This document shows, piece after piece, positions 1 to 64,000 of a DNA stretch of 64,000 nucleotides; positions within the stretch are counted from its first letter, which is position 1; each line of letters opens with the position of its first letter. The position numbers and the translations under genes are program-made. This DNA comes from Ruminococcus sp. (GTDB taxonomy: Bacteria; Bacillota; Clostridia; Oscillospirales; Acutalibacteraceae). Where the stretch lies: contig JAFSZY010000041.1 in assembly GCA_017458845.1 (NCBI GenBank), forward strand, positions 24,524-88,523, read 5' to 3'. Under the pieces are notes generated by a model that was not told the origin of the DNA, did not search any database, and saw nothing but the letters and a program-made list of their open reading frames with translations.

Positions 1-2197
1 CGCCTAAATCCGATTTTCTGCCCGCCGCGGCAAGAGTCTTTTCCTCGTCAATTACAACCCAGTCGGAATTAGCGGTAGTAAAACTGGAACCGTTTTGGTG
101 AATTCTTAAAATCTGGTGATAACCCGCTTTGAGGTTTGTTACTATAGTGCTGCAATAACCGTCTTTGATATCTCCGCGCGTCGAACTGGTTGTGCTCGTT
201 CCCAAAAACGCGTTATCGCTCGAAAAACCTAATAATGTTCCTGTTCCGCTGAAAGTAAGCTGCGCGTTTGACTGAGTAATCTTTGATTGAAGCGCGTCAA
301 CCGTGTCGTTAATATCCCAGTTATCCTCGGTCAAGGTTGTGGGAGTTTTGATTCCTGCCTGAATAGCGAGCTTGGTAAGTCCTATCATTACCGCGCCGTC
401 TGTATACACAGTATGACCGTTTGTGGTCATTTCCTTATCTCTCCAGCGCTCGTCGTCGCGCGCCCATCTGCGCCAGTCCTCGATGTTCTGACCCGTAAAG
501 GTGACAGTCACGTCGGACGCGGGCATTGTAAAGCTGTAGGTCGTAGTGTCGCTGTTATGTGTAACGGGAATCTCATTATTATCCGAATCGCGCGCTACAA
601 TCTTAAGCTCATATACGAACGAGCCGTCGGTCTTAGGCGAAATATCCATTGTGACGGTTGAACCTGTGGTTGCCGCCGAGGGAATGGTAGTATAGTTAAA
701 GCTTGCCGAGTTCGCGCCGTAGGTGTAGTTGATGTCGTATGTTCTCGGAGAAGGCGTGTAGGTTATCGCAGCGGTTGTGGAGGTTGACGTACTTGTTGTA
801 AAAGTACAGGTAGTTGAGTTGTGAGAGCTGAAAGTATAACCGCCCGAAACTGTCCATGTGTCAGCCGCTGTGTAACCCGCGCTTGGGGCAGCGGTAACTG
901 TTACGACAGCCGCGTCGGGAACATACGCGCCCGATGTAAAGCTTGTGGTGTTTCCGCCCTTGGTGTATGACGCGGTGAAAGCAGCGTTGCCGCTGAATGT
1001 TACCTGAACACCCGTGGTCTTAAAGCCCGCCACGCGGTTCATTGTGTCGTAATACTCAGATAGTTTTATGTCGGCGTTCTTGGAAGCGTCGGGAGTAGAA
1101 CGCATAATGTATATCTCTCCTGTAGAGAGGGTTTTCTCGGTATCGACCGCAACCCAGCCGACAGAGCTGTTAACTCTTATGACAAGATAATAGCCTTCAT
1201 TAAGATAATTTGTTATAGAAGTCACATTTGCCGCCAGAGAAGTGCTCATTGTAGCGGTGGTATTAGAGGTTGAACCCATCAGCGCGTTGTTGACACTGTT
1301 GAATCCAAACGCTGTCTTAATATCATCCCAGTCGTTGACCACGCCGCCCGAGGCGTAGCTAGAGATAGCGGAAACCGCGCGGTTTACGGAATTGCCCTCG
1401 CCTGTGGTTTCGTCCGACCAGAGTCCCGCCTGAACAGCGAGCTTTGTGGAAGCAAGCACGAGGTCTCCCCCGCCCACTTTACTCTTATTCATTGTGCTTG
1501 AGCCGTTGAGAACGGTGTCCGCCCAGTTGGTGTTGTTGAGCTCCCACTTGCGGTAATCTGAGTTGATTGACGAGTTTTGCGCCGCCTCGCCCTGATAGCC
1601 GATTACACGGACATAGCTTGAGTAACGCTTTGCGAGCGCTATATTGGTATTATTTGATGTATTGCTCAAACAGTCCATAATATAGACAGTGGAACCGCTC
1701 GCGAGCGTGAGCTTTTCGTCAACAGCTACATAGTTTGTGCCGCCTGTCGAGGTTGTAACCTGAATAACCAGGTGCCAGCCCTGATTGATGTAGTTGATAA
1801 GCGTTGAATAGTTGCTTGATGATGTATATGTACCTGTATTCTGTTTTACAGCATAGCTTGAAAACAGGTTAAGCGAAGCCTTTGTAGGCGCGCTCCATAC
1901 TATAGCCGAACCCGAATAACCCGAGTTGGATGTGAGTAATGTCGCCATATCTCCTATGTCAAAGTCGTGAGGGTCTCTCAGCCCCGCCTGAATCGCCAGC
2001 TTTGTAACAGCAGTTGTCGGCGCGCCGCCGTTATTAAGCGTGCTTATGCCACTCCAGCGGCTGTCGTGGTGCGACCACGCGCGGTAGTCGTCGGAATTGC
2101 CCGTGGCGGAAGCGTTAACCGTTAAGGATGAAACCGCCATAGTCATAAATATTGTTAATACTAAAAGTATGCTTAAGCTTTTTCTGATATATTTCAT
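1..2197 (-). CDS. Secreted multidomain protein (3' end outside window): signal peptide, two C39-like (papain-fold) domains, InlB/Flg_new-like beta repeats, third C39-like domain; all three lack the catalytic Cys and His
   Basis: Absent from the ORF track, presumably because there is no stop in the window. Hand translation from ATG 2197 (RBS GGAGG) gives MKYIRKSLSILLVLTIFMTMAVSSLTVNASA, then DDYRAWSHHDSRW..GAPTTAVTKLAIQAG..NYVAVDEKLTL..YIMD; DYRKWELNNTNW..GDLVLASTKLAVQAG..GWVAVDTEKTL..YIM; FTMPASDVTV; EDWRRWARDDERW..GAVMIGLTKLAIQAG..DWVVIDEEKTL. Frame checked at several points down to base 2. Confidence 0.8.
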   Translation of the reverse strand, partial: MKYIRKSLSILLVLTIFMTMAVSSLTVNASATGNSDDYRAWSHHDSRWSGISTLNNGGAPTTAVTKLAIQAGLRDPHDFDIGDMATLLTSNSGYSGSAIVWSAPTKASLNLFSSYAVKQNTGTYTSSSNYSTLINYINQGWHLVIQVTTSTGGTNYVAVDEKLTLASGSTVYIMDCLSNTSNNTNIALAKRYSSYVRVIGYQGEAAQNSSINSDYRKWELNNTNWADTVLNGSSTMNKSKVGGGDLVLASTKLAVQAGLWSDETTGEGNSVNRAVSAISSYASGGVVNDWDDIKTAFGFNSVNNALMGSTSNTTATMSTSLAANVTSITNYLNEGYYLVIRVNSSVGWVAVDTEKTLSTGEIYIMRSTPDASKNADIKLSEYYDTMNRVAGFKTTGVQVTFSGNAAFTASYTKGGNTTSFTSGAYVPDAAVVTVTAAPSAGYTAADTWTVSGGYTFSSHNSTTCTFTTSTSTSTTAAITYTPSPRTYDINYTYGANSASFNYTTIPSAATTGSTVTMDISPKTDGSFVYELKIVARDSDNNEIPVTHNSDTTTYSFTMPASDVTVTFTGQNIEDWRRWARDDERWRDKEMTTNGHTVYTDGAVMIGLTKLAIQAGIKTPTTLTEDNWDINDTVDALQSKITQSNAQLTFSGTGTLLGFSSDNAFLGTSTTSSTRGDIKDGYCSTIVTNLKAGYHQILRIHQNGSSFTTANSDWVVIDEEKTLAAAGRKSDLG

Positions 2198-2234
2198 AAT
2201 CGTTCCTCCGAATTAACTATTTTTGAGCGCAAGA

Positions 2235-2438
2235 CTAATCAAACAAATCCGAACCATCGCCAAGATCGTAAAAATCGTTGTTAACGTCGGGATCTGTCTC
2301 GTCTTCAAATAAATCGTCACCGTCGCCCAAATCGTTGTGGTCGGTGTTGACATCGTCTATGCTCGGAGAAAGCACCTCTTCCAACAGCCATACCTTTAAT
2401 AATTCAAATTCAGGTGGTAAATAAATCTTTCTTTTCAT
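2235..2438 (-). CDS. Small acidic peptide (67 aa) with N-terminal YxPPEF motif and a duplicated DLGDGxDLF(E/D) motif
   Basis: AGGAG RBS upstream of the ATG; TTGACA-18-TATTAT about 50-70 bp upstream; ends 37 bp before the C39-like repeat gene on the same strand. Confidence 0.7.
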   Translation of the reverse strand: MKRKIYLPPEFELLKVWLLEEVLSPSIDDVNTDHNDLGDGDDLFEDETDPDVNNDFYDLGDGSDLFD

Positions 2439-2583
2439 AAATCCGACTCCTGTTTATACTTCCAAAAATACTAATATATTTTATAATACAGCAAAAGATA
2501 CAGTTTTGTCAATTAATTTTTTTTTTTTGTATATTTTGACGATTATCTTTCTTCGGTTTTTTCACAAATAAAAAATCCGATAA

Positions 2584-2611
2584 AGAAAAAGGCTTCCCGA
2601 AAGAAGCCTTT
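2584..2611 (-). terminator. Rho-independent terminator after the 2626-3513 gene
   Basis: AAAGGCTTC-tttcgg-GAAGCCTTT followed by a T run on the minus strand. Confidence 0.75.
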
Positions 2612-2625
2612 AGTTCTCAATTATA

Positions 2626-3513
2626 TTAGTTGTTGCTGTTGAGCTCAAGCTCGATATTGAAAAACGCGCCCGATATCTGGGCGGGCAAAGCCCTGTCGCT
2701 CGGAACAACTATCTCCGTACCGTCCTCAAAAACAAAGGTCATCGACTTTTCCTCTATACTATTTAAGCCGCTTTCGGGAAGCATATGCCAAATCAGCATA
2801 GCGTTAGTCTCGATTATTCCTCTGAACTTGTCCATCAGCTCCGAGGAGAGCTCTTTCTCGTCCTTGAAAACATCGGGGATATCAAACTTGCGCTCTCTTT
2901 TATACTCGCAAATATCGCCGTTTTGTGTTAATGAGATATGGGTATATCCGCCGTCGCTGTGCTTGGAATCAAAGCGGATTGTCTTTATCGCTTTGGCGTT
3001 GGGAAGCTCGACCGGCTCCTTCTTCAAAGCCTCGCTAAAGAAATCATACAGCCAATTGGCGAAGTCTATAGAAATAACAGGACTGCGGTTTGTGGAAAAG
3101 TCAATCCTCTCGCCGCTTGAATAGTCCACTCGCACCTCGCCGCCGAAGTTCTCGGGCAGTCCGTAAGTAAACGAATGAGAGCCGTTGGACTTTGCGAGGT
3201 CATATTCTCTTACGGCGTTAACGAGCTCGGGAAAGATATCTTCCTTTATAAAGCTCCACTTGTACTCTCTTTTTTCACAGCGGTCATGCGCGAAGAGCAA
3301 TACAAAAACTCCGTCCTCACACTTTGCCGCGTAAACCGAGATAAATCTGAACCACGCGGTCGCCGCGGGCGCGCCGCCCGGCATAACGCCCATAGGAGCC
3401 ATAGCTGTCTCGACCTTGAACAAAGTCATATTCTCGGACACAATCTTCTTGGGAGCGTTTTCGTCATAGCTCTGTGAAGTGCCGCCGCACATTGGCGGAT
3501 TGTTGTTAAACAT
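2626..3513 (-). CDS. Hypothetical protein, possibly two tandem copies of one uncharacterised domain
   Basis: 295-aa ORF with GGGGAG RBS; overlaps the stop of the upstream gene; followed by a terminator. Confidence 0.75.
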   Translation of the reverse strand: MFNNNPPMCGGTSQSYDENAPKKIVSENMTLFKVETAMAPMGVMPGGAPAATAWFRFISVYAAKCEDGVFVLLFAHDRCEKREYKWSFIKEDIFPELVNAVREYDLAKSNGSHSFTYGLPENFGGEVRVDYSSGERIDFSTNRSPVISIDFANWLYDFFSEALKKEPVELPNAKAIKTIRFDSKHSDGGYTHISLTQNGDICEYKRERKFDIPDVFKDEKELSSELMDKFRGIIETNAMLIWHMLPESGLNSIEEKSMTFVFEDGTEIVVPSDRALPAQISGAFFNIELELNSNN

Positions 3514-3916
3514 TGTTTTCTCCCCTATCGTATATCAGACTGTGTATCCCTTCCCTGAACTCGGAGTAGTGTTTTGGGAAATTGTTGGAGCCGCCGGCGT
3601 GGATTCTTTTGCCGTTTATCTCGGCTTCAAAATTTATCATCCAGCCGTCTCTTACTCCGCGGGGATTGGCTCCACTGAAGCCGTCCCACTTTATAACATT
3701 GCATTTATTGAGCAAATCGAGAACAACATCCGAGGAACACTCGGCGCTCTTCTGAAGCTCGCGCCTGTCGCCTTCAGGACGGGCGTACATAATGAGGTAG
3801 CGCGCCGCCTGACAGCTTTCGCCGCCGCAAACAACCTCGTACTCCTCGGTACAGCGCATACCCATTATTCTCAAAGTGAGCTTTGTGAAAGTTTCAGCCT
3901 TTTCTTTTTTGAACAT
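3506..3916 (-). CDS. Hypothetical protein
   Basis: 136-aa ORF tightly packed between the sufB-like gene and 2626-3513. Confidence 0.7.
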   Translation of the reverse strand: MFKKEKAETFTKLTLRIMGMRCTEEYEVVCGGESCQAARYLIMYARPEGDRRELQKSAECSSDVVLDLLNKCNVIKWDGFSGANPRGVRDGWMINFEAEINGKRIHAGGSNNFPKHYSEFREGIHSLIYDRGENNV

Positions 3917-3930
3917 AGTAAATCTCTCTG

Positions 3931-4854
3931 TTATCTTAAGAATCCGTTGATAATCTGCTCTTCCGCCTCGGCTTCAGTAAGTCCGAGCGTCATCAGCTTG
4001 ATGAGCTGTTCGCCCGCGATTTTGCCGATAGCCGCCTCGTGCACGAGGGACGCGTCTACGTCATTGGCTTCAAGCGCGGGAACAGCTAAGATTTTGCCGT
4101 TGTCCATAATGATTGAGTCGCATTCGGTATGGCCCTTGCACTCGGCGTTGCCGACGATTTTCAAATCCAGCTTTTGATACGAGTTATCTCTCGCAACACC
4201 GCGGGAAACAATATCGGCGTTTGCGCCTTTGCCGTTGAGGCTTACCGTGTACACACTGAACGCCTGCTGCTGTTTATGCGTCATAAGGCGTTCCCTGACT
4301 ACCATACTCGCTCCCTTTTTGAGCTCGGCGACAGTTGTTCGGGTGGTGTCGTCCACGCCTTTAATCTGCACCATCTCCATCTCGACGGTGCTGTTCTCCT
4401 CGGCGTACACCTCGGTAACAGGGTTGAGGATTCTCTTGCCCGCGCCGTCGCCAGAGCCGTAGTGCTTCTCGACATATTTAACCTTGGCGTTCTTGCCCAC
4501 ATAAAAGCGGTGAATGCCGTCGTGCTGTGAGTCGTGAGCGCCGCAGTTGTCAATTCCACAGCCCGCGACAATCAGTACTTCCGCGTTATCGCCGATGAAG
4601 AAGTCGTTGTAGACTTCCTCCTTGAGTCCGCTTTTCGTCATAACGACAGGAATGTGGACGGTCTCGTCCCTGACGTTAGGCTTGATGAAAATATCGAGCC
4701 CGCTGATGCTTTCCTTGGGTGTGATTTCCACATTCTCGGTGGACTGACGACCTATAGACTGGCTGTCGGAGCGGATGTTATAAGCACCCTGCGGGATTTC
4801 GGTGATGTCGGCTATTTCTTTAAGCAGATACTTCTGTACATTATTCAAATCCAT
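3931..4854 (-). CDS. sufB: SufB/SufD-family Fe-S scaffold protein (SmsB-like)
   Basis: Beta-helix core with the C-terminal GHTECDSIIMD..HEAAIGKIAGEQLIKLMTLGLTEAEAEEQIINGFL signature; 1 bp from the stop of the SufC-like gene. Confidence 0.9.
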   Translation of the reverse strand: MDLNNVQKYLLKEIADITEIPQGAYNIRSDSQSIGRQSTENVEITPKESISGLDIFIKPNVRDETVHIPVVMTKSGLKEEVYNDFFIGDNAEVLIVAGCGIDNCGAHDSQHDGIHRFYVGKNAKVKYVEKHYGSGDGAGKRILNPVTEVYAEENSTVEMEMVQIKGVDDTTRTTVAELKKGASMVVRERLMTHKQQQAFSVYTVSLNGKGANADIVSRGVARDNSYQKLDLKIVGNAECKGHTECDSIIMDNGKILAVPALEANDVDASLVHEAAIGKIAGEQLIKLMTLGLTEAEAEEQIINGFLR

Positions 4855-4855
4855 A

Positions 4856-5587
4856 TTAACTGTTCACCCCTCTGCATTCCTTTACCGCCGAGGATGTACC
4901 CATAAGCGCGGGAAGCACCTCATCCTTGGTTCCTCTGGTTTCCACCACTCCGTTTTTGAGCACGATGATTTCGTCGGCAATGTTGAGGATACGCTCCTGG
5001 TGGGAGATGATGAGGATAGACCTGTTCTTAATCTCCCTGCGCTGCCTCTCAAACACCTCGATGAGATTGGAAAAACTCCACAAATCTATTCCCGCCTCGG
5101 GCTCATCAAACACTGTGAGCAGAGAACCCCTGGCGAGCACTGTCGCGATTTCGATACGCTTGAGCTCACCGCCCGAAAGGCTGGAGTTGACCTCACGGTT
5201 GACATACTCAGCCGCGCAGAGTCCGACCTTGGAAAGGTAGGAACAAACCTCGGTTATTGACAGCTCCTTACCCGACGCGATTCTGATTAAATCGAGCACC
5301 TGAATCCCCTTGAATCTTACAGGCTGCTGAAAAGCAAAGCCTATGCCGAGCTTGGCGCGGTCGGTAATGCTCATATCGGTGATGTCGGTGTCGTTGAAAA
5401 ATATCTTTCCCGATGTGGGCTTTTCGATACCCGCAATAAGCTTAGCTAGAGTAGACTTTCCGCCGCCGTTGGGGCCTGTTATAACAAACAGTTTTCCGTC
5501 GGGGACTTCAATTGAAATGTCCCTTATAATTTCTTTATTCTGACCTTCGGACTGAACGTCAAACGAAAGGTTTTTAATCTTTAGCAT
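4856..5587 (-). CDS. sufC: SufC-like ABC ATPase (SmsC-like)
   Basis: Walker A GPNGGGKST, LSGGELKRIEIA, FDEPEAGIDLWSF; start set at ATG 5587 with GGAGG RBS. Confidence 0.9.
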   Translation of the reverse strand: MLKIKNLSFDVQSEGQNKEIIRDISIEVPDGKLFVITGPNGGGKSTLAKLIAGIEKPTSGKIFFNDTDITDMSITDRAKLGIGFAFQQPVRFKGIQVLDLIRIASGKELSITEVCSYLSKVGLCAAEYVNREVNSSLSGGELKRIEIATVLARGSLLTVFDEPEAGIDLWSFSNLIEVFERQRREIKNRSILIISHQERILNIADEIIVLKNGVVETRGTKDEVLPALMGTSSAVKECRGVNS

Positions 5588-5725
5588 ACAGATTCCTCCA
5601 TCCATATCTATTATACCATCCCCGTCAACCCCTAAACAAGAAAGCGCGCGCAACTAGCGCGTCCGCTTTCGTATAGCCATCGCTCGTGCGCGCGCAGCGT
5701 GCTACTGAGCGGGCAACATAAATCT

Positions 5726-5820
5726 TTTTTGCTCTATAGAGTAAGGATAAATGTTTTTTACAAGAGTTTGTTTAATTGCATATTTATACGAATTTTGAGT
5801 AATTTCCTATAGAGCAAAAA
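5726..5820. repeat. 14-bp perfect inverted repeat (TTTTTGCTCTATAG ... CTATAGAGCAAAAA) flanking 67 bp of AT-rich DNA
   Basis: Arms read directly at 5726-5739 and 5807-5820. Confidence 0.8.
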
Positions 5821-5843
5821 CAGGGCGGCCGTGAGGTCGCCCT
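5815..5843 (-). terminator. Rho-independent terminator after 5861-7051
   Basis: AGGGCGACC-tcac-GGCCGCCCT then GTTTTT on the minus strand. Confidence 0.75.
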
Positions 5844-5860
5844 TAATTTTGCGCTGCAAA

Positions 5861-7051
5861 TTATTCAACTTTAATCTTCACCGTTACGGTTTTGGATTTT
5901 GACTTGTACGCTGTGTTGCCCTTGGCGCTTACCTTTACCTTGAGCTTATAGGTCTTGCCCTTTTTGAGGCCTTTTTTGACGGTGATTTTACCTGTCTTTT
6001 TGTTGACGGTAATCTTCTTGCTGCCTTTAACCTTCTTGAACGCCAATTTTCCCTTTGCGTTTTTGATTGAATAGGCTTTGGCTTTTTTGAACACAGTCTT
6101 TTTAGACTCGGCTTTAACCTTTAAAGTTTTGCCCTTAACGGTCACGGGGTTAGACCTTTTGACAACAGTAAATTTCATCTCTGTGTACTTGCCGTTGTTG
6201 GTTACTCTGACGTATGCTGTGCCTGATTTAACACCTTTGACCTTACCGTTTTTGTCCACTGTGGCAACCTTGGAGTTGCTTGATGTAAATGTGGTTTCGC
6301 CAACAGGATTTTTAACCTCAGGCGTAACTTTTGTGCTTTCGCCGACAAAGAGTTTGGTCTTGCCCGCTTTGGCGGATACTTCTGTCTGGGCTTCCTCGCC
6401 TACCTCGATTGTCTTGGGATAATTGCTTTCTTCCTCAACTGTGAATGTCGCCTTATTGGAGAACACGCTCGGGCCGTCAGGGAATAATTCCTTTACAACA
6501 TCATCAGGGAAACTGTTCGTATTCACTACTGTCTCGTTCTGGATAGTAATTTGGTCGCCGACCTTGAGTCCATTGACCTCGGTCAAACCTGTCGCCTGGC
6601 TCTGCTCAACAGTCTGTGTCTCATCGTTTTCCAAAAGCGGTACGTTGTACTTTATAAGTCCCTGACCACCGCCTGTATCGTAGGGGGTCCAGCTCCAGTT
6701 CCACATATTGCTGTCGAGCTGAACATCGGGCTTAACCGGGCCAATCAAAGTCATACCGAGGCTTCTGATACTCTCGGATGTTCTGCCGTCCTTGAGTAAC
6801 GCGCTAAGATGACCTTCGAGGAAATGTACCGCTTCGCTGTCACTGAGATTCTCGGCAGCGAAGATTTCTACGGTAACAGGAAGATATTTCTTACCTGTAT
6901 TTGCATCCGTAAGCGGCTTTCCTATTGTGATTTTTTTAATCTGAGCCTTGAAATTATCAGGGCTGAATGCCGAAGCCTGAATCGCGCACAGCGAAATCAT
7001 ACTGAGGCATAGACAAAGAATCAAGCCAATTGAAATAACTCTTTTTTTCAT
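5861..7051 (-). CDS. Secreted protein: unknown N-terminal domain, Big_2 Ig-like domain, Lys-rich C-terminal module
   Basis: Signal peptide MKKRVISIGLILCLCLSMISLCAIQASA; FTSSNSKVATVDKNGKVKGVKSG (Big_2); C-terminus ..KVKVSAKGNTAYKSKSKTVTVKIKVE. Confidence 0.85.
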   Translation of the reverse strand: MKKRVISIGLILCLCLSMISLCAIQASAFSPDNFKAQIKKITIGKPLTDANTGKKYLPVTVEIFAAENLSDSEAVHFLEGHLSALLKDGRTSESIRSLGMTLIGPVKPDVQLDSNMWNWSWTPYDTGGGQGLIKYNVPLLENDETQTVEQSQATGLTEVNGLKVGDQITIQNETVVNTNSFPDDVVKELFPDGPSVFSNKATFTVEEESNYPKTIEVGEEAQTEVSAKAGKTKLFVGESTKVTPEVKNPVGETTFTSSNSKVATVDKNGKVKGVKSGTAYVRVTNNGKYTEMKFTVVKRSNPVTVKGKTLKVKAESKKTVFKKAKAYSIKNAKGKLAFKKVKGSKKITVNKKTGKITVKKGLKKGKTYKLKVKVSAKGNTAYKSKSKTVTVKIKVE

Positions 7052-7080
7052 AATTCTTCCTCCTGTTTTAAAAAATTACT

Positions 7081-7947
7081 TTAAAAATATATTCCCGGGC
7101 AAAGTACGAACACGTCAAATAACAGCAGAGCCGCTGCACCAATCCACAAAATTATTTTCTTGTCCGCACAGGGCGAGAAATAGTAAATGCTCTTTTTCAT
7201 AGGCTTAACCATAATCGCCGTGAACATATATCCCCAGAAAAATGTAATCATACCGAATACGTTAGTTATAGCTCCGAAGATTAAGGAATTCACCGCGCCT
7301 ATCTCGGCGGCAAGCGGAGAAACCAGCCCCAGAAGCGTGTAAACTACCGAAAACAATATGAACGGAAAGAGGTACAGCGCCGAAGCGACCGTATTCCTCT
7401 CCTTCTTGTCGTTGTTATTTTTTATGAAGTGATACGCCTGCCTGTAAGCTATATAAAACGTCAAAAGAATGCCCGCGCTGCCTACAACCAGCATACCAAT
7501 TCGCAGAGCTATACTGCCGTCAAAACGGTCCAGCACCTTGCACCAGTCACCCATACCGTTATTCGGCGAGTAGGCTATACCGTCGCGCAGAAAATAACCG
7601 AAGCCCATACTTAGGTGCATAATCGTAAGCATAAGCATAAACGCTCTGCTCAGCGGACCAAACCTGATTTTGCTGAGAATCAGCAGCAGTATGAAACCTA
7701 CCGCGACATTCATCAAAGCCGCGCTGCCCTCGTACATCAGCTTCCAGAAAAAGGAATTCATATCAACGCTTACGGTACCCGCTGTGCTGTTAATGCCAAA
7801 GCCCAAAAACTCGGGCTTCATTCCCGCAGCCACCTGAGTGAGCATATGCGTCGCCTCGTGTACGGGGCTCGTAAGGTTGGCGGCGATAATCATTAATGCG
7901 AGACAGTTTATTATCATAAACGCTCTGCTTTTTGTTTTATTATTCAT
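7081..7947 (-). CDS. Polytopic membrane protein, probable M50-type (site-2-protease-like) zinc metallopeptidase
   Basis: HEATH (HExxH) inside a hydrophobic segment, later NNGMGDW; about 7 hydrophobic stretches. Confidence 0.6.
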   Translation of the reverse strand: MNNKTKSRAFMIINCLALMIIAANLTSPVHEATHMLTQVAAGMKPEFLGFGINSTAGTVSVDMNSFFWKLMYEGSAALMNVAVGFILLLILSKIRFGPLSRAFMLMLTIMHLSMGFGYFLRDGIAYSPNNGMGDWCKVLDRFDGSIALRIGMLVVGSAGILLTFYIAYRQAYHFIKNNNDKKERNTVASALYLFPFILFSVVYTLLGLVSPLAAEIGAVNSLIFGAITNVFGMITFFWGYMFTAIMVKPMKKSIYYFSPCADKKIILWIGAAALLLFDVFVLCPGIYF

Positions 7948-7973
7948 TTTACGTCCTCAAGTACAAGCGTTGT

Positions 7974-8426
7974 TTACTTTCTCTTATAAATTGTATCACT
8001 GCCTGTGGAATCTTTGACGTTCAAGGTGTCGCCGCTCAGTTCGTATTCGAGCTCCATCGGCGCCGTATTGCCGTCGTATAAGATGCTCAGCGTTGAACCG
8101 TCGGCCTCGTAAGTGAAGTTCATCTTTTGACCCGCAACATCATATACACCTGTTTTATCGTCGTTGAATGTGTAGGTGAAGCCGCCGCTCTCATACTCCC
8201 AGGAACCTACCAGCTTATTATCGGCTGAAGCTTCGGCTTTAGATGAGTCTGATTTACTGCTTGCAGTAGATTCCGCTTTTGTTTCGCTTGATTCAGCCTT
8301 TTCGGACACAGTTTCGGAAACGGAAGCGGTTTCCTTTTTCTCGGTTGTTTCACCGCATGACGTCAGCGACAGCACCAATACGGACGCGCAAATCAGCGCG
8401 ATTATAATACATATTGATTTTTTCAT
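7974..8426 (-). CDS. Lipoprotein with a DUF5640-like beta domain
   Basis: Lipobox LTSC after a hydrophobic stretch; S/E/K-rich linker; LVGSWEYESGGFTYTFNDDKTG. Confidence 0.75.
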   Translation of the reverse strand: MKKSICIIIALICASVLVLSLTSCGETTEKKETASVSETVSEKAESSETKAESTASSKSDSSKAEASADNKLVGSWEYESGGFTYTFNDDKTGVYDVAGQKMNFTYEADGSTLSILYDGNTAPMELEYELSGDTLNVKDSTGSDTIYKRK

Positions 8427-8506
8427 TAATTAACCTCCAAAAATGGCACTATTAACAAAAACCCCTTTGTCACTCTGGGTGTAAAGCGGGCCTTTGTAAT
8501 ATTATA

Positions 8507-8683
8507 TTATTTCTTGTTGTTTTTTTCCTGCGCTCCAATGATAACTCCAAGAATACCCATCAGACAACCGCCGACAAATACTGAAATCCAGCTGATATTC
8601 CAAGCGTTGCCCAGCATACCCCAAATAACCATTACCATTACGGAAACAATCGCGATAATCGGATATAAAATCTTTAAATTCAT
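8507..8683 (-). CDS. Small two-TM membrane protein (58 aa), paralog of 8708-8896
   Basis: Below the ORF-track length cutoff. Hand translation MNLKILYPIIAIVSVMVMVIWGMLGNAWNISWISVFVGGCLMGILGVIIGAQEKNNKK*; AAAGGAG RBS. Confidence 0.85.
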   Translation of the reverse strand: MNLKILYPIIAIVSVMVMVIWGMLGNAWNISWISVFVGGCLMGILGVIIGAQEKNNKK

Positions 8684-8707
8684 AACTACTCTCCTTTAAA
8701 TCTACTG

Positions 8708-8896
8708 TTATTTCTTATCGTTTTCTTTTTTGTCTTTATTGAGACCCGCGTTGATGATTGAGAGAATCGCCATAAGAACGCCGCTTACGCAAACCGCAAT
8801 CCAGCTGATGTTCCAAGCGTTGCCGAGAACTCCCCACAGCACCATTACAAGCGCTCCGATAAACGGCAAAATACCAATTATTGTCTTGAGATTCAT
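8708..8896 (-). CDS. Small two-TM membrane protein (62 aa)
   Basis: MNLK..VMVLWGVLGNAWNISWI..; GAAGGAG RBS; first gene after the direct-repeat promoter. Confidence 0.85.
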   Translation of the reverse strand: MNLKTIIGILPFIGALVMVLWGVLGNAWNISWIAVCVSGVLMAILSIINAGLNKDKKENDKK

Positions 8897-8946
8897 AATT
8901 GTACTCCTTCCCGGTGAAAAAGTGTTGCAAAAAAATCACCAAAATT

Positions 8947-9016
8947 ATTTATAATAATTTTGACGTTTCCTGTCAACTAAAAATGTTTATTCGGTCGATT
9001 TTCGTGTTTATTCGGT
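8947..9016 (-). promoter_or_regulatory. Sigma70-type promoter (TTGACA-17-TATAAA) preceded by a 12-bp direct repeat with 21-bp period (ACCGAATAAACA x2): probable LytTR operator
   Basis: Repeats at 8984-8995 and 9005-9016; the -35 box lies 7 bp downstream of the proximal copy. A 21-bp period is the established geometry of LytTR-family binding sites. Confidence 0.75.
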
Positions 9017-9029
9017 AGGAAATAAGGGC

Positions 9030-9057
9030 AAAAAGGACTGCCAATACTGGCAGTCCC
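9030..9057 (-). terminator. Terminator after DUF3021
   Basis: GGACTGCCA-gtat-TGGCAGTCC-TTTTT. Confidence 0.8.
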
Positions 9058-9065
9058 GTTTGAAT

Positions 9066-9548
9066 CTATTTGTCTTTATCTTTCAGCTTTTGCAGTTCCT
9101 CGTTGAATTTTTTGATATCCGACTTGTACCTGATATAGTTAATAAGCCAGATGGAAGTGTATACCACAATGAACACCCCGAGCATAATCAGGATTTCAAC
9201 AATGTCGGTAATCGCGAACCAATGAAGCAGGAAACCTGTTGTGTAGTAGAGCACAAGCGTTATGACACAATGCACGGCTGTGGATTTTAACACGCTCCAC
9301 TTTTCGACGTCGTAGGCTACCGTAGCGCCTATAACAAGTCCGCCGTATATTCCCGACACAACCGCCTGAATAACCAGCGCGAGTGAAGCGTTGCCCACTT
9401 GCTTTACAAATGACGGAGCGCAGAACGCTATCTCTCCGCCGTTCTCGTAATGCGAAGCCAGAATCATAGTGATGACGGTGCACAGTATTGCTCCGAGCAT
9501 GAAACCGACCGCGAATAACAGCAGGAATTTTTGTTTATTGCTCATCAT
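9066..9548 (-). CDS. DUF3021-family membrane protein (LytTR regulatory system inhibitor-like)
   Basis: Four TM segments; YDVEKWSVLKSTAVH; basic C-terminal tail; ATG overlaps the LytTR stop. Confidence 0.85.
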   Translation of the reverse strand: MMSNKQKFLLLFAVGFMLGAILCTVITMILASHYENGGEIAFCAPSFVKQVGNASLALVIQAVVSGIYGGLVIGATVAYDVEKWSVLKSTAVHCVITLVLYYTTGFLLHWFAITDIVEILIMLGVFIVVYTSIWLINYIRYKSDIKKFNEELQKLKDKDK

Positions 9549-10018
9549 TCACCCTCCTTGCTTTTCAGAAAATTCTTGATAGAGTTGATGTATCTTCTTG
9601 AAGCGTAGGTCTTGACACCGTTGTCAAACTCTATTCCGATTGTGCCCGATACGCTGACGTCGAACCTCTTTACCTTGTATATGTTGATAATCTCGGACTG
9701 AGAAATCCGTACAAAGCGGCTGCTGTACAGCTCCTCCTCAATCCTGGTGAGAGTTTGTTTAACTATATAGTAGCGGTCCTCGGTGTCCAGTACAATCTGG
9801 CGCCCCTCGGTTCGAATGCGCATAATATCGTTCTGCGGGATTAGCTCCAGCTTGCCGTCCGAATAGGCGGGGATGACCGTCAGGTCTGTTTTTGACGCGT
9901 CCCTGACAGCTTCGACTATCCTGTCTACACGTTCGGATTTTTCCTTGGCGCGAATGGTAATCTCGGGCTCTTCGCAGTTGTCGTCAATGATTAAATTGAC
10001 CTTGATATTGTCAGACAT
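9545..10018 (-). CDS. Stand-alone LytTR-family transcriptional regulator (no receiver domain)
   Basis: FVRISQSEIINIYKVKRF..GIEFDNGVKTYASRRY LytTR motif; N-terminus IKVNLIIDDNCEEPEITIRA; start set at ATG 10018; TTTACA-17-TAGAAT promoter upstream. Confidence 0.9.
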   Translation of the reverse strand: MSDNIKVNLIIDDNCEEPEITIRAKEKSERVDRIVEAVRDASKTDLTVIPAYSDGKLELIPQNDIMRIRTEGRQIVLDTEDRYYIVKQTLTRIEEELYSSRFVRISQSEIINIYKVKRFDVSVSGTIGIEFDNGVKTYASRRYINSIKNFLKSKEGE

Positions 10019-10083
10019 CACGCACCACATCCTTTCATCATTTGCCCTAATTCTATCACAGTAAAAGAAGTTTGTAAACACAG

Positions 10084-10112
10084 AAACAGGGCAGCGGAAT
10101 TTCCGCTGCCCT
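10084..10112 (-). terminator. Terminator after the starch-binding protein gene
   Basis: AGGGCAGCGGAA-a-TTCCGCTGCCCT then GTTTC. Confidence 0.75.
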
Positions 10113-10144
10113 TCACTGAGTGCTGAATACTGAATACTAAATAC

Positions 10145-13100
10145 TTACTTCACTTTTATCTTTACCGTCACGGTCTTAGTGCCCGGCTTATAGGTTGTAT
10201 TGCCCTTGGCGGTAACTTTAACTTTGATAGAATAAGTACCTTTATTCGTGCCTTTCTTTACTGTAATTTTGCCTGTCTTGGCGTTCACTGTAAAGAATTT
10301 CTTGCCCGAAGTTTTCTTGTAGCTTATAGTTCCCTGAGCTTTGCTGACTGTTATCGCCTTAACAGTTACAGCCTTTTTCTTGACTGTATTGTACTTAACG
10401 GTCTTAGCTGAGGCTTTAACTTTCATCGGGTTGGTTTTCTTGACAATATTAATCTTCACGGTCGCGGACTTGCCGTTGTTGGTTGCCGTGATGATAACCG
10501 AGCCAGCCTTTAAGCCTTTTACAACGCCGGACGAGGAAACTGTCGCAACCTTTGTGTTGCTGGACTTGAACGTAGTACTGCCTACACCGTAATCAACGGT
10601 CGCCTTGACAGTTGTGGTGCTTCCAACATAAATTGTGGACTTGGTCGCCTTAAGCTTGATTGTGGTCTCGGGAGCCTGCGTTTCGGTGGGCTCTGTCGTC
10701 TGTGTTTCGGATGTCGGGTTCGTACTCTGAGTTTCCGCACTTGCCTGAGTAGGCTCGGTGGGCTGAGTTCCCTGTGTTCCGGACGTATTTGTTTCAGTGG
10801 GTTCGGTAGTCTGTGTATTCTGAGTAGGCTGTGTGGGTTGTGTGCCTGTAGCCTGTGTCTCGGTGGACTGTGTAGGCTGAGTATACGTCTCGGGTTCTGT
10901 AGGTTCGGTAACAGCGGGAGCCTCTTCTCCGATAGTTATACTCGTTCCACCCGCAGCGTATTTGCCGTTTTCATCAAGCACCATTACTCCGAGGCTGTAT
11001 GTCATCTTATCTGTCGGAGTAAATGTGTATGTATTTGAAGAAGATTCCTGAACCATCTGATGGTTTACGGTGAATCTGTATGTGAGGTTATTGCTCTTGA
11101 AGTTGTAGGGTTCAGCCTTGAGAGTTATGGGTGTTCCCACGCCCTGTGTACCCGCCTTGTCAGCGCCGAAATTCACTTCACAGGGAGCTTCGTTTATAAC
11201 CGAGTCGCTCAGAAGCGCGCCCACTCTTGCGAGAGGAACGGTAATTTCATCGATATCCTCTTTCTCGTGTGAGGTTGAGGGGTCGTAGCTGTATTCAACA
11301 TTGGCGTTGTCCTGCATTGAAGCGTCGTAGGGCAGGCAGTCCATTCCCGATGTGCCGTATGTGAGAATCTGCATAGCGCCGATGCCGTTTGTTTCGATAT
11401 AGTTCTTGTCGATTCCGAGAGTGCTCAGAGGAACGGCTACCTCATAGATAAATCCGTGGTTGTTCTGATAGCCGAGGTCAAAGAAGTCAACCCAGTTTGA
11501 GTTGGGACTTAAGCTGTCGCCGAGTGAGTGCGAGCCCTTTGCTCCGCCTACGCCGAACAATGTGTCTGAAAGCGTACCGTAATTGTGGGCAATCTTGAAT
11601 CCGTTCTGGTTGTCCTGCTTTTCAAACGAGGTTACGCCTATCGGGATTCTTGTGTCGTAGTTGAACATATAGTTGTCGGTGGCTTCGTCATAGTGGTCAG
11701 CCTTGAAGATTGACGCGCCGCCGTTAGAGTTGTTGGTGTCAAAGGCTATTAAGGTGTCAACGTTTGTCTTGAAGCCTACGCCGCCATCCTTGGCAACTCC
11801 GCCGTCACATCCCCACGCATAGGGGTTTGTATAGGGATTGCCGCTCTTGTCAGTACCCCAAGCCGTGCCGTCAGCGTGGATTGAAGGGTCAACGCTCAAC
11901 GCAAGATACATAGGGATTGAGTTCCTCCACGGACGCGCCTCCTGGGAAGCCGCGAAATTGTCGCTCGGGGAGACGATATATGTGGTATTTGCCATTTCCC
12001 ACATAAAGTAGAGGTTTGTGTCGTCCCATGCGGCGTAGAGGGCATAATCGTCCCATGGCTGTTCGTGCATTGAGGATGGCATATATACGCGCGGGTCGTC
12101 GTTGGCAACGCCCTGAGCGATAATCATCGAGCTGTCCCAGTCAGAAGGGTTGCCGTCAACCGTGATTGTCTTGCTCTTGCCCAGCTGCATATTGGGATTA
12201 GTGCCGTAATAGCCGCCGACAGCGTCGCTTGTGTGCCCGTCCGAGGGTGAATAGTAAGTGGTCTTGGTCGGTGTAAATGTCTTTTTATAGGTAAAGTCTG
12301 TCGAGGTCTTAACGCCCTTATCATTCTCTGCCGTAAGGGTAAGCTTTACGGTTGAGTTGCCGATTTTGCCCTGACCGACCGAAACGGTTGTGGTTCCCGT
12401 GTACTCAAAAACAGAGCCGTCGTCTATTTGATATGTGCCCTTCACTGCGTTTTTAAGTCCGATTTTAACATTCATTGTGTCGGTTGAGAAGGCTGTTCCG
12501 CTCGCTGTGTAAGCGAAACCCGCGGGCTTGGAGTCGGGAGTTCCGTAGTCTACCCACTCGTTGTCCGCAGTGAGAAGCTTGCATTCGCCCGCTTTGAGCG
12601 GGAGTCCGCTGTTTTCGGGGTACTGCTCTTTGCCCTCGTCCTTTTCCTTGCCGTTGTTGAAGATTACGTTCTCGTTTTTGAACGCGGATGAGAACGCGTA
12701 ATAGTAAAGTCCGCTTTCGTCCGCCTGCATCTTCTCGCCCGGCCATTTGGCGTTTTCCTTGGTGCCGTAGGCGTAGATATACACGTCGTCCCAGTTGTAT
12801 TTTGAATTGTCAAAATACGCAAGCGATGAAGCCGATGGAGTAGAAACCTTGGTGTAGGTGTAGCTCTCGCTGACAGATTCATTATCAGCAGAAGCTGACA
12901 AGTCGAGCTTGATAACGTCGCCCGTCTGAGCGTCCGCGCCGAGAGTGAGTTTGGTTCCATCGGTATACTGAACGGAAGTCCCGCCGTTGATTTTGTAGGT
13001 TCCGTAAGCCGCTTCAGCCACGCTGAGGGTGACCTCAATGCTGCCTACAAAGTCACAGTTCTTGGGTGACGCGCTGACCGCCAGACCGATTGAGGGCTGT

Positions 13101-13516
13101 TCAAAATCAACCCATTCGGCGTCGTTGCAGTAGTTGCCCCAATCATTGTTGTGTCCTGTGGAGAGCACACGGCACATCTTGCCGCTTGAAGGCAAACTAA
13201 CGTTGACGGTCTGGTGTTTTGTGGAAACATCACCATCGTTGAACAGAAACTCATTGAAGCTCGCCTTAGCAGTGTACTTGTAGATGTTCCCGCCGATATT
13301 CTCCATCTTATAGTCATAAAGTCCCGAGGGTTTAGGTGAACCCTCCCAGTAATAAATACAGATATTGTCGCTCCAGCTGTCGGGTTTCTCGAAGTAGATA
13401 ACATCGCCAGAGCTGACAGCGTTCGCGGATACCGCCACTGCAGAAAACAGCGACAGTATGAGGATAGCCGAAAGCATTAAACTAATCGACTTTTTGAACG
13501 ATTTTGTTAATTTCAT
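10145..13516 (-). CDS. Non-catalytic starch-binding surface protein: CBM26-like x2, Fn3/CHB_HEX_C-like x2, CBM74-like, PKD-like, T/Q/E-rich linker, Big_2, Lys-rich C-terminal module
   Basis: IYFEKPDSWSDNICIYYW and YFDNSKYNWDDVYIYAYG..WPGEKM (CBM26-type); ITVDGNPSDWDSSMIIAQGVANDDPR..YALYAAWDDTNLY..DPSTSHEKEDIDEITVPLARVG (CBM74-type); no GH13 motifs seen. TTGACT-17-TATAAT promoter at 13550-13578. Confidence 0.75.
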   Translation of the reverse strand: MKLTKSFKKSISLMLSAILILSLFSAVAVSANAVSSGDVIYFEKPDSWSDNICIYYWEGSPKPSGLYDYKMENIGGNIYKYTAKASFNEFLFNDGDVSTKHQTVNVSLPSSGKMCRVLSTGHNNDWGNYCNDAEWVDFEQPSIGLAVSASPKNCDFVGSIEVTLSVAEAAYGTYKINGGTSVQYTDGTKLTLGADAQTGDVIKLDLSASADNESVSESYTYTKVSTPSASSLAYFDNSKYNWDDVYIYAYGTKENAKWPGEKMQADESGLYYYAFSSAFKNENVIFNNGKEKDEGKEQYPENSGLPLKAGECKLLTADNEWVDYGTPDSKPAGFAYTASGTAFSTDTMNVKIGLKNAVKGTYQIDDGSVFEYTGTTTVSVGQGKIGNSTVKLTLTAENDKGVKTSTDFTYKKTFTPTKTTYYSPSDGHTSDAVGGYYGTNPNMQLGKSKTITVDGNPSDWDSSMIIAQGVANDDPRVYMPSSMHEQPWDDYALYAAWDDTNLYFMWEMANTTYIVSPSDNFAASQEARPWRNSIPMYLALSVDPSIHADGTAWGTDKSGNPYTNPYAWGCDGGVAKDGGVGFKTNVDTLIAFDTNNSNGGASIFKADHYDEATDNYMFNYDTRIPIGVTSFEKQDNQNGFKIAHNYGTLSDTLFGVGGAKGSHSLGDSLSPNSNWVDFFDLGYQNNHGFIYEVAVPLSTLGIDKNYIETNGIGAMQILTYGTSGMDCLPYDASMQDNANVEYSYDPSTSHEKEDIDEITVPLARVGALLSDSVINEAPCEVNFGADKAGTQGVGTPITLKAEPYNFKSNNLTYRFTVNHQMVQESSSNTYTFTPTDKMTYSLGVMVLDENGKYAAGGTSITIGEEAPAVTEPTEPETYTQPTQSTETQATGTQPTQPTQNTQTTEPTETNTSGTQGTQPTEPTQASAETQSTNPTSETQTTEPTETQAPETTIKLKATKSTIYVGSTTTVKATVDYGVGSTTFKSSNTKVATVSSSGVVKGLKAGSVIITATNNGKSATVKINIVKKTNPMKVKASAKTVKYNTVKKKAVTVKAITVSKAQGTISYKKTSGKKFFTVNAKTGKITVKKGTNKGTYSIKVKVTAKGNTTYKPGTKTVTVKIKVK

Positions 13517-13711
13517 TTAAGCCACCTGACTTTCTTCTAAATTAATTATATTATATAACCAAAAACAATCAAAGTCAATCAATATATTTCAACTTTTACG
13601 CTCTATTATCCTGAGCGGACAGCCGCAGAAGATTTTCAAACTGTCATTCTGAGGAGCGTAGAGATGAAGAATCCCCCTGTTTTTTTATCACGGCATATAG
13701 AGGAAGTTAAC

Positions 13712-13769
13712 GGGCGGGCACAGAGACCCGCCCCTACGCGTTCACAGCGGGCACAGAGACCCTCCCCTA
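13712..13769 (-). repeat. Tandem GTAG-type REP palindromes
   Basis: The minus strand reads GTAG-GGGCGGG-TCTCTGTG-CCCGCCC (13712-13737), with a second, imperfect copy at 13747-13769. Confidence 0.75.
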
Positions 13770-13846
13770 CGCGTTAACTGACAAAAAGGGCGATTGAATT
13801 TTTTCGGTCACCCATAATTGTTGGTACATATTCAGCCTCCCTTTGC
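13763..13846 (+). repeat. Left copy of an ~84-bp direct repeat (partner 23325-23407)
   Basis: CCCCTACGCGTTAACTGACAAAAAGGGCGA..TTTTTCGGTC.CCC..AATTGTT.GTACATATTCA.CCTCCCTTTGC; about 9 differences from the right copy by hand count. Confidence 0.9.
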
Positions 13847-14017
13847 GGCAACACGCCTGTTATCATCAAGTACCTGTTCCGGCAGCTTACGGCACAAAAT
13901 AAAAACGCTTCGTATATCTGCGTCAACCTCGGCGAAAGCTTCTGCCCTGACGAAATCATCGACCAATCAATTTGCGTTAACGCCGACATCGGCAAGGTCA
14001 TAAACGATTTTAAGTAA
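13847..14017 (+). pseudogene. 3' remnant (56 codons) of a Sir2-family (SirTM-type) gene
   Basis: GNTPVIIKYLFRQLTAQNKNASYICVNLGESFCPDEIIDQSICVNADIGKVINDFK* matches the C-terminus of Firmicute SirTM-type sirtuins as recalled. It begins exactly where the direct repeat ends and has no start codon. Confidence 0.75.
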
Positions 14018-14109
14018 CAAAAGCTCCGGGCGTAAAACTCGGAGCTTTTCATAGACATTTTTGATATAATTTGGTATTATACAATTATCAACTATCTATG
14101 GAGGTCATT

Positions 14110-14748
14110 ATGAATCAGATTGAACGCAGGGATAATGGCTTGGCATACGTTTGCGAAGACGAAGCTTTCGCGCAGCAGGCGGAGTGCCGCAAGATTTTAC
14201 AGCAGCTTAACTTTATGGACCGTTCCGATTTTGACGGAATAAAAGAAGTTGTCAAAAAGCTGTTCGGCAAGTCGGACGAACCTTTTATCAACCCGCCGTT
14301 TTACTGCGATTACGGCTTTAATATCGAAGTCGGTAAAGAGTTTTTCGCTAACTATAACTGCACGATTATTGACGTTGCGAAGGTAAAAATCGGTGACAAC
14401 TGTATGCTCGCGCCGAATGTTGCGATTTACACAGCCGGACATCCTCTCCATCCCGACACACGTCGCTCGTATTACGAATACGGCAAGCCCGTAACAATCG
14501 GTGATAATGTTTGGATTGGCGGCAACGCGGTAGTTTTGCCCGGCGTTACAATAGGCTCGAACAGCGTGATTGGCGCGGGAAGCGTTGTTACCCGAGATGT
14601 TCCACCGTGGAGTATCGCGGCAGGCAACCCGTGCAGGGTTATCAGAACTATCACAGAAGCCGACAGAAAAAAACTATTTAAAAATGAAGAAATTGACTCT
14701 GAAGCGTGGGATGATATTGTCATCAACGGCTTCGGCGGGGAAGTGTAA
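14110..14748 (+). CDS. maa: Sugar (maltose/galactoside) O-acetyltransferase
   Basis: INPPFYCDYGFNIEVG, hexapeptide repeats, YTAGHPLHP..EYGKPVTIGDNVWIGG; GGAGG RBS; TAGACA-17-TATTAT promoter at 14052-14080. Confidence 0.92.
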   Translation: MNQIERRDNGLAYVCEDEAFAQQAECRKILQQLNFMDRSDFDGIKEVVKKLFGKSDEPFINPPFYCDYGFNIEVGKEFFANYNCTIIDVAKVKIGDNCMLAPNVAIYTAGHPLHPDTRRSYYEYGKPVTIGDNVWIGGNAVVLPGVTIGSNSVIGAGSVVTRDVPPWSIAAGNPCRVIRTITEADRKKLFKNEEIDSEAWDDIVINGFGGEV

Positions 14749-14754
14749 CAAAAG

Positions 14755-15237
14755 ATGTTAATACACAAATATGATAAAAAAGATATAAGTCAAATGATTG
14801 ATTTATGGAACGAGGTCGTCGAGGACGGTATTGCCTTTCCTCAGGAAGAGCTTTTGAATGAAGAAACAGGCGCGAAGTTTTTTGCTTCACAGAGTTATTG
14901 CGGCGTTGCAATTGATGACAGCGGAAAGGTTGTCGGATTATATATCCTGCACCCCAACAACGTCGGTCGGTGCGGGCATATCTGTAACGCAAGCTATGCT
15001 GTAAGCTCCAAGTGCAGAGGGCGGCATATCGGCGAAAAGCTCGTACTGGACTGTATAGTGCAAGCAAAAGAAATCGGTTTTAAGATTTTGCAATTCAACG
15101 CCGTTGTCGAGAGCAATATTCACGCCCGCCATCTATACGAGAGAATCGGCTTCACTCAGCTCGGTGTTATCCCGAACGGTTTTCGGATGAAGGACGGATA
15201 CTATGAAAATATCTGCCCGTATTTTATACAATTATAG
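14755..15237 (+). CDS. GNAT-family N-acetyltransferase
   Basis: CRGRHIGEKL acetyl-CoA loop; QFNAVVESNIHARHLYERIGF. Confidence 0.9.
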   Translation: MLIHKYDKKDISQMIDLWNEVVEDGIAFPQEELLNEETGAKFFASQSYCGVAIDDSGKVVGLYILHPNNVGRCGHICNASYAVSSKCRGRHIGEKLVLDCIVQAKEIGFKILQFNAVVESNIHARHLYERIGFTQLGVIPNGFRMKDGYYENICPYFIQL

Positions 15238-15348
15238 GTGAAAGAAAAACTATGACAAAGCATTAATGGTCTTGGCTTCCGAAGGATATACAATAATATA
15301 AGTTTCCGGTTGAGAGTACAGACTGATTATTGATAAGGATGTGAGATC

Positions 15349-16224
15349 ATGCACGACATCTGGAATCCGTGGCACGGCTGCAAAAAGTGCAGCGAGGGCT
15401 GCGAGAACTGTTATATGTACTTTCTTGACGCTCAGCGCGGCAAGAACGACGCGGACATCTACCGCACAAAAGCGGGTTTTAATTATCCACTGTCAAAGGA
15501 CAGAAGCGGACATTACAAGGTCAAAAGCGGCGAACAACTACGCGTGTGTATGACCTCAGACTTTTTCCTTGAGGAAGCGGACGAATGGCGTGTTGAAGCT
15601 TGGAATATCATCCGAAGCCGCCCCGACGTAGTTTTCTTTCTGCTGACAAAACGTCCTCAGAGAGTACGGGATTGCCTGCCCGATGATTGGGGCGACGGCT
15701 GGGAAAACGTCTTTTTCAACGTCAGCTGTGAGAATCAGAAGCGAGCCGACGAGCGTATCCCTATTCTGCTTTCCCTGCCGTTCAAGCACAAGGGAATTAT
15801 GTGTGCTCCGTTTATCGGCTCAGTGAGCATCCGTGAGTACCTCGCGACAGGACAACTCGAACAGGTGATATGCGACGGAGAAAACTACGCCGGAGCCCGC
15901 CCTTGTCATTATGAGTGGGTAAAGCAGCTGAGCGACGAGTGCCGGGAATTTAACGTCACCTTTGTTTTCTGCGGCACGGGAAGACGCTTCGTCAAGGACG
16001 GCAGAGAGTATCGGATCGAAGGAAACGCCTTACAAAGCGAACAGGCGCATAAATCGGAGCTTAGCTTTAAGGGCAAGCCAATCAATTTCAAGTTGACCCG
16101 ACAGCTCGGTTTCAAAATCGCCGACAAGGATTATTACAAGCCCTACTTCGGCGGGAAATGCCAAACCTGTGGAATGAAACCAATCTGCAACGGCTGCACC
16201 CGCTGCGGCAAATGCGAACAATAA
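15349..16224 (+). CDS. DUF5131 / phage Gp37-Gp68-family radical-SAM-like protein with a C-terminal Cys cluster
   Basis: WNPWHGCKKCSEGCENCYMY; LLTKRPQR; C-terminal CQTCGMKPICNGCTRCGKC. Confidence 0.85.
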   Translation: MHDIWNPWHGCKKCSEGCENCYMYFLDAQRGKNDADIYRTKAGFNYPLSKDRSGHYKVKSGEQLRVCMTSDFFLEEADEWRVEAWNIIRSRPDVVFFLLTKRPQRVRDCLPDDWGDGWENVFFNVSCENQKRADERIPILLSLPFKHKGIMCAPFIGSVSIREYLATGQLEQVICDGENYAGARPCHYEWVKQLSDECREFNVTFVFCGTGRRFVKDGREYRIEGNALQSEQAHKSELSFKGKPINFKLTRQLGFKIADKDYYKPYFGGKCQTCGMKPICNGCTRCGKCEQ

Positions 16225-16266
16225 ACCGACCTCTGTTTGGACTAAGAAATCCAAACGTAGGTTATC

Positions 16267-16317
16267 TTGACACTAATCCGAAATCGGACTATAATGACAT
16301 TGTCCGATTTCGGATTA
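16267..16317 (+). promoter_or_regulatory. Consensus promoter TTGACA-17-TATAAT with two palindromic operator copies (TCCGAnnTCGGA), probable MarR sites
   Basis: -35 at 16267-16272, -10 at 16290-16295; arms 16274-16289 and 16302-16317 form a perfect 16-bp inverted repeat. Confidence 0.85.
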
Positions 16318-16338
16318 ATTCTATTTAGGATGAGTGTT

Positions 16339-16785
16339 ATGAATAAAAAAGAAAAAGATTATTTAATCGCGCTGGGAACACAGGAAAAGCAGTTCGACGC
16401 GCTGTATAGAAAAGCGGCGTTAACATACGGCTTATCCGACTGCTCCATGTGGGTGCTCTACTTTCTGTCGCTCCACGGCGATATGACACAGCAGGAGATG
16501 ACCGGGTTGATGATGTTTCCAAAGCAAACAATCAACTCCGCTATCGGCAGTTTGCAAAAGAAAGGTTATGTCGCTTTTTCATCTGCAAAGGAAAGCTACG
16601 GCAGAAAGCGCGTCAGTCTGACTGCTGAGGGAAAAGCCCTTGTCGAAAAGACCGTTGTCAAAATGATGAACGCGGAGGAAAAGGCGCTGAAAGCGTTCGG
16701 ATATGAGAAAACAGAGCAGTTTATCGCATTGTATAAGGAATTCTATGACGCATTAACCAACAGCTTTGACGAGGTGTTGAAATGA
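16339..16785 (+). CDS. MarR-family transcriptional regulator
   Basis: TQQEMTGLMMFPKQTINSAIGSLQKKGYV..RKRVSLTAEG. Confidence 0.9.
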   Translation: MNKKEKDYLIALGTQEKQFDALYRKAALTYGLSDCSMWVLYFLSLHGDMTQQEMTGLMMFPKQTINSAIGSLQKKGYVAFSSAKESYGRKRVSLTAEGKALVEKTVVKMMNAEEKALKAFGYEKTEQFIALYKEFYDALTNSFDEVLK

Positions 16786-19037
16786 AAGACGATATCAGAA
16801 TCATAGACGCTTACGAAAACAATTTGAAGCATATTAACGTTACAATTCCGAAAGGTAAGCTCGTGGTGTTTGCGGGCGTATCAGGCTCAGGCAAAAGCTC
16901 GCTCGCTTTTGAAACGATCGCCGCCGAGAGCAGCCGCGAGTGGCAGAGCTCCTATCCACTGTTCCTGCGCAACAAAATGCCTCACTATGACAGACCGAGG
17001 GTTGGCGAAATCCAAAACCTCACGCCGTCTATCGTAGTAAATCAGAAGCCCCTCGGCAACAGCACTCGCTCCACCGTCGGTACGGCGATAGACGCGGCTC
17101 CGCTGATTCGTTTGTTGTTCTCGCGTGTGGGAAAACCAAGTGCGGGCGGCTCGATGGCGTACTCGTTCAATCATCCTCTCGGTATGTGCCCCGACTGCAC
17201 CGGCTTGGGAGAACGGCTGGAGCTGATCGAGGACAGGATGTTCAATACCTACATCTCGCTCAGTGAAGGGGCATTACAGTTCAGTCAATTCTCGGCGGGA
17301 TGGCAGAAGCACTTATATCAGAATAATCCTCTGCTGAATCCCGATAAAAAACTATCAGATTTCACAGATGAGGAATGGGATATCCTCAAATACGGCTCAA
17401 AGGAGCCTGTCAAAATCGGTATACGTTCCAATAACACGGGTCGTGTGGATATGGTGGAATATGAGGGAGTTATACCGCGCTTTGAGCGGCTTTATCTCAG
17501 ACGGGATATCGGCAAGTTGAAAAAGAGCTTGCAGGACGAGATATACTCCCTCGTTGATAAATGTAACTGCAAAAGCTGCGGCGGTACGGGACTGAATCCC
17601 ACCGCGCTGAAATCAAGAATCAACGGCTATAATATCGTAGACTTCAACTCAATGACCGCCGCCGAGCTGCTGCCGATTTTGGAAAGCATCGCCGATCCTG
17701 TAGGCAAATCTATCGCAAGACAGCTCAGTTCCTACCTTGAGCGTATGATCGCCGTCGGTATAGGCTACCTCGCCTTTTCACGTAGAACGGATACGCTTTC
17801 GGGCGGTGAGGCACAGCGCATCAAGATGGTGCGCAACTTGGGCAGCAGCCTGAATAATATCACCTACATTTTTGACGAGCCGACCGCCGGTCTTCATCCT
17901 GCCGACGCGGAGAAGATTGGTAAGCTCCTTGTCGATTTGCGGGATAAGGGCAACAATGTTCTCGTGGTAGAGCACAGCCGGCAAATGATTGAACTCGCCG
18001 ACCATATCATTGAAATGGGCGAAGGAGCCGGAACGAAGGGCGGCAAAATCATCTTTGAGGGTACAATCGAAGAATTGAAAGAAGCAAATACGCCGACCGC
18101 CGCGTTTTTGAAAGAGGCTGTTATTCTCAATCAGAATCCGAAAAAATGGACAGAGTGTTTCGCTATTCGTGATGCGCATTGTCACAACCTGAAAAACATC
18201 GATACCGATATTCCGAAAGGCGCTCTGACTGCCATTACCGGCGTTGCGGGCTCGGGCAAAAGCTCACTTGCGTGTCACGAATTTGTCCACGCCTATCCCA
18301 ACGCGATCGTTATCGACCAGAAGCCTATCGGCACCTCAATTCGCTCCACACCCGCGACCTATACGGGCGTGATGGATGATATCCGCAAGTTGTTCGCAAA
18401 AGAAAACAAACTCAGCGTGAGTTGGTTCAGCTTCAATTCAAAGGGCGGCTGTCCCGTATGCAAGGGCACCGGCAAAATCACCTATGATATGGCGTTCGCC
18501 GAGCCTATAACCGTCAAATGCGAGGAGTGCGGCGGCAGACGCTACAACGAAAAGGCGCTGTCCTTCACCTACAAGGGTAAAAATATTGAGGAAATTATGG
18601 CGCTGACGATTGCGCAGGCGCTCGACTTCTTTGATGACGAGAAGATCCGCAATCCGCTGAAAACACTCTATGACGTCGGGCTGGGTTATCTAACGCTCGG
18701 TCAGCTGACAAGCACGCTCTCGGGCGGCGAGATTCAGCGCATCAAGCTGGCGAGCGAGCTGCATAAAGAGGGAAAAACTTACGTCCTCGATGAGCCGAGC
18801 ACAGGTCTGCATCATAAGGATGTCGGACTGCTGTTGAAGTTGCTCAGAAAGCTCGTCAGCCAAAACAACACCGTCATCATCGTCGAGCATCGCCCCGAGC
18901 TGATTGCTCAATGCGATTGGATAATTGATATGGGACCTGAAGGCGGCTTGAGGGGCGGCAGAGTCATCGCGCAGGGCACGCCCGCCGAGGTTGCCGAAAA
19001 AACCAACAGCATAACAGGACGGTATCTCAGAAACTGA
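16782..19037 (+). CDS. UvrA-like ABC protein, short class II / DrrC-like type
   Basis: Two ABC cassettes (GVSGSGKSSL, LSGGEAQRI; GVAGSGKSSL, LSGGEIQRI) and zinc fingers CPDCTGLG, CKSCGG, CPVCKG, CEECGG; 751 aa, shorter than canonical UvrA; translationally coupled to MarR. Confidence 0.85.
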   Translation: MKDDIRIIDAYENNLKHINVTIPKGKLVVFAGVSGSGKSSLAFETIAAESSREWQSSYPLFLRNKMPHYDRPRVGEIQNLTPSIVVNQKPLGNSTRSTVGTAIDAAPLIRLLFSRVGKPSAGGSMAYSFNHPLGMCPDCTGLGERLELIEDRMFNTYISLSEGALQFSQFSAGWQKHLYQNNPLLNPDKKLSDFTDEEWDILKYGSKEPVKIGIRSNNTGRVDMVEYEGVIPRFERLYLRRDIGKLKKSLQDEIYSLVDKCNCKSCGGTGLNPTALKSRINGYNIVDFNSMTAAELLPILESIADPVGKSIARQLSSYLERMIAVGIGYLAFSRRTDTLSGGEAQRIKMVRNLGSSLNNITYIFDEPTAGLHPADAEKIGKLLVDLRDKGNNVLVVEHSRQMIELADHIIEMGEGAGTKGGKIIFEGTIEELKEANTPTAAFLKEAVILNQNPKKWTECFAIRDAHCHNLKNIDTDIPKGALTAITGVAGSGKSSLACHEFVHAYPNAIVIDQKPIGTSIRSTPATYTGVMDDIRKLFAKENKLSVSWFSFNSKGGCPVCKGTGKITYDMAFAEPITVKCEECGGRRYNEKALSFTYKGKNIEEIMALTIAQALDFFDDEKIRNPLKTLYDVGLGYLTLGQLTSTLSGGEIQRIKLASELHKEGKTYVLDEPSTGLHHKDVGLLLKLLRKLVSQNNTVIIVEHRPELIAQCDWIIDMGPEGGLRGGRVIAQGTPAEVAEKTNSITGRYLRN

Positions 19038-19159
19038 TAACAAAAGGGTTAAAAAATATCCTCCTTTTGGAAATCCAAGCGAAAGGTTTTGTAGACATTT
19101 TTATGATTATCTGATAAAATAGATGTCAGAATAAATCAGAAAATTGCGGAGATATTTGT

Positions 19160-20032
19160 ATGGGAACTACTCTTAAAAAAGGTTTAGTTTTAGAAGGCGG
19201 CGCTATGCGCGGTATGTTCACGTGCGGCGTAATGGATGTTCTTATGGAAAATGGCATAGATTTTGACGGTGCCGCGGGTATTTCGGCTGGCGCTGCTTTT
19301 GGCTGCAATTATAAATCAAAGCAAATCGGCAGACCAATCCGCTATAATAAAAATTTCTGTAAGGATCCACGATATTGCAGCATTCGTTCTCTGATAAAGA
19401 CAGGTGATTTGTACGGTGCGGATTTTTGTTATCGGGAGATTCCCGACACTCTTGACCCGTTTGACAGAGAAACTTTCCGAAACAATCCTATGGAGTTTTA
19501 TGTAGGCGCAACAGATGTGAGTACAGGCAAATGTATTTATCATAAATGTACCGACGGCGGAGAAACAGATACAAAATGGATGCAGGCTTCCGCTTCAATG
19601 CCAATGGTTTCAAAGCCTGTCAAAATTGACGGATACACGCTGCTTGACGGCGGAATAACAGACTCTGTTCCATACGCTTATATGGAACAGCTCGGCTATA
19701 ATCGTAATGTAATTGTATTAACGCAGCCGAAAGACTATAGAAAAACTAAAAGCAGGGCGCTCCCGATAATTAAACTTATGCTTCATAAATACCCTGCTGT
19801 GGCGAATGCAATGGCTGTACGACACAAAATGTATAACCAACAAATGGAAGAGATAAAGGAAAGAGAACAAAAAGGTATTTCCTTTGTGATAAGACCGCCT
19901 AAAGCACTTGAAATCAGCCGAACAGAAAATAATACCGATGAGCTGGAAAGAGTTTATCAGATGGGTCGCAAAGAAGCGCAAAACGCGCTTCCTAAGTTAA
20001 AAGAATTTTTGGAGACGCCTGACAAAATCTGA
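19160..20032 (+). CDS. Patatin-family phospholipase/esterase
   Basis: LEGGAMRG, GISAG nucleophile, LDGG; TAGACA-17-TAAAAT promoter at 19092-19120. Confidence 0.92.
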   Translation: MGTTLKKGLVLEGGAMRGMFTCGVMDVLMENGIDFDGAAGISAGAAFGCNYKSKQIGRPIRYNKNFCKDPRYCSIRSLIKTGDLYGADFCYREIPDTLDPFDRETFRNNPMEFYVGATDVSTGKCIYHKCTDGGETDTKWMQASASMPMVSKPVKIDGYTLLDGGITDSVPYAYMEQLGYNRNVIVLTQPKDYRKTKSRALPIIKLMLHKYPAVANAMAVRHKMYNQQMEEIKEREQKGISFVIRPPKALEISRTENNTDELERVYQMGRKEAQNALPKLKEFLETPDKI

Positions 20033-20134
20033 TTTTTCTTATGATGTCAATCGCTCTCAAAATAAAAAATACGTCTTGACCGAAAAAGAAGAATGGCAGC
20101 AGACACATTTTATCAGATAAAGAAGAAAGATATT

Positions 20135-21292
20135 ATGATTCGGGAAATATTACATCCAAAAGAAAAGAAAGTTGAATACGTCGAGCTAATCTACGACCTG
20201 ATTTTCGTTTATATAATCGGGCGCAACAATCAGCTTCTCCATTCATTTGAAAACGGCTTTGTGTCATTGCCGGCGTTTCTCGCGTATGTGATGACGACGC
20301 TCGCTATCATCCAGATATGGAATTTCAGCACCTACTATATTAACGTTTATGGTCGGCACAGCGTTCGGGAACACATATTTATGTTCGTAAATATGTTTCT
20401 GCTGTACTTTATCGGCGAGGGGACAAGAACAGACTGGCAGGGCTATCATACACAGTATCATATCGCGTGGGCGCTGATTCTCGTTAATATCGGCGTGCAA
20501 TATTTGATTGAAATGCGTAATCATAAGGGTAATGCTGAAAACCGAAAGCATATGATTCAGATGGCGGTCATACTGTTTGTTGAAGCCGCTTTGGTCTTGT
20601 CGGATATTTATTTTTATCAAACCTTCGGACACACATGGATGTCGCTGGCTGCAATCCTGTTCGGCGTAGGAGCGGTTTTTGTCTTTGGTCAGAAAAACAG
20701 CGCAGATGTAATTGATTTTCCGCATCTGTCCGAACGCGCGATGCTGTATGTTGTTTTTACCTTCGGTGAAATGATAATCGCTATTTCATCCTATTTTGAG
20801 GGAGGCTTCTCTATCACAGGCGTCTATTACGCGCTGATGGCTTTTATGATTGTGGTCGGACTGTTTTTGAGCTACGGAATGTTTTACGACCATATTATCG
20901 ACCGTGAAAAGCGCACGAACGGACTCGCGTATATGCTTCTGCATATCTTCCTCATTTTTGCGATGAACAATATCACAAACGGTCTGGAGTTTATGCGGGT
21001 GGAGGAAGTCAGTCTGATACCAAAGCTTCTGTTTCTGATTGTATCGATGATTTTGTTCTTCGGCTGCTTGTTCGCGCTTGGCAGCCGCCACGCAAAGGCG
21101 AAGTGCAGGAGATACAATCTCATATATCTGAAAACAGGAGCGGCAAGCGCGGTGTTTATCACACTGATGCTTTTGCTGCGCGAGAATATGATGATCAATA
21201 TTTTTATCACGGTCGCGTTTGTGTTCGGCTTGTTTTGGATGATATACCGATATGGAAAGCAAATCGACAAAGTGGAAACAGAAAAGAAATAA
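20135..21292 (+). CDS. ltrA: Low temperature requirement protein A (LtrA)-family membrane protein
   Basis: KKVEYVELIYDLIFV; HLSERAMLYVVFTFGEMII; start uncertain (20093 or 20135). Confidence 0.8.
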   Translation: MIREILHPKEKKVEYVELIYDLIFVYIIGRNNQLLHSFENGFVSLPAFLAYVMTTLAIIQIWNFSTYYINVYGRHSVREHIFMFVNMFLLYFIGEGTRTDWQGYHTQYHIAWALILVNIGVQYLIEMRNHKGNAENRKHMIQMAVILFVEAALVLSDIYFYQTFGHTWMSLAAILFGVGAVFVFGQKNSADVIDFPHLSERAMLYVVFTFGEMIIAISSYFEGGFSITGVYYALMAFMIVVGLFLSYGMFYDHIIDREKRTNGLAYMLLHIFLIFAMNNITNGLEFMRVEEVSLIPKLLFLIVSMILFFGCLFALGSRHAKAKCRRYNLIYLKTGAASAVFITLMLLLRENMMINIFITVAFVFGLFWMIYRYGKQIDKVETEKK

Positions 21293-21401
21293 ACGAATCA
21301 ACCTCCGTTTGGATTTTTTAAATTTTCAAACAGAGGTTTTTATAGACAAAGAATAGGCTTTCTGTTATGATAAGAGCAAGAAAAAACAAGGCGGTAATAA
21401 T

Positions 21402-21878
21402 ATGTTCAGAGAAATGCGGCGCTTCAAACAGCAGCTCAGCGAGGAACACTGTATTCAAATTTTGAAGGACCAGCCAAGGGGCGTGCTTTCGATGCTTGGG
21501 GTGAACGGCTATCCCTACGGCATACCGATGAATCACTGGTACAGCGAAAAAGATAACAAGCTGTATTTTCACTGCGCGAAGGTCGGACATAAGATTGACG
21601 CTATTTCCGCTTGCGATAAGGTCAGCTATTGTATTATGGATAAAGGATATCGCAGGGACGGCGAGTGGGCGCTGAACATCAACAGCGTTGTTGTGTTCGG
21701 ACGCATCCGCATTGTAATGGATAAAGATAAGAAAAAACAGATTTGCACCAGCCTGTGCAGGAAGTTTACCGATGACGAAGCGTATATCCAAGAAGAAATC
21801 GATAGCTCATTTTCGCGAGTGTGCTGTTTGGAGCTCACCATCGAGCATATGACAGGCAAGCTGGTAAACGAATCATAA
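21402..21878 (+). CDS. Pyridoxamine 5'-phosphate oxidase-like flavin-binding protein (Nim-like)
   Basis: MFREMRR.., GVLSMLGVNGYPYGIP, LYFHCAKVGHKID; TAGACA-17-TATGAT promoter at 21343-21371. Confidence 0.85.
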   Translation: MFREMRRFKQQLSEEHCIQILKDQPRGVLSMLGVNGYPYGIPMNHWYSEKDNKLYFHCAKVGHKIDAISACDKVSYCIMDKGYRRDGEWALNINSVVVFGRIRIVMDKDKKKQICTSLCRKFTDDEAYIQEEIDSSFSRVCCLELTIEHMTGKLVNES

Positions 21879-21892
21879 AAGGAGAGAATACT

Positions 21893-22369
21893 ATGAGTAA
21901 AACATTGGTAGCATATTTTTCTGCAAGCGGTACTACCGCAAGACTTGCGAAGAATTTGTCAAAAGCGGCAGGAGCGGATTTGTACGAAATACGCCCCGCC
22001 GTGGAGTACACAAGGGCGGATTTGAACTGGATGGATAAGCAGTCGAGAAGCTCGGTCGAAATGCGCGACAAAAGCTCGCGTCCCGCGCTTGCCGACACAG
22101 CCGCGGATATAGCGGCATACGGTACGATTTTCATCGGCTTCCCGATTTGGTGGTACATCGCGCCGACAATCATCAACACATTCTTGGAAGCCTATGATTT
22201 CAGCGGCAAGAAGATTGTACTGTTCGCCACCTCAGGCGGTTCGGGCTTTGGCAAAGCTGTCGATAGCTTACAGCCGTCAGCTCCCGATGCCGAAATCATA
22301 GCAGGCGAAATCCTCAACGGCAATCCGAACGAAAAGAAGCTGAAAGCGTTTGCTGAAAAATATTTTTAA
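21893..22369 (+). CDS. Flavodoxin
   Basis: LVAYFSASGTT; IGFPIWWYIAP; FATSGGSG; AAAGGAG RBS. Confidence 0.92.
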   Translation: MSKTLVAYFSASGTTARLAKNLSKAAGADLYEIRPAVEYTRADLNWMDKQSRSSVEMRDKSSRPALADTAADIAAYGTIFIGFPIWWYIAPTIINTFLEAYDFSGKKIVLFATSGGSGFGKAVDSLQPSAPDAEIIAGEILNGNPNEKKLKAFAEKYF

Positions 22370-22379
22370 GGAGGCAGCT

Positions 22380-23243
22380 ATGATTTTCAACGAAACATTT
22401 ACACTGAACAACGGAGTAAAAATCCCGAAGCTCGCGCTCGGCACATGGTTTATCGACGATGACAAGGCTGCCGAAGCGGTGCGTCAGGCGATAAAAATCG
22501 GCTATCGCCACATTGATACCGCTCAGGCTTACGGCAATGAGCGCGGCGTAGGCGAAGGCGTCCGTTCCTGCGGTGTGCCGAGAGAGGAGCTTTTCATCGT
22601 TTCCAAGGTCGCAGCGGAGCATAAGGACTATGACAGCGCGATGAAATCTATTGACGAGACGCTAGCTAAAATGGGGCTTGATTATCTTGATATGATGATT
22701 ATTCATTCCCCTCAGCCGTGGATGGAGGTCAATCAGTCCGACGACAGATACTATCAGGGCAACAAGGTAGCCTGGAGAGCTTTAGAGGACGCTCTTGAAG
22801 CGGGCAAGCTGAGAGCAATCGGCGTTTCTAACTTTTTGGAACAGGATATCGAGAACATTCTTGAGGACTGCCGCGTTAAACCGATGGTCAACCAGATTCT
22901 CGCGCATATCTCCAACACGCCCTTCGACTTGATTGACTACTGCAATAGCAAGGGAATCATAGTCGAGGCGTATTCTCCCGTTGCTTACGGCGCCGCGCTC
23001 GGAAATCCCGCTATCAAAGAGATTGCCGATAAATACGGTGTGTCCGTTCCGCAGCTTTGCATAAAATATGACTTGCAGCTCGATTTGGTTGTACTGCCCA
23101 AGACCGCGAATCCCGACCATATGAGAGCAAACGCTGACCTCGGTTTTACTATCTCGGACGAGGATATGGAAACACTGAAAGCGATTCAGCCGCTCGATTA
23201 CGGCGAAGCGAGCTATTTCCCCGTATACGGCGGCAAGCTATGA
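22380..23243 (+). CDS. Aldo/keto reductase
   Basis: GYRHIDTAQAYGNE, RAIGVSNF, LPKTANPDHMRAN. Confidence 0.93.
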   Translation: MIFNETFTLNNGVKIPKLALGTWFIDDDKAAEAVRQAIKIGYRHIDTAQAYGNERGVGEGVRSCGVPREELFIVSKVAAEHKDYDSAMKSIDETLAKMGLDYLDMMIIHSPQPWMEVNQSDDRYYQGNKVAWRALEDALEAGKLRAIGVSNFLEQDIENILEDCRVKPMVNQILAHISNTPFDLIDYCNSKGIIVEAYSPVAYGAALGNPAIKEIADKYGVSVPQLCIKYDLQLDLVVLPKTANPDHMRANADLGFTISDEDMETLKAIQPLDYGEASYFPVYGGKL

Positions 23244-23275
23244 GCATCACGCTGAATCTGTACTATACCGGCAAG
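23240..23275 (+). pseudogene. 5' remnant (about 12 codons) of a putative quinol monooxygenase (ABM-family) gene
   Basis: ATG overlaps the AKR stop (ATGA). MSITLNLYYTGK matches the N-terminus of Firmicute ABM proteins as recalled; similarity stops where repeat DNA begins. Confidence 0.6.
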
Positions 23276-23305
23276 GGTGATTCCTCGACAAGCTCAGACA
23301 ATAAT

Positions 23306-23495
23306 GGGGATACCGAGACGGTATCCCCTACGCGTTAACTGACAAAAAGGGCGACCGAAATTTTTCGGTCGCCCTAAATTGTTTGTACATATTCAACCTC
23401 CCTTTGCTAAAGGGATGTGGCGCGCGCTTGCGCGTGACGGTGGGATTGATTTTTAATCCCCCTGCTTCGCTTCCCCCTTAAACTAAGGGGGACTT
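23306..23495. repeat. REP plus palindromic repeat cluster containing the right copy (23325-23407) of the ~84-bp direct repeat
   Basis: The minus strand reads GTAG-GGGATACCG-TCT-CGGTATCCC. Further hairpins: GGGCGACCGAAA/TTTCGGTCGCCC, CCCTTT-GCT-AAAGGG and CCCCCTTA/TAAGGGGG. Confidence 0.85.
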
Positions 23496-23496
23496 T

Positions 23497-26400
23497 TTAT
23501 TTAACTTTTACCTTAACGGTCACCGTCTTAGATTTTGCCTTATAAGCTGTGTTGCCCTTAGCGGTAACTTTGATTTTAATCTTATATGTTTTGCCTTTCT
23601 TTAGTCCTTTCTTGACTGTCAGCTTACCCGTCTTTTTATTGATACTTATTTTGGAATTGCCTGAAACCTTCTTGTAGGTAACGGTACCCTTTGCATTTTT
23701 AACCTTGAGGACTTTGGACTTTGAGAAGGTTGTTTTCTTCGCAGCCTTTGCTGTGACGGTCTTGCCCTTTACGGTAAGCGTGTTGACGCGCTTGACAACC
23801 TTAATCTTGACGGACGCGGACTTACCGTTGTTGGTCGCCGTGATTATTACGGAGCCCGCCTTCTTGCCGACAACCTTGCCTGAGGATGTAACTGTGGCAA
23901 CCTTTGTGTTGCTTGACTTGAATGTTGTGCTGCCGACGCCGTTTGTCACCGAAGCGTAAACCTTAGTGGAAGCGTTTACATAGATTGTAGACTTTGTTGC
24001 CGCTGCGGCAATAGATGTCTGGTACTGCTGCTCGGTAGCCTGTGTTTCACCGGTTGATTGGGTATCTGTTTCAGGCTCGGTAGTCTGATTATCCGTAGTT
24101 GCCTGAGTGGCTTCGGTTGCCTCTGTATTCTCACCGGATTCAGTTGCCTGAGTTGCATCCGTCGTCTGAGTAGACTCAGTTGACTCAGTTGTTTCAGTGT
24201 TTCCTGTGGTTGCTTCAGTTGCCTCAGTTGCCTCAGTTGTCTGAGTTGCCTGAGTAGCTTCGGTGGTCTCGGTTGTTTCGGTTTTCTTTGTGATTACCGT
24301 TACGGAAACCTCGCCTTTAATCTTAGTCAGGCGATAAGTGTTTGCGAGAGTCGAGCTGAGATCCTTCAGATTCTTATAGTTAGTGTCCGGTGTCGCTGTA
24401 ACGCTTTCCACCTCATAACCGTCAGCGGGAACTACGGTAAAATTGACCTGACCGTCGCCCGAGCTGTCGGGTTCGCCCGTATCGCTGTTTCTCGAAACCG
24501 CCGAAATTACGTTTGTCGCGGAAGCCACGGAATAATCCTGTGTATTATATGTGTTAATTGTCGCGTTGCCGTCTGTGATGAAGCTTACAGTGTAGCCCTC
24601 GTCGGCAGTTGTCGCGGAAGTCGCTTCTGTGCTATCAGTTGTCTGAGCGGCTTCTGTTGTGGCTTCTGTCGCGCTTGTTGTCGCTTCTTCCTCAACATAC
24701 TCTGTAACCGTAGTGAGCGCGGGTATGGTCTTGTACTCAACCCGGCTTGAATCGGAGCAAGTGTACTTGAGCAAGCCTGTGCTTGATGTTGTCGCGGCGC
24801 TCACAACAGTACCGCTGTTCCAGCTGTGGGCCCAAGGGTTGCCCTTGGAGGTTGTAACGCTTGAAGCTGTGGAATATGAGGTGTTGGATGAGGTTGTGTT
24901 AGCGTCAGAGTAGAGAATATAGTTTACGTTTCTGAGGAGCTTTTCACTGCGAACCACACTGCCGCTTTGAGTTACGTTAATAACTGTGCCGGCTGAACGG
25001 CTTGTTGTTGAAACGTAATATTTCTGAGTGCCGGTCTGGGAGCTTGGGTTCTCGTTCATCGAATTTGTTCCCGCGGCGAAAACCGTGCCGCCTGTGATTG
25101 TAATCGTGCCGTCGCAGTCAAGGGGCGAGTTGTCGCCGCCTGTGGCTTGCGAAAGGACTGTCACATCGCCGCCTGAGATTTTGAGGTCGCCGTTTGAGTC
25201 GAGACCGTCGCCTGTACAGTTCACATAAACGTTGCCGCCATAGATGTTGATTGAGTAGTCGGATGAGCCCGAGCTCTGCTGGCCGCCCTGCTGACCGGGC
25301 TGATTTCCGCCCTGACCGGGACCGCCCTGGTTTCCGCCCTGACTGCCCTGACCGGGTCTGAACTGGTCGTTGCCGCCCTGTCCAGGGTCGGTGCCGTTGG
25401 AGCTGCCGCCTGCGGCGTTGATGCCATCGTCGGAAGCGTTGACATAAAACTTACCTGAGTAAATATTGACTACGGCTCCTTCTAAGCCCTCGTAGCTTGA
25501 ATTGACTGTAATCTCGGGGTCGCGGTCATAGCCGTTCTCTGTGCCGAGTGTGAGAGTAGCGTCGGCGTGGACGCCGTCGTCGCCTGTGTAGATATCAAAC
25601 GTACCGCCTGTGATTGTAATATAGCCGTTGGAGTGAACCGCGTCGTCGGCTGTGTTGAGGCTAAAGGTACCGCCCGAAATTGTCATAGTGTTTGTGGGGT
25701 TGTTCTCGTCAGTGACATTGTTGCTCGAAACCTTCAAGCCCTTACAGCTCATTGTATCCTTGTTAAAGGTTAAACTGCCGTATCCGTTTTCTGTTTTTAC
25801 GGTATAATCACCGTTTGTAATGGTGAGGTTCTCAGCCGCGACAATACCGTCGCCCTGAGCGTTGATATTAAAAGTACCGCCGTTGATTGTAACAGTACCC
25901 GCGGAGTCTGTGTCCCCCTCGTCGGGCTGGGACTTGATTCCGTCGTTTCCGGCTGTCACGTTGAATGTGCCCGCGTTGATTACGACGCTGCCGTCAAAGG
26001 CTATGCCATTGTTGGCGGCTGTGGCGTTTATAATTCCGCCGTCAACGATTAACGAAGATGTTGTGCCGCCCTTGATTGCGTTCTTGGGTGTGCCGACAGC
26101 GTTGAGCGTGCCGTCGCCGAAAATCGTGAGCGTTGAGCCTGCCTTGACCTTAATCGCCGCTCCCTCAAAGTCCGAGTTGGTCTCGTCGAGAGTTTCGTTA
26201 TCGGTGATTGTGCTTGTGCCCTCGAGCTTTAGAAGCACCGAACTCGACTTTTTCACAACTATCGGAGCTGTGCTTGCCGAGGTTAAATCGAGGTCATCGA
26301 GTATCAGCGTAACTCCGCTGAGACTGCCCTTAACGACAATCGCGCCCTCGGAGCAGCTGCCTGTCACACGATAGGTGCCCGCCTCGTTGATTGTGAGCGT

Positions 26401-26565
26401 TGCGCCGCTTATGGTATAGCCAGAGCCCGAAACGGTCTCGGTTATACCGCTGTCCGTGAATGTAAGCGTTGCCTGCTCAGCCGAGTACGCCGATGCCGTA
26501 AAAGGTATCATCGACAAAATCATAAGAGCCGCGAGTATTACGCTCAGAAGTCTGGTAGTTTTCAT
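23497..26565 (-). CDS. Cthe_2159 (DUF4353)-family beta-helix carbohydrate-binding surface protein with T/E-rich linkers, Big_2 and Lys-rich C-terminal module
   Basis: GSCSEGAIVV, repeated GDGI/DDAVHSNG/DDGVHAD/DDGINAAGG/GDGLDSNG/NSPLDCDG Ca-binding turns, G/Q-rich insert; start ATG 26565 with GGAGG RBS. Confidence 0.88.
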   Translation of the reverse strand: MKTTRLLSVILAALMILSMIPFTASAYSAEQATLTFTDSGITETVSGSGYTISGATLTINEAGTYRVTGSCSEGAIVVKGSLSGVTLILDDLDLTSASTAPIVVKKSSSVLLKLEGTSTITDNETLDETNSDFEGAAIKVKAGSTLTIFGDGTLNAVGTPKNAIKGGTTSSLIVDGGIINATAANNGIAFDGSVVINAGTFNVTAGNDGIKSQPDEGDTDSAGTVTINGGTFNINAQGDGIVAAENLTITNGDYTVKTENGYGSLTFNKDTMSCKGLKVSSNNVTDENNPTNTMTISGGTFSLNTADDAVHSNGYITITGGTFDIYTGDDGVHADATLTLGTENGYDRDPEITVNSSYEGLEGAVVNIYSGKFYVNASDDGINAAGGSSNGTDPGQGGNDQFRPGQGSQGGNQGGPGQGGNQPGQQGGQQSSGSSDYSINIYGGNVYVNCTGDGLDSNGDLKISGGDVTVLSQATGGDNSPLDCDGTITITGGTVFAAGTNSMNENPSSQTGTQKYYVSTTSRSAGTVINVTQSGSVVRSEKLLRNVNYILYSDANTTSSNTSYSTASSVTTSKGNPWAHSWNSGTVVSAATTSSTGLLKYTCSDSSRVEYKTIPALTTVTEYVEEEATTSATEATTEAAQTTDSTEATSATTADEGYTVSFITDGNATINTYNTQDYSVASATNVISAVSRNSDTGEPDSSGDGQVNFTVVPADGYEVESVTATPDTNYKNLKDLSSTLANTYRLTKIKGEVSVTVITKKTETTETTEATQATQTTEATEATEATTGNTETTESTESTQTTDATQATESGENTEATEATQATTDNQTTEPETDTQSTGETQATEQQYQTSIAAAATKSTIYVNASTKVYASVTNGVGSTTFKSSNTKVATVTSSGKVVGKKAGSVIITATNNGKSASVKIKVVKRVNTLTVKGKTVTAKAAKKTTFSKSKVLKVKNAKGTVTYKKVSGNSKISINKKTGKLTVKKGLKKGKTYKIKIKVTAKGNTAYKAKSKTVTVKVKVK

Positions 26566-26740
26566 AGTGTTGTCCTCCAATCATTATGTTCAGGGAATTG
26601 CCTTTCCCTTAGTTTACATATTAAGCTTAAATAGTATATGTGATATGTTTTTGAACACAATCTGTTTTATTTTGAAAAGTTTTGCGAAATAATCATCTCT
26701 GTGTATAAATAATACAAAAGAAATCTTGAAGTTTTATTGC

Positions 26741-26793
26741 AAAAATCATAACCACCCGTCAAACGGGTGGTTATGATTTTTGCAATCAAATCC
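26741..26793. repeat. Long perfect hairpin (23-bp arms) whose core AACCACCCGTCAAACGGGTGGTT resembles IS200/IS605-type terminal palindromes
   Basis: ATTGCAAAAATCATAACCACCCG-tcaaa-CGGGTGGTTATGATTTTTGCAAT is seen directly; no transposase nearby. Confidence 0.6.
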
Positions 26794-27030
26794 AAGCTAT
26801 GATATCTATGAACTGATGAAGATAGGTAACCTGTCCCAAATTGAGTAATCCTCGCTGTCGTTCCTAGCTTGCCGAGGAGTCTCCTTCCTCTTATATCCGC
26901 GTAAGGGCGGGTGTCTCTTCCTAAAGCGGAGACGGACTTTGTTTATCCACGTCATACACTGTATTTCCAACTGAAATGTATTTCTCCACGGACATTTTCT
27001 CGTGATTGCAATAAAGGCGCGACATATTAT

Positions 27031-27065
27031 AACACAGAGCCGACTATTGAGTCAGCTCTGTGTTT
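27031..27065 (-). terminator. Terminator of the kinase/FHA operon
   Basis: ACACAGAGCTGACT-caat-AGTCGGCTCTGTGT with a G-U pair on the minus strand. Confidence 0.75.
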
Positions 27066-27099
27066 GTAAGCTTAAAATATTCACCTAATACAGCGTCGT

Positions 27100-28374
27100 C
27101 TATGCGAACAGAGTTGCTTTTCTCCACGCGCCGTAGTATGTTTTGCCGCCTATTTTCTTATAAGCTCTGATGCGAATGTAATAATAATAACCTGAAACCG
27201 TCTTAATCTTAGCGCTACTGGCATAACTTGCCAATTTTGCGGATGAAGTATACTTTGAGGCAAAATTCTTTTTAGTGGAAACCTGTAAATTATAACCCGT
27301 ACAGTTAGCTTGCTTCTTGAACGAGATATTCAGGTATCCTTTTTTTACGGTTTTCTTAGTTATAGCAACCTGACCCGGCTTGACCAGTATGGTTACTTTC
27401 TTGGTTTTCGCCTTATACTTAGTGGTTTCCTTAGCTTTGATTGTTATTACTGCCTTACCGCAACCCTTAACAGTAACCTTGCCCGATGAAGAAACCGCAG
27501 CGACCTTCTTGTCGCTTGATTTGTATGTCATTTTGGTTTTTGCCTTAGCTCCGAGAGAGAACGGGGACGCGCCGTATTTTTTTGTAAAAGAGCTTTTACC
27601 CTTAATAGTCTGGTTACTCTGAACTGTTACGGTTACCTTAACACTGCCAATAATCGTTTCATCTCCCGTAATATTCTCATAAAGCTTAAAGTTAAGAGTT
27701 GTCTTTCCTCTTTTAACTCCCGTAAGGGTAAACACCGCGGTATCTTCTGCCCATTTTTTAAAATCAATTTTCACTAAACTGTTATTATTCCATGATACGC
27801 CAAAATACTTAGGATAGGTTCCGTCGGGATAAATCTTCAAGGTAGCAGTGTTTGTACCAGATAAATTTAATTTAAAATTCTTTTTGCTGGCAACAGTCTT
27901 AGTATTGCAAACCAAAACCCCTACTGTTGTGCTTGCAATGGTTGTTTCGTTCGGATCGTCAGAGTCGTAAATACTGAATTCAATTTCAACCGCATCAACA
28001 GCTTTGCCTGTTAAAGACAATACAGCGCTGTCACCTTCCCATCTCACAAAAGTGACATTTAGCGCGCTTTTATTGTTGTTTGACCAAGCAATAGTATAGT
28101 TATTGGGATAATAACCCCCGGGCGTAACTTTAATCTGAGCTGTTCTGGTACCGTTAAGATTCAGCACAACAATGCTCTTATCCACTGTAAGCTTGCTGTC
28201 TGCGCCGGTTGGTTCCTTCGCAATTGAGGAACTACTCTTTTTTGCAACCTCGACTTTACCGCTTTCTCCCGCCGATGAGGAAGATTTAAATGCCTCTTGC
28301 GCGGACACGCTGAAAGTTGAGAGCGTTATCAACAGCGCCAGTAAAACACTTGTAAGTATTTTTAGCTTTTTCAT
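27100..28374 (-). CDS. Secreted protein with two Ig-like repeats, Big_2 and a basic Fn3-like C-terminal domain
   Basis: Signal peptide; internal repeat (TAQIKVTPGGYYP.. / TATLKIYPDGTYP..); YKSSDKKVAAVSSSGKVTVK; YYYIRIRAYKKIGGKTYYGAW; AT-rich. Confidence 0.82.
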   Translation of the reverse strand: MKKLKILTSVLLALLITLSTFSVSAQEAFKSSSSAGESGKVEVAKKSSSSIAKEPTGADSKLTVDKSIVVLNLNGTRTAQIKVTPGGYYPNNYTIAWSNNNKSALNVTFVRWEGDSAVLSLTGKAVDAVEIEFSIYDSDDPNETTIASTTVGVLVCNTKTVASKKNFKLNLSGTNTATLKIYPDGTYPKYFGVSWNNNSLVKIDFKKWAEDTAVFTLTGVKRGKTTLNFKLYENITGDETIIGSVKVTVTVQSNQTIKGKSSFTKKYGASPFSLGAKAKTKMTYKSSDKKVAAVSSSGKVTVKGCGKAVITIKAKETTKYKAKTKKVTILVKPGQVAITKKTVKKGYLNISFKKQANCTGYNLQVSTKKNFASKYTSSAKLASYASSAKIKTVSGYYYYIRIRAYKKIGGKTYYGAWRKATLFA

Positions 28375-28427
28375 ATAATTGCCTCCTAAAATATATTTAT
28401 AAATAGTCATTCGACCGTTTATACTGC

Positions 28428-29273
28428 TTAGTATTCGATGGTAGGTTTAACGGGTTCGGGATTCTGCGACGGTGTCGCGCTTGACGAGCTGTTGCTCGGA
28501 ACGTAGTTATAGGTCGAATCGTTAACCTCAGGGGTATAATCCGCCTGTGAAGATGAAGATTGCGGCTGTGGCTTTTTGCCCTTGCTTACAACGAGAGTGA
28601 TGGTCGAATTGATTTTGACGCTTTCTCCCGCCTTGTTCTGACGTATAATCTTGTCCTTTGATACAGATGAACTGTACGCCCTCTTGACCTTATACTTAAG
28701 CTTTGCGTCAGAGAGCTTTTTCTTGGCGGCGGAAAGCGTTTGTCCCTTTACATCGGGGACTTGCACCATCCGGACTCCCTTGCTGATAACAACGGAAACC
28801 TTTTCGCCTTTTTCAGCCTTATCTCCTGCTTTTTTGTCCTGCCGGATGACGCAGCCCTTATCGACAGAATTGTTGTATTCTTCACTGCCGACAACAAGCT
28901 CCAATCCAAGATATTTCAGAGCCTCCTCGGCGTCAGCCCGGGTTTTACCAATCAAGTCGGGATACGTAATCTGCTTGCCGCTGCTCACTATCAGCGCCAT
29001 TGTTTCGGATGATGATATCTCCGAGCCCGCGTCAAAGCTCTGATCGACCACAAGTCCCGCCTCAACAGTATCGGAAAAGGTTGTCTCCACGGAATAATTT
29101 ACACCCGCGCTTTTAAGCGATTGCTCCGCTTCCTCTCTGGTCGCGCCTATGCACGAGGGAACCTTAACGGTTTTCTCTCCGCAAGACGCCATAACCCCTG
29201 TGAACAAAAGCGCCGCCATAATAAGCGGAAGTATTTTCCTGAATAATACGGGATACATGCTCTTTGTTTTCAT
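28428..29273 (-). CDS. Lipoprotein with three PASTA domains and an S/P-rich tail
   Basis: Lipobox MASC; KVPSCIGATREEA, YPDLIGKTRADA, QVPDVKGQTLSAA repeats. Confidence 0.88.
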   Translation of the reverse strand: MKTKSMYPVLFRKILPLIMAALLFTGVMASCGEKTVKVPSCIGATREEAEQSLKSAGVNYSVETTFSDTVEAGLVVDQSFDAGSEISSSETMALIVSSGKQITYPDLIGKTRADAEEALKYLGLELVVGSEEYNNSVDKGCVIRQDKKAGDKAEKGEKVSVVISKGVRMVQVPDVKGQTLSAAKKKLSDAKLKYKVKRAYSSSVSKDKIIRQNKAGESVKINSTITLVVSKGKKPQPQSSSSQADYTPEVNDSTYNYVPSNSSSSATPSQNPEPVKPTIEY

Positions 29274-29283
29274 AAACACCTCT

Positions 29284-30753
29284 TTAAAATCTTAATACAA
29301 AAGCAGAATTACCTGCCCTGATTTCATCGCCGCTTCTGAGCCGATTCCGTGAATAAATCTTCATCTCACCAATCGCGGTGTTCGAGCGTCCGCCCACGTC
29401 CTCTATATAAACTACACCTTCGCTTATAAACACGCGGGTATTTACGGACGACAGAGCCGCGTCGTCAAAGACAATGTCGCACGAACGCCTTCTTCCTATA
29501 AATAATTCATCCTTAAGGTATATGGTGTCGCCGCTGTTAAGGCAATTGCCGTTAATGACCTCAAGCTTTATTTCTATGGCGTCCCGGCTCTTTTTCGCGC
29601 CTCGTTTTCCTGTAAGCGCAAACACTGTCACCGCCGCGATTATCACAACCGCCGCGGCTGCCGCTAATATAATCCATAACGTAAAACCATTATTCCGAGC
29701 TGCGAGCTTGGTTTTATTTGACTCGCTGTTAACAGTTGAAGATGCAGGCTGAGTTGCTTTGCTTGCATGAGAAGCCGACGTTTCTGTTTTTGATTTTGTC
29801 GTTGACTTTGTTCCTGATTTTACTTTTGAGCACGCGTCAATATTGGCTATGCCTGAAACCGCAACAGCTTTATCGGCATTGTCCGCGTTGAAGGACGCGT
29901 CAAACCGCTTTGTTTCAGCGTCGATATCAATCGGGAAGCTGAGCATATATAGGTTTTGGACAAACTTCGCCAATTGCTTTCCCGCGGCGGCGCTTTCATA
30001 AACATCCGCCGCCGTAACATTGATTCCCGTACCCGATGACAGCGCTTCTATGGTAGGCTCGTGCCATGTGCCAAAGCCTACAGTATGAACCGCGACCTCG
30101 GGCGTAGCTTTGATTAGCTTCTTAACTTTTTTAGCAGAGTTTTCTATTTTTTCATATGGATTATCGTTGTTATCAAGATATGGAATACCGTCTGTAATTA
30201 CAATAAGATTAGCAAGCTCCTCGTGACCTTTGATACTATGCGAAAGATACTTTACGGCGTTTGCTACGTTGCCCGAAATATCCGTCATTTCGCGGTCATA
30301 TTTTATTTTGTTGATAGCCGACATAACCCTCGAGGGCTTTTTCAGCTTTTTCGCTATAATCTTAAGCTTGCTTCCGAAAACCGCGACAGTAACGCGCTTT
30401 GACTTGGATTTTTCCTCGTCAAGCAGAGTCTGGACGAAGGCTTTGATTCTGTCCTGATACTCCAGCATCGAGGAAGAAGCGTCAACCAGAAGCATATAGT
30501 CAATGGTCGCCGCGCTGTTGCCGGGAGTCCTGAATAACTCGTCCTTGACAACCTTTTTGCCGACAGTGACGGAAGCCTTGCCGCCAAACGACTTTTTCAC
30601 GTTTTGGGGATTGACATAAGCCGAAATAATACCATCGTGATAATACGCGGAAACTACCGAAAAGACGGAATTTTGATAAGCGGCTTGCGCGGAAACACCC
30701 GCCGAAATAACTATGGCAAATATAATGAAAAACGCCGCTATTCTTTTTGGCAT
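29284..30753 (-). CDS. Membrane protein: signal peptide, vWA domain, S/T/K linker, TM helix, cytoplasmic (degenerate) FHA domain
   Basis: MIDAS LLVDASSSM and LIVITDG; TM LWIILAAAAAVVIIAAVTVFAL; FHA IGRRRSCD..LSSVN (no His)..LRSGDEIRAG. Confidence 0.85.
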   Translation of the reverse strand: MPKRIAAFFIIFAIVISAGVSAQAAYQNSVFSVVSAYYHDGIISAYVNPQNVKKSFGGKASVTVGKKVVKDELFRTPGNSAATIDYMLLVDASSSMLEYQDRIKAFVQTLLDEEKSKSKRVTVAVFGSKLKIIAKKLKKPSRVMSAINKIKYDREMTDISGNVANAVKYLSHSIKGHEELANLIVITDGIPYLDNNDNPYEKIENSAKKVKKLIKATPEVAVHTVGFGTWHEPTIEALSSGTGINVTAADVYESAAAGKQLAKFVQNLYMLSFPIDIDAETKRFDASFNADNADKAVAVSGIANIDACSKVKSGTKSTTKSKTETSASHASKATQPASSTVNSESNKTKLAARNNGFTLWIILAAAAAVVIIAAVTVFALTGKRGAKKSRDAIEIKLEVINGNCLNSGDTIYLKDELFIGRRRSCDIVFDDAALSSVNTRVFISEGVVYIEDVGGRSNTAIGEMKIYSRNRLRSGDEIRAGNSAFVLRF

Positions 30754-30771
30754 ATAAAGCCCCCTTTAGAA

Positions 30772-31485
30772 TTAAACAAAAACGGTAATCAACGAGAGAT
30801 TGTCACAGTCCTCGGGCTGTCTCTCCATAACGCGCATAAGCATAAGCTCTCCCCACTGACGGGCGGAGTCTGATTTTAAAAAGTCAACAAGAATCTCTTC
30901 TTGGCGGATATATTCCCACATTCCGTCCGAGCAGAGCAAGAACCCGTCGCCGTTTTTTATCCCGCTGCTGTCCAGCGCAGGAGTATTGCGCTCGCTGCCG
31001 ATAGCGCGCAAAAGTCGTGATTGATCCTCATCGAGAGCAATTTCGTCGTAGAAAATCTCACCCGCTTTGTACTTCTTATACGCGACGGAATGATCCTCGG
31101 TTATTCTTTTTATTTCACTGTTGCCTATATAGTACAACCTTGAATCTCCGATATGAGCCCAATACGCCTTATCGCCGTTTATTATCAGCGTAATAACTGT
31201 TGTGCGCATAGCGGCGTCTGTCTCCTCCTGAAGCGCGGTTACTTCGTCCTGCGCTTTTTTGAGAGTTTCCTCCAGCCAGTCAGAGATTTCCGTGTCGGGT
31301 TTTGGAGGAAAAGCATCGCAAAGAACCTTGACAACGCGATTTGAGGCAAGCTCGCCGTGCTGATGACCTCCGAGGCCATCAGCAACTACGAACAATGCTT
31401 GGTTTTCTGATTCTTTTATCTGCGCGCAATCTTCATTGTAAGGACGTCCGCCTGTATATGAAAATACGAAGCTGTCAGATTTCAT
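30772..31485 (-). CDS. PP2C-family Ser/Thr phosphatase
   Basis: GGRPYNED, VVADGLGGH, HIGDSRLY, LLCSDGMW, DNLSLI. Confidence 0.93.
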   Translation of the reverse strand: MKSDSFVFSYTGGRPYNEDCAQIKESENQALFVVADGLGGHQHGELASNRVVKVLCDAFPPKPDTEISDWLEETLKKAQDEVTALQEETDAAMRTTVITLIINGDKAYWAHIGDSRLYYIGNSEIKRITEDHSVAYKKYKAGEIFYDEIALDEDQSRLLRAIGSERNTPALDSSGIKNGDGFLLCSDGMWEYIRQEEILVDFLKSDSARQWGELMLMRVMERQPEDCDNLSLITVFV

Positions 31486-31488
31486 ATA

Positions 31489-32925
31489 TTACTCCACTTC
31501 AAGAACAATCATATTGGCCTGTTCACCGAGGAAGAAACGGTCGCCCGCTCTCAGCTTATGCGAAATACCGGATGTCAGCTTTGTGCCGTTTTGAAGTACT
31601 GTTCCGTATGACGAGCCTAAATCAGTTACTGTAAACTCATTTGAATTCGGGTCATATGAAACAGAACAATGTCTTCCACTTACGCCCGGTGTACCTTCTT
31701 TATAAACAATAGCACAATCCGCCTTGCTTCTACCTATAATAATCTGGTTGTTAGGCTGAAGTTTAACTCTCATACCTCTGTGCTGCATAGCCAGCGAACG
31801 AACATATCCGCTCTTGGGCTTTGGAGCGTCCTGATGAAGGGTATTGGCGGGAGCTGCCGGCTTGGACTTTTTCTTAATAACAAGAATAATAATAACAACT
31901 GCCGCAGCGATTACAACTGCCGCCGCAACGCCGATAACAATGAATACCCATATGCTGTTGGATTCAGATTTCGGAGTGGGTGTTGGTTGTGGAGAAGTAG
32001 GCTTAGGCGAGGTTTCTCCCATAAACGCTACATTGTTATTCTTCAACATATCGATTGCTTCCGAAATATTAACACAATACTTGTTTGTTTCCTCGGGTAC
32101 AAGAACGCCCTGACTATTAAACTTATATCTTTCTACTATCCGAGACGCAATACCTATAACGTTACCGTTTTCGTCCACTCCGGGACCGCCAGAATGTCCA
32201 GACTGAATATCACAGGTGGTTTCGATATGGTTTGTTCCTGAGCCGCTCTCCACAAAGAGCTTTCCGATAATTCCGTCCTTTACGCTTGCCGCGGATATAT
32301 CACTTATTTTGGTGGGCGAAACGATACTGTTTGAGCTAATACCCGGGTATCCGAGAACATACATCTTATCGCCGACCATTTCGTCCTTGGGAGTGTGAAG
32401 CGGAATGGGTTTACGCTTATTTGTGGGTTCAGCAAGCTTAAGAATCGCGACATCTTTTTTTGCGTCTGAATCTACAACATAAAGCTCCTCGTAATCGTTG
32501 CTGTCGAATATACCGTAAATCTTAGCTCTGCCTTCATAGTACGCGTTTTTATCGACATCAAAAATTGTGGTTATTTCGCCCGCGCCGCATTCTGTATACA
32601 AATCAACAACGTGCTGGCAGGTTAATAAGTACTGTGGATTGGTAGTTTCATTTTCCGCCACAAAGAAGCCCGTACCCGAGCCTGCGGTATAGAGCATATT
32701 CCCCAATTCCTTGGGATTATCTAAGATAATATCAATACGGTCTTTGATTTTTTCCTGAGGAACACAGTTATAATGCTGTGTGCCGCCGTCAACATCCTCA
32801 AATATTACATAAACCATAATAAGGCTGTCTCTAGCCTCGTTTTGTGAGCTGGCAGCCATAGCGGGAACCGCTAAGGAAGCAAGCACAAAAATTGCTACAA
32901 TAATAGAAATAATCCTTTTTGCCAT
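31489..32925 (-). CDS. Membrane protein: signal peptide, trypsin-like serine protease, P-rich linker, TM helix, cytoplasmic FHA domain
   Basis: GSGTGFFV, LTCQHVV (His), DVAILKL (Asp), GHSGGP (Ser); TM IWVFIVIGVAAAVVIAAAVVIIILVI; FHA IGRSK..VSGRHC..DLGSSYGT. Confidence 0.9.
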   Translation of the reverse strand: MAKRIISIIVAIFVLASLAVPAMAASSQNEARDSLIMVYVIFEDVDGGTQHYNCVPQEKIKDRIDIILDNPKELGNMLYTAGSGTGFFVAENETTNPQYLLTCQHVVDLYTECGAGEITTIFDVDKNAYYEGRAKIYGIFDSNDYEELYVVDSDAKKDVAILKLAEPTNKRKPIPLHTPKDEMVGDKMYVLGYPGISSNSIVSPTKISDISAASVKDGIIGKLFVESGSGTNHIETTCDIQSGHSGGPGVDENGNVIGIASRIVERYKFNSQGVLVPEETNKYCVNISEAIDMLKNNNVAFMGETSPKPTSPQPTPTPKSESNSIWVFIVIGVAAAVVIAAAVVIIILVIKKKSKPAAPANTLHQDAPKPKSGYVRSLAMQHRGMRVKLQPNNQIIIGRSKADCAIVYKEGTPGVSGRHCSVSYDPNSNEFTVTDLGSSYGTVLQNGTKLTSGISHKLRAGDRFFLGEQANMIVLEVE

Positions 32926-32940
32926 TGTTTTTTCTCCTTA

Positions 32941-33774
32941 TCAATATTCGCACTTTACAACAAGCGCGGTGTAATTATCCTGATATCTTTTGTTTGTAAT
33001 TAAAATATTCTGTTCCAATTGCTCGCACATCTGCGCGGGAGCGGTATTATTGTTCAAACAGTCAAATATGCACTGCTCACTTAGAACTCCGCCGACTCCG
33101 TCGGAACATAGCAAGAACACATCTCCGTCCAAAACCGGAAGCGGACGTCTGGAAATGTCAAAATCCTCGAGCTCATCCATACCCAAAAACCTTGTCAGAG
33201 CGTGCTTTTCGGGGTCGCTTTCAGCGTCGGTTTTGTCAAGACTGCCCCTGCTGACAGCGTTTAGATACTCGTCGTACATAACATTGTGCTTTCGGTTAAG
33301 ATGTATAAGATGACCGTTGCGCTTCAACATAAGGTAGCTGTCACCTACCGAAGCAAAATAAAGCTTTTCCTTATAAAACAAGCAGGCGATAAGCGTGCTC
33401 CCTCCGTCTCCGCCGAGAAGCCCGTATATTCTCTCGCTTGCCGAAAAAACGCTTTGTTCAAGCTGTTCGGCTAAATCCAGCGAATAATCAAAGGCTTCAA
33501 AGTCGTTTCGCAGGCTCGCGACAGCGGTGTCGCTGGCAAGCTTGCCGCCTTTCATTCCGCCCATTCCGTCGGTTACTATAGCCAAAAGACCCTTGTTCTT
33601 GATTTTTGTGACGTCCAGAACATTGGCGAAGCCAAAGGAATCCTCCTGGTTACTGCGTTTGCCGATGCCCTGAAGATTAGCCGCTTGATAGCTCAGGCAA
33701 TCCGCCTTAAACGCCTTCACGGGTGTAACCGTCCGGGGTTCAGCCTGATGTTTTCTCCTTGAAAACAACCACAT
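32941..33774 (-). CDS. PP2C-family Ser/Thr phosphatase (second copy)
   Basis: GKRSNQEDS, IVTDGMGG, SVGDSYL, LLCSDGV, DNYTAL. Confidence 0.93.
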   Translation of the reverse strand: MWLFSRRKHQAEPRTVTPVKAFKADCLSYQAANLQGIGKRSNQEDSFGFANVLDVTKIKNKGLLAIVTDGMGGMKGGKLASDTAVASLRNDFEAFDYSLDLAEQLEQSVFSASERIYGLLGGDGGSTLIACLFYKEKLYFASVGDSYLMLKRNGHLIHLNRKHNVMYDEYLNAVSRGSLDKTDAESDPEKHALTRFLGMDELEDFDISRRPLPVLDGDVFLLCSDGVGGVLSEQCIFDCLNNNTAPAQMCEQLEQNILITNKRYQDNYTALVVKCEY

Positions 33775-33775
33775 A

Positions 33776-34444
33776 TTAACTCTCAGCTATTACGCCGTCC
33801 TCCCATGTAAAGCGGCTTGAGCACAAGGGAACAAAAACAGCCTTGCTCTTACCAAGCTCAACCGTATCATACGCGTTAAGCTTGACAGGAATATATACAG
33901 GTTCTTCGTTAACATAAATGTTGTTTGTGCTGTCGGCGGGAATGAGCTGGAAGTTGTTGTGCTTCGGGTCATACGCGAGTCTGGCGTGGTTTTCCTTGGA
34001 TATAGTTTTATCCTTTTTGATGCAAACATCCATCTTCTCGCTTCTGCCGATAGTGTTAATCTTTGCCCAAAGCTTGTAATCCTTTCCTTTCTCGGGGCCG
34101 TCAATGCAAACCAGCCAGCCGACTACGGGGTCAAGATTATAGTCCTCCTTGAACACACCTACTGTTTTGTTTTCCTCATCGGAACGCTTGCGATAGCTTT
34201 CGGGAGCAACGGTTTTTTCGGGCTCATTGGAATTAACCGCGTAATTCACCGCCTCAGTATTGCCCATCGCGCCCATATAAGGCTCCTGCGGCAAACCCTG
34301 ACCCGGAATAACGGTTTTTCCGATATCACCGTCGGCACCGTTATAATTAAAATCAATAATGTTTCTTCCACCGTTGCAGTACGGACAAGTCGCGTACTGG
34401 TCGGTATCATAAACATGCCCCTTTCCACATTCTGTAATAGCCAT
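33776..34444 (-). CDS. Soluble FHA-domain protein with N-terminal Zn-ribbon and disordered linker
   Basis: CGKGH..CPYC; VVGWLVCIDGPEKGKDY; IGRSE..ISKENH..STNN; start ATG 34444 with AAGGAGG RBS. Confidence 0.9.
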   Translation of the reverse strand: MAITECGKGHVYDTDQYATCPYCNGGRNIIDFNYNGADGDIGKTVIPGQGLPQEPYMGAMGNTEAVNYAVNSNEPEKTVAPESYRKRSDEENKTVGVFKEDYNLDPVVGWLVCIDGPEKGKDYKLWAKINTIGRSEKMDVCIKKDKTISKENHARLAYDPKHNNFQLIPADSTNNIYVNEEPVYIPVKLNAYDTVELGKSKAVFVPLCSSRFTWEDGVIAES

Positions 34445-34495
34445 ATTTTCCTCCTTGTAATATGAATATTTTAGCACTGCGGTAGTGCTTATTTA

Positions 34496-36373
34496 TTAAT
34501 ATGTTGTGATTACCAAAGTACTGTCAAAGCTGTTTTCGGAATAAGAACAGTCCTCGGATATCTCGATGTTTTTCAGAGAATCGCACGCTAAAAACGCGTA
34601 GTACTCTATGCTGGTTACAGTATCGGGGATGGTGACACTGGCCAGATTTTTGCTGCCGTAAAACGCCCATTTGTCGATTGCCGTCACTCCCTCGCCGATG
34701 CTTATAGATGTGATATCCGACTCATAAAACGCCTTAGTGCCGATTTCGGTAACAGTCATACCATCGATGCTTTCAGGTACGACAACATCCTTTTCTTCGC
34801 CCGTGTAGCCCGTTATTGTTATTCCGTTATTATCGTTAACAGAATAGCTGAAGCTGTTATAGCTCGTGTTTTCTCCCTCTTGATTGCCCGACACTACAAC
34901 AGCCACAGTAACACCCGCAGTCACTATAATAACAGCCGCGAGCGCTATTGCCGCAATCATCAACACCTTGGGGTTAATACGTTTTTTTGCCGTAGTGTTA
35001 GCGTCGGACTTTTGAAGCTCGTTTTTTCTTTGTTCCTTCTCGAGTTTCTTTCGTTCAGCTTCAAGCTGTTTTTTCTTTTCTTTTTCTTCCTTAGCGAGCC
35101 TTAAGCGTTCCTGCTCTTCCTTTTGTTTCTTCTCTCGCTCAATACGCTTTGCTTCCTGTTGTTTTTTCTTCTCCTGTTCTTTTCTTTCACGTTCCCTGCG
35201 TTCCTCTTCTTTGCGCTCTTGCTCTTTTCTTTCGCGTTCCTGTCTTTCATTTTCGGAGCGCTCCCGCTCGGCGCGCTCCTGCTCTAAGCGTTCTTTTTCA
35301 AGCCTTTCCTGTTCCTCTTCTTGCTGTGACTGTCTCAATTGCTCCTGCCTGTTTTGAGCCTGAACCGCAGAATTATAGTAACCGGCTCGAGGAGTATACT
35401 CGCTGATGGTCGGCATCACATTTGCCGATGTAAACGCGTTTTTAAACTCCAGCATATTTTGAAATCTGTCAGCAGGATATACGGATAACGCTTTAACCAG
35501 CGCGTCCTCGTCAGTTTTTGAAATACTGATTCCCAGATTACCGGGATAAATCAAGTCATCCTCGTCCATTCTTTCTACGGAATCAGGCGGTATCTTCCCC
35601 GTAATCGAACGGTAAAAGGTAGCCGACAGGGAATAAATATCCGTGTAGGGTCCCTGTCTGCCCCTGCGGGTATACTGCTCCTTGGGAGCGTATCCGTGCT
35701 TTAGAACCACATCGAGGCTTCGGCTTTTGTCGCCCAGGCTGTATCTTGCCGCGCCGAAATCAAGGAGCTTGATACTGCCATCCTCGGTGATATAGATATT
35801 ATCGGGACTTATATCTCTGTGTATTATTCCCTTTGAGTGGACATCCGACATAGCGTCCATTATGGGAAACAGAATATTCTTTGCCGCCGCGACGCTTATT
35901 TTGCCGCCGTTGTTCTTCAGATAGGTTTGCAGACTAATACCCTTGATGTACTCCATAACAAAATACGCGGTATTATTCTCTTCAAAATAGCTGTATACCC
36001 TGACAATGTTGGGGTTACCTATAAACTCCGCAAGCGTTTTTGCTTCGTTGAGAAAACATTCTTTTCCGTAATTAAAGCTGTCGGCTCTGTCGTCGGAATA
36101 TGTAGAAACGGTTCTCGACTCTATTCTGGTTGCCAGCGTTTCAGGGAAATACTCCTTTACAGCGCAGATCTCTTTGGTCTGATAGTTTTGGGCAACATAG
36201 GTTATTCCGAATCCGCCTTGTCCCAGCACCCGTCCTACAATGTATCTGCCCGCGAGTATAGTCCCCTTCGGCAGAGCGACGGGGTATTTACCCTTATCCT
36301 GAGACACATTATATCCGCAGCCGGGACATACGCTGCCCGAGTGCTCGTTAAAACAGTTGTAGCAAATATTCAT
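34496..36373 (-). CDS. Hanks-type Ser/Thr kinase: Zn-ribbon, kinase, E/R/K/Q-rich helix, TM, extracellular LRR_5 (BspA-type) domain
   Basis: CYNC..CPGC; LGQGGFGITY, AVKEY, HRDISPDN, DFG, YAPKEQ; TM VLMIAAIALAAVIIVTAGVTVAVVV; VVVPESIDGMTVTEIGTKAF..VTIPDTVTSIEYYAF. Confidence 0.93.
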   Translation of the reverse strand: MNICYNCFNEHSGSVCPGCGYNVSQDKGKYPVALPKGTILAGRYIVGRVLGQGGFGITYVAQNYQTKEICAVKEYFPETLATRIESRTVSTYSDDRADSFNYGKECFLNEAKTLAEFIGNPNIVRVYSYFEENNTAYFVMEYIKGISLQTYLKNNGGKISVAAAKNILFPIMDAMSDVHSKGIIHRDISPDNIYITEDGSIKLLDFGAARYSLGDKSRSLDVVLKHGYAPKEQYTRRGRQGPYTDIYSLSATFYRSITGKIPPDSVERMDEDDLIYPGNLGISISKTDEDALVKALSVYPADRFQNMLEFKNAFTSANVMPTISEYTPRAGYYNSAVQAQNRQEQLRQSQQEEEQERLEKERLEQERAERERSENERQERERKEQERKEEERRERERKEQEKKKQQEAKRIEREKKQKEEQERLRLAKEEKEKKKQLEAERKKLEKEQRKNELQKSDANTTAKKRINPKVLMIAAIALAAVIIVTAGVTVAVVVSGNQEGENTSYNSFSYSVNDNNGITITGYTGEEKDVVVPESIDGMTVTEIGTKAFYESDITSISIGEGVTAIDKWAFYGSKNLASVTIPDTVTSIEYYAFLACDSLKNIEISEDCSYSENSFDSTLVITTY

Positions 36374-36608
36374 TCCGCAATCTCCACTTCAAGATAATCC
36401 TATTATTGTCAGCTTCCGCGCCGTTATTTTTAGCACAAAAATTCATCGTTAATTACCGGGTTGTAATTAAGCATAATTTATTTATATTATAATAAATATT
36501 TCACAAGATTTCAATATGTTTTTATATTTTTTTAACATAAATAGTATTAATAAGTATTGGATAATATTGCCTCAAAGTTTTATGCTTTTATCATTAGAGG
36601 TGATATAT

Positions 36609-36938
36609 GTGAACGAGCTTACTCAACTTGTCGCGAAAAGAATAAGAACGCTCAGAAAAGAAAAAGGATACACTCAGGAAAGTCTTGCGTTTGAGGCTAA
36701 TATGCACCCGGCTCAAATCGGACACATAGAGCGGGGAATACAAAGTCCGACAATAGATACAATCGAGAAAATCATCAACGCGCTCAACATCAGCATACAG
36801 GATTTCTTTGATTTTGATGATATAAAAATAAGCGGCGAAAATACACTGAATCTGTTTTTAAACACATTATCCAAAGATGAAATCAATGATATCTCAACAA
36901 TTTTAATAATTCTGAAAAAATGGAAAACAAAGGAATAA
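36609..36938 (+). CDS. XRE-family HTH transcriptional regulator, divergent from the kinase operon
   Basis: RIRTLRKEKGYTQESLAFEANMHPAQIGHIERG; GTG start with AGAGGTG RBS. Confidence 0.88.
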   Translation: MNELTQLVAKRIRTLRKEKGYTQESLAFEANMHPAQIGHIERGIQSPTIDTIEKIINALNISIQDFFDFDDIKISGENTLNLFLNTLSKDEINDISTILIILKKWKTKE

Positions 36939-37089
36939 GAACTTAAACGGCGGTTCTAAACCAAGAGATTTTGAACCGGATTTTTGCGCAAAAAATACGG
37001 GAGGCTGTAAACCTCCCGCGGTCTGCGTATATATAACATAGAGCGGCAAATAGCAGAAAAGCTCTAAAAAAGGAGGGGTTGTCACGCGC

Positions 37090-37713
37090 TTAGCGCGACA
37101 GCTCCTCCTTTTGCTTTTTGATAACTTTCATTCTGGAGAATTCCTCTCTGTCCTTTTCGTCGAGAGCATCAGTGATGAATTTAACCGTCTCCTCAAATTT
37201 GGGTATCATAATATTTTTCAGAGCGTTGGCGCGCTTCTGAGTTTTCTTAATGGAATCAGCAAGACGATAAACACTGTTCTCAATCTCGGCGAGGTCGGCT
37301 GTGAGCACCTTAACCTCGGTGAACTTCTCGAAAGCGTTGTCCAGCGCGGTGGTGGTAGAGTTGAGTCCGAAATAGAGCCGGCTCCTGTCGGGCGCGTCCA
37401 TCTTAACAATCGGGATTTCAACGCCCATTACCGAGCGGTAATCGAGCGACAGCGACTCCTCCACGGGAATACTCTTACTGATTTCGGAGCAATAGCCGTG
37501 GATTATGTTAGCCGTCTGAAGCGCCTGATAAGCCTCGGCGTAGGTACCGTCGATTTTGCTCTGAATCGCGTTAGCTTTATCTATGAGCATCATCATCTCT
37601 CGGATGAGAATATTGCGCTTTTTGTCCATAAGCTCATATCCCATCTTTGCGAGAGCTAATGATTTTTTTGTATTCATCAAATTGCCCTTGGTGGGCACAG
37701 CCTGAACAGCCAT
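37090..37713 (-). CDS. atpD: V/A-type ATP synthase subunit D
   Basis: PTKGNLM..GYELMDKKRNIL; KTQKRANALKNIMIP. Confidence 0.95.
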   Translation of the reverse strand: MAVQAVPTKGNLMNTKKSLALAKMGYELMDKKRNILIREMMMLIDKANAIQSKIDGTYAEAYQALQTANIIHGYCSEISKSIPVEESLSLDYRSVMGVEIPIVKMDAPDRSRLYFGLNSTTTALDNAFEKFTEVKVLTADLAEIENSVYRLADSIKKTQKRANALKNIMIPKFEETVKFITDALDEKDREEFSRMKVIKKQKEELSR

Positions 37714-37750
37714 AAATACAAACCTCCAGCCTCTTTAACAGAGGTGTAAT

Positions 37751-39124
37751 TTAGCCTTTGTAGTACTTGTCGAGCAGTTCGTCGTCAACACGGTCGAGCT
37801 CTGTTCTCGGCAGGGTTGAAAGCAGCTCCCACCCCAAGTCAAGACTCTCGGTAATGTCGCGGTCCTCGTTAAAGCCCTGGTTTACAAAGCGTGTCTCAAA
37901 CAGTTTGCCGAACTGCATATATTTCTTGTCTATCGGTGAAAGCTCCTCCTCACCGATTACGGACGCGAGCGAACGCGCGTCAATAACCTTGGCGTACGAG
38001 GCGAAGAGCTGGTTAGCGAGAGCCTGGTGGTCGGCTCGTGTAAAGCCTTCGCCGATACCGTCCTTCATCAGTCGTGAAAGCGACGGAAGCACCGCAACAG
38101 GCGGATAGTAACCCTGTCCCTGCAAGGCTCGATCCAAGGTAATCTGTCCCTCGGTGATATAGCCTGTAAGGTCGGGAATCGGGTGGGTGATATCGTCGTT
38201 GGGCATTGTGAGAATCGGAATCTGAGTCACAGAGCCTTCGTGTCCCTTAATCATACCGGCTCTCTCATAGAGTGAGGCGAGGTCGGAATAAAGGTAACCG
38301 GGGTAGCCCTTACGTCCCGGGATTTCTCCCTTTGAGGACGAGAACTCACGCAGAGCCTCGGCGTATGAAGTCATATCTGTCATAATGACGAGCACGTGCA
38401 TATCGAGGTCAAACGCGAGATACTCGGCGATTGTCAGCGCGCATCTGGGAGTCAGAGTACGCTCGATAATCGGGTCGCTCGACAGGTTAAGAAGCATTAC
38501 AACGTGAGAAAGAACACCGCTCTCCTCAAAGCTCTTTCTGAAGTATTCGGCAACGTCCTTTTGGACGCCCATCGCCGCGAAAACTACACAGAAGTTGTCT
38601 TCCGTAGCGCCGCTGATTCTCGCCTGACGTACAATCTGTACGGCGAGGTCGTTGTGCTTCATACCTGAGCCCGAGAAAATCGGAAGCTTCTGTCCTCTGA
38701 TAAGAGTCATAAGGGTATCGATTGTGGAGATACCCGTGTTTATATAGTTGGTCGGGTACACGCGGGATACGGGGTTGATGGGTGTACCGTTGATGTTGCG
38801 GCGCTTTTCGGGGAAAATATCTCCGAGTCCGTCGGCGGGACGTCCCGCGCCGTCGAGCACACGTCCGACAATCTCAGGCGAGAGCGCCTGCTCCATCGGG
38901 TGTCCCGAAAGTCTTACCTTGGCGTTTACCAGGCTGATGTTTCTTGTACCCTCAAACACCTGTACGACGATTCTTTCGCCCTCAATCTGCACAACTCTGC
39001 CCTGGCGGATTGTGCCGTCCTCAAGACGGATATCAACTATTTCCTCGTTGGAAACGCCTTTGACTCCGTCTATGACTATGAGCGAGCCGTTAATTTCCTT
39101 AACGCCTACGTAATCAATTAACAC
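37751..39124 (-). CDS. atpB: V/A-type ATP synthase subunit B
   Basis: [12 protein letters not shown]; [22 protein letters not shown]; [15 protein letters not shown]. Confidence 0.97.
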
Positions 39125-39136
39125 AGCGTTCCCTCC

Positions 39137-40903
39137 TTACGTCAATGAACGTTCTAATAACGCATCAATCTTTTCGTCGATTTCCTTTTTATAGTCATCG
39201 AACATCTCGAGTTTACTGTTCGGAATATCGTACTTTATCTTTGTGAGCTTATCGAAAACTCCGAGAGCGAGCAGCTTAGAAATCGGAATTTCCTTGGCGA
39301 TAACCTCTTTAGACCTGTCATAGAGATACAGGATAACCTGCATCATTTTGAGCTGTTTCTCGAGCGGAACATAGGTATCCTCGGCATGGAAAGCGTTCTG
39401 CTGGAGGAAGCCTACTCTGATAACTTTGGCGGTTTCGATAACCAGCTTCTGGTCGTCGGGAAGCACGTCGGAGCCGATGAGCTTGACGATTTCCATAAGA
39501 GCGCTCTCCTCCTGCAAAAGAGCGGAAATTCTGTTTCTGCACTCGGTGAACTCGGGACCCAGGTGCTCGTTGAACCACGGGTCAAGGTCGTTGAAATACT
39601 CGCTGTATGAATCTATCCAGTTGATTGCGGGATAGTGTCTGGCGTAAGCCAGCGCCTTATCAAGCGCCCAGAACACGCGGGTGAAACGCTTGGTGTTCTG
39701 AGTTACGGGCTCGGAGAAGTCAGCGCCCTGAGGCGATACCGCGCCGATAATTGAAACCGAGCCGTTGTCGTGGGAAAGCGTCTGAACTCGTCCCGCTCTC
39801 TCATAGAACTCGGCGAGTCTTGACGGCAGATACGCGGGGAAGCCTTCCTCGGCGGGCATTTCCTCGAGACGTCCCGAGATTTCTCTGAGCGCCTCAGCCC
39901 AACGCGAGGTGGAATCCGCCATAATAGCTACGTCATAACCCATATCACGGTAATACTCGGCAAGAGTAATACCCGTATAAATTGAAGCCTCTCTGGCCGC
40001 AACGGGCATATTTGAGGTGTTAGCGATAAGTACCGTACGGTCGGTCATAGGTCTGCCCGACTTAGGGTCAACCAGTCCCGAGAATTCCTCAAGAACCTGA
40101 GACATCTCGTTGCCGCGCTCTCCGCAGCCTACATACACGATGATATCCGCGTCGCTCCACTTGGCGAGCTGGTGCTGGTTCATAGTTTTACCTGTACCGA
40201 AGCCGCCCGGGATAGCCGCAGTACCGCCCTTAGCAAGCGGGAACATTGTGTCCATAATACGCTGACCAGTAATGAGCGGAACGGTTGTTGGCAATCGCTT
40301 TTCAATAGGACGCGAGAAACGGATAGGCCACTTCTGGCATAGTGTCAGGTCGTGGATTTTGCCGTACTCGTCCTTAAGCTTTGCGACAGCATCAAAAAGC
40401 TTGTACTGTCCGTCGGGCATAACCTCGGTGATTTCGCCCGAAAGCTTGGGCGGTATCATAAGCCTGTGCTCGATAATATCGGTCTCGGGAATAGTGGCGT
40501 ATATTTCGCCGCTGTTCAGCTTGTCGCCAACCTTAATCTTCATCGTAACGTCCCAGAGCTTATCGGGGTCGAGCGACTCAACCTTGGAACCTCGGCTGAT
40601 GAACGCGCCCGCCTCTTTCTCGATAGCCTTAAGAGGACGTTCGATTCCGTCAAACATATTGTCAAGTATGCCCGGTCCGAGAAGAACATTCATCGGGCTG
40701 CCTGTGCCCGTAATAGGGTCGCCCGGGCGCAGTCCGGTTGTCTCCTCGTAAACCTGAACCGTTGTAAAATCGTCGGTAATGCCGATGATTTCACCTACAA
40801 GGTTCTCCTCACCGACATGTACCATTTCCATCATTTTAAATTCGGTGGGACCTTTTACCGTAATTACAGGTCCGTTAATACCGAAAATCACATTTTTATT
40901 CAT
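39137..40903 (-). CDS. atpA: V/A-type ATP synthase subunit A
   Basis: PGGFGTGKT; GCGERGNEM; [20 protein letters not shown]. Confidence 0.97.
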
Positions 40904-40921
40904 AGTGTGTCATCTCACTTA

Positions 40922-41515
40922 TCAGCTGATTTTCAAATCTATATTGTCAACAAACCACTGTCTTTTATTCTCGAGCTTGCTGTCCAGAGTGTCATCGGCT
41001 ACAATGCGCAAAGCCTTGCAATATCCCCTGAGTCCGCCCAGGCGGATTTTTACGTCGCTCTGCACTTCAACGCTGCCCGAGAACGCGGACTTGATGTCGT
41101 CCGCGTATTTGAGGTCGTCCTCTTTAACATAGACGACACAGCTGTTATCTTTAAAAGAATCCGCAATCTCTTTAGCGAAAGCCAAAAGCTTATCCTTGTA
41201 CTCTGAGGAAGCCGAAAACTCCCTGAGCTTGTCGGCGGAACGCTTGAACACCTCGTCAACCATCTCGTCGCGGGTTCTGAAAATCTCGCCCTGAGCGTCC
41301 AGAGTCTTTACAGCGTACTTCGCTGTAATCTCGGTTTTTTCGGCGGAAAGGTTCTTTTTGATGTACTTCTCCGCGTCCCGCTCGCCTTTTGCCTTCGCGT
41401 CTTTGACAGCTTTGGCGCGCTTCTGCTCCATCTCCGCGATTACCTTCGCTCTTTCTTCCTCGTTATACTTCTTTATGGCGTCTAAAAAATTGCCTGACTT
41501 ATAATCTGCACTCAT
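40922..41515 (-). CDS. atpE: V/A-type ATP synthase subunit E
   Basis: N-terminal coiled coil; LGGLRGY..VADDTLDSKLE; operon position. Confidence 0.88.
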   Translation of the reverse strand: MSADYKSGNFLDAIKKYNEEERAKVIAEMEQKRAKAVKDAKAKGERDAEKYIKKNLSAEKTEITAKYAVKTLDAQGEIFRTRDEMVDEVFKRSADKLREFSASSEYKDKLLAFAKEIADSFKDNSCVVYVKEDDLKYADDIKSAFSGSVEVQSDVKIRLGGLRGYCKALRIVADDTLDSKLENKRQWFVDNIDLKIS

Positions 41516-41526
41516 ACTTACATCTC

Positions 41527-41835
41527 CTACAGCTTAACGCCGATAGCTTCCTGAACATACTTTGTAATACTGTCAGCCGTTCTTCCGTTTCCGTGGCGGT
41601 CGGGAATTTCGACTATCAAAGGACGCTGGCGGTTAAGCTTTAAGTCATAAACAAGGTCGGGGCATTTTGACACCAGAGTCTCCGTCATAAGAATAACCGC
41701 GATTTCGGGGTTGTTCATAGCCTTGAGGAGTTCTTCTCTGATGTGTTTCTCGGAGTGTACAACGACACCCTCTATACCCGCGATCCTCATACCCATCTGG
41801 GTATCAACATTATCACTGATCAGATAATACTTCAT
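41527..41835 (-). CDS. atpF: V/A-type ATP synthase subunit F
   Basis: ISDNVDTQMGMRIAGIEG; PLIVEIPDRHG. Confidence 0.92.
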   Translation of the reverse strand: MKYYLISDNVDTQMGMRIAGIEGVVVHSEKHIREELLKAMNNPEIAVILMTETLVSKCPDLVYDLKLNRQRPLIVEIPDRHGNGRTADSITKYVQEAIGVKL

Positions 41836-41837
41836 AA

Positions 41838-42260
41838 TTAGCCGTTGAGAATAAGGATTGATATAAGCATTCCGTAAAGCGCGATACCTTCGCCGAGAGC
41901 AACGAAGATGATAGCCTTACCGAAGTTTTTGGGGTCCTCAGCCGCCGCGCCGATAGCCGCGGGAGCGCCGTGTCCAACCGCGATACCGCCACCGATACAG
42001 GCGATACCTGTTGAAAGAGCCGCGCCGAGGTACTGCATACCTTTTGCTGAAGCGTCAGCCATAGGAGCGGGGTCTCCGCTTGCGGCGCCTGCTGCGAGCG
42101 GGAATATAAGACATAACGATAATACCGCTCCGAAAGAAGCGAGCTGAAGAAGCAGGGAACGCTTGGCGTTGCCCTTTTTATTGAAATTATTAGTAGCGAT
42201 AACTACGGATAAAACTAACAGTGCAACAGGCACAATCATAAATATAGCGTTTAATAACAT
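41838..42260 (-). CDS. atpK: V/A-type ATP synthase subunit K (c), single ion-binding hairpin with an N-terminal hydrophobic extension
   Basis: GAALSTGIACIGGGIAVG..AIIFVALGEGIALYG with the conserved Glu. Confidence 0.92.
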   Translation of the reverse strand: MLLNAIFMIVPVALLVLSVVIATNNFNKKGNAKRSLLLQLASFGAVLSLCLIFPLAAGAASGDPAPMADASAKGMQYLGAALSTGIACIGGGIAVGHGAPAAIGAAAEDPKNFGKAIIFVALGEGIALYGMLISILILNG

Positions 42261-42317
42261 TTTGAATTACCTCCAATTATTTATCAATACCCCTTTAAGG
42301 GTGCATATGGATTTTGA

Positions 42318-44261
42318 TTAATTCTTTACCAGGCTGAGCTTAACAGGCTCATACGGTCTGCCCTCGCCCGAATAGAACCTTGAGAACATCTCGTAATACT
42401 CAAGTCTGAGCACCTGAATGGAAACGAGCAGCGCTTCCAGAGCGCACACCAGAAGATTTCCGAATACCAGAATCGGGTAGTACGCGAAGCCGCCGGCGGT
42501 TTCCGCGAGCGTAAACACAACCTGCATCATACCCGCGTGGACAAGCACGAACGCCGCCACTCTGAGGAAACTCATTGTGTTGGACACATAGCTGAGCAGT
42601 ACCTCGATTGACTCAAAGAAGTTCTCAAGAATGAACGAGCCCCAGTTTTCGGGAGCCCAGTCCTCTTCCCTGTTGACCAGTTTCGAGAGCGGCTCTCGCA
42701 GGAATATCAGAATAAACATTATGGCGATTGTCAGGATATACGGCAGGCTTAAGAGGTTCACACCAAACACCATCAAGCCCACAAGTCCCGCGCAAATCAT
42801 TCCGTAGAACAGAAGCCCGCACAGTCCGCTAGTATCGAAAATAGCTTTTCCTATGTTCCCTTGTCTGATTGACGTGTAGATATTCAGGCACATCGCCAGA
42901 CACAACAGCGTCATTCCAATCCCAACCGCGAGGTATAGAATTGTGTTGGTAAAATGCGGCGACATTACTTCAATCGGCTTTTCTCTCATATGGAGTATAC
43001 CTTTGTAGAACCAGTCCATACCGTTCTCAAAGCCGAACACGCTTCCATACAAGGCTCCGAAAATCATACCCGAGAATCCGCAGGGCATCAGAATTTTGCC
43101 GATTGCCATCTTCTGCGAGAACCACATAAACGCTCCCGCGAGGATTACGCAGAGTCCGTGTCCTACGTCGCCGAACATTATTCCGAACAACAAAAAATAT
43201 GTAACAGCGATAAACGCCGTCGGGTCAATTTCTTTGTATTTCGGTACACCGTACATTTCCGTAAAGAACTGGAAAGGACGTGTAAAGAAAGTATTCTTAA
43301 GCTTGACGGGAGGATTGAGGTGCAGTTCATCCTTGGCGTTGCTCACGCTCACCTCGACGCTCTCGATTTTCTCAAGTTTTCTGCGGATTCCGTTCGCCTT
43401 TTTCTCTGATACCCAGCCTGTCAGACAGAAGCTCTCGCCTCTCTCCATAGCGTGGGTTCTGATGGTAAGGTCAAGATTATATTCCGACGCTTTTGTATAG
43501 TAGCCCAGAATCTCCTTTTCCTTTTCTGCCGAATAGTCCGCAATAGTCTGATTGATTTGATCGAGCTTGGATTTAAGCTTTTCAACATCCGCGTTTAAGC
43601 GCTTATAGCGCTTTTCGGGAGCTTCGTCCATATCTCCGAACGTACTTTTTTCAAAGTACAGACGCGAGAAAAGTCTTTCGGCTTGTTCGTACATTGTGTT
43701 GGGCACAAAGTACACAGCCCATACATACGAACGCTCCTCCATACAGGGGATAAACTCAATGCAGTCCATCTTAAAATTCTCTGTACCGAGCTTTTTGAGA
43801 TTTTCCTTGGGCATTCGTCCGAACACAGCCTTGACGTAATTCATACTGAGGAGTTCCTCGATGTTTGTGTTAATCGACACGAAGTGGCTTGTTTCCTCCC
43901 TCGCGCGTTTACACTCGTTGTAATCCTCCAAAAGCTCCAGACGCTGTTCTTCCCATTTCCGGACCTGTTCCAGAACCTTTTTGGAATATATTTCAAGGTC
44001 GTCGAGAGTAGGCGAAAAGTTCTTTTCCGTATGAATACATCTGGGTTTAATGGACAGAATCTTCATAATATCGAAGAACCTCAGCACAATTTCGCTGAAC
44101 GCGTTTTGCGCCGCGACTCTGTTGAAGCCCACCATATCCTTGTAAAAGTTACTGACCTCGTCAGGCTGAAAAGCCTTTGACTGCCCCAGCATAAGGCACA
44201 CGTCGTCCAAAGCTTTTTTATGTCCTATAATACTGAAAGCCTTAATGTTTTCAACACTCAA
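42318..44261 (-). CDS. atpI: V/A-type ATP synthase subunit I (a)
   Basis: LFGIMFGDVGHG; SNTMSFLRVAAF; LRLEYYEMFSRFY. Confidence 0.95.
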   Translation of the reverse strand: MSVENIKAFSIIGHKKALDDVCLMLGQSKAFQPDEVSNFYKDMVGFNRVAAQNAFSEIVLRFFDIMKILSIKPRCIHTEKNFSPTLDDLEIYSKKVLEQVRKWEEQRLELLEDYNECKRAREETSHFVSINTNIEELLSMNYVKAVFGRMPKENLKKLGTENFKMDCIEFIPCMEERSYVWAVYFVPNTMYEQAERLFSRLYFEKSTFGDMDEAPEKRYKRLNADVEKLKSKLDQINQTIADYSAEKEKEILGYYTKASEYNLDLTIRTHAMERGESFCLTGWVSEKKANGIRRKLEKIESVEVSVSNAKDELHLNPPVKLKNTFFTRPFQFFTEMYGVPKYKEIDPTAFIAVTYFLLFGIMFGDVGHGLCVILAGAFMWFSQKMAIGKILMPCGFSGMIFGALYGSVFGFENGMDWFYKGILHMREKPIEVMSPHFTNTILYLAVGIGMTLLCLAMCLNIYTSIRQGNIGKAIFDTSGLCGLLFYGMICAGLVGLMVFGVNLLSLPYILTIAIMFILIFLREPLSKLVNREEDWAPENWGSFILENFFESIEVLLSYVSNTMSFLRVAAFVLVHAGMMQVVFTLAETAGGFAYYPILVFGNLLVCALEALLVSIQVLRLEYYEMFSRFYSGEGRPYEPVKLSLVKN

Positions 44262-44312
44262 TTCAAATCACCTCCTTATTAATTCCAAACTAAAACTTAA
44301 TATATTATTAAA

Positions 44313-45332
44313 CTAATACACAAGAAGCGCTTCGATAACCTCCTTATCGACTCTGTATCGCGCTCCCTCTGTAATACAAACAAGGTTGTGCAGCTCAATA
44401 TCACACAGCACGATAAATGAAATCATAACCGTTGAGGAGCTGTCAGAGTAGTACATATTATGCTTTGCCTTTTTGTATTTTACTTTTATCTCAAGCTCAT
44501 CGACGTAATCATAGTCGACCTTATCAATGAGCTTACCTGTCTTTGTTTCCGCCATAATGTCATAAACCTCTTTTGGGGTTTCGGCGTTGCACATAGCGTC
44601 GATAACCTCGGGTTTTAAACTTCCGAACGGTATGATATGGCTTCTGATCACCTTATTGTCCGCTTTATAATGCTGCTTGATTCGAATTATGTTCAGGAAG
44701 TTCCTGAAGTCGATAATTGAGTCAAGAAATGCTTTGAGTGAGCTCCTCTCCTCCTCGCTCGTTTTTTCAATCATCTTGTAAAGCTCAACATAAAGCTGAG
44801 TGTACAGGTCGCTTTCGATTTCGGTTATCGGAATCTGCTTATTATCCTTTATGTCGTATTTCTTGAGAATCTTCTCGTAAGGTGTATTTTTAGCGGCTTC
44901 CACAAACTGTTCGAAAGTCTTAGTCTCTGCCAAAGCGTTCAAATCAATCGATGTCCTCTTGGCGATATGGGCGGGAACCGTGAAATTATACTCGCGTTTA
45001 TCCTGAGAATTGAGCACTGTCAGAATTTTGATTATCTCGTCAATTTCGGTCTTGTGAGCCACGTACTTCGAGACATAGTCGCCGACGCTGAGTTCATATC
45101 GGCATATTGTGTCAATCTCATTGATATAATACTGCCTTAAAAGGCTCTCAAAAAGTCCGCGCCTCATTCCGCGCTCGTTAGCCTCGCCAAACGCGTCAAT
45201 ATACCTGGTATTCGATTTTAAATATGCCATTACGTCGGGTACGCTCTCGCAGTTGAGAAGAGCCTTGTAGTCCTTCTCTTTCAGGCGTTTCCCGTATTTG
45301 GCCTTAGCCCGCGTATACGCCGCATAACTCAT
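44313..45332 (-). CDS. atpC: V/A-type ATP synthase subunit C (d)
   Basis: TRAKAKYGKRL; ELHNLVCITEGARY; operon position. Confidence 0.88.
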   Translation of the reverse strand: MSYAAYTRAKAKYGKRLKEKDYKALLNCESVPDVMAYLKSNTRYIDAFGEANERGMRRGLFESLLRQYYINEIDTICRYELSVGDYVSKYVAHKTEIDEIIKILTVLNSQDKREYNFTVPAHIAKRTSIDLNALAETKTFEQFVEAAKNTPYEKILKKYDIKDNKQIPITEIESDLYTQLYVELYKMIEKTSEEERSSLKAFLDSIIDFRNFLNIIRIKQHYKADNKVIRSHIIPFGSLKPEVIDAMCNAETPKEVYDIMAETKTGKLIDKVDYDYVDELEIKVKYKKAKHNMYYSDSSSTVMISFIVLCDIELHNLVCITEGARYRVDKEVIEALLVY

Positions 45333-45449
45333 TTTTTAATTTCTCCTCGTCTGACTCGTTCGTTCCTATCAAACAGACATATCCCCCTTACCTCACAGCC
45401 TCTGTGAAGTTTTGGATATGGAGGATATTGATACATCCATTCACTAAAT

Positions 45450-45507
45450 ACTGAATACTTAACTGACCACTGATCACTAACCACTGATCACTAACCACTG
45501 ATCACTG
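45450..45507 (-). repeat. Degenerate heptamer tandem repeats (CAGTGAT/CAGTGGT/TAGTGAT..) spanning the stop of subunit G
   Basis: + strand cactaaatactgaatacttaactgaccactgatcactaaccactgatcactaaccactgatcactg. Confidence 0.7.
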
Positions 45508-45802
45508 CTTCGACTATCTGTTCGACCCACTTATCGGCATTCTCATCGAACTTCTGCTTCAGCGCCTGAACCTGCTCCTTGCGGTGCTCCTCGCTATTTT
45601 CAAACTTAGCGGCTCCATCGGCTTCGATTTTCTTTTTCTCTGTTTCGACCTCAGCCTTGGCGTCGGACATATATTTTTCGTAAATCTTCTCGGTTTCTTC
45701 CTTAATCTGAACCTCGAGCTTTTCTTTTTCCTTATTTGTTTCCTCGCTGAATTTTTTCGCCTGCTCGTCGATATCAACCAGTTTTTTAATTACATCCTGC
45801 AT
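45491..45802 (-). CDS. V/A-type ATP synthase subunit G/H
   Basis: 103-aa charged coiled coil at the head of the operon. Confidence 0.8.
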   Translation of the reverse strand: MQDVIKKLVDIDEQAKKFSEETNKEKEKLEVQIKEETEKIYEKYMSDAKAEVETEKKKIEADGAAKFENSEEHRKEQVQALKQKFDENADKWVEQIVEAVISG

Positions 45803-45822
45803 AACCTAAAGTCTCCTCAAAG

Positions 45823-47988
45823 TTAAATTACAATATCGCTTTCCTCAACGCGGTTGTTAAAGAATTCAATAACCTTAATGCACGGTTTTCTGAGCACTAA
45901 GCCCACAAAAAGAGCTCCCAGTGCAAACAGCATCAAATAACCGATATTCATCCAGAAGCTGCCCCAGTTCATTCCCGCGACAGTCTCTCTCATAGCGTTT
46001 ATACCGTACTTAAACGGCAGGAAAGTTGACATAGCCTTGAACAGTCCCGGGAGAACCTCAATCGGGAATGTACCGCCCGAGCCCGCTACCTGGAGCACGA
46101 GGATAATTACCGCCAGCGCTTTACCAAGAACACTGAACGTGATTGTGAGCGAGTAGATAATGAGAGTATATACAAAGCTCGATATCATACTTGCCACAAC
46201 GAACATCAATGGATTATCGCACTGGATTTTCAGGAAGAACAAATCTCCCAGAGAGATTACAAGCGCCTGAATCTGTCCCATAACAAAGAACATAAGATAG
46301 CGTCCGAAGAACAGCTGGTACTCCCTGGGCTTGGTCAGAGTTTTAAGCTGACGCTTGCTGAAGCCTACGCTGACAACCGCCACAAGCACAACTCCGCCGA
46401 CCCACAAGCCGAGCGAAGTATAGAACGGCGTCATAGACGAACCGTAGTTTTTAACATGGAACAATCTGTGTTCCTCGGTTGTAACGGGGCTCGATACAAA
46501 CTTACCGAGCTCAGCGGGGTTCTCGATAATCGGAGAAAGGAAGTTTTCGATTTTCTTGCTGTCTCTGATATCTTTAATCTTTGAGATTAATGTGTCAATC
46601 TTCTTGTTTGCGTTGTTTAGAAGGTCTCCGAGGTTTTTGAACGTAGACTTAAGAGTGTCTACCGTATCAACGCCCGAATCGAGCACCTTATCAATAGAAT
46701 CCGTACCCGAACTTAATGTCGTGATAAAATCGGAAATATCGTCAAGTGACTTGTAAACATCATTGGTGGCGTTATCGATTTTCTTTTTAACGTCTATAAA
46801 GCCTGTTTTTGCCTTGCTTATTTCCGACTTAGCCTCTCCGATTAGAGACTTCAGCTCGTTCTGCACATCCTTGGGCAGCTTGCCTGTTTTGCGGATTGTA
46901 TCAGCGGCGCTGTTAATCTTATCTATAATCGCGTTCTGTTTCTTATTTGCGGCGTTGAGACGGTTAATCAAATCGTCGCATTTGATGTTGGGGAATACCG
47001 ACTTGATTTCATTAAGAACCGAGAGCACGGTATTGTTAGCGTTGATTATCTTGTTGTTAATCTGCGTTAACCTTTCCAGCTTATCCGCCGCCGCGGATGA
47101 ATCGCTCTTCAGAGTGTCAAAAACATCGCTCAGCTCATCGTCCAAGTCCTTGGCGTAGCCGGAGCCCTGATTGATTATTTCGCTGATAGAGGCGGTAATC
47201 TGGGGCGAAGTTGCGCCGAAGCCCTTGATGGAATCCTTTATATTAGAGCCCATAGCTCCCGCCTTGGCAAGCGCGTTTTTTATTCCGGGGCCCAAATCCT
47301 TGTTAGCGTTTAAAAGCTTCTTTATGGAATCCAGAGTGGAAACAAACAAATCGTTTGTTTTATTAAACTCATTTAAATCCGTCTTGGCGTTTTTAAGAGT
47401 TTTTATAATCTTGTCGGCGACCTCAACCTTAGACTCTGAAACCTCTTTGTCCGTAAGGTTCAGGGCGGATGCGATTACCTCGGTAATCTTATCGACATAA
47501 GCCTCGTTTACCGAGTTTTCCATAGACCTGACGCCCGCGTCGGTAATCTTGGGGGCTATGGCGTTGCTCTTCTCGTTGACATAATACTGGAGCTTTGCCT
47601 GCTTAAATTTGCCCGTAGTAACGGAGAAAAGGTTTCTGCTGAAATTCTTAGGCACTACAACAGCGGCGTAATACTTTCCGTTTTTGACGCCGTCAACCGC
47701 CTGCTTTTCACTTACGAAATCCCAACCCATCTGGTTGTTTTTCTTAAGGTTGTCGATGATTGTGTCGCCCGCGTTTACCGTAAGAGATTTATACTCATAT
47801 CCCTTGTCGAGTGAACAAACGGCAAAGGGCAAATCTCCCGTACTGGAGTAGGGGTCCCAGTTGGACGCGATGTTAAACCACGAATAAAGCGCGGGAAGAA
47901 TACATATTCCTATTATTACTACAAAAACGATGATGTTTTTCGCGACATCTTTTACGTCATATTTGAAAATCGAAAAAATATTCTTCAT
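45823..47988 (-). CDS. YhgE/Pip-family membrane protein
   Basis: LPALYSWFNIASNWDPY; YYVNEKSNAIAPKITD; coiled-coil middle; NYGSSMTPFYTSLGLWVG; GGTFPIEVLP. Confidence 0.92.
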   Translation of the reverse strand: MKNIFSIFKYDVKDVAKNIIVFVVIIGICILPALYSWFNIASNWDPYSSTGDLPFAVCSLDKGYEYKSLTVNAGDTIIDNLKKNNQMGWDFVSEKQAVDGVKNGKYYAAVVVPKNFSRNLFSVTTGKFKQAKLQYYVNEKSNAIAPKITDAGVRSMENSVNEAYVDKITEVIASALNLTDKEVSESKVEVADKIIKTLKNAKTDLNEFNKTNDLFVSTLDSIKKLLNANKDLGPGIKNALAKAGAMGSNIKDSIKGFGATSPQITASISEIINQGSGYAKDLDDELSDVFDTLKSDSSAAADKLERLTQINNKIINANNTVLSVLNEIKSVFPNIKCDDLINRLNAANKKQNAIIDKINSAADTIRKTGKLPKDVQNELKSLIGEAKSEISKAKTGFIDVKKKIDNATNDVYKSLDDISDFITTLSSGTDSIDKVLDSGVDTVDTLKSTFKNLGDLLNNANKKIDTLISKIKDIRDSKKIENFLSPIIENPAELGKFVSSPVTTEEHRLFHVKNYGSSMTPFYTSLGLWVGGVVLVAVVSVGFSKRQLKTLTKPREYQLFFGRYLMFFVMGQIQALVISLGDLFFLKIQCDNPLMFVVASMISSFVYTLIIYSLTITFSVLGKALAVIILVLQVAGSGGTFPIEVLPGLFKAMSTFLPFKYGINAMRETVAGMNWGSFWMNIGYLMLFALGALFVGLVLRKPCIKVIEFFNNRVEESDIVI

Positions 47989-48293
47989 TCCTCTTCCTCA
48001 CTTTCGGGCTTTTGGCTGTATTCGTCCTCAATGCCGAGATAATCGGCAAATGTATGGTATCTGTAGTCGGCGTGTATCATAATTGCCGCGCAGGCAAAAT
48101 CAGTTATTACCCACAAAATAAGAAAAGCGATTTTACTTTCTACGCTAAACATCAGGGTTAGAAAAACTATCCCTGATATCAATATATACAGAAAACCGAA
48201 GCGTTTGTATTTTATCCTTTTACGCTTGGCTTCCTCATATTCCGTTTTGATTTTTTCGTAGGTCAGGTGTTCTTGGTTTTTAATATCAAGCAT
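47985..48293 (-). CDS. Small two-TM protein coupled to YhgE/Pip; resembles the C-terminal tail of a YhgE/Pip partner
   Basis: FLTLMFSVESKIAFLILWVI; its stop overlaps the YhgE start. Confidence 0.7.
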   Translation of the reverse strand: MLDIKNQEHLTYEKIKTEYEEAKRKRIKYKRFGFLYILISGIVFLTLMFSVESKIAFLILWVITDFACAAIMIHADYRYHTFADYLGIEDEYSQKPESEEEE

Positions 48294-48420
48294 AACTTTC
48301 ACCCCATTTATTACAACTCCATATTATATCACAAAAATTCAGAAATGCAATAGACAAACAACCCTTTCTAACCAAATCATTTATAGAGTTTTATAGAGTC
48401 GTTCGGTTTCCTTAGAGCGA

Positions 48421-48446
48421 AAAAGGCAGCCTTTCGACTGCCTTTT
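48421..48446 (-). terminator. Terminator after trpB2
   Basis: AAAAGGCAG..CTGCCTTTT. Confidence 0.75.
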
Positions 48447-48456
48447 AATGATTATA

Positions 48457-49839
48457 TTATTCCTGACCGGGAACCTTGGGAAGCTTAGCGACGCTCTGAG
48501 CGATATCCTCGTCTGTGGGGATATAGTCGGACATTTCGCCGTTGTTGAACTTCTCGTAAGCAACAAGGTCAAAGTAACCTGTGCCTGTAAGACCGAAGAG
48601 GATTGTCTTTTCCTCGCCTGTCTCCTTGCACTTGAGAGCCTCGTCGATAGCGACGCGGATAGCGTGTGAGCTTTCGGGAGCGGGGAGGATACCCTCAACT
48701 CTCGCAAACTGCTCGGCAGCCTCGAATACGGAGGTCTGCTCAACAGAACGAGCTTCCATAAGACCGTCATCATAAAGCTGTGATAGCGTGGAGCTCATAC
48801 CGTGGAATCTCAGACCACCCGCGTGGTTAGCTGAGGGGATGAAGCTGGAGCCGAGTGTGTACATCTTGGCGAGAGGACAAATCATACCTGTATCGCAGAA
48901 GTCATACGCGAATGTTCCGCGTGTGAAGCTCGGGCAGGAAGCGGGCTCTACAGCGATGATTCTGTAATCGTTTTCGCCTCTGAGCTTTTCGCCCATAAAC
49001 GGCGCGATAAGTCCGCCGAGGTTTGAACCGCCGCCCGCGCAGCCGATGATGATGTCGGGTTTAACGTTGTACTTATCGAGAGCAGCCTTAGCCTCTAAAC
49101 CGATAACGCTCTGGTGGAGAAGCACCTGGTTGAGAACCGAACCGAGCACATAACGGTAACCCGGGTTCTTAACGGCAACTTCAACAGCCTCGGAGATAGC
49201 GCAGCCGAGAGAGCCTGTTGTGTCGGGGAACTCGGCGAGAATCTTCTTGCCGACTTCTGTTGTCATTGAGGGCGAAGGTGTAACGTCCGCGCCGTAGGTA
49301 CGCATAACCTCACGGCGGAAAGGCTTCTGCTCATAGCTGACTTTAACCATATATACCTTGCAGTCGAGTCCGAGGTAAGCGCAAGCCATCGAGAGAGCTG
49401 TACCCCACTGACCTGCTCCTGTCTCTGTAGTAACGCCCTTGAGACCCTGGTTCTTAGCGTAATAAGCCTGAGCGATAGCGGAATTGAGCTTATGGCTTCC
49501 GCTTGTGTTGTTGCCCTCAAACTTGTAGTAAATCTTTGCGGGTGTGCCGAGAGCTTTCTCAAGGCAATATGCTCTTACCAGCGGAGCGGGACGGTACATC
49601 TTGTAGAAATCCTGGATTTCCTGGGGGATGTCGATATACTGTGTATCGTTGTCGAGCTCCTGTTTAACGAGTTCTTCACAGAATATTCCGCTCATTTCCT
49701 CAGCTGTGAGGGGCTTGCCTGTGCCGGGGTTGAGAAGCGGAGCGGGCTTGTTCTTCATATCAGCCCTGAGGTTATACCATTTTGAAGGAATCTCGTTTTC
49801 GCTTAAATAAATTTTGTAAGGTATTTTGTTTTCTGACAT
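48457..49839 (-). CDS. trpB2: TrpB-like PLP enzyme (TrpB2, stand-alone tryptophan synthase beta)
   Basis: EGNNTSGSHKLNSAIAQAYY (PLP Lys); TETGAGQWG; GCAGGGSN; HAGGLRFHG; PAPESSHA; no trpA in the window. Confidence 0.95.
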   Translation of the reverse strand: MSENKIPYKIYLSENEIPSKWYNLRADMKNKPAPLLNPGTGKPLTAEEMSGIFCEELVKQELDNDTQYIDIPQEIQDFYKMYRPAPLVRAYCLEKALGTPAKIYYKFEGNNTSGSHKLNSAIAQAYYAKNQGLKGVTTETGAGQWGTALSMACAYLGLDCKVYMVKVSYEQKPFRREVMRTYGADVTPSPSMTTEVGKKILAEFPDTTGSLGCAISEAVEVAVKNPGYRYVLGSVLNQVLLHQSVIGLEAKAALDKYNVKPDIIIGCAGGGSNLGGLIAPFMGEKLRGENDYRIIAVEPASCPSFTRGTFAYDFCDTGMICPLAKMYTLGSSFIPSANHAGGLRFHGMSSTLSQLYDDGLMEARSVEQTSVFEAAEQFARVEGILPAPESSHAIRVAIDEALKCKETGEEKTILFGLTGTGYFDLVAYEKFNNGEMSDYIPTDEDIAQSVAKLPKVPGQE

Positions 49840-49920
49840 TGTAATTACTCCTTTATATAAAATATTGTTCTATTAATTAATTCAGTCTGTCCATACACAG
49901 TAAAGTGAGGAACGGACTAC

Positions 49921-50127
49921 TCGGCGCCCCCTTGGGGGCGCCGGCAGCGCTTGCGCTGACTGAGGGGGTTACGTATGTATTAAATGACGTTCTGTTAAAG
50001 AACCGCTATCGCTCTGTAATCCCCTCTGCCTCGCTTTGCTCGGCACCCTTTCCTTAGCAGGAACGGCAACCCTTTTGTCACTTCGTGACATTTCCCCTAA
50101 TAGGGGAATATCCCAAGGGAGGGCTTA
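49921..50127. repeat. Palindromic intergenic repeat cluster; core 50070-50120 is shared with 56600-56650
   Basis: CCCTTTTGTCACT.CGTGACATTTCCCCTAA.AGGGGAAT.TCCCAAGGGA, 48/51 identical; further hairpins such as CGGCGCCCCC-TT-GGGGGCGCCG. Confidence 0.85.
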
Positions 50128-50132
50128 TTATT

Positions 50133-50159
50133 TCACCATCGTTTAGTTAATACTATCAT
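50133..50159 (-). CDS. Mini-ORF MIVLTKRW* (leader peptide or relic of a deleted gene)
   Basis: GGAGG RBS 5 nt upstream of the ATG; lies directly after the T-box terminator. Confidence 0.4.
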   Translation of the reverse strand: MIVLTKRW

Positions 50160-50171
50160 TCTTTCCTCCGA

Positions 50172-50445
50172 AAAATAAAAAATCCTGTCCCAGCATTTGC
50201 CGGGACAGGAATAATCCTGCGGTGCCACCTGGCTTGACGTGTTTAACGTCCACTCAACGCGTACTATCATACGCTGACCTTTGATTACGGAAAGTCTGTT
50301 CCGTCTCGCATACTCTGGGAATAACCCGCATTTCCGCTCGCCCTCGGGAGTCCATTCAACTCTGTGTTCTCTGCCGCGTTTCCACCGTCAGCGGCTCTCT
50401 GTAAGAGAAGTAGCAGAACCTACTCACTCTCCCTCATCGGTTTAA
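50172..50445 (-). ncRNA. T-box riboswitch, Trp specifier
   Basis: AGAGAGCC..GGTGGAAACGC stem I elements; specifier GAA-TGG-ACT (TGG at 50352-50354); T-box AGGTGGCACCGC; terminator CCTGTCCCGGC..GCTGGGACAGG-ATTTTTT; promoter TTGACA-17-TAAAAT at 50450-50478. Confidence 0.93.
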
Positions 50446-50604
50446 AAGCATTTTATTACAATCCTTCCCAAATGTCAATACCTTTTTAGAAATTTTTTAT
50501 TATGTTAACAGGCTAAAGCACACATCGCCAAAATTCTTATTGAAAAAAATACACATTTATGATATTCTAATTATGTATATCCCAAGTTTTGAAAAGGTGA
50601 TTAT

Positions 50605-53600
50605 ATGACAAAATTTTTCGTCAAAAAACCATACTTTATGATAGTCACAATCATCATAGTTCTGGTTGTAGGTTTCGTGAGCGTCACCTCGATGAAAACG
50701 GACCTTATGCCCAAGTTCGAGCTTCCGTACATAGCGGTCATCACCACCGAAGCGGGAGCCTCTCCCGACAAGGTCGAAAAGGACGTCGCCGAGGTTATGG
50801 AAAACGCGCTGGGCACACTCAACGGTGTCGAGAAGGTAACCTCCACATCCTCTAATAACTACGCGGCAGTTATTCTGAATTTTGCTGACGACACCGATAT
50901 GGACTCCGCCCTCGTCAGGGTTTCCAAGGCGGTAAATGTTATGGAACTGCCCGAGGAATGCGGCACGCCCAACATACTCGAAATCAGTATGGATATGGTC
51001 GCGACCATGTACGCTAACATCAACTATAAAGGCAAGGATATCAAGGAGCTCTCAGACTTCAGCGAAAACGTCGTCAAGCCCTACCTTGAAAGGCAGGACG
51101 GCGTGGCGAGCGTAACAGCGAATGGCCTTATAAACGACAGCATTGAGATTAAGCTCAGCGAAAAGAAGATAGACAAAATCAACGCCAGAATCCTTTCCAA
51201 AACTAACGACAAACTTGCCGAGGCAAGCGGAAAGATTGAGGACTCCAAGAGCAAGCTCTCCGAAAGCAAAAGAGAAATAGAGTCAGGCAAAAGCAAGCTG
51301 GGCGATACTCAGAGTAAAACGACCGACAAGCTCAGCAAGGCTGCCACACAGCTATCCAAAGCTCAGGCGACAAAGGCGGCGTATGAATCAACACTGCTCA
51401 GCCTCAACGCGAGCAAAAGCGCGCTCGAAGCCGAGCTTAAGGCTTACAAGGACGCAAAGCTCGAGGACGCTTACACAGGGCTCGATAAGGCGCTGGCGGC
51501 GCTGAACCAGAACCTCTCACCCATAGCCCAAATGCAGGATATTACAATTCCCGCGTCCGTTGAGGAAGCTGTCAAAAACCCCGAAGAATACGAAAAATTC
51601 CTCAAGTGGATGAACGACGCGGGCTACGGCGACCAGGTCAAGAAATTGAGCCTCGACACCCTCAAACAGGTATACAACGCCGTCAAGGTGCGTATTCCTC
51701 AGATTGAAACGGAGCTTGCTAACCTGAACACAAAGATAAAAGTTCAGGAAACCATCGTCGAGCAGCTCAACAAAAAAGCAAGCAATCTCGACGAAAATCA
51801 AAGCGACATAAATTCGGCGGAACTCAACGCCGCGGTAGAGTTCGGCGCGGGCAAAGCACAGCTCAACTCAGCCGAAACACAGATAGAAAACGCTCAAAAG
51901 GAACTCGACGAAGCTCAAAAGAAACTCGAAAACTCTTTTAAGGCGGCAAGAGATAACTCCAACATTGACGCGCTGCTCACACTTGATACCCTCTCACAGC
52001 TTATATCGGCGCAGAATTTCTCGATGCCCGCGGGCTATGTTGAGGACAAGGACGAGAACCAGTGGCTCGTTGAAATTGACGAGAACTTCAAAAGCGCGAA
52101 GCAGCTGAAGAACTTAGTGCTGACAAAGGTTGACGGCATTGGTAAAATCAAGCTCAGCGACGTTGCAAATGTAGTCACCGTAGACAATGTCGGCGAAGCT
52201 TACTGCAAGGTCAATGGCGAGGACGCCGTAATGCTCTCCGTCTACAAGGCAAACACCGCCAATACAAGCGAGGTTTCTGACGGAATCAACAAAGCTTTCG
52301 ACGAACTGGAATCCAAGTACAAGGGGCTCAGCTTTACCCAGATGATGAATCAGGGCGACTACATCACAAGAATTCTCAACAGCGTTCTCAGCAGTATTCT
52401 GCTGGGCGCGATACTCGCTATAGTGGTACTGGCGCTCTTCCTAAAGTCTGTCAAGCCCACGCTTGTTGTGGCGTTCAGCATACCGTTCTCGGTACTTTTC
52501 GCGCTGATAATAATGTACTTTACAGGCATAAACCTCAACGTAATGTCCCTTGCGGGCTTGTGTATAAGTATAGGTATGCTTGTGGACAACTCCGTCGTTG
52601 TAATGGAAAACATATTCAGAATGAGGCAAAAGGGCATTCCCGCCCCGAGAGCCGCGGTTCAGGGAACAAAACAGGTGGCGGCTCCGATTATCGCCTCCAC
52701 CGCGACCACAATATGCGTATTCCTGCCTATGGTCTACACCACGGGAATTGTGGCACAGCTGATGATACCGTTCGCGTTTACGATTTCCTACGCGCTCATA
52801 GCCTCTTTGATTGTAGCGCTGACTGTCGTGCCGACAATAGGCTCGCTCATCCTCAAAAAGAACAAGGAGAGAAAGCAAAACTGGTACGACAAATTAAAGA
52901 ACCTCTACGGCAAGGCTATCGCCTTCTGCCTGAGGTTCAAGTTCATTCCACTAGTTGTGTCGGTAGTTCTTTTGGCGCTTATGATTATACAGACCTTCGG
53001 CACGGGTATGACGACTCTCGACTCCACCGAGAGCAACCAGATTTCCGTAACTCTCACGCTTGAGGAAGGAATCAAAAAGGATAAAGCTTTCAAGACGGCC
53101 GACAAGGTTCTGGAGCGTATAATGAAAATCAAAGGCGTGAGCAAGGTAAGCGGTCTCGACGGCAACACGGGGCTTATCTCGACCTTCGCGGGCTCGGGCT
53201 TTTCAACAAATAACTACTCGACGTTTACGTTTGACGTGCTCACCGACGACGGCGTAACCACCACCGACGAATACAGAAGAATCCGCAATGAAATTGAAAA
53301 GCAGAAGAAATACATCGACTGCAAGGAGCTCTCGGCTTCATCCTCGGCTATGAGCAGTATGTCCTCCCTGACGGGCGGCGGCGTAAGCGTCAACATTTAC
53401 GGCGACGACAAGGAACAGCTCATCAAAATCAGCGAGGACGTCATCAAAATGATGAACAGCGTCAAAGGAATTGAGAACGCAACGAACGGAATTACCGAAT
53501 CGGACAAAACCCTCAAGCTCCACATCGACCGCAACAAGGCGGCTGAATACGGGCTGACGGTGGCTCAGATTTTCCAGCAGGTAGCCGCTAAAGCCGCAAC

Positions 53601-54534
53601 GGAAAAGACCGCCGCAACCCTAAACATAAACGACAAGGACGTGGACGTGGAGATAGTCGATAAGACCGACAAAGTTACCTACGAAAACATCCTCAAAACC
53701 AAAATCACCGCAACCAAGAAGGACGCTGAGGGCAACGACGTCACCAAGACCTACAAGCTCTCAAAGTTCGCTTATGTCACCGACGGCTACACAATGAGCA
53801 ACATCACCCGCGAGAACCAGCGTATGTACCTGCAGGTTGAGTCGGAAATCGGCGAGGGCGAGAACACCACTCTGCTCAGCCGTAAGGTCCAGGAAAAGCT
53901 CGACAATTACAAAGCCCCCGCGGGCTATGATATTGAGATTGCGGGCTCGGCAATACAGACCGAGGAAATGGTCAACCAGATGCTCAGAGCTATATTGCTA
54001 GGATTCATTCTCATCTACCTGATTATGGTGGCGCAGTTCCAGAGCTTCCTCTCGCCTTTCATCATCATCTTCACGGTACCTCTCGCCTTTACGGGCGGTA
54101 TGATAGGACTGAGCCTGTTCGGAATGACAATCTCGGGAATGTCGCTGATGGGCTTTATGATACTGATGGGAACTGTCGTAAACAACGGCATTGTGTTCGT
54201 GGACTTCGCGAACAAGCTGAGAATTCAGGGGCTCGACAAACGCCGCGCGTTAATCGAAACAGGTAAAACAAGGATGAGACCTATCCTTATGACAGCTCTG
54301 ACCACAATCCTCTCGATGAGCGTGATGGTATTCTCTCAGGACGCGGGCAACGCTATGCAGCGAAGTATGGCGGTTGTGGTTAGCGTGGGACTTCTGTACT
54401 CAACGCTTATGACGCTGTTCGTGGTGCCTGTAATGTACGACATATTCTACCGCAAACAGCCTAAGGTAATCGACGTGGGCGACGACCTTGACGATGAAGC
54501 TGACGAAACGGAAGAAATACTAAGTAATATGTAA
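50605..54534 (+). CDS. AcrB/AcrD/AcrF (RND)-family transporter with a large coiled-coil insertion
   Basis: GMLVDNSVVVMENI; GTVVNNGIVFVD; TRMRPILMTALTTIL; about 250-aa helical insert; no membrane-fusion gene adjacent. Confidence 0.92.
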   Translation: MTKFFVKKPYFMIVTIIIVLVVGFVSVTSMKTDLMPKFELPYIAVITTEAGASPDKVEKDVAEVMENALGTLNGVEKVTSTSSNNYAAVILNFADDTDMDSALVRVSKAVNVMELPEECGTPNILEISMDMVATMYANINYKGKDIKELSDFSENVVKPYLERQDGVASVTANGLINDSIEIKLSEKKIDKINARILSKTNDKLAEASGKIEDSKSKLSESKREIESGKSKLGDTQSKTTDKLSKAATQLSKAQATKAAYESTLLSLNASKSALEAELKAYKDAKLEDAYTGLDKALAALNQNLSPIAQMQDITIPASVEEAVKNPEEYEKFLKWMNDAGYGDQVKKLSLDTLKQVYNAVKVRIPQIETELANLNTKIKVQETIVEQLNKKASNLDENQSDINSAELNAAVEFGAGKAQLNSAETQIENAQKELDEAQKKLENSFKAARDNSNIDALLTLDTLSQLISAQNFSMPAGYVEDKDENQWLVEIDENFKSAKQLKNLVLTKVDGIGKIKLSDVANVVTVDNVGEAYCKVNGEDAVMLSVYKANTANTSEVSDGINKAFDELESKYKGLSFTQMMNQGDYITRILNSVLSSILLGAILAIVVLALFLKSVKPTLVVAFSIPFSVLFALIIMYFTGINLNVMSLAGLCISIGMLVDNSVVVMENIFRMRQKGIPAPRAAVQGTKQVAAPIIASTATTICVFLPMVYTTGIVAQLMIPFAFTISYALIASLIVALTVVPTIGSLILKKNKERKQNWYDKLKNLYGKAIAFCLRFKFIPLVVSVVLLALMIIQTFGTGMTTLDSTESNQISVTLTLEEGIKKDKAFKTADKVLERIMKIKGVSKVSGLDGNTGLISTFAGSGFSTNNYSTFTFDVLTDDGVTTTDEYRRIRNEIEKQKKYIDCKELSASSSAMSSMSSLTGGGVSVNIYGDDKEQLIKISEDVIKMMNSVKGIENATNGITESDKTLKLHIDRNKAAEYGLTVAQIFQQVAAKAATEKTAATLNINDKDVDVEIVDKTDKVTYENILKTKITATKKDAEGNDVTKTYKLSKFAYVTDGYTMSNITRENQRMYLQVESEIGEGENTTLLSRKVQEKLDNYKAPAGYDIEIAGSAIQTEEMVNQMLRAILLGFILIYLIMVAQFQSFLSPFIIIFTVPLAFTGGMIGLSLFGMTISGMSLMGFMILMGTVVNNGIVFVDFANKLRIQGLDKRRALIETGKTRMRPILMTALTTILSMSVMVFSQDAGNAMQRSMAVVVSVGLLYSTLMTLFVVPVMYDIFYRKQPKVIDVGDDLDDEADETEEILSNM

Positions 54535-54571
54535 TAAGTAATAGATAATAGGTTAGTTGTTAACAAACAAA

Positions 54572-54607
54572 ATCGGCAAAACATCTCCCAAAAGATGTTT
54601 TGCCGAT
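54572..54607. terminator. Bidirectional terminator between convergent genes
   Basis: ATCGGCAAAACATCT-cccaaa-AGATGTTTTGCCGAT. Confidence 0.8.
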
Positions 54608-54651
54608 ACTTTTTCTGAAATATTACTTATTACCTGTTATTTATTACTTAA

Positions 54652-55449
54652 CTATTGTACTTTGTATTTATCCAGAGTGTATTTGTGCAGAACTGAGGCT
54701 ATCTCGCCCAGCCTCTTCAAGCCATCGTCGGGCATACGGTCGGTTGACACTCTTACTGTTTCGTTCTTATCGTTGAGGTATTTTACAACCGTAGCGCCTC
54801 CGTCAATAGCGGTGTCGCCGTACTTCTTGTTCCAAGTGTCGAACTTATTGCGCCTTATAACCTCTTTGCACTCACCCAGCGCCTTTATGGGAACAATATA
54901 GTCCGTGCGGGTTTCGCCCGAGTCCTCGTCCTTGTCAAACACGCTGAGCATTACATCGTCGTCAGAGTGGTAATACAGAACCATCTCATGGCTGTTGTCG
55001 CCGCCTACTGTGCCCGCTACAGCGGTATAGTAATCAACTAACATAGTCGCCTCATAGGGCGCGTCGGGGTTATCACTCGGGTCCTCTATCATAGAGTTCT
55101 TAGACGCGACCTTGACCGATACGTCGCGCTCGGGCATCGTGAATTTTATAACATAGCCTTTGCCATCCTCATAGAGCGCGTTGTATTGTTCTCCATCGAC
55201 ATAGAACATGTAGTTGGTGTCTGTCGCGATATAAGGAAAATACAGCTCGACCTTTTCGCCCGCTCTGTAGTTGTCTTTAGCATTCGAAAAAGAGGACTTC
55301 TGACCGTTATAATCGACCTTGTACTTTTTAGCGAAAAAGCAACCCGAAAACACAAGCATACCCCCTGTAACCGCCGCGATAAGCAAGACGGCTGTGACAA
55401 TTTTATGTACGGGCGATGTATGTTTAGCCGCGGTACAAATAATTTTCAC
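54652..55449 (-). CDS. Probable lipoprotein with an InlB-like beta repeat and an unknown C-terminal domain
   Basis: Hydrophobic stretch ending FSGC; YRAGEKVEL..KFTMPERDVSVKV. Confidence 0.7.
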   Translation of the reverse strand: MKIICTAAKHTSPVHKIVTAVLLIAAVTGGMLVFSGCFFAKKYKVDYNGQKSSFSNAKDNYRAGEKVELYFPYIATDTNYMFYVDGEQYNALYEDGKGYVIKFTMPERDVSVKVASKNSMIEDPSDNPDAPYEATMLVDYYTAVAGTVGGDNSHEMVLYYHSDDDVMLSVFDKDEDSGETRTDYIVPIKALGECKEVIRRNKFDTWNKKYGDTAIDGGATVVKYLNDKNETVRVSTDRMPDDGLKRLGEIASVLHKYTLDKYKVQ

Positions 55450-55452
55450 TTC

Positions 55453-56277
55453 TTAGCCCTGAGCCTTACCGCCGCAGAACTCACAGCAGCCGTTGAGGTC
55501 GGGAGTTGTTGTAGCGCCGCAGCACTGACATACAACCGGAATACGGGGAGTGTTAGCCGCTGCGACCTGCTCGCGGGCCTGCTTGCGCGCTGAGGTGAGA
55601 GCCGCCTTGATTTCGTTGCACATTTTCTCGTACTCGCAGTAATCCACGCTCTGGTGCGGGTCGGGCTTGTTGCCGAAGCTGTTGTTATTACTGCCCAGAC
55701 TGAAGCCGCCTATGTTGATGTTGAAGCTCTGACCTGAGGAATAGGTGTTATAGTTGAGGTGAACTGTTGAATCGTTGAGACGGAATCTGATTGTGTCAAA
55801 ATATGGATTGTTGACGCGGATAATCATATTGAAGTCATAGCTGTAGTTGTATCTGGGCGGGTTATAGCTTACGCTTCTGCCCTCGCTGTCCTGACGTGTG
55901 ATTTCGTCCTCGTCCTCGTCGATATCAATTTCAACGCCTGTAACATCAGAGAATTTGATTACGTCGGGGTTCTCGCTCTTATAGTCGCGTGTGGCGGCTA
56001 CCATAAACTTGCCGTTGTCCTCGTCGAGCATAACCTTGTATCTCTGACCGATTACGGAAGTAGCTCTGAAGCTGTCAACCTCAGCCTGGTTCTTCTCGCG
56101 ATACTCGAGCTGAGCCTTGATTTCGTCAACTGTACTCTTGCGTCTGTCGCTGAACCACGGTGAAAGCTTTTTGGCGCAGGTCTTGCACATATTGCCGTCC
56201 TCCAGCTTACGGTTGCCGAGGAGCTTGATTTCTCCGCCGCATATTGAACAGATTTTCTTTTTACCAAATAATCCCAT
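55453..56277 (-). CDS. DUF4428-family protein with N- and C-terminal Zn-ribbons
   Basis: MGLFGKKKICSICGGEIKLLGNRKLEDGNMCKTC; CQCCGA..CCEFCG. Confidence 0.85.
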   Translation of the reverse strand: MGLFGKKKICSICGGEIKLLGNRKLEDGNMCKTCAKKLSPWFSDRRKSTVDEIKAQLEYREKNQAEVDSFRATSVIGQRYKVMLDEDNGKFMVAATRDYKSENPDVIKFSDVTGVEIDIDEDEDEITRQDSEGRSVSYNPPRYNYSYDFNMIIRVNNPYFDTIRFRLNDSTVHLNYNTYSSGQSFNINIGGFSLGSNNNSFGNKPDPHQSVDYCEYEKMCNEIKAALTSARKQAREQVAAANTPRIPVVCQCCGATTTPDLNGCCEFCGGKAQG

Positions 56278-56444
56278 AATAATCCTCCTTAAGCTATTAT
56301 AAAGTATTACATACTGTTGTGCTTATTTTAATATAAAAACAGCACATCAATATTCTTTAATAGAACAATTTTGATAAATTCAACAAAAGAGAAGCGGCCG
56401 CCCTGAAAATCGGGAGACCGCCTCTGTTACTACCCTCAAATATG

Positions 56445-56657
56445 GGAGGATTGGTGGGGTTGTGTGTCGAATAATCCCAAGCCCTCCCTTGGGGGAGGGT
56501 GGGCTTTTTGCCGTCTTGTCCGGCAAAAAGGTCGGGAGAGGAAACTCCTCCGCTGGAGGAGATGTCGCGAATGCGATATCTCCCTTAGTAAGGGAGTCTC
56601 CCTTTTGTCACTGCGTGACATTTCCCCTAAGAGGGGAATTTCCCAAGGGAAGCCTAA
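56445..56657. repeat. Second copy of the palindromic repeat cluster (core shared with 50070-50120)
   Basis: Multiple hairpins (CCCTCCCTT/GGGGGAGGG, TTTTTGCCG/CGGCAAAAA, CTCCTCC/GGAGGAG, CTCCCTT/AAGGGAG) directly after the stop of 56658-57713. Confidence 0.85.
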
Positions 56658-57713
56658 TTATTTAACCTTAACCTTTAGCTTTAATACCACGCCGTTGACC
56701 TTGACCTTCAAAGTTGTTGTACCCTTTTTGAGTCCTTTGACAACAAGTGTAGTCGCGGTGTTCTTTGACGTAATCTTTGCAATCTTGGTATTGGTGTACA
56801 CGTTCTTAACAGTAGGAGCCTTGCCCGTGATTTTGACCGTTGCGGTCTTGCATTTCTTGACTGTAACAGCGCTCTTGGAGAGCTTGGGCGAGGATGTTAC
56901 CGTAACTTTACACGTAAGTGTTTTTCCCGAATAGGTTTTCGCCGTGATTGTGGCTGTACCCTTTTTGAGAGCCGTTACAACACCCTTGGAGGTTACTGTC
57001 GCGACGCTCTTGCTTGACGTTGTCCAGCTCTTCGCTGCGCCGTTGGTTATTTTGAGAGTAAATGTTTTGCCCGCGGCGAGACTAAGCGAGCTCTTATTGA
57101 TTGAGGGCGCGCCGAAAGAGAAGATAAAGTTGTACTTCCTGTTCGACTTGGGGAGCACCAACATATAATCACCAATAATGTTGCAGGTCGCAATTCGCCT
57201 AAAGAAAGGTTTTTCCACCGCAAATAAATATTCTACGTCGCTGTTGCCGTCCTTGTCGAGGTCAAAGCCTGTTGAAGTTGACTCAATAAAACCGTTTATA
57301 ATAGCGTGATTGATCGCGCTTGTAACTTCCGGTCTGGCTTCCACGGGAATATACGCTTTGTTCGAGCCTCTAAAATCCACAGTTAGATACTGCTGCGGCT
57401 CAAGAACAAAGTAAATATTTGCGACCGAGTTCGGCATAATAAAATAGCTCTGGTCAACATAATACTGGTCATTGACAGACATACCCGCGATATACGACCC
57501 CTCGGGCACTTCCGCGTCATAAAAAACATAAACCTCTTCGCCTGCGTCCGCGTAGGTGATAGTGTCGCCGTAGTAGTTCTCGGCGTGGCCGTTTTTTACG
57601 TCAATGCGGTAACGTCCCTGAGAGTCCTGGTCGGGTAAAGCCGAAACCGTACAGATTGAAAACACAGACAAAATCATAAGTACAGCGATTAATAAACTAA
57701 CTGTTCTTTTCAT
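56658..57713 (-). CDS. Secreted protein with an InlB-like repeat and basic Big_2-type C-terminal domains
   Basis: Signal peptide; DLDKDGNSDVE; WTTSSKSVATVTSKGVVTALKKG; ends KVNGVVLKLKVKVK. Confidence 0.82.
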   Translation of the reverse strand: MKRTVSLLIAVLMILSVFSICTVSALPDQDSQGRYRIDVKNGHAENYYGDTITYADAGEEVYVFYDAEVPEGSYIAGMSVNDQYYVDQSYFIMPNSVANIYFVLEPQQYLTVDFRGSNKAYIPVEARPEVTSAINHAIINGFIESTSTGFDLDKDGNSDVEYLFAVEKPFFRRIATCNIIGDYMLVLPKSNRKYNFIFSFGAPSINKSSLSLAAGKTFTLKITNGAAKSWTTSSKSVATVTSKGVVTALKKGTATITAKTYSGKTLTCKVTVTSSPKLSKSAVTVKKCKTATVKITGKAPTVKNVYTNTKIAKITSKNTATTLVVKGLKKGTTTLKVKVNGVVLKLKVKVK

Positions 57714-57793
57714 AATAATTCTCCTGATGTTTGAAATTTATAAACACGGGCGCATTGTCCCCTTTCGGGATGCAGTGTGCGTAAATTATATTC

Positions 57794-59722
57794 TTATTTA
57801 ACGACAATCTTAACCTTTACAGTCTTGGAAGCCGCCTTGTAGTTTTTGTTGCCCTTGGCGGTAACCTTAACCTTAACGGTATAGGTACCCTTCTTCAGAC
57901 CTTTCTTTAAGGTGAGCTTGCCTGTCTTTGAGTTGATTTTAATCTTTTTATTACCCGAAGCTTTTTTGTAGGTCACTTTGCCTATAGACTTCTTTACGGT
58001 AATCGCCTTGACAGTAACGTTCTTTTTCTTCACCGCAGCGAGCTTCACAGTCTTTGCCGAAGCTTTAACTTTCATTGGGTTTTTAGCCTTAATGATTAAA
58101 AACTCCGCGTATTCTACTCCCTGATACTTGCCCTGTAAAACTACTTCTACAATGTACAAACCGACATTTACTGCTTTGGGATAGTTTAACATGTAATCTG
58201 CACCATTAACGAGCTTATTGCCCTTGCTGTCCGTTACGGTAACGGATGGCTTTATCTCCTTACCCGTGTAGGTGTATTTAGCCTTCGATGTTGACACTGT
58301 ATACCAATCGGGCTCGGCAGACTCAAAGGTAATGCCGTTTTCGTTGGCATATGTTTCGGCAACCGACCCCTCATAACCGTATATTGTAAATCCGTCATAA
58401 ATCAAATACTGACCATCCTTATAATAATATCCCAGAGCCTTACTGCGGATTTCGGTCACACTTTCGGGTATTGTAATATATTCAAGAGCGCCGCAGCCCA
58501 AAAAGGCGTATCCACCGATTTGATTAACGCCGTCACGCAAAATTACTTCTTCAAGCTTATCACAGCAATAGAACACACTGTCGCCCATCTCTGTAACAGT
58601 GGAGGGGATAGTCACGCTTGTGAGCGATTCGCAGTACTGGAACGCGTCAACGCCTATTATTTCAACTCCCTCGGGAATATGAACGCTCATTAGATTTGAG
58701 CAGTCACCGAAAGCCATCTCGTCAATTTCAATAACAGTGCTCGGAATAACGACGCTTGTAATCTCGTCTTTATCATAAAAAGCATTATAATCAATTTTAT
58801 TGACTTTATATCCGTCAATTTCCGCGGGGATTTCTATGTCACCGCCAAATCCGCTGTAGCCTGTAATCGATGCGGTACCGTTGTTAACAGTATATAAGAA
58901 CTCTGGATACTCGGACAGTGTAAAGCTTTTCATTACAACAAGATTTTTCTTGGCATCGTCTGTTACGTATAATGTATTCACATTAGCGCTCACACCGTTA
59001 ACATAAGCGGTCATAGCACAGCTTTCGTCACTGTCAACTTTAAACTGATAGCCATCGTTTGCGGTAATGGAAACATAAACAGTGTATTCCTTTCCGGCCT
59101 GATATGTGGCGTATTGATTCATCCAGCTATTGTCGTATCTCCATTCAACACTTTTTATAGTGTAGCCTTCGTCAGATGTATTAGCGCTGAAAACAGCTTT
59201 CTCGCCGATCTTCGGCTCAACCACGCCGGTGATGTTCGCTTCTTCTATAACTTTATCAAGCTGATGAGGATTATCACCGCCTGAACCGTCCGCTTTGAAT
59301 TCGTGGAAAATCTGAACATACCCTGCGGGAGAGTAAGAGAAAACCTTATAGACATTAGCGGCTTTTCCGTTTACGGTAGCTGTAATCATCGGGGTGTTTC
59401 CGTTTGCCTTGAAGCTGTAGCCGCTGTTTGGTTTAATAAAGATACTCACATTGTAGTCCTTGCCGGCTTCAAAAATGTCGTCGGCAGTGAGCTCCTTACT
59501 GTCGGTAACGTTGTACCAGCCTACTCCTCCACCGATATAATATTCAGGTTCACACACCGCGTCCATCACGGGGTGCTCGCCGGCCTTTGGAGCTGTTACA
59601 GTGAGCGCAACGGATTCAATTTCGGTTTCCGCGCCCGCCGAGAGCGGCAGAGACGCAAATACCGACAGAACTATAAATAAAGATAATATAATACTTGTAA
59701 AACGAATAGATTTTTCACTCAC
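57794..59722 (-). CDS. Secreted BspA-type LRR_5 protein with two N-terminal Ig-like repeats and the Lys-rich C-terminal module
   Basis: GTG start with GGAGG RBS; IEIPAEIDGYKVNKIDYNAF, VIPSTVIEIDEMAF repeats; ends KVTAKGNKNYKAASKTVKVKIVVK. Confidence 0.87.
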   Translation of the reverse strand: MSEKSIRFTSIILSLFIVLSVFASLPLSAGAETEIESVALTVTAPKAGEHPVMDAVCEPEYYIGGGVGWYNVTDSKELTADDIFEAGKDYNVSIFIKPNSGYSFKANGNTPMITATVNGKAANVYKVFSYSPAGYVQIFHEFKADGSGGDNPHQLDKVIEEANITGVVEPKIGEKAVFSANTSDEGYTIKSVEWRYDNSWMNQYATYQAGKEYTVYVSITANDGYQFKVDSDESCAMTAYVNGVSANVNTLYVTDDAKKNLVVMKSFTLSEYPEFLYTVNNGTASITGYSGFGGDIEIPAEIDGYKVNKIDYNAFYDKDEITSVVIPSTVIEIDEMAFGDCSNLMSVHIPEGVEIIGVDAFQYCESLTSVTIPSTVTEMGDSVFYCCDKLEEVILRDGVNQIGGYAFLGCGALEYITIPESVTEIRSKALGYYYKDGQYLIYDGFTIYGYEGSVAETYANENGITFESAEPDWYTVSTSKAKYTYTGKEIKPSVTVTDSKGNKLVNGADYMLNYPKAVNVGLYIVEVVLQGKYQGVEYAEFLIIKAKNPMKVKASAKTVKLAAVKKKNVTVKAITVKKSIGKVTYKKASGNKKIKINSKTGKLTLKKGLKKGTYTVKVKVTAKGNKNYKAASKTVKVKIVVK

Positions 59723-59826
59723 AATAGTATCCTCCTCTGTAAAAATCTCACACATATATTTTATCATATTTCTGCTTGTAAAACTACCCAAAAAATTCTC
59801 CTGTCCTTTGTATAGTTTGCACAGAG

Positions 59827-59860
59827 AAACGGCATACGAAAGCCCATTCGTATGCCGTTT
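59827..59860 (-). terminator. Terminator after 59883-60218
   Basis: AAACGGCATACGAA..TTCGTATGCCGTTT. Confidence 0.75.
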
Positions 59861-59882
59861 TTTGATAATTTTTTAACACAGT

Positions 59883-60218
59883 TTATTGCTGTAATATTTT
59901 AATATTCTCAGGCGGAACCATAAGCACTCTCGCGCCGTATTCGTTCGCCACTTTCAGCACACCTGTAATCTCAATCTGAGCGTCCTCGTGAGGGTAGTCG
60001 TCCGGGTATCTGCCGCCCTCGACCTCCCAGGAAACACCGAGTCGAAAACCGCCGCCGTCCGAAATCATCACGGCGCAGTTGGAAATGCGGGTAGAGTTTT
60101 TACCTTTAACCCGAATAATCTTGTCGTCATACTCGCCGCCCCAAAACTTCTCCAGAAAGCCTTTCATTGTTTCAAAATCCTCGATTATGAGGAAAATATC
60201 GCTGTAATTAACATTCAT
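59883..60218 (-). CDS. Hypothetical protein
   Basis: 111-aa ORF with AAGGTG RBS and a downstream terminator. Confidence 0.7.
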   Translation of the reverse strand: MNVNYSDIFLIIEDFETMKGFLEKFWGGEYDDKIIRVKGKNSTRISNCAVMISDGGGFRLGVSWEVEGGRYPDDYPHEDAQIEITGVLKVANEYGARVLMVPPENIKILQQ

Positions 60219-60302
60219 TCATTTACACCTTTTCCTTATTAATAATTAAAATTATACATTTTATATTGCGATATTTCAATGCAAAAGGTGATTTTTGAGC
60301 AA

Positions 60303-60409
60303 ATTTAATCATCCGATTGTTTAATTGATAAAATTTAATCAAAAATATTTACAATTTTTGAATATTTTTGATTAAATTGTGTTGACATTGATTAAATTAG
60401 TGCTATAAT
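60303..60409 (+). promoter_or_regulatory. fru promoter (TTGACA-16-TATAAT) with repeated TGATTAAA/TTTAATCA boxes, probable FruR operators
   Basis: -35 at 60382-60387, -10 at 60404-60409; TGATTAAA at 60369 and 60389, TTTAATCA at about 60304 and 60334. Confidence 0.75.
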
Positions 60410-60430
60410 ATAGTCAAGGAGTGATTAACT

Positions 60431-61180
60431 TTGCTCAGCCAGGAAAGATATAACCTGATTCAAAACATTATAAATGAACGCAACACCGTAACAGTGGCGG
60501 AGCTTGCCGAGGAGCTGGAAACTTCGGAATCCACAATCAGGCGCGACCTTACCGCTCTCGACGAGCTTGGTAAGATTAAGAAATTTTTCGGCGGCGCCAC
60601 AAAGGTAAAACACAACGAAGGCTTTTTCGAGGAAGGCGTCAGCGCCAAGGAAAACCTGATGAGCGCCGAGAAAACCGAGATCGCGAAATACAGCGCCACT
60701 CTCATCAATGACAACGACTTTGTATTCATCGACGCGGGAACGACGACATCTCGGCTGATTGATTTCATCGAAAACTACAAGGCGACCTACATAACCAACG
60801 GTATCACCCACGCGCGCAAGCTTATTCACAAGGGACTCAACGCCTATATCGTCGGCGGAAAGATAAAGTCACTGACAGAGGCTATCGTCGGCGCCGAGGG
60901 TATAGCTAACCTGAGAAATATGAACTTTTCTAAGGCGTTTATGGGAACCAACGGAATTGACGTCGAGGCGGGCTTCACCACCCCCGACATTGAGGAAGCT
61001 ATGATTAAGGAGGCGGCTCTCCAACACAGCTACACGGCATTTGTCTTGGCTGACAGAACCAAGTTCAGAAAGGTCTTCCCCGTGACTTTTTCCCCCATTG
61101 ACAAGTGCTGCATTATAACAGACATTCTGCCCGACAAGAGTCTTTATTCCGAAACGATTATCAAGGAGGTCAACAAATGA
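60431..61180 (+). CDS. fruR: DeoR-family fructose repressor
   Basis: SESTIRRDLTALD; FIDAGTTT; TTG start with AAGGAG RBS. Confidence 0.93.
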   Translation: MLSQERYNLIQNIINERNTVTVAELAEELETSESTIRRDLTALDELGKIKKFFGGATKVKHNEGFFEEGVSAKENLMSAEKTEIAKYSATLINDNDFVFIDAGTTTSRLIDFIENYKATYITNGITHARKLIHKGLNAYIVGGKIKSLTEAIVGAEGIANLRNMNFSKAFMGTNGIDVEAGFTTPDIEEAMIKEAALQHSYTAFVLADRTKFRKVFPVTFSPIDKCCIITDILPDKSLYSETIIKEVNK

Positions 61181-62079
61181 TTTACACAATAACACTCAAC
61201 CCCTCAATCGACTATATTGTAAGAATGAGCGACCTGAAACTCGGCATAACCAACCGCTCGGACAGCGAGGAATATTACTTCGGCGGCAAAGGGATAAACG
61301 TGTCCTGCGTGCTCGCCGAGCTTGATATCGACAGCACCGCGCTGGGGTTCACGGCGGGATTTACGGGCGAGGCGATTGAAAACGGCATAAAGAACGACCG
61401 CATCACCACCGACTTTATCAGGCTCGACAGCGGTCTCTCAAGAATTAATATCAAGATTAAATCGGGCGAGGAAACCGAAATCAACGGTCAGGGTCCAGAC
61501 ATAAGTAAGGAAAAGCTGGAAGCGCTGATGAACAAGCTCGACCACATTCAGGACGGCGACACGCTTATTCTCGCGGGCAGTATCCCCAAGACTATGCCCG
61601 ACGACACTTACGAGAGAATGCTCGAAAAGCTTAAAGACAAAGAAGTCAGAATCGTAGTTGACGCGACCAAGAAGCTCCTCGTCAACTCGCTGAAATACAA
61701 CCCGTTCCTTATTAAGCCCAACCGTCAGGAGCTCTCGGAAATCTTTGAGGTTGAGGTCAAGACGGAAGAGGACACAGTAAAATACGCCAAGGAGCTCCAG
61801 AAGCTCGGCGCCAGAAACGTGCTCATATCACTCGGCGGCGAGGGCGCTATGCTCATCGACGAAAACGGTGAAAAGCACAAGGCGGGCGTGTTAAAACAAA
61901 AGGTAATCAACACGGTAGGCTCGGGCGATTCCATGGTAGCGGGATTCGTAGCGGGCTATGAGAAAGAAAAAAGCTACCCCTACGCACTTAAACTAGGCAG
62001 TGTCTGCGGTAACGCCACGGCGTTCCTGCCGGGACTTGCCACAAAAGCAAAGATAGATGAACTGCTTAAACAATTTTAA
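61177..62079 (+). CDS. fruK: 1-phosphofructokinase
   Basis: MIYTITLNPSID; GGKGINVS; IKPNRQEL; NTVGSGDSMVAG. Confidence 0.95.
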   Translation: MIYTITLNPSIDYIVRMSDLKLGITNRSDSEEYYFGGKGINVSCVLAELDIDSTALGFTAGFTGEAIENGIKNDRITTDFIRLDSGLSRINIKIKSGEETEINGQGPDISKEKLEALMNKLDHIQDGDTLILAGSIPKTMPDDTYERMLEKLKDKEVRIVVDATKKLLVNSLKYNPFLIKPNRQELSEIFEVEVKTEEDTVKYAKELQKLGARNVLISLGGEGAMLIDENGEKHKAGVLKQKVINTVGSGDSMVAGFVAGYEKEKSYPYALKLGSVCGNATAFLPGLATKAKIDELLKQF

Positions 62080-62092
62080 AGGAGGTTAACCT

Positions 62093-64000
62093 ATGCGTAT
62101 CACTGATTTGCTTAAAAAACAAGGCATATCACTCGGCGTTGCCGCGAGCGACAAGAGTGACGCGATTGACAAGCTGGTTTCACTGCACGAAAAATGCGGA
62201 AACCTAAGCGACGCAAAAGCGTACAAGGAAGGTATTCTCAAACGTGAAGAGATGGGAACTACCGCAATAGGAATGGAGGTAGCTATCCCGCACGCCAAGA
62301 GCGAAGCGGTAAAAGCTCCCGCCCTTACGGCGATTACCGTTCCCGACGGAGTTGACTATGACTCCCCCGACGGCGCTCCCTGCAAGCTTATCTTTATGAT
62401 AGCGGCTACACTTGACGGAGACGTTCACCTTGAGGTGCTCGCAAGGCTTATGCAGATGCTTATGCACGAGGACTTCACCGCTAAATTAAAGGCAGCCAAA
62501 ACAGAGGAAGAATTCCTCAAGGCTATAGACGACCAGGAAGCTAAACAGTTCCCCGAGGAAGCCGCCGCTCCCGCCGAGGACAAAAAGGACGGTTATCGTA
62601 TCCTCGCGGTTACAGCCTGTCCCACAGGTATCGCTCACACCTATATGGCTGCTGAGGCTCTGGCTAAGGCGGGCGACGAAATGGGCGTAACAATCAAAGT
62701 TGAAACAAACGGCTCAGGCGGCGCGAAAAACGTTCTCACAGCCCAAGAAATCGCTAACTGCGACGGTATCATCATTGCGGCTGACAAGAGCGTTGAAACT
62801 GCCCGCTTCGATGGCAAACCCGTAATATCAACAAAGGTTGCCGACGGTATCCACAAACCCGAGGCGCTTATTAACAAAGTATTAAACGGCGAAGCTCCCA
62901 TATTCCATTCAGATAAAAAGGCTGAGGCTGACACAGGCTCAGACGACGAAAGCTTCGGAAGAAAGCTTTATAAGCACCTGATGAACGGCGTATCGCATAT
63001 GCTTCCGTTTGTTGTAGCAGGCGGCATCTTCATCGCTATCGCGTTCCTGATTGACGCGGCTTGCGGCGCTCCCCAGGACGGCAACTTCGGTTCAGCTACT
63101 CCCGTAGCGGCTTGGTTCAAGAGCATCGGCGGCGTGGCGTTCGGATTTATGCTTCCGATTCTCGCGGGATTTATCGCGATGTCAATTGCTGACCGTCCCG
63201 GCTTGCTCGTAGGTTTCGTTGGCGGCTCGCTCGCTTCCTTAGGCTCTACATTCGCTGCTCCCGGCGGCGATGATACATCTATCTCCGGCTTCTTAGGCGC
63301 TCTGCTCGCGGGCTTTATCGCAGGCTGGCTCCTCAAAATGCTCGAGAAAGCATGCGACCATCTTCCCCACGCTCTCGAAGGAATCAAACCCGTGCTTATC
63401 TATCCGCTCGCGGGCTTAGGTATAGTAGGCGTTATGATGTGCGCTGTAAACCCGATTATGGGTATTATCAACACTGGTATGACAAACGGCGTTACAGCTA
63501 TGGCTGCTAACCCTGCTCTGATTGTTCCTCTCTGCGCTCTGCTCGCGGGTATGATGGCAATCGATATGGGCGGTCCCTTCAACAAAGCTGCTTACGTTAC
63601 AGCCGCAGGCTTACTTGCTAACTCACCCAACAACGCTACATATATGATTATGGCTGCTGTTATGATTGGCGGTATGGTACCCCCGATTGCAATCGCTCTT
63701 TCCACAACATTCTTTAAGAGCAGATGGACTCCCGAGGAAAGAAAGAACGGTCCCGTCAACTACATTATGGGTCTCTCGTTCATCACTGAGGGCGCTATCC
63801 CCTACGCCGCGGGTCATCCGCTCCAGGTTATCCCGAGCTGTATCGTAGGCTCCGCTTGCGCGGGCGCTCTTTCCGCTTTGTTCGGATGTACTCTTATGGC
63901 TCCTCACGGCGGTATTTTCGTACTCCCGACAATCGGCAACCCGCTGATGTACTTCCTCGCTTTGGCAGTAGGCGCAGTATTAGGTATGTTAATGCTGGCT
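62093..64000 (+). CDS. fruA: PTS fructose-specific EIIABC (3' end outside window)
   Basis: IIA: REEMGTTAIG..VAIPHAK; IIB: AVTACPTGIAHTYMAAE; IIC: KHLMNGVSHMLPFVVAGG..DMGGPFNKAAY..FITEGAIP. Confidence 0.95.
   Translation, partial: MRITDLLKKQGISLGVAASDKSDAIDKLVSLHEKCGNLSDAKAYKEGILKREEMGTTAIGMEVAIPHAKSEAVKAPALTAITVPDGVDYDSPDGAPCKLIFMIAATLDGDVHLEVLARLMQMLMHEDFTAKLKAAKTEEEFLKAIDDQEAKQFPEEAAAPAEDKKDGYRILAVTACPTGIAHTYMAAEALAKAGDEMGVTIKVETNGSGGAKNVLTAQEIANCDGIIIAADKSVETARFDGKPVISTKVADGIHKPEALINKVLNGEAPIFHSDKKAEADTGSDDESFGRKLYKHLMNGVSHMLPFVVAGGIFIAIAFLIDAACGAPQDGNFGSATPVAAWFKSIGGVAFGFMLPILAGFIAMSIADRPGLLVGFVGGSLASLGSTFAAPGGDDTSISGFLGALLAGFIAGWLLKMLEKACDHLPHALEGIKPVLIYPLAGLGIVGVMMCAVNPIMGIINTGMTNGVTAMAANPALIVPLCALLAGMMAIDMGGPFNKAAYVTAAGLLANSPNNATYMIMAAVMIGGMVPPIAIALSTTFFKSRWTPEERKNGPVNYIMGLSFITEGAIPYAAGHPLQVIPSCIVGSACAGALSALFGCTLMAPHGGIFVLPTIGNPLMYFLALAVGAVLGMLMLA

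Follow-up and report, generated by a model that had tools for sequence, protein, structure and literature searches.

Four unrelated secreted proteins encoded in the 64,000-nucleotide stretch of Ruminococcus sp. DNA analysed here (hereafter the window) end in a homologous polycationic domain, predicted to adopt a cadherin-like Ig fold, which on homologues of two of these proteins alternates with dockerins and other known anchoring modules. We propose that this tail is probably an undescribed way to hold proteins on the cell surface, because it is placed where related bacteria carry known anchors.

The shared tail and its carriers

The four genes lie on the minus strand, and in each of them a module of 100-101 residues closes the protein directly at the stop codon. 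The first-pass annotation had described a common Lys-rich C-terminal module of ~95 residues in these genes; its existence was borne out by the open reading frames, the alignment and an HMM search of the window, and only its size had to be corrected to ~100 residues. The carriers, their tails and two further genes with basic ends are as follows:

5861..7051, minus strand: carrier 1, 396 aa; signal peptide, unassigned N-terminal part, Big_2 domain (aa 224-286, nt 6194-6382), tail
5864..6166, minus strand: Lys-rich, predicted cadherin-like terminal domain of carrier 1, 101 aa, 35 Lys, net charge +34; stop codon (5861-5863) directly after
10145..13516, minus strand: carrier 2, Sas6 homologue, 1123 aa; signal peptide, two CBM26, CBM74-like region, linker, Big_2 (nt 10469-10666), tail
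10664-10927, minus strand: linker of carrier 2, 88 aa, Thr/Pro/Glu/Gln
10148..10447, minus strand: Lys-rich, predicted cadherin-like terminal domain of carrier 2, 100 aa, 28 Lys, no acidic residues, net charge +28
23497..26580, minus strand: carrier 3, secreted, 1027 aa; Cthe_2159 beta-helix domain (aa 58-336), linker, Big_2-like domain (nt 23800-24024), tail
24016-24282, minus strand: linker of carrier 3, 89 aa, Thr/Glu-rich
23500..23799, minus strand: Lys-rich, predicted cadherin-like terminal domain of carrier 3, 100 aa, net charge +33
57794..59791, minus strand: carrier 4, BspA-type leucine-rich-repeat (LRR_5) surface protein; MBG-like domain (nt 58097-58303) immediately before the tail
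57797..58096, minus strand: Lys-rich, predicted cadherin-like terminal domain of carrier 4, 100 aa, net charge +33
56661..56900, minus strand: different polycationic terminal domain, Big_2-like Ig fold, of gene 56658-57713; +23 over the last 100 residues
27103..27402, minus strand: third kind of basic terminal domain, with weak Fn3/Ig-like matches, of gene 27100-28410; +22 over the last 100 residues

Aligned over their final 100-101 residues, the four tails show 52-70% identity and 39 invariant columns, and when all six frames of the window are searched with the HMM built from them, it matches these four places (E 4e-39 to 6e-42) and no other. Each contains 28-35 Lys, 0-1 Arg and 0-2 Asp+Glu, with a net charge of +28 to +34 and a pI of 10.7-11.0, and the passengers without the tail are acidic (pI 4.2-5.5). 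Residues 228-855 of carrier 2 match the PDB entry 7uwu with 928 bits, identifying a strong Sas6 homologue. For carrier 4 the ORF itself reaches 59791, and the likely start is the GTG at 59722, which yields a normal signal peptide.

Three of the tails had been reported to follow a Big_2 domain. Pfam finds Big_2 in genes 5861 and 10145, while in gene 23497 the assignment is predicted from its likeness to gene 10145; the tail of gene 57794 is preceded by the MBG-like domain and not by Big_2. The Big_2 domains of genes 10145 and 23497, previously described as near-identical, are only similar (73% identity in protein, 74% in DNA). The suggested module shuffling is nevertheless real, and old, since the relationships between the tails cut across those between the Big_2 domains: the tail of gene 10145 is nearest to that of 57794, and the tail of 23497 to that of 5861. 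An assembly chimera or artefact is ruled out: an independent metagenome unitig spans the stop codon, tail, Big_2 domain and linker with zero differences, so the architecture is not chimeric, and two independent assemblies (P0267 and P0268) reveal the identical architecture at 95% and 90% identity.

The basic ends of genes 27100 and 56658, also noted earlier, are of other kinds. The end of gene 56658 was modelled with pLDDT 80 and resembles the SbsC Ig domains (TM 0.8), i.e. it is Big_2-like. Among the other Lys-rich ends Pfam classifies firmly only one type (P0395), as Big_2, and therefore the Fn3 assignment of the end of gene 27100 stays weak. Polycationic domains (+22 to +34), of at least two Ig families, close all six exported proteins of the window whose only membrane segment is an ordinary signal peptide; the remaining exported proteins are lipoproteins or contain a second membrane segment.

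Fold and family membership

The tail of gene 10145 was modelled by AF2 with pLDDT 97.4. The best Foldseek matches are the EC domains of CELSR1, protocadherin and cadherin-23 (TMq 0.62-0.73, E down to 2.5e-4), and the RibLong and SraP adhesin modules are also among the best. According to the model, the tail is a self-folding cadherin-like Ig sandwich of the seven-strand Greek-key EC type, in which the exposed positions are almost all lysine. It shares with the cadherin, RibLong and SraP domains the beta-sandwich topology and the TG..T....G.Y hairpin motif; however, these domains are internal, acidic repeats, whereas the tail is terminal and polycationic, and with 0-2 Asp+Glu per 100 residues it lacks the acidic calcium-binding motifs (DxD, DRE, DxNDN) at its borders. 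Conservation exceeds 90% at several Lys, Gly and Tyr positions (TGK.TVKKG..KGTY).

Pfam and NCBIfam scans of the six window proteins return no family for the tail beyond Cadherin (PF00028), for which the four proteins score 25.2, 26.5, 22.8 and 20.8 bits, under the gathering threshold of 28.8. A PDB sequence search with the tail gives only weak matches, to BT_4661 and cadherin-23; therefore, there is no solved member of this family. The literature search found no description of the domain; in a comprehensive 2018 review of surface display in monoderms the words "cadherin" and "electrostatic" are absent, and the only mention of "Ig-like" concerns pilins.

The earlier statement that LPXTG, SLH and dockerin motifs are absent was upheld by Pfam, NCBIfam and a home-built dockerin HMM. 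The type I dockerin F-hand (PF00404) has no Pfam match at E 0.1 in the six window proteins, and the HMM, built from 128 dockerins of homologues, detects nothing in the six frames of the window or in 233 tail proteins. SLH, CWB1, CWB2, LysM, SH3b, GW and WxL are found by Pfam/NCBIfam neither in the six window proteins nor among the 25 families listed of the 38 found in 59 carriers. No LPXTG-like motif occurs in the final 60 residues of 145 representatives, and the four window tails contain no hydrophobic segment; nor does NCBIfam match a T9SS or other sorting-signal model at E 0.1.

Distribution and alternation with known anchors

An exhaustive search extends the family to 7133 protein clusters at 50% identity. 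All 80 genome loci examined belong to Gram-positive (monoderm) gut or rumen taxa of the Bacillota or Actinomycetota, and the tail occurs in Ruminococcus, Eubacterium, Butyrivibrio, Blautia, Mogibacterium, Lentihominibacter and Coriobacteriia. It is not mostly internal: at the 80 loci the module lies exactly at the C-terminus in 91 of 92 carrier ORFs, it reaches the stop codon in 120/120 word-index matches, and strong matches among the best representatives are terminal in 100 of 113 proteins, the other 13 having non-terminal strong copies, N-proximal tandems included. Relatives with less charge occur inside giant adhesins as ordinary repeats. The passenger families include LRR_5, DUF285, MBG, Flg_new, CAP, beta-helix proteins and proteases, i.e. 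typical surface proteins; among the 25 families listed of the 38 found there is no established anchor.

The mean charge of the terminal tails is +31 per 100 aa (between +18 and +42; 29% Lys, 1% Arg); this conservation of charge partly reflects how the members were found, because the search queries were Lys-rich. Without the tail, the carrier proteins have a median pI of 4.7. Where copies stand in tandem, the last one exceeds those upstream in positive charge in 67 of 70 proteins (+22.9 vs +10.7 per 100 aa, p 1.5e-12), which forms a gradient toward the C-terminus.

A conserved neighbouring gene for a dedicated machinery or partner can be rejected: when 461 ORFs flanking the tail genes at the 80 loci were clustered, the best neighbour family, an ABC-F ATPase, was present in just 6 loci. 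Another candidate role, that of a wall-binding module of phage endolysins, was likewise discarded, as 50,697 phage records contain no match and the single match in IMG/VR (L082) has a transposase, GAPDH and MnmA as neighbours and seems to be a piece of bacterial DNA. Endolysins often borrow the wall-binding modules of their hosts, and hence the virtual absence of the tail from phages is mild evidence against a wall-specific ligand; with respect to extracellular DNA as the ligand (see below) this absence is neutral.

Among the best 120 homologues of gene 10145 (Sas6-type), 94 end in a dockerin, 9 in the tail and none in both, and other close homologues have Big_2-like or other Lys-rich Ig ends. 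The Cthe_2159-type homologues of gene 23497 comprise 57 with dockerin, 9 with SLH, 1 with CWB2 and 10 with the tail, none combining dockerin and tail; the remaining ends carry +22 to +35. These comparisons support the view that the tail takes the position of the dockerin on orthologous passengers. The replacement of dockerin by a polycationic domain suggested in the first-pass annotation is thus supported, but not its restriction to this lineage, given the thousands of clusters in many genera. The dockerin HMM detects one dockerin ORF in 640 kb of loci, at L069, next to a tail protein, and hence exclusivity applies to the protein level and is not strict within a genome.

Like type I dockerins (PF00404), known from the R. 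bromii amylosome and from cellulosomes, the tail is a C-terminal, putatively localising module on unrelated secreted passengers, interchangeable between orthologues; in sister lineages it is dockerins that the Sas6 and Cthe_2159 passengers bear, and no protein has both them and the tail. However, dockerins are duplicated helical F-hands of ~70 aa, acidic and calcium-binding, that bind cohesin, whereas the tail is a predicted 100-aa beta sandwich with net ~+30 and almost no acidic residues. SLH and CWB2 modules attach secreted proteins non-covalently to secondary wall polymers. On homologues of gene 23497 they take the C-terminal slot that the tail fills, but have unrelated folds, usually come in three tandem copies, show no sequence match to the tail, and their ends are not polycationic (net charge of the last 100 residues -12 to +5). 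The C-terminus of Lactobacillus PrtB, the S-layer SLAP domains and the Listeria GW modules are basic C-terminal regions that keep proteins on teichoic or lipoteichoic acids through their charge; they come from Lactobacillales and Listeria and are not known from rumen or gut Clostridia, and they differ from the tail in having other or no defined folds and no known sequence relationship to it. A precedent with the same comparative logic is CBM37, which replaces dockerins on R. albus enzymes whose R. flavefaciens orthologues carry them, and attaches these enzymes to the cell surface; it was reported as unique to R. albus, with broad polysaccharide binding (PMC4081043). CBM37 is also C-terminal, sometimes in tandem, and present on many enzymes, but the likeness is functional and positional only: the tail is widespread in gut Clostridia and Coriobacteriia and is defined by its extreme lysine content. 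In Streptococcus sanguinis ScpH a lysine-rich C-terminus replaces the LPXTG motif of orthologues; this tail of 14 residues (1493-1506) is short and disordered, binds double-stranded DNA and forms filaments, unlike the domain described here, which is modelled as well folded over 100 residues.

Proposed retention on the cell envelope and competing readings

On balance, the sequence comparisons incline us to regard the tail as a non-covalent retention module on the cell envelope, which would do on its proteins what dockerin, SLH or CWB2 do on orthologues in other lineages. The carrier would be exported by Sec and its signal peptide cleaved. The polycationic C-terminal domain could then make multivalent electrostatic contacts with anionic polymers of the Gram-positive envelope; from charge and position we infer teichoic or lipoteichoic acids or acidic wall polysaccharides as candidate ligands. 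The acidic passenger would be held outward, in two of the four proteins via an extended linker of ~90 residues rich in Thr, Pro and Glu.

It is rather unlikely, though worth considering, that the tail attaches to extracellular DNA or to some other polyanion of the matrix instead of the wall, so that the passengers decorate a biofilm or substrate-associated matrix. Charge and terminal position would fit equally well, but the precedent in ScpH is short and unfolded rather than a folded Ig domain, on Cthe_2159 homologues the wall-polymer binders SLH and CWB2 appear in the same slot as the tail, and the presence of such ends on all six ordinary secreted proteins of the window suggests a general retention device.

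We give little credence to the tail as a functional analogue of the dockerin, docking on a specific, probably acidic, scaffoldin-like receptor in an amylosome-like complex devoid of cohesin and dockerin. It does replace the dockerin on Sas6, an amylosome component, and its highly conserved Lys, Gly and Tyr positions could make a defined interface. However, the conserved non-Lys residues are those of the structural hairpin usual in cadherin-like and He_PIG-like domains, no candidate for a partner gene recurs around the 80 loci, and the slot is filled by at least two unrelated Ig families with charge alone in common, which argues against a specific protein interface. Similarly improbable is that the tail is not an anchor, but serves as a stalk at the protein end, promotes solubility or adheres to anionic glycans of the host or of plants (mucin, pectin), with lysine as a matter of composition or stickiness. 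The internal repeats of giant adhesins among the less charged relatives, the structural similarity to RibLong and SraP, and adhesin-type partner domains (MBG, LRR_5) are all compatible with such a role; on the other hand, a spacer would be neither strictly terminal nor rising in charge toward the C-terminus, the passengers already have binding modules of their own (CBM26, CBM74), and why the tail alternates with dockerin, SLH and CWB2 would be left without explanation.

A signal for covalent attachment (e.g. of the C-terminal Lys to peptidoglycan by an L,D-transpeptidase, as in Braun lipoprotein) or for dedicated secretion or processing, as in the T9SS C-terminal domains of Bacteroidota, which likewise are terminal Ig-like sandwiches on unrelated cargo, is highly improbable although Lys is the last residue of 78 of the 91 tails, and Lys or Arg that of 85, since the window tails end in KVK or KVE, that of gene 5861 finishing in Glu, Val-Val closes the Big_2-type ends, a Lys at the terminus may be no more than a consequence of the K-x-K strand pattern, NCBIfam detects no sorting signal, the carriers are monoderm (Bacillota or Actinomycetota at all 80 loci), and the sorting tag envisaged earlier has no conserved machinery gene beside it.

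Returning to envelope retention, it is tempting to extend it, tentatively and with less confidence than for the tail itself, to lysine-supercharged terminal Ig domains in general. They may constitute a convergently evolved, unannotated surface-anchoring system of gut and rumen Gram-positives, comprising at least two Ig families (cadherin-like and Big_2-like), possibly a third (weakly Fn3-like), and thousands of clusters, which replaces cohesin-dockerin, SLH and CWB2 and by which relatives of R. bromii would display Sas6-type amylosome components on the wall without scaffoldins. Should the tail be an anchor, sequence alone could place on the cell surface thousands of rumen and gut metagenome proteins now called hypothetical or just "Ig-like", and bacteria closely related to R. 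bromii, a keystone starch degrader, would present Sas6-type starch binders without the cohesin-dockerin amylosome, which would change how the machinery for degradation of starch and fibre is deduced from dockerin counts. The tail would also offer a simple, portable, charge-based display tag for anaerobic Gram-positives. Cultured carriers of the family include Butyrivibrio sp. LC3010, Blautia luti and Ruminococcus sp. AM22-13.

The lysine-rich tail and its carriers

The first-pass annotation had proposed that unrelated secreted proteins of the window share a lysine-rich C-terminal module (hereafter the tail), and this is borne out for the products of four genes, named here by their lower coordinate:

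5861-7051, minus strand: tail carrier of 396 aa; signal peptide at the start, unassigned passenger domain
10145-13516, minus strand: tail carrier of 1123 aa; signal peptide, two CBM26 and a CBM74-like region
23497-26580, minus strand: tail carrier of 1027 aa; signal peptide, Cthe_2159 beta-helix
57794-59791, minus strand: tail carrier of 665 aa; signal peptide, BspA-type LRR_5 (the true start is likely the GTG at 59722)

According to Pfam, the passengers bear no relation to each other. The tail comprises 100-101 residues and finishes directly at the stop codon in all four genes; the copies align at 52-70% pairwise identity with 39 invariant columns, and when all six reading frames of the window are searched with an HMM built from them, exactly these four tails match (E 4e-39 to 6e-42). 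Each tail contains 28-35 Lys, 0-1 Arg and 0-2 acidic residues, which corresponds to a net charge of +28 to +34 and a pI of 10.7-11.0 (n=4); without it, the carriers have a pI of 4.2-5.5, and the three large ones a net charge of -40 to -56. In genes 10145 and 23497 a Thr/Pro/Glu/Gln-rich linker of 88-89 residues precedes a Big_2 domain and the tail. By similarity of their tails, 10145 pairs with 57794 (67%) and 23497 with 5861 (69%), but the Big_2 domains pair 10145 with 23497 (73%). This disagreement, together with the level of Big_2 identity, indicates that the modules were shuffled, but not recently; thus, of the original suggestion that near-identical Big_2 domains betray shuffling, the shuffling stands, but the domains are similar rather than near-identical.

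An assembly artefact as the source of this architecture was rejected: the same arrangement recurs in independent assemblies that are 95% and 90% identical, and a unitig from another run covers the stop codon, tail, Big_2 and linker with zero differences. Upstream of gene 5861, across a 29-nt gap, lies a seven-segment membrane protein without a Pfam family (7081-7947, minus strand), alongside a DUF5640 lipoprotein (7974-8426, minus strand); the three genes may form one operon.

Pfam matches the tails to Cadherin only, and below threshold (20.8-26.5 bits vs the cut-off of 28.8); an NCBIfam search of the window tail proteins returned no family for the tail, and a sequence search of the PDB brought up nothing beyond BT_4661 and cadherin-23, both of them weak matches. 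The AlphaFold2 model of the tail, calculated from a 36-sequence alignment, is a beta sandwich (pLDDT 97.4) whose Foldseek neighbours are cadherin EC domains (TMq 0.62-0.73), RibLong domains and SraP cadherin-like modules, and on this placement the tail is a cadherin-like Ig domain. The acidic calcium sites of cadherin are missing from it, and lysine fills the strand positions that face outward (e.g. KVKVKVTAKG, TVKIKVK).

The tail is C-terminal, with a gap of 0-1 residue, in 91 of the 92 carrier ORFs of the best 80 loci, in all 120 word-index matches, and in 100 of the 113 strong-match proteins among the best representatives, the remaining 13 being in part truncated genes and in part N-proximal tandems. 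Terminal tails have a mean charge of +31 (range +18 to +42) and the rest of the carrier a median pI of 4.7, family-wide figures that are partly biased, since the search queries were Lys-rich. Less exposed to this bias is the comparison within tandem arrays, where the terminal copy exceeds the upstream ones in positive charge in 67 of 70 proteins (+22.9 vs +10.7 per 100 aa, Wilcoxon p 1.5e-12), often with a charge gradient toward the C-terminus. Across 59 full-length carriers from outside the window, the passengers recognised by Pfam are of the surface/adhesin type, with LRR_5 in 13, LRR_8 in 8 and DUF285 in 6, followed by Big_2, MBG, Flg_new, CAP, beta-helix and peptidase C1; no known anchor occurs among the 25 listed of the 38 families found.

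Exchange with dockerins and wall anchors

Gene 10145 encodes a close homologue of Sas6, an amylosome component of R. bromii (PDB 7uwu, 928 bits, residues 228-855). Among its best 120 homologues, 94 are of the R. bromii type (~730 aa) and end in a dockerin, as called with a dockerin HMM made in this analysis, 9 carry the cadherin-like tail, and none carries both, in agreement with the earlier proposal that dockerin is swapped for the tail. In the closest homologues (60-95% identity, 1040-1230 aa) the dockerin is replaced by a linker and a Lys-rich terminal Ig domain. This domain is the cadherin-like tail in the 9 just mentioned, while others of these homologues have Big_2-like ends, e.g. KGKATIKIKVNGVKTFKIKVKVV, of the type found in window gene 56658, and yet others a third type of end, possibly resembling that of window gene 27100. 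Compared to crystallised Sas6, the 10145 protein contains an N-terminal extension of ~200 residues (aa 1-227) that includes the second CBM26 and also matches R. bromii Amy16 (PDB 9qf9, E 7e-12).

The Cthe_2159 passenger of gene 23497 repeats the Sas6 pattern independently. Its homologues end in a dockerin (57), SLH (9), CWB2 (1), the cadherin-like tail (10) or other types with a charge of +22 to +35, and none combines dockerin and tail. Dockerin ends have a mean net charge of -9.7. Since SLH and CWB2 are both well-established anchors to the wall, we regard this C-terminal slot as an anchoring slot. In two 23497 homologues (P0417 and P0439) an LRR_5 repeat is followed by a short, very basic stretch, e.g. 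KKQLKTYKKVMKKKGFMGKVKA, with no terminal Ig domain and +27 to +28 across the last 100 residues, which is one more route to a polycationic C-terminus. The terminal domain of gene 56658 is modelled as a Big_2-like sandwich (pLDDT 80; TMq 0.8 to SbsC S-layer Ig domains) and belongs to another Ig family than the tail. What the interchangeable ends have in common is charge and terminal position, not fold.

In an Oscillospiraceae MAG, a 465-aa ORF with a C-terminal dockerin (locus L069, 1732-3126, minus strand; E 4e-6 with the dockerin HMM made here) lies <4 kb from a tail-bearing gene, so both can coexist in one genome.

Distribution and possible function of the tail

The window itself is a metagenomic scaffold (ENA ERZ28653718, scaffold_704), which shares 94.6% identity across a 4.3-kb stretch with "uncultured Ruminococcus sp. 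RUG13054", a MAG from the rumen. The tail had been regarded as specific to this lineage, which the exhaustive profile search contradicts: it yields 7133 representative clusters at E<=1e-3 (4361 at E<=1e-10). The best 80 loci, all from monoderm gut or rumen organisms, include Clostridia (Ruminococcus, Eubacterium, Butyrivibrio, Blautia, Mogibacterium, Lentihominibacter and others) as well as Atopobiaceae, Eggerthellaceae and Coriobacteriales. Among the carriers, Butyrivibrio sp. LC3010, Blautia luti and Ruminococcus sp. AM22-13 are in culture. The weakest of the high-ranking matches are very large, acidic proteins, each with 8-26 cadherin-like repeats of low score, which represent the general fold family, outside the Lys-rich subfamily.

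We lean toward the reading that the tail is a non-covalent surface-retention module, in which multivalent charge interactions with anionic envelope polymers would hold the carrier on the surface. It would then be a functional equivalent of dockerin, SLH, CWB2 and the CBM37 of R. albus. The latter takes the place of dockerin on orthologous enzymes and fixes them to the cell (PMC4081043), and the tail likewise replaces dockerins on orthologous passengers.

A rather unlikely alternative is that the tail binds eDNA or matrix polyanions, for which the lysine-rich tail of ScpH provides a precedent. The domain is absent from the phage records searched, a result that speaks mildly against a wall-specific ligand. 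The sole "viral" contig with a tail (L082, IMGVR_UViG_3300018494_004380) carries a gene whose product combines LRR_5, helical repeats and the tail, adjoining a mutator-type transposase, GAPDH and MnmA; the contig appears to be a piece of bacterial chromosome wrongly classed as viral. Docking on a specific acidic protein receptor is improbable, and we give equally little credence to a role as a plain adhesin or stalk.

Least probable is a signal for covalent attachment or sorting. In its favour, most tails finish on Lys (78 of 91 in the loci ORFs, 78 of 100 in the representatives, 101 of 120 in the word-index matches); however, the tail of gene 5861 ends in Glu, Big_2-type ends terminate in Val-Val, and the tail loci contain no conserved neighbour gene that would support dedicated machinery. 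The terminal Lys recalls the Braun lipoprotein, whose C-terminal Lys is cross-linked to peptidoglycan, but it may merely follow the K-x-K strand pattern.

We found no curated family, solved structure or paper describing the tail domain. Charge-based and modular non-covalent anchors are already known as a kind, of which the lysine-supercharged terminal Ig domain that replaces dockerin on Sas6 is a new form.

Exported proteins and other genes of the window

As the first-pass annotation had stated for dockerin, SLH and LPXTG motifs, the window contains no dockerin, SLH or sortase signal; no cohesin was found in it either. All six proteins that have an ordinary signal peptide but no further membrane segment (5861, 10145, 23497, 27100, 56658 and 57794) terminate in a polycationic domain (+22 to +34). 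Of the other exported proteins, 7974, 28428 and 54652 possess a lipobox, and 29284 and 31489 a second membrane segment. Thus, every exported protein of the window would have some retention device.

The basic-tailed gene 27100 lies in a contiguous cluster (27100-36373, minus strand) with a Ser/Thr kinase, two PP2C phosphatases, a PASTA lipoprotein and three FHA-domain proteins, of which one carries VWA and another a trypsin-like protease, each with a signal peptide and a second membrane segment; the cluster looks like a transmembrane FHA/kinase signalling module. The kinase (34496-36373, minus strand) has a C-terminal BspA-type LRR_5 domain (aa 542-616) of the same type as in tail-bearing 57794, which to our knowledge is unusual as a sensor domain of a bacterial kinase. 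A V/A-type ATPase operon (37090-45332, minus strand; A and B subunits, subunit I and the C/AC39 subunit) provides an ordinary housekeeping context. The window also encodes, in this Gram-positive genome, an AcrB/RND family transporter (50605-54534, plus strand; 619 bits), which at 1309 aa exceeds the typical AcrB length and has a 450-residue N-terminal part outside the best-scoring stretch.

What the first reader, a model, noticed from the sequence alone, without database searches (positions are those of the whole stretch)
13712..23495. ~9.4-kb gene block that starts and ends mid-gene, bracketed by REP-associated ~84-bp direct repeats
Seen: direct repeats at 13763-13846 and 23325-23407 (about 9 differences), each starting in a GTAG-type REP. 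The left copy stops within the CCCTTT-GCT-AAAGGG hairpin loop that is complete in the right copy. The 3' end of a sirtuin gene follows it directly, and at the other end an ABM-like gene is cut after about 12 codons. The block is on the + strand within minus-strand surroundings, and no integrase or transposase is present. Known: GTAG REPs are substrates of RAYT/TnpA-REP HUH nucleases. Inference: foreign DNA captured or moved via REP hairpins or by recombination between repeats, a transposase-in-trans composite unit.
Basis: partly seen in the sequence, partly recalled or inferred. Interest (0 to 1): 0.66.

Follow-up and report, generated by a model that had tools for sequence, protein, structure and literature searches.

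The report
Accessory gene block between REP-like repeats
A 9.4-kb fragment of a widely shared set of detoxification and stress genes sits in a rumen Ruminococcus chromosome between two copies of the host's own hairpin and terminator module; it looks like an old, fixed product of illegitimate recombination at palindromes, not a mobile unit.

Summary
An 84-nt direct repeat (13763-13846 and 23324-23407, 8 mismatches) brackets a + strand block. The block starts with the last 56 codons of a 289-aa sirtuin and ends about 14 codons into an ABM gene. Independent assemblies and four runs from three studies carry both junctions.

The repeats are two copies of a host module: a GTAG-type REP hairpin, a linker and a terminator hairpin. 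The left module stands at the same place in a sister species. The right half of the repeat occurs at two or more further loci, always followed by a multi-copy hairpin cluster. Only the left copy is cut, inside a hairpin loop.

Both joints look illegitimate. The left joint shares only GC. The right joint lies exactly at the outer end of a 52-nt REP unit that occurs in other contexts.

The block's genes occur in many orders, at about 80% nucleotide identity or more, in other gut metagenome contigs.

The block accompanies its flanks in every run that holds the species. I found no empty site, circle, second location, transposase, integrase or RAYT gene.

Capture of foreign DNA at REP-type palindromes is supported. 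A RAYT-driven composite unit is not. Interest is modest.

The parts
10145..13516 (-). Left flanking gene: 1123-aa starch-binding surface protein (CBM26, Big_2, cadherin-like C-terminus). Its promoter region up to 13598 is conserved in the sister species.
13712..13742 (-). REP a: hairpin GGGCGGG/CCCGCCC followed by CTACGCGTT (GTAG plus stem on the minus strand).
   Evidence: About 5-6 copies of this type by k-mer depth.
13746..13775 (-). REP b: does not fold in this strain. In strains X5/X6 it reads GGGCGCCCGAGACGGACTCCCC, nearly the same as REP f of the sister species.
13763..13846 (.). Left copy of the 84-nt repeat: REP 3' end, linker AACTGACAAAAA and a decayed terminator hairpin. It is cut two bases into the loop of the second hairpin.
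13847..14017 (+). 3' fragment (last 56 codons and stop) of a 289-aa sirtuin-like gene. The intact gene lies next to a macrodomain gene in other genomes.
14098..14748 (+). Maltose/galactoside O-acetyltransferase-like hexapeptide protein.
14794..15237 (+). GNAT acetyltransferase.
15349..16224 (+). DUF5131 protein.
16339..16785 (+). MarR-family regulator.
16782..19037 (+). UvrA-like double ABC ATPase (751 aa, below the UvrA cut-offs). Missing or replaced in strains X5/X6.
19160..20032 (+). Patatin-like phospholipase with DUF6363.
20093..21292 (+). LtrA-family membrane protein.
21414..21878 (+). PNPOx-fold, Nim-like protein (below the Nim cut-offs).
21893..22369 (+). Flavodoxin (Flavodoxin_4).
22380..23243 (+). 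Aldo/keto reductase.
23240..23280 (+). ABM gene stub: 41 nt, the first 13-14 codons, with its ATG overlapping the AKR stop codon. The open frame runs on to 23338 in unrelated sequence.
23279..23331 (-). Unit U with REP c: a 27-nt tail, the 10-bp hairpin GGGGATACCG/CGGTATCCCC and CTACG. Two or more further copies with other flanks share the same left end.
23324..23407 (.). Right copy of the 84-nt repeat. It holds an intact, terminator-like hairpin that scores on both strands (23348-23375). It continues into the complete second hairpin (23400-23414).
23408..23496 (.). Cluster of short GC-rich hairpins (H), multi-copy by k-mer depth. It follows every other copy of the module's right half.
23497..26565 (-). 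Right flanking gene: 1022-aa Cthe_2159-domain surface protein with a cadherin-like C-terminus.

Best explanation
The block is a fragment cut from a larger array of small accessory genes. These genes (acetyltransferases, a MarR/UvrA-like pair, patatin, LtrA, a Nim-like protein, flavodoxin, an aldo/keto reductase) are shared among gut-metagenome bacteria, most likely Firmicutes, by lateral transfer.

In this Ruminococcus species the fragment lies in an intergenic cluster of palindromes between two surface-protein genes. The two 84-nt repeats are two paralogous copies of a host module. The module consists of a GTAG-type REP hairpin, a short linker and a terminator hairpin, normally followed by a second hairpin and a multi-copy hairpin cluster.

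The block's ends are illegitimate joints placed at structural landmarks of these modules. The left joint is in the loop of the left module's second hairpin. The right joint is at the outer end of the REP unit that precedes the right module.

Inferred history: palindrome-associated illegitimate recombination produced the joints. Either one insertion or replacement event made them, or deletions later trimmed a larger island and removed any mobility genes. The structure then became fixed in the species.

Inferred present roles: the right copy ends transcription of both the aldo/keto reductase operon and the converging surface-protein gene. The left copy has no job and is decaying. The repeats are not transposon ends and the block is not mobile now.
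For: Both ends are cut genes. Homology to intact sirtuin genes starts at 13845 with only GC shared at the joint. ABM homology ends at about 23280.

The left module is native. The sister species has two REP units, the same linker and a hairpin upstream of its ortholog of the 1123-aa gene (L012). Strains X5/X6 carry a left REP nearly identical to the sister's.

The right copy belongs to a family. Two or more further copies of its right half exist, and all continue into TAAAGGG and the hairpin cluster. One of them lies beside the 3' end of a paralogous surface-protein gene. Only the left copy is cut.

Unit U with REP c has the same left end in three or more contexts.

The right copy folds strongly (-22.5 kcal/mol, z -5.8) and scores as terminator-like on both strands. 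The left copy has lost this fold (-7.2, z +0.6).

The block's genes occur in other orders at 78-85% identity in L006, L007 and L019. Many contigs of other runs show the same shuffling, with depths up to about 400.

The sister species and run X9 lose homology at 13598 and carry other DNA there, including an IS1182-like transposase.

Block and flanks occur together in all runs holding the species.

No recombinase was found in the window ORFs scanned.
Against: - No empty site was recovered, so the state before insertion is inferred, not seen.
- The two copies share the 11-nt linker and a perfect 31-nt tract that the other family members lack. This fits a duplication made by the integration itself (first rival) at least as well as gene conversion between neighbours.
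- Block GC content (0.47) equals that of the flanks, so composition gives no sign of foreign origin.
- Terminator function is predicted only. No RNA run was available.
- The whole genome could not be searched, so copy numbers rest on k-mer depth in metagenome contigs.
Confidence: 0.5

Rival explanations
1. The duplication was made by the integration. A circular piece of DNA carried ABM'-U-REP c-linker-module joined to sir'. It integrated by a single homologous crossover through the one module then present between the two surface-protein genes (Campbell type). A replicative template switch at the hairpins would give the same product. Either way one module copy is left on each side.
For: The left and right copies share the REP end, the linker and a perfect 31-nt tract that the other family copies lack. 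The right copy runs on into recipient-type sequence (the hairpin cluster) and the left copy runs on into recipient-type REPs. The geometry is exactly that of a single crossover. The sister species' Cthe_2159 gene has no such module downstream, so one ancestral module is possible. A similar 63-nt exact duplication of a terminator region brackets a variable segment in the sister species.
Against: It needs three events: ABM'|U, the loop|sir' circle joint, then the crossover. No circle, donor or single-module empty site was found. The two copies differ at 8 of 53 positions outside the identical tract, and compared with the further copies of the right half both have diverged from the family consensus.
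Confidence: 0.27
2. REP/RAYT-mediated capture. The REP units are substrates of a Y1 HUH transposase encoded elsewhere. That enzyme cut and joined single-stranded DNA at the REPs and moved the block as a composite unit.
For: The units have the REP layout: GTAG directly 5' of a stem that varies with compensating changes. Unit U with REP c has discrete, reproducible ends in several contexts, as an inserted element would. The right block joint lies exactly at that end. Group 1 RAYTs are reported in Clostridia (PMC5581495). An IS sits next to the REPs in the sister species.
Against: No Y1 transposase is in the window. The REP types have only about 3-6 copies by depth. The units stand in direct orientation, not as inverted pairs. 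The left joint lies 84 nt from the GTAG, in another hairpin's loop, and the right joint 27 nt from the stem at TC|AC; neither is a CT next to the REP stem (PMC8266576). The unit is seen in one context only, and there is no flanking target duplication.
Confidence: 0.08
3. The block is the decayed remnant of a site-specific integrative element, a cis-mobilisable element. The repeats would be its attL and attR, and the integrase module was lost by deletion.
For: Direct repeats with an identical 31-nt core flank DNA of accessory character. In L007 the sirtuin-Maa pair lies about 6 kb from a serine recombinase, Mob and RepA_N module.
Against: There is no integrase. The left repeat is cut at an arbitrary point in a hairpin loop and abuts a gene fragment. 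The repeats belong to a host multi-copy family. No attB-like empty site was found. The pattern scans found the module nowhere else.
Confidence: 0.05
4. Assembly artefact: a chimeric join through the repeats.
For: Logan contigs break at the repeats.
Against: Two independent ENA assemblies and contigs of four runs from three studies cross both joints, with the copy-specific differences.
Confidence: 0.01

Closest known systems
REP/BIME sequences and their RAYT (TnpA-REP) transposases of Proteobacteria
   Same: Extragenic position. A GTAG tetranucleotide stands directly 5' of a short GC-rich stem whose sequence varies with compensating changes. The units occur in clusters mixed with other hairpins, often just after genes. 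An IS lies beside them in the sister species.
   Different: Only a few copies of each type instead of tens to hundreds. The units are direct rather than inverted pairs. No RAYT gene was seen. The host is a Ruminococcus. The block joints are not at the CT sites next to the stem.
Illegitimate recombination and rearrangement join points at REP or other palindromes, and homology-facilitated illegitimate recombination of foreign DNA (named from my own knowledge, not tested here)
   Same: The joints lie at hairpin landmarks and share 2 nt, or up to about 6-9 nt. Foreign genes are inserted without a recombinase. A repeated host sequence is available as a homologous anchor.
   Different: These processes usually replace DNA and do not leave a direct repeat on both sides. 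Here an 84-nt module copy stands at each end.
Translocatable units and Campbell-type integration through a shared repeat (IS26-like units, plasmid integration by single crossover)
   Same: Direct repeats of a shared sequence flank the inserted DNA, and the insert carries no recombinase.
   Different: The shared sequence is a non-coding 84-nt host module, not an IS. The copies are 90% identical and one is a stump. No circle or second site is known.
Integron cassette arrays
   Same: A run of small, unrelated genes on one strand, found in many orders in different genomes.
   Different: No intI gene, no attC-like repeats between the genes, and the similarity between genomes stops at the gene borders.

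Membership tests
REP/BIME-RAYT system (REPtron) | Conserved GTAG tetranucleotide directly 5' of an (imperfect) palindrome | tested here: met
   REP a, REP c and the sister species' REP e and REP f all read CGTAG-GGG...CCC on the minus strand, with different stems that still pair. REP b does not fold in this strain.
REP/BIME-RAYT system (REPtron) | High copy number in extragenic space | tested here: inconclusive
   Three units and one degenerate unit in 64 kb. K-mer depth suggests about 5-6 copies of the REP a type and about 3 of the REP c type. The complete genome was not available. Three pattern scans of public collections, run with module patterns rather than the REP stems alone, found nothing.
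REP/BIME-RAYT system (REPtron) | A cognate Y1 transposase (RAYT) gene, usually flanked by the REPs | tested here: not met
   No such domain in the window ORFs scanned or in the pre-computed gene tables of the same contig. The rest of the genome could not be tested.
REP/BIME-RAYT system (REPtron) | Cleavage or joining at CT beside the REP stem | tested here: not met
   The joints are at ...TTTGC|GGCAA, 84 nt from the GTAG, and at ...GGGTGA|TTCC, 27 nt from the stem. The criterion comes from PMC8266576.
Composite transposon or mobile unit bounded by repeats | Equivalent terminal elements | tested here: not met
   The left copy is an 84-nt stump with a decayed hairpin. The right copy is complete and runs on into the hairpin cluster.
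Composite transposon or mobile unit bounded by repeats | Target-site duplication outside the unit | tested here: not met
   The sequences outside the pair differ: GAGACCC on the left, TAAAGGG on the right.
Composite transposon or mobile unit bounded by repeats | The unit occurs in more than one genomic context, or empty sites exist | tested here: not met
   The context is the same in all assemblies and runs. Block and flanks occur together. No skipping joint was seen.
Site-specific integrative element (att repeats) | Integrase or recombinase gene in the element | tested here: not met
   None in the block.
Site-specific integrative element (att repeats) | Direct repeats with an identical core at both ends | tested here: met
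   A 31-nt identical tract within the 84-nt repeat.
Integron | intI gene and attC sites between cassettes | tested here: not met
   No integrase. The intergenic regions hold ordinary terminator and promoter modules and no shared attC-like repeat.
MITE | Terminal inverted repeats and a target-site duplication | tested here: not met
   No terminal inverted repeats around the module; only internal hairpins.

The most novel reading that the evidence does not exclude
This Ruminococcus lineage may have an uncharacterised REP-like element system. It would consist of GTAG hairpin units with discrete ends plus terminator modules, and it would actively capture and relocate gene blocks, leaving 60-90-nt duplications that contain a terminator. 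Two observations point this way: the 84-nt pair in the window, and a 63-nt exact duplication of the atpD 3' end with its terminator in the sister species. If true, this would be a recombinase-in-trans or replication-based route for gene-block capture in gut Firmicutes.
Probability: 0.1. Interest if true: 0.7.

Novelty: new member of a known kind. Interest (0 to 1): 0.33.

Why it matters
The locus shows base by base how a commensal Firmicute picked up a piece of a shared pool of detoxification-type genes without any recombinase of its own. It also shows that both joints lie at palindromic landmarks of a host repeat family. This adds a Ruminococcus example to the known link between REP-like palindromes and rearrangement joints. 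It also describes a GTAG-type REP-like family in a Ruminococcus; I did not find such a family described for this genus, but my literature check was limited.

In practice, such truncated, repeat-bounded islets should not be annotated as mobile elements. The repeats can break metagenome assemblies, as the Logan contigs show here.

Tried and rejected
- Empty-site search through homologs of both flanking proteins. Relatives are either not syntenic (L013-L015, L017) or their contigs end at the critical point (L012, L016, L018).
- Exact-pattern scans for the module in public genome and metagenome contigs: CTACGYGTTAACTRACAAAMAGGG in both collections, and TAAAGGGAKGTGGCGCGCGCTTGCGCG in genome contigs only. 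All gave 0 hits, so neither the genome nor a RAYT gene could be reached.
- Laying contigs of eight runs over the locus. No joint skips the block. The 10582->23942 joint comes from paralogous C-terminal domains.
- Small-protein reading of the repeat. On the minus strand it has GGAGG, 7 nt, ATG and 20 codons ending in the TAG. Rejected: all 7 differences within the ORF change the amino acid, none is silent, the ORF overlaps the terminator stem, and the other family copies would change its C-terminus.
- Known RNA families: no Rfam match in the window at gathering threshold.
- RNA evidence: no RNA run is served.
- Missing gene halves: the window holds no sirtuin 5' part, macrodomain gene or ABM 3' part.
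- Plasmid search with window 13700-21600: only distant single-gene matches of about 67-70%.
- Defence-system reading: only partial hits to candidate families, and no complete system.
- Composition: the block's GC content equals that of the flanks.
- One literature search was too loosely worded and returned nothing useful.

Full report
**1. What is there**

The window comes from a Ruminococcus of ruminant and other gut metagenomes. Homologs of the flanking genes are named starch-binding or carbohydrate-binding proteins of Ruminococcus sp. MAGs.

An 84-nt direct repeat lies at 13763-13846 and 23324-23407. It has 8 mismatches, and the first 31 nt are identical. Its 30-mer core occurs twice in the window, against none in shuffles.

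Between the copies all genes are on the + strand:
- a sirtuin 3' fragment;
- a Maa-like acetyltransferase and a GNAT;
- a DUF5131 protein;
- a MarR regulator with a UvrA-like ATPase;
- patatin and LtrA;
- a Nim-like PNPOx protein;
- a flavodoxin and an aldo/keto reductase;
- an ABM stub.

Both neighbours are large minus-strand surface-protein genes. The structure is not an assembly artefact. Two ENA assemblies and contigs of four runs from three studies cross both joints and keep the copy-specific differences.

**2. The two ends are cut genes**

Homology to intact 289-aa sirtuin-like genes starts at 13845. In L006 and L007 those genes follow a macrodomain gene, and in L007 the sirtuin gene is followed by Maa as in the window. 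The fragment equals residues 234-287 at 87% identity. At the joint the module reads ...CCCTTTGC and the gene reads ...GTCGGC|GGCAA, so only GC is shared.

At the other end the ATG of the ABM gene overlaps the reductase stop codon. Fourteen residues match an intact ABM protein, and DNA homology stops at about 23280. An intact reductase-ABM pair exists in L020. In L019 (reductase 93% identical) the ABM start survives for only 7 nt. The missing halves are not in the window.

**3. What the repeats are**

Each copy begins in the 3' arm of a hairpin followed by CTACGCGTT. On the minus strand this reads GTAG followed directly by a GGG...CCC stem. The stems differ between units but still pair:
- REP a: GGGCGGG/CCCGCCC;
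- REP c: GGGGATACCG/CGGTATCCCC;
- two further units in the sister species.

After the REP come an 11-nt linker, a 12-bp terminator-like hairpin and about 25 nt. Then follows a second hairpin, CCCTTT-GCT-AAAGGG. The right copy folds at -22.5 kcal/mol (z -5.8) and scores as terminator-like on both strands. The left copy has lost the fold (-7.2, z +0.6) and stops two bases into the loop of the second hairpin.

K-mer depth and contig ends in runs X1, X3, X5 and X6 show four things:
- The 31-mer core has two copies (depth 13 against 6.4-7.4).
- The right half of the repeat has two or more further copies. All continue into TAAAGGG and a hairpin cluster that is itself multi-copy (depth up to 125 against about 7). 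One copy lies beside the 3' end of a paralogous surface-protein gene.
- A 52-nt unit (U with REP c, 23279-23331) occurs in two or more other contexts with the same left end.
- The REP a type has about 5-6 copies.

So the repeats belong to a low-copy family of host palindromic modules. Only the left copy is broken.

**4. Relatives**

In a sister species (L012, flanking protein 86% identical) homology to the window ends at 13598. After that come:
- a 63-nt exact copy of the atpD 3' end with its terminator;
- an AT-rich stretch;
- two REP units;
- the same linker (AACTAACAAAC) and a different hairpin;
- the end of an IS1182-like transposase gene at the contig end.

In strains X5/X6 the left REP reads GGGCGCCCGAGACGGACTCCCC, almost the same as the sister's REP f. 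The left module is therefore native to this place.

The sister's Cthe_2159 gene follows the V-ATPase operon directly and has no such module downstream (L016). In a third MAG the V-ATPase operon is missing as well (L018). The region is therefore plastic.

A 17-kb contig of run X9 also loses homology at 13598 and does not align elsewhere in the stretch laid (12500-27000), block included, at 80%. Block and flanks occur together, in similar shares, in every run that holds the species. I saw no block-free form and no joint that skips the block.

**5. The block's genes are a shuffled, shared pool**

L006 carries the DUF5131, PNPOx, Maa, LtrA and GNAT homologs at 78-85% nucleotide identity, plus the full-length sirtuin gene, but in another order. 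It also holds ABM, flavodoxin and reductase genes.

Contigs of other runs join sirtuin to DUF5131, PNPOx to Maa, DUF5131 to Maa and GNAT to PNPOx. Depths reach about 400. Similarity stops at the gene borders. No attC-like repeat lies between the genes. The intergenic regions hold ordinary hairpin, TAGACA and TATAAT modules. GC content does not differ from the flanks.

**6. Mechanism**

Shown:
- the block is a fragment of a larger array;
- both joints are non-homologous;
- the joints lie at landmarks of host palindromic modules;
- there is no recombinase in the block or in the window ORFs scanned.

Inferred: palindrome-associated illegitimate recombination. Two histories fit the data.

(a) Two paralogous modules were already there, for example as 3' flanks of tandem surface-protein genes. 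The foreign fragment then replaced what lay between them, or a larger island was trimmed by deletions that ended at the hairpins. This needs the fewest events. I give it about 0.5.

(b) A circle carrying a module copy integrated by one crossover through a single resident module, or a template switch at the hairpins did the equivalent. This explains why the two copies alone share the linker and a perfect 31-nt tract. I give it about 0.27.

A RAYT-type reaction gets about 0.08. The units have the REP layout, and Group 1 RAYTs are reported in Clostridia (PMC5581495). Against it:
- the joints are not at the CT sites beside the stem where TnpA-REP cuts (PMC8266576);
- copy numbers are low;
- the units are direct, not inverted pairs;
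- no RAYT gene was seen.

**7. Verdict**

Capture of foreign DNA at REP-type palindromes is supported. A transposase-in-trans composite unit is not.

The case is a new member of a known kind, a recombinase-free islet at a palindrome cluster. It comes with a description of a GTAG-type REP-like family in a Ruminococcus. The recurrence of a terminator-containing duplication in the sister species is the one feature that could point to something more general.

Noticed in passing
L016:9827-9889 and L012:819-881 (sister species, sample ERZ27298077): A 63-nt exact direct repeat made of the atpD 3' end and its terminator. One copy ends the V-ATPase operon. The other is an orphan stump upstream of the ortholog of the 1123-aa gene. 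If both contigs come from one genome, the pair brackets Cthe_2159, an IS1182-like gene and the REP cluster. It has the same style as the window's 84-nt pair.
   Followed up: partly
window 13637-13675: The unit GTCATTCTGAGGAGCGTAGAGATGAAGAATCCCCC has a k-mer depth of about 15 to 350 against about 3-8 for single-copy sequence in four runs. It is a very abundant short repeat in these metagenomes.
   Followed up: no
window 50070-50137 and 56600-56667; also 49940-50050 compared with 23417-23470: A second intergenic repeat family (68 nt, 90% identical) made of short hairpins. The hairpin cluster next to the right repeat shares the motifs GCGCTTGCGC..TGAC and CTGCYTCGCTT with 49940-50050.
   Followed up: partly
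window 16575-18720: In strains of runs X5 and X6 most of the MarR and UvrA-like genes is missing or replaced. One X6 contig has 485 nt in place of 2145 nt, and depth drops in X5. The block's content therefore varies within the species.
   Followed up: partly
window 26581-37102 and 37090-45332, compared with L016 and L018: The 10.5-kb segment holding the kinase, PP2C, FHA/VWA and PASTA genes is absent between the V-ATPase operon and Cthe_2159 in the sister species. The V-ATPase operon itself is absent in MAG GCA_017476465.1. The whole neighbourhood is a region of gene-block gain and loss.
   Followed up: partly
L012:1-300 (contig end): The 3' end of an IS1182-like transposase gene lies about 110 nt from the REP/hairpin module in the sister species. 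I identified it by reading the translation, not by a profile search.
   Followed up: no
window 26890-26935: A degenerate REP-like unit (GCGTAAGGGCGGGTGTCTCT...) in the opposite orientation, in the intergenic region upstream of the Cthe_2159 gene. A 28-nt near-perfect palindrome lies at 26732-26790.
   Followed up: no
L019:1040-2420 (JGI Ga0310690_10087042): In a contig whose reductase is 93% identical, the ABM start (ATGAGCA) is kept for only 7 nt and is followed by an Fe-alcohol-dehydrogenase-like ORF (judged from the translation) and then Maa. The reductase's 3' border has been broken independently at another point.
   Followed up: partly
window 50140-50604: A long untranslated stretch upstream of the AcrB-like gene holds a strong hairpin (CCTGTCCCAGCATTTGCCGGGACAGG) and extended structure-like sequence. 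There was no Rfam match at gathering threshold.
   Followed up: no
window 23279 and the other copies of unit U (runs X3, X5, X6): The left flank of the other U copies (...CTGAACGGTATATATAGCAAGGA) faintly resembles the ABM stub (...CTGAATCTGTACTATACCGGCAAGGGT). It is unclear whether this is chance, microhomology or shared origin.
   Followed up: no

Follow-up and report, generated by a model that had tools for sequence, protein, structure and literature searches.

The 64,000-nucleotide stretch of Ruminococcus sp. DNA analysed here (the window) carries a run of genes for a membrane Ser/Thr kinase, two PP2C phosphatases and several FHA proteins, raising the question of whether they form a dedicated signalling system and which characterised pathway it most resembles. 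The original prediction had described a self-contained operon of eight genes and could name no characterised system with this architecture. We found no paper describing the cluster, and databases name its proteins by generic domain labels only.

Locus layout and the conserved core

All eight minus-strand ORFs were found where the original prediction had placed them and every domain that it named was recovered with Pfam (Table 1), confirming eight co-oriented genes with intergenic gaps of 1–53 bp, which vary with the start codon chosen. The gene junctions in the window and in its relatives are tight (1–18 bp). The zinc-ribbon-FHA gene likely starts at the Met at 34444, giving a product of 222 aa, and a database protein 100% identical to it is also 222 aa long. 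The likely true start of the divergent XRE gene is the GTG at 36609, behind a AGAGGTGA ribosome-binding site. Within the scanned region, the promoter-like site of the kinase gene ranked first, agreeing with the consensus at 11 of 12 positions; it is a consensus match only. A single terminator had been proposed at the operon end. The hairpin found there is stable (dG -24.6 kcal/mol, z -7.3, with 0 of 200 shuffles folding equally well), but it has a weak U tract and was not among the sites listed by the terminator scan. In the window the cluster is flanked by housekeeping genes, V-ATPase among them.

Table 1. Predicted features of the cluster, in window coordinates.
Feature	Position	Strand	Evidence
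Secreted Ig-like/fn3-like surface protein	27100..28410	-	Weak Big_2 only (Pfam)
15-bp hairpin, probable terminator	27031..27064	-	3' of last gene; weak U tract
Stand-alone PASTA lipoprotein	28428..29279	-	Three PASTA repeats, 1.2e-43 (Pfam)
Type I membrane protein, vWA-TM-FHA	29284..30753	-	VWA_2 1.1e-10, FHA 9.4e-9 (Pfam)
PP2C-B, Stp1/PstP-like	30772..31485	-	Pfam and NCBIfam
Type I membrane protein, trypsin-TM-FHA	31489..32925	-	Trypsin_2 7.4e-23, FHA 9.3e-14 (Pfam)
PP2C-A, N-terminal extension	32941..33774	-	Pfam and NCBIfam
Cytoplasmic zinc-ribbon-FHA protein, GarA-like	33776..34477	-	FHA 1.4e-10 (Pfam)
Membrane Ser/Thr kinase, PpkA branch	34496..36373	-	Pkinase 6.7e-34, LRR_5 3.2e-18 (Pfam)
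Putative sigma-70-like promoter	36486..36514	-	TTGAAA, 17 nt spacer, TATAAT; upstream of kinase gene
Divergent XRE-family HTH regulator	36516..36938	+	HTH_3 1.1e-16 (Pfam)

By sequence comparison, the conserved unit is made up of six genes in the order kinase, zinc-ribbon-FHA, PP2C-A, trypsin-TM-FHA, PP2C-B and vWA-TM-FHA. The synteny anticipated for these six was borne out in both Oscillospiraceae and Lachnospiraceae, where the order recurs in about 20 distinct loci at protein identities of 27–76%, the same range over which it is kept in L001–L005. It was also seen in most of 33 Clostridia genome loci found with the protease protein (L006–L038), some of which are vWA-less or otherwise variant. 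Such recurrence across dozens of genomes, at low sequence identity, puts the six-gene arrangement far beyond chance. A second arrangement runs FHA, FHA, PP2C, PP2C, protease-FHA, short kinase, long kinase; the vWA protein is not essential to the core, since no vWA gene was detected in the loci with this arrangement (L027–L034; tblastn, E <= 1e-4). In three loci (L001–L003), an integrative element adjoins the cluster.

The eight-gene unit as such did not hold up, only six of its genes being conserved: no related cluster examined has genes for the PASTA lipoprotein, the surface protein or the XRE regulator, and no XRE homologue occurs in any related locus. By this distribution, the three are specific to the lineage of the window and lie outside the conserved core. 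The PASTA lipoprotein has only one close relative (99% identity), with other matches in unrelated contexts. It aligns to positions 339–563 of the PASTA-kinase model, corresponding to the TM and PASTA part, and shares 38% identity with a PASTA ectodomain carried by a PpkA-branch kinase in L017. The Ig-like surface protein shares only a generic C-terminal domain with one L017 protein. These two proteins are local additions, probably co-transcribed with the core.

A PpkA-branch kinase and its predicted partners

The kinase consists of an N-terminal Cys4 zinc ribbon (CxxC...CPxCG), the kinase domain, a linker of about 120 aa rich in E, R and K, a TM segment and a small extracellular BspA-type LRR at the C-terminus. 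The kinase, PP2C, MIDAS and His-Asp-Ser motifs reported as intact are so in the window and held across relatives, with one qualification for the kinase. Its core motifs (GQGGFG, CAVKE, HRD, DFG and APKE) are present, at positions at least 90% conserved across 54 relatives, but the catalytic loop reads HRDISPDN and lacks the usual Lys. In 52 of 55 family kinases the loop is HRD[IV][STA]P[DE]N, with S, T or A replacing the catalytic Lys. Judged by these alignments, the missing Lys is a family feature common to PpkA and no defect.

The best solved relative of the kinase is PpkA (5hnv; E 7.9e-49), which scored 170 bits compared with 92 bits for StkP and 77 for PknB, a margin of 78 bits over the next, and the loop HRDIS.DN is common to 5hnv and the window kinase. 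A Burkholderia kinase encoded in a T6SS locus (TssJ-K-L-M-TagF) shares 43% identity with the window kinase and has the loop HRDIAPDN; in L058, TssJ, TssL, TssM and TagF sit beside its kinase. On these comparisons the kinase is placed in the same branch as the T6SS-activating kinase PpkA and is not PrkC-like. Against the NCBIfam model PknB_PASTA_kin it scored 155.6, with a cutoff of 450 and only the kinase part matched, in agreement with the earlier view of a dedicated phospho-threonine module distinct from a housekeeping PrkC/Stp pair. Membership in the PASTA-kinase family was rejected on this score and on the location of PASTA on a separate ORF. The canonical PP2C-PrkC-RsgA locus was found separately in a related genome.

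The extracellular part of the kinase varies across the family and includes DUF5050, LRR, MORN, PASTA, pectate-lyase-like, RHS and other domains. Most of these ectodomains are adhesin-like (DUF5050, LRR, MORN, pectate-lyase-like and RHS), and PASTA is found on two kinases. The BspA-type LRR emphasized in the original prediction is present in the window but does not define the system, being one of many interchangeable sensors. Tandem kinase paralogues are frequent, with up to five in a cluster, while the cytoplasmic partners stay constant; the combination of variable ectodomains and constant partners is in keeping with a shared core that receives many different inputs. A match to NACHT was seen for one kinase in L035.

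Each PP2C conserves the five metal-binding Asp residues (34 of 34). PP2C-A and PP2C-B are old paralogues, as they are only 27% identical to each other.

The protease protein is composed of a signal peptide, an extracellular serine protease of trypsin fold, a TM segment and a cytoplasmic FHA domain. Its nearest solved relatives are Deg/HtrA proteases and a membrane-associated serine protease of Mtb (3k6y). Membership in the HtrA/DegP family was rejected, since the protein has no PDZ domain and its HtrA, DegP, DegS and MarP scores all fall far below cutoffs. The catalytic triad (H/D/S) is kept in all 36 relatives. The cytoplasmic FHA domain is of the canonical pThr-binding type by its residues, with Gly, Ser and His each conserved in 36 of 36 and Arg in 32 of 36. 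The protein is represented by 235 sequences at 50% identity (E <= 1e-30), and nearly all of the 150 listed among these match from the protease to the FHA domain.

In the vWA protein, a signal peptide is followed by an extracellular beta-sandwich and vWA domain, a Ser/Thr-rich stalk, a TM segment and a cytoplasmic FHA-fold domain. The placement of protease and vWA outside and FHA inside, as originally proposed, agrees with what the sequence shows of signal peptides, TM segments and positive-inside charges. The MIDAS is complete (D91, S93, S95, T157 and D188) in 19 of 19 sequences, with one S/T swap at each of three positions. The vWA fold is visible in the AF2 model (pLDDT 73), and Foldseek matched the ectodomain to ITIH1, the ArnAB complex, an ArnB paralogue and anthrax-receptor vWA domains. 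Across the family, the pThr-contacting residues of its FHA domain are retained infrequently (Arg 5/19, Ser 6/19, His 3/19); the window protein keeps Arg and Ser and has Asn in place of His. By these residues the domain is not canonical and is degenerate in most relatives, weakening the claim that phosphorylation recruits the vWA protein.

The zinc-ribbon-FHA protein, with at least 1191 distinct relatives, has a canonical pThr-binding FHA domain by its residues (GR 35/35, S 32/35, H 30/35). Its fold is closest to GarA/OdhI (TM 0.84–0.90), with the self-binding FHA domain of DgcB also near. Although it is no member of the GarA/OdhI family (34.9 bits against NCBIfam OdhI, cutoff 200), it may work in a GarA-like way. 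Alignment of 119 sequences revealed that CPYC, T94 (in KTVGVF), GR and H are invariant and that T78 in TVAP is at least 90% conserved. The phospho-acceptor site of GarA is ETTSVF. The two Thr motifs resemble this site and also P-pT-V-V, the site in TssL phosphorylated by PpkA (PMC5995506). The Thr residues of KTVGVF and TVAP, together with disordered juxtamembrane segments, are the best candidate phosphosites.

Taken together, the domain and motif analyses indicate a genuine gene cluster, with all its parts intact, whose predicted role is transmembrane phospho-threonine signalling. The strict conservation of the protease triad, the MIDAS and the PP2C Asp residues shows these active sites to be under selection. 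A kinase assigned to the PpkA branch is encoded with two predicted-active PP2Cs and three FHA proteins in a six-gene unit conserved in many gut Clostridia, and two of these FHA proteins are predicted to span the membrane, one with a putatively active HtrA/MarP-like protease outside and the other with a complete-MIDAS vWA domain outside.

Comparison with known systems

A characterised counterpart can be named after all: the T6SS PpkA/PppA/Fha pathway is the closest known system, with ArnA/ArnB and GarA as further analogues. PpkA is an active kinase with an extracytoplasmic vWA domain; it works on FHA proteins or by way of them, and the PP2C PppA counteracts it (PMC3224232, PMC5995506). The pathway of Pseudomonas, Serratia and Agrobacterium (PpkA/PppA/Fha1/TagH) shares with the cluster the kinase branch and the loss of the catalytic-loop Lys, and in both a membrane kinase occurs together with PP2C, FHA and a vWA domain that is extracytoplasmic (PMC3224232, PMC5995506). 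The cluster differs in its Gram-positive host and in having no T6SS genes; core genes (tssJ-M, hcp, vgrG, clpV) were found neither in the cluster nor in the window flanks, and did not recur in about 30 related loci. Its vWA domain is on a separate TM-FHA protein whereas that of PpkA is fused to the kinase, and it has three or four FHA proteins and two PP2Cs where the T6SS pathway has one of each. It also adds an extracellular protease, and its PP2Cs are not specifically PppA-like.

Actinobacterial GarA/OdhI is nearest in sequence and fold to the zinc-ribbon-FHA domain, and the likeness extends to the flexible linker that precedes this domain, which contains the conserved Thr motif KTVGVF. In contrast, the cluster protein has an N-terminal CHCC zinc ribbon and nothing links it to 2-oxoglutarate metabolism. 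In the Arn system of Sulfolobus (ArnA/ArnB with the ArnC/D kinases and PP2A), a zinc-ribbon-FHA protein is likewise encoded with a vWA-plus-beta-sandwich protein, kinases and a phosphatase (PMC6509490), and the vWA ectodomain has both the ArnAB complex and an ArnB paralogue among its best structural matches. However, ArnB is cytoplasmic and its phosphorylated C-terminus is bound by ArnA, whereas the cluster vWA lies outside the membrane; the Sulfolobus phosphatase is PP2A and not PP2C, and the archaeal system regulates the archaellum.

The TerY-P triad resembles the cluster in joining a vWA protein, a PP2C and a Ser/Thr kinase with a zinc ribbon (PMC10542128). Its vWA protein is cytoplasmic and its kinase carries a zinc ribbon or OB fold at the C-terminus, whereas in the cluster the vWA protein is secreted, without a PADLOC match, and the zinc ribbon is N-terminal; the cluster also adds FHA proteins and a protease and has no ter or restriction-system context. 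TerY-P membership was rejected on the signal peptide and TM segment of the vWA protein and on the N-terminal zinc ribbon. With PrkC/StkP/PknB and Stp/PstP the cluster shares a Hanks-type membrane kinase with PP2C, a PASTA module in the locus and Stp1/PstP-like PP2Cs, but its kinase is much closer to PpkA, PASTA resides on a separate, lineage-only lipoprotein, and the usual rsgA neighbourhood is absent.

Proposed mechanism and competing explanations

We consider that the cluster probably represents a Gram-positive counterpart of the PpkA/PppA/Fha threonine-phosphorylation switch that lacks an attached T6SS. By analogy with PpkA, ligand binding to the kinase ectodomain would lead to dimerisation and autophosphorylation. 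The kinase would then phosphorylate Thr residues, most plausibly those of TVAP and KTVGVF in the zinc-ribbon-FHA linker or in disordered juxtamembrane segments, and the canonical FHA domains of the adaptor and the protease tail would dock on pThr, bringing kinase, protease and adaptor into one transmembrane complex. The vWA protein would probably join through its degenerate FHA fold with no need for phosphate, and could have a co-receptor role similar to the one that the PpkA-fused vWA domain may play. The zinc-ribbon-FHA protein would serve as a GarA-like switch that relays the state to a cytoplasmic target, and the two PP2Cs would reset the system. The output would be post-translational, as surface proteolysis or adhesion plus the adaptor switch.

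Several observations count against this switch. Family kinases have no Thr in the activation loop, their juxtamembrane linkers are not conserved, and the window linker is an E/R/K-rich helix with few Thr. The placement of KTVGVF in the AF2 model is unconfident (pLDDT about 60), both PP2Cs are generic Stp1/PstP-like enzymes and not specifically PppA-like, neither a target apparatus nor a cytoplasmic target is encoded nearby, and no vWA gene was detected in the second arrangement.

The inside-out signalling put forward in the original prediction, in which the protease and the vWA adhesin would be recruited or activated through their FHA tails upon phosphorylation in the cytoplasm, changing cell contacts or remodelling the surface, is unlikely. 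It overlaps with the proposed PpkA-type switch and differs in direction only. The topology, the canonical FHA of the protease protein and the strict conservation of the triad and MIDAS are consistent with it, but in most relatives the FHA domain of the vWA protein is without the Arg, Ser and His that bind pThr, no means is apparent by which a single TM helix would carry activation outward, and the variable kinase ectodomains argue for external input. It is quite unlikely that the cluster regulates cell-wall growth or division by sensing peptidoglycan fragments, in the manner of actinobacterial FhaA-FhaB-PstP-PknA-PknB or Firmicute PrkC/Stp. The actinobacterial operon order is fhaA-fhaB-pstP-...-pknA-pknB, which the second arrangement resembles; two of the three FHA proteins have FhaB/FipA as their top NCBIfam match, and for the third it is the highest-scoring FHA family, all below cutoff, and PASTA occurs on two family kinases and the window lipoprotein. 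No rodA, pbpA or ftsW was found in or near any cluster, however, and the PpkA-branch placement of the kinases, outside the PknB/PrkC branch, their mostly adhesin-like ectodomains and the separate PP2C-PrkC-RsgA locus all speak against this role.

An anti-phage or inter-bacterial conflict system related to TerY-P or kinase-based defence appears highly unlikely, even though the gene content echoes the TerY-P triad of vWA, PP2C and kinase (PMC10542128). PADLOC matched the kinase to PD-T4-6 and mad6, the protease to RT-protease and LmuA, and PP2C-B to PDC-M21C; the sensor kinases occur as variable paralogues, one with the NACHT match, and the integrative element of L001–L003 would also fit. The kinase matches reflect the generic kinase fold only, though, and neither the vWA protein (E <= 0.01) nor the zinc-ribbon-FHA protein had a PADLOC match. 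Known systems have cytoplasmic effectors, whereas the protease and vWA are extracellular. The cluster encodes neither a nuclease nor any other killing effector, has housekeeping neighbours in the window and is essentially absent among 2.9 million viral contigs. That the genes act as a post-translational switch for a machine of secretion or surface assembly whose own genes lie at another place in the genome, in the way PpkA/Fha control T6SS, is suggested by the PpkA-like kinase and by weak matches of the FHA domains to models of the T3SS YscD cytoplasmic domain and T6SS TagH. We regard this as extremely improbable, as no apparatus genes recur beside the cluster in about 30 loci and we know of no T6SS in the phylum of the host.

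With the kinase placed in the PpkA branch, a well-studied biochemical model becomes available for the cluster, and specific predictions follow on the candidate phospho-sites and on which FHA domains should or should not bind pThr. This placement also indicates that signalling of the PpkA type can exist apart from type VI secretion. The design, in which cytoplasmic FHA domains are tethered to an extracellular protease and to a vWA domain, is uncommon and could be a general way to couple phosphorylation to cell-surface events. Oscillospiraceae and Lachnospiraceae are dominant gut commensals and, to our knowledge, little is known about how they sense their surroundings. We speculate, as a possibility on the unlikely side, that the cluster encodes a surface complex of many gut Clostridia in which a bank of PpkA-type kinases with exchangeable, adhesin-like ectodomains controls an extracellular protease and a MIDAS-vWA adhesin through FHA tails, so that commensals would switch their adhesion or surface processing when they meet host, glycan or neighbouring cells, and that the T6SS phosphorylation pathway is a specialised offshoot of this older module. 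The numbers of adaptor and protease-FHA relatives given above show that the cluster is widespread.

A conserved gene cluster in two arrangements

All eight minus-strand open reading frames of the original prediction lie exactly where it had placed them, and each domain that it named was matched by Pfam (table). The kinase and the small FHA protein each start with a zinc ribbon. In the protease and vWA proteins, an N-terminal signal peptide, a single internal TM helix with Lys/Arg after it and a C-terminal FHA domain place the protease and the vWA domain outside the cell and both FHA domains in the cytoplasm. It is the intergenic spacing of 1–53 bp that suggests co-transcription of the cluster genes. 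A promoter-like site matching at 11 of 12 positions lies 5' of the kinase gene, and a 15-bp hairpin with a weak U tract (dG -24.6 kcal/mol, z -7.3) lies 3' of the last gene. An Rfam scan of window positions 26000-37500 gave spurious eukaryotic matches only. The sequencing runs containing the region are all of DNA, mostly gut metagenomes.

Features of the cluster in the window, with Pfam matches
Feature	Position	Strand	Evidence
Kinase	34496-36373	-	Pkinase 6.7e-34; C-terminal BspA-type LRR_5 3.2e-18 (Pfam)
Small FHA protein (zinc-ribbon-FHA)	33776-34477	-	Pfam
PP2C phosphatase A	32941-33774	-	Pfam
Trypsin-FHA protein	31489-32925	-	Trypsin_2 7.4e-23; FHA 9.3e-14 (Pfam)
PP2C phosphatase B	30772-31485	-	Pfam
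vWA-FHA protein	29284-30753	-	VWA_2; FHA (Pfam)
PASTA protein	28428-29279	-	three PASTA repeats, 1.2e-43 (Pfam)
Secreted protein, weakly Big_2-like	27100-28410	-	Pfam
Divergent XRE HTH protein	36516-36938	+	Pfam

Relatives of the vWA-TM-FHA protein (27–43% identity) are all found in the order kinase, FHA, PP2C, trypsin-FHA, PP2C, vWA-FHA, so the synteny proposed as a check on the operon is kept as far as vWA-FHA. The unit that recurs is smaller than the eight genes first proposed, as the surface protein, its PASTA lipoprotein neighbour and the XRE regulator were found in none of the related clusters. With each species represented by a single genome, a scan using the protease-FHA alignment returned 33 Clostridia loci, spread over Oscillospiraceae, Lachnospiraceae, Gemmiger, Roseburia, Agathobacter, Marvinbryantia, Ruminococcus flavefaciens, Ruthenibacterium and Allofournierella. 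Maps of these loci drawn by tblastn revealed two arrangements. Type A, that of the window, consists of one to five kinases, zinc-ribbon-FHA, PP2C-A, trypsin-TM-FHA, PP2C-B and vWA-TM-FHA, often with an RDD-FHA membrane protein and more kinases downstream. Type B (L027-L034) runs zinc-ribbon-FHA, PP2C-A, PP2C-B, trypsin-TM-FHA, usually with a short and a long kinase; a DUF805-FHA protein precedes zinc-ribbon-FHA in four of the eight loci, and no vWA gene was detected in the maps of any of them. Comparison of the two arrangements leaves a constant core of zinc-ribbon-FHA, two PP2Cs, trypsin-TM-FHA and at least one kinase. An extra membrane-anchored FHA protein stands beside many clusters (L008:7673-8452, L018, L023, L025, L026, L037; L030-L032), RDD-FHA accompanying type A and DUF805-FHA type B; both are missing from the window.

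The vWA protein was found in about 20 distinct loci and the protease-FHA protein in 235 representatives at 50% identity (E <= 1e-30). Distinct relatives of the zinc-ribbon-FHA protein number at least 1191, and their database name is only "FHA domain-containing protein". Among viral contigs there was one weak match, to the protease domain alone, and the cluster is essentially absent from them. Proteobacterial trypsin matches (L039-L057) were rejected as related clusters because none of the partner genes accompanies them.

The kinase and its partner proteins

By score and motifs, the kinase belongs to the branch of PpkA, the kinase of the threonine-phosphorylation pathway of type VI secretion (T6SS). 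Searched against all solved structures, its kinase domain scored 170 bits with PpkA, 92 with StkP and 77 with PknB, and the alignment with PpkA contains derived motifs common to both, including the catalytic loop HRDISxDN without the usual Lys. A Burkholderia kinase encoded among TssJ/K/L/M-TagF genes is 43% identical to the window kinase and has the loop HRDIAPDN, and Ser, Thr or Ala occupies the Lys position in 52 of 55 Clostridial family kinases. PpkA is catalytically active (PMC5995506), so the absent Lys characterises the branch and is no defect. The best matches on plasmids or chromids, Azospirillum kinases of about 45% identity that seem to lack a membrane sensor, were rejected as cluster members because they stand alone beside unrelated genes (YdbH-like, an O-GlcNAc-transferase-like TPR protein), as on an Azospirillum brasilense replicon (L059:9001-9879). 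Kinases of the PpkA branch thus also occur singly.

Among 54 kinases scanned, the ectodomains were DUF5050 (9), LRR_5 (8), LRR_8 (6), MORN (3), pectate-lyase-like (3), PASTA (2), YARHG (2) and RHS (2). The ectodomain thus differs from gene to gene and the LRR sensor is one option among many: the predicted LRR domain is present in the window kinase but does not distinguish the system. Tandem kinase paralogues are common. The related locus L020 has five (L020:2-8144), all with LRR, and L023 and L026 have four each, flanking the core genes on both sides, with ectodomains that differ between the paralogues of such arrays. A kinase adjoining another related cluster (L035:2038-4875) has no detectable TM segment, carries the P-loop GSGSGKTT downstream of its kinase domain and probably accounts for the sole NACHT match among the 54. 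There is no Thr in the kinase activation loop, and the cytoplasmic linkers of the family kinases are of low complexity and mutually unrelated, with no conserved Thr motif in their juxtamembrane part. The linker of the window kinase (34990-35356, residues about 340-462) comprises about 120 residues of almost pure E/R/K/Q and looks like one long charged helix; those of relatives at the same position are Pro/Gln/Gly/Thr-rich.

The active sites of the partner proteins are conserved, with the His/Asp/Ser triad of the protease in 36/36 relatives, the MIDAS residues D-S-S-T-D of the vWA domain in 19/19 and the five metal-binding Asp residues of each PP2C in 34/34. The protease is HtrA/MarP-like and its protein has no PDZ domain. 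PP2C-A and PP2C-B are only 27% identical to each other and 42–66% identical to their own counterparts elsewhere; by these identities, they are old paralogues that have been separately retained. The FHA domain of the protease protein keeps Gly, Ser and His in 36/36 relatives and Arg in 32/36, and that of the zinc-ribbon protein keeps Gly-Arg in 35/35. In the vWA protein, Arg is retained in 5/19 relatives, Ser in 6/19 and His in 3/19; the phosphate-binding residues have been lost family-wide while the fold is kept, so this FHA domain is probably no reader of phospho-threonine (pThr); the window copy is the least degenerate. The vWA ectodomain, modelled with a beta-sandwich beside the vWA domain, is structurally most similar to ITIH1, the archaeal ArnAB complex and an ArnB paralogue. 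The zinc-ribbon-FHA protein, the adaptor of the cluster, is nearest to GarA/OdhI in both sequence and fold. Across 119 sequences, its disordered linker has an invariant T94 in KTVGVF and a T78 in TVAP that is at least 90% conserved (222-aa numbering); in the AF2 model, this segment has a pLDDT of about 60 and is uninformative on docking to the FHA domain.

A signalling model and its alternatives

The closest characterised system is the PpkA/PppA/Fha pathway of T6SS, in which PpkA is activated by dimerisation and phosphorylates Fha1 or TssL on Thr, FHA binding of pThr triggers assembly and PppA reverses it, and PpkA itself also bears an extracytoplasmic vWA domain (PMC3224232, PMC5995506). The cluster has in common with it the kinase branch and the theme of kinase, PP2C, FHA and extracytoplasmic vWA, but has neither the T6SS context nor the vWA-kinase fusion and on both counts is not a member. 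GarA, ArnA/ArnB and TerY-P are each analogous to individual parts, and membership was established for none of them. Full-text literature searches found no paper describing the cluster, which is real, widespread and uncharacterised, is built of familiar signalling parts and now gives testable predictions.

With the component set, topology, active-site conservation and PpkA branch of the kinase established, we favour, with some confidence, a general model in which the kinase is triggered through its ectodomain, pThr recruits FHA domains and the PP2Cs reset the system. A ligand on the variable ectodomain would activate the kinase; pThr sites in the adaptor and in disordered cytoplasmic segments would next draw in the canonical FHA domains carried by adaptor and protease, the vWA protein would join without phosphate as a co-receptor, and the two PP2Cs would reset the complex. 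The output would be post-translational.

Inside-out activation differs from this model in direction only; it is weakened by the degenerate FHA domain of the vWA protein and by the variable sensors, and we regard it as unlikely. Slightly less likely still is control of the cell wall or of division, to which the type B gene order, FhaB-like matches and PASTA would point, as the clusters have no linked rodA, pbpA or ftsW and their kinases do not resemble PknB. A defence system is improbable despite a TerY-P-like gene content and generic PADLOC matches of the kinase, protease and PP2C. Neither the vWA protein nor the adaptor was matched in this PADLOC test of a TerY-P or defence identity, the domains that resemble effectors lie outside the cell, and housekeeping genes flank the cluster. 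Least probable by our reckoning, and very much so, is control of a distant secretion machine, which the gene neighbourhoods do not support: when the flanks were searched for conserved genes that might betray a target machine, only ABC ATPases, by chance, and in seven loci an unnamed protein of about 370 aa recurred.

Lineage-specific genes and neighbouring features

The unnamed protein (about 350-380 aa, 436 aa in L035) has no Pfam match and adjoins kinases in both arrangements (L023:934-1971, L026:2-1066, L027, L029-L031, L035). Inspected by eye, its sequence shows an XRE-like helix-turn-helix stretch (RNWLSG...IAFALGLSE), and it may be a regulator that the XRE gene replaces in the window. 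The XRE open reading frame is probably too long at its 5' end: a start at GTG 36609, behind a AGAGGTGA ribosome-binding site, would yield a typical HTH protein of 109 aa and a divergent control region of 235 bp. This region would contain two AT-rich palindromes (36447-36458 and 36480-36499).

A single protein, 99% identical, is closely related to the PASTA protein, and its distant relatives lie at unrelated locations or form the tail of a split canonical PrkC. Judging from where it lies and from 38% identity with the kinase ectodomain of the related locus L017, the gene may be the remnant of a second, PASTA-bearing kinase. In the canonical PP2C-PrkC-RsgA locus of a related genome (L062:972-4876), a kinase of 267 aa and a PASTA part of 465 aa are overlapping open reading frames, reflecting either a frameshift or an assembly error.

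On three metagenome contigs with related clusters (L001-L003, about 11600-17600), the cluster is followed directly by an integrative or mobilisable element, which encodes two integrases and a DnaB-like ATPase and has a relaxase or NikA-like gene. Just past this element, L002 and L003 carry a ToxN toxin gene at about 18.3-19.1 kb. Immediately upstream of the kinase, these contigs encode a 2277-aa S-layer-homology surface protein (L001:1-3201) rich in BspA-type LRR_5 repeats, the repeat type of many family kinase ectodomains.

In the window, a gene-free stretch of 286 nt (26740-27025, minus strand; dG -89 kcal/mol, z -4.1) separates the cluster hairpin from the next gene and folds well. Rfam gave no match for it and its open reading frames are all short. 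It has a promoter-like site with an extended -10 on its 5' side (27055..27026) and a strong terminator near 26750 at its end, and could be a small RNA or the leader of the gene for a 1027-aa surface protein (23497-26580).
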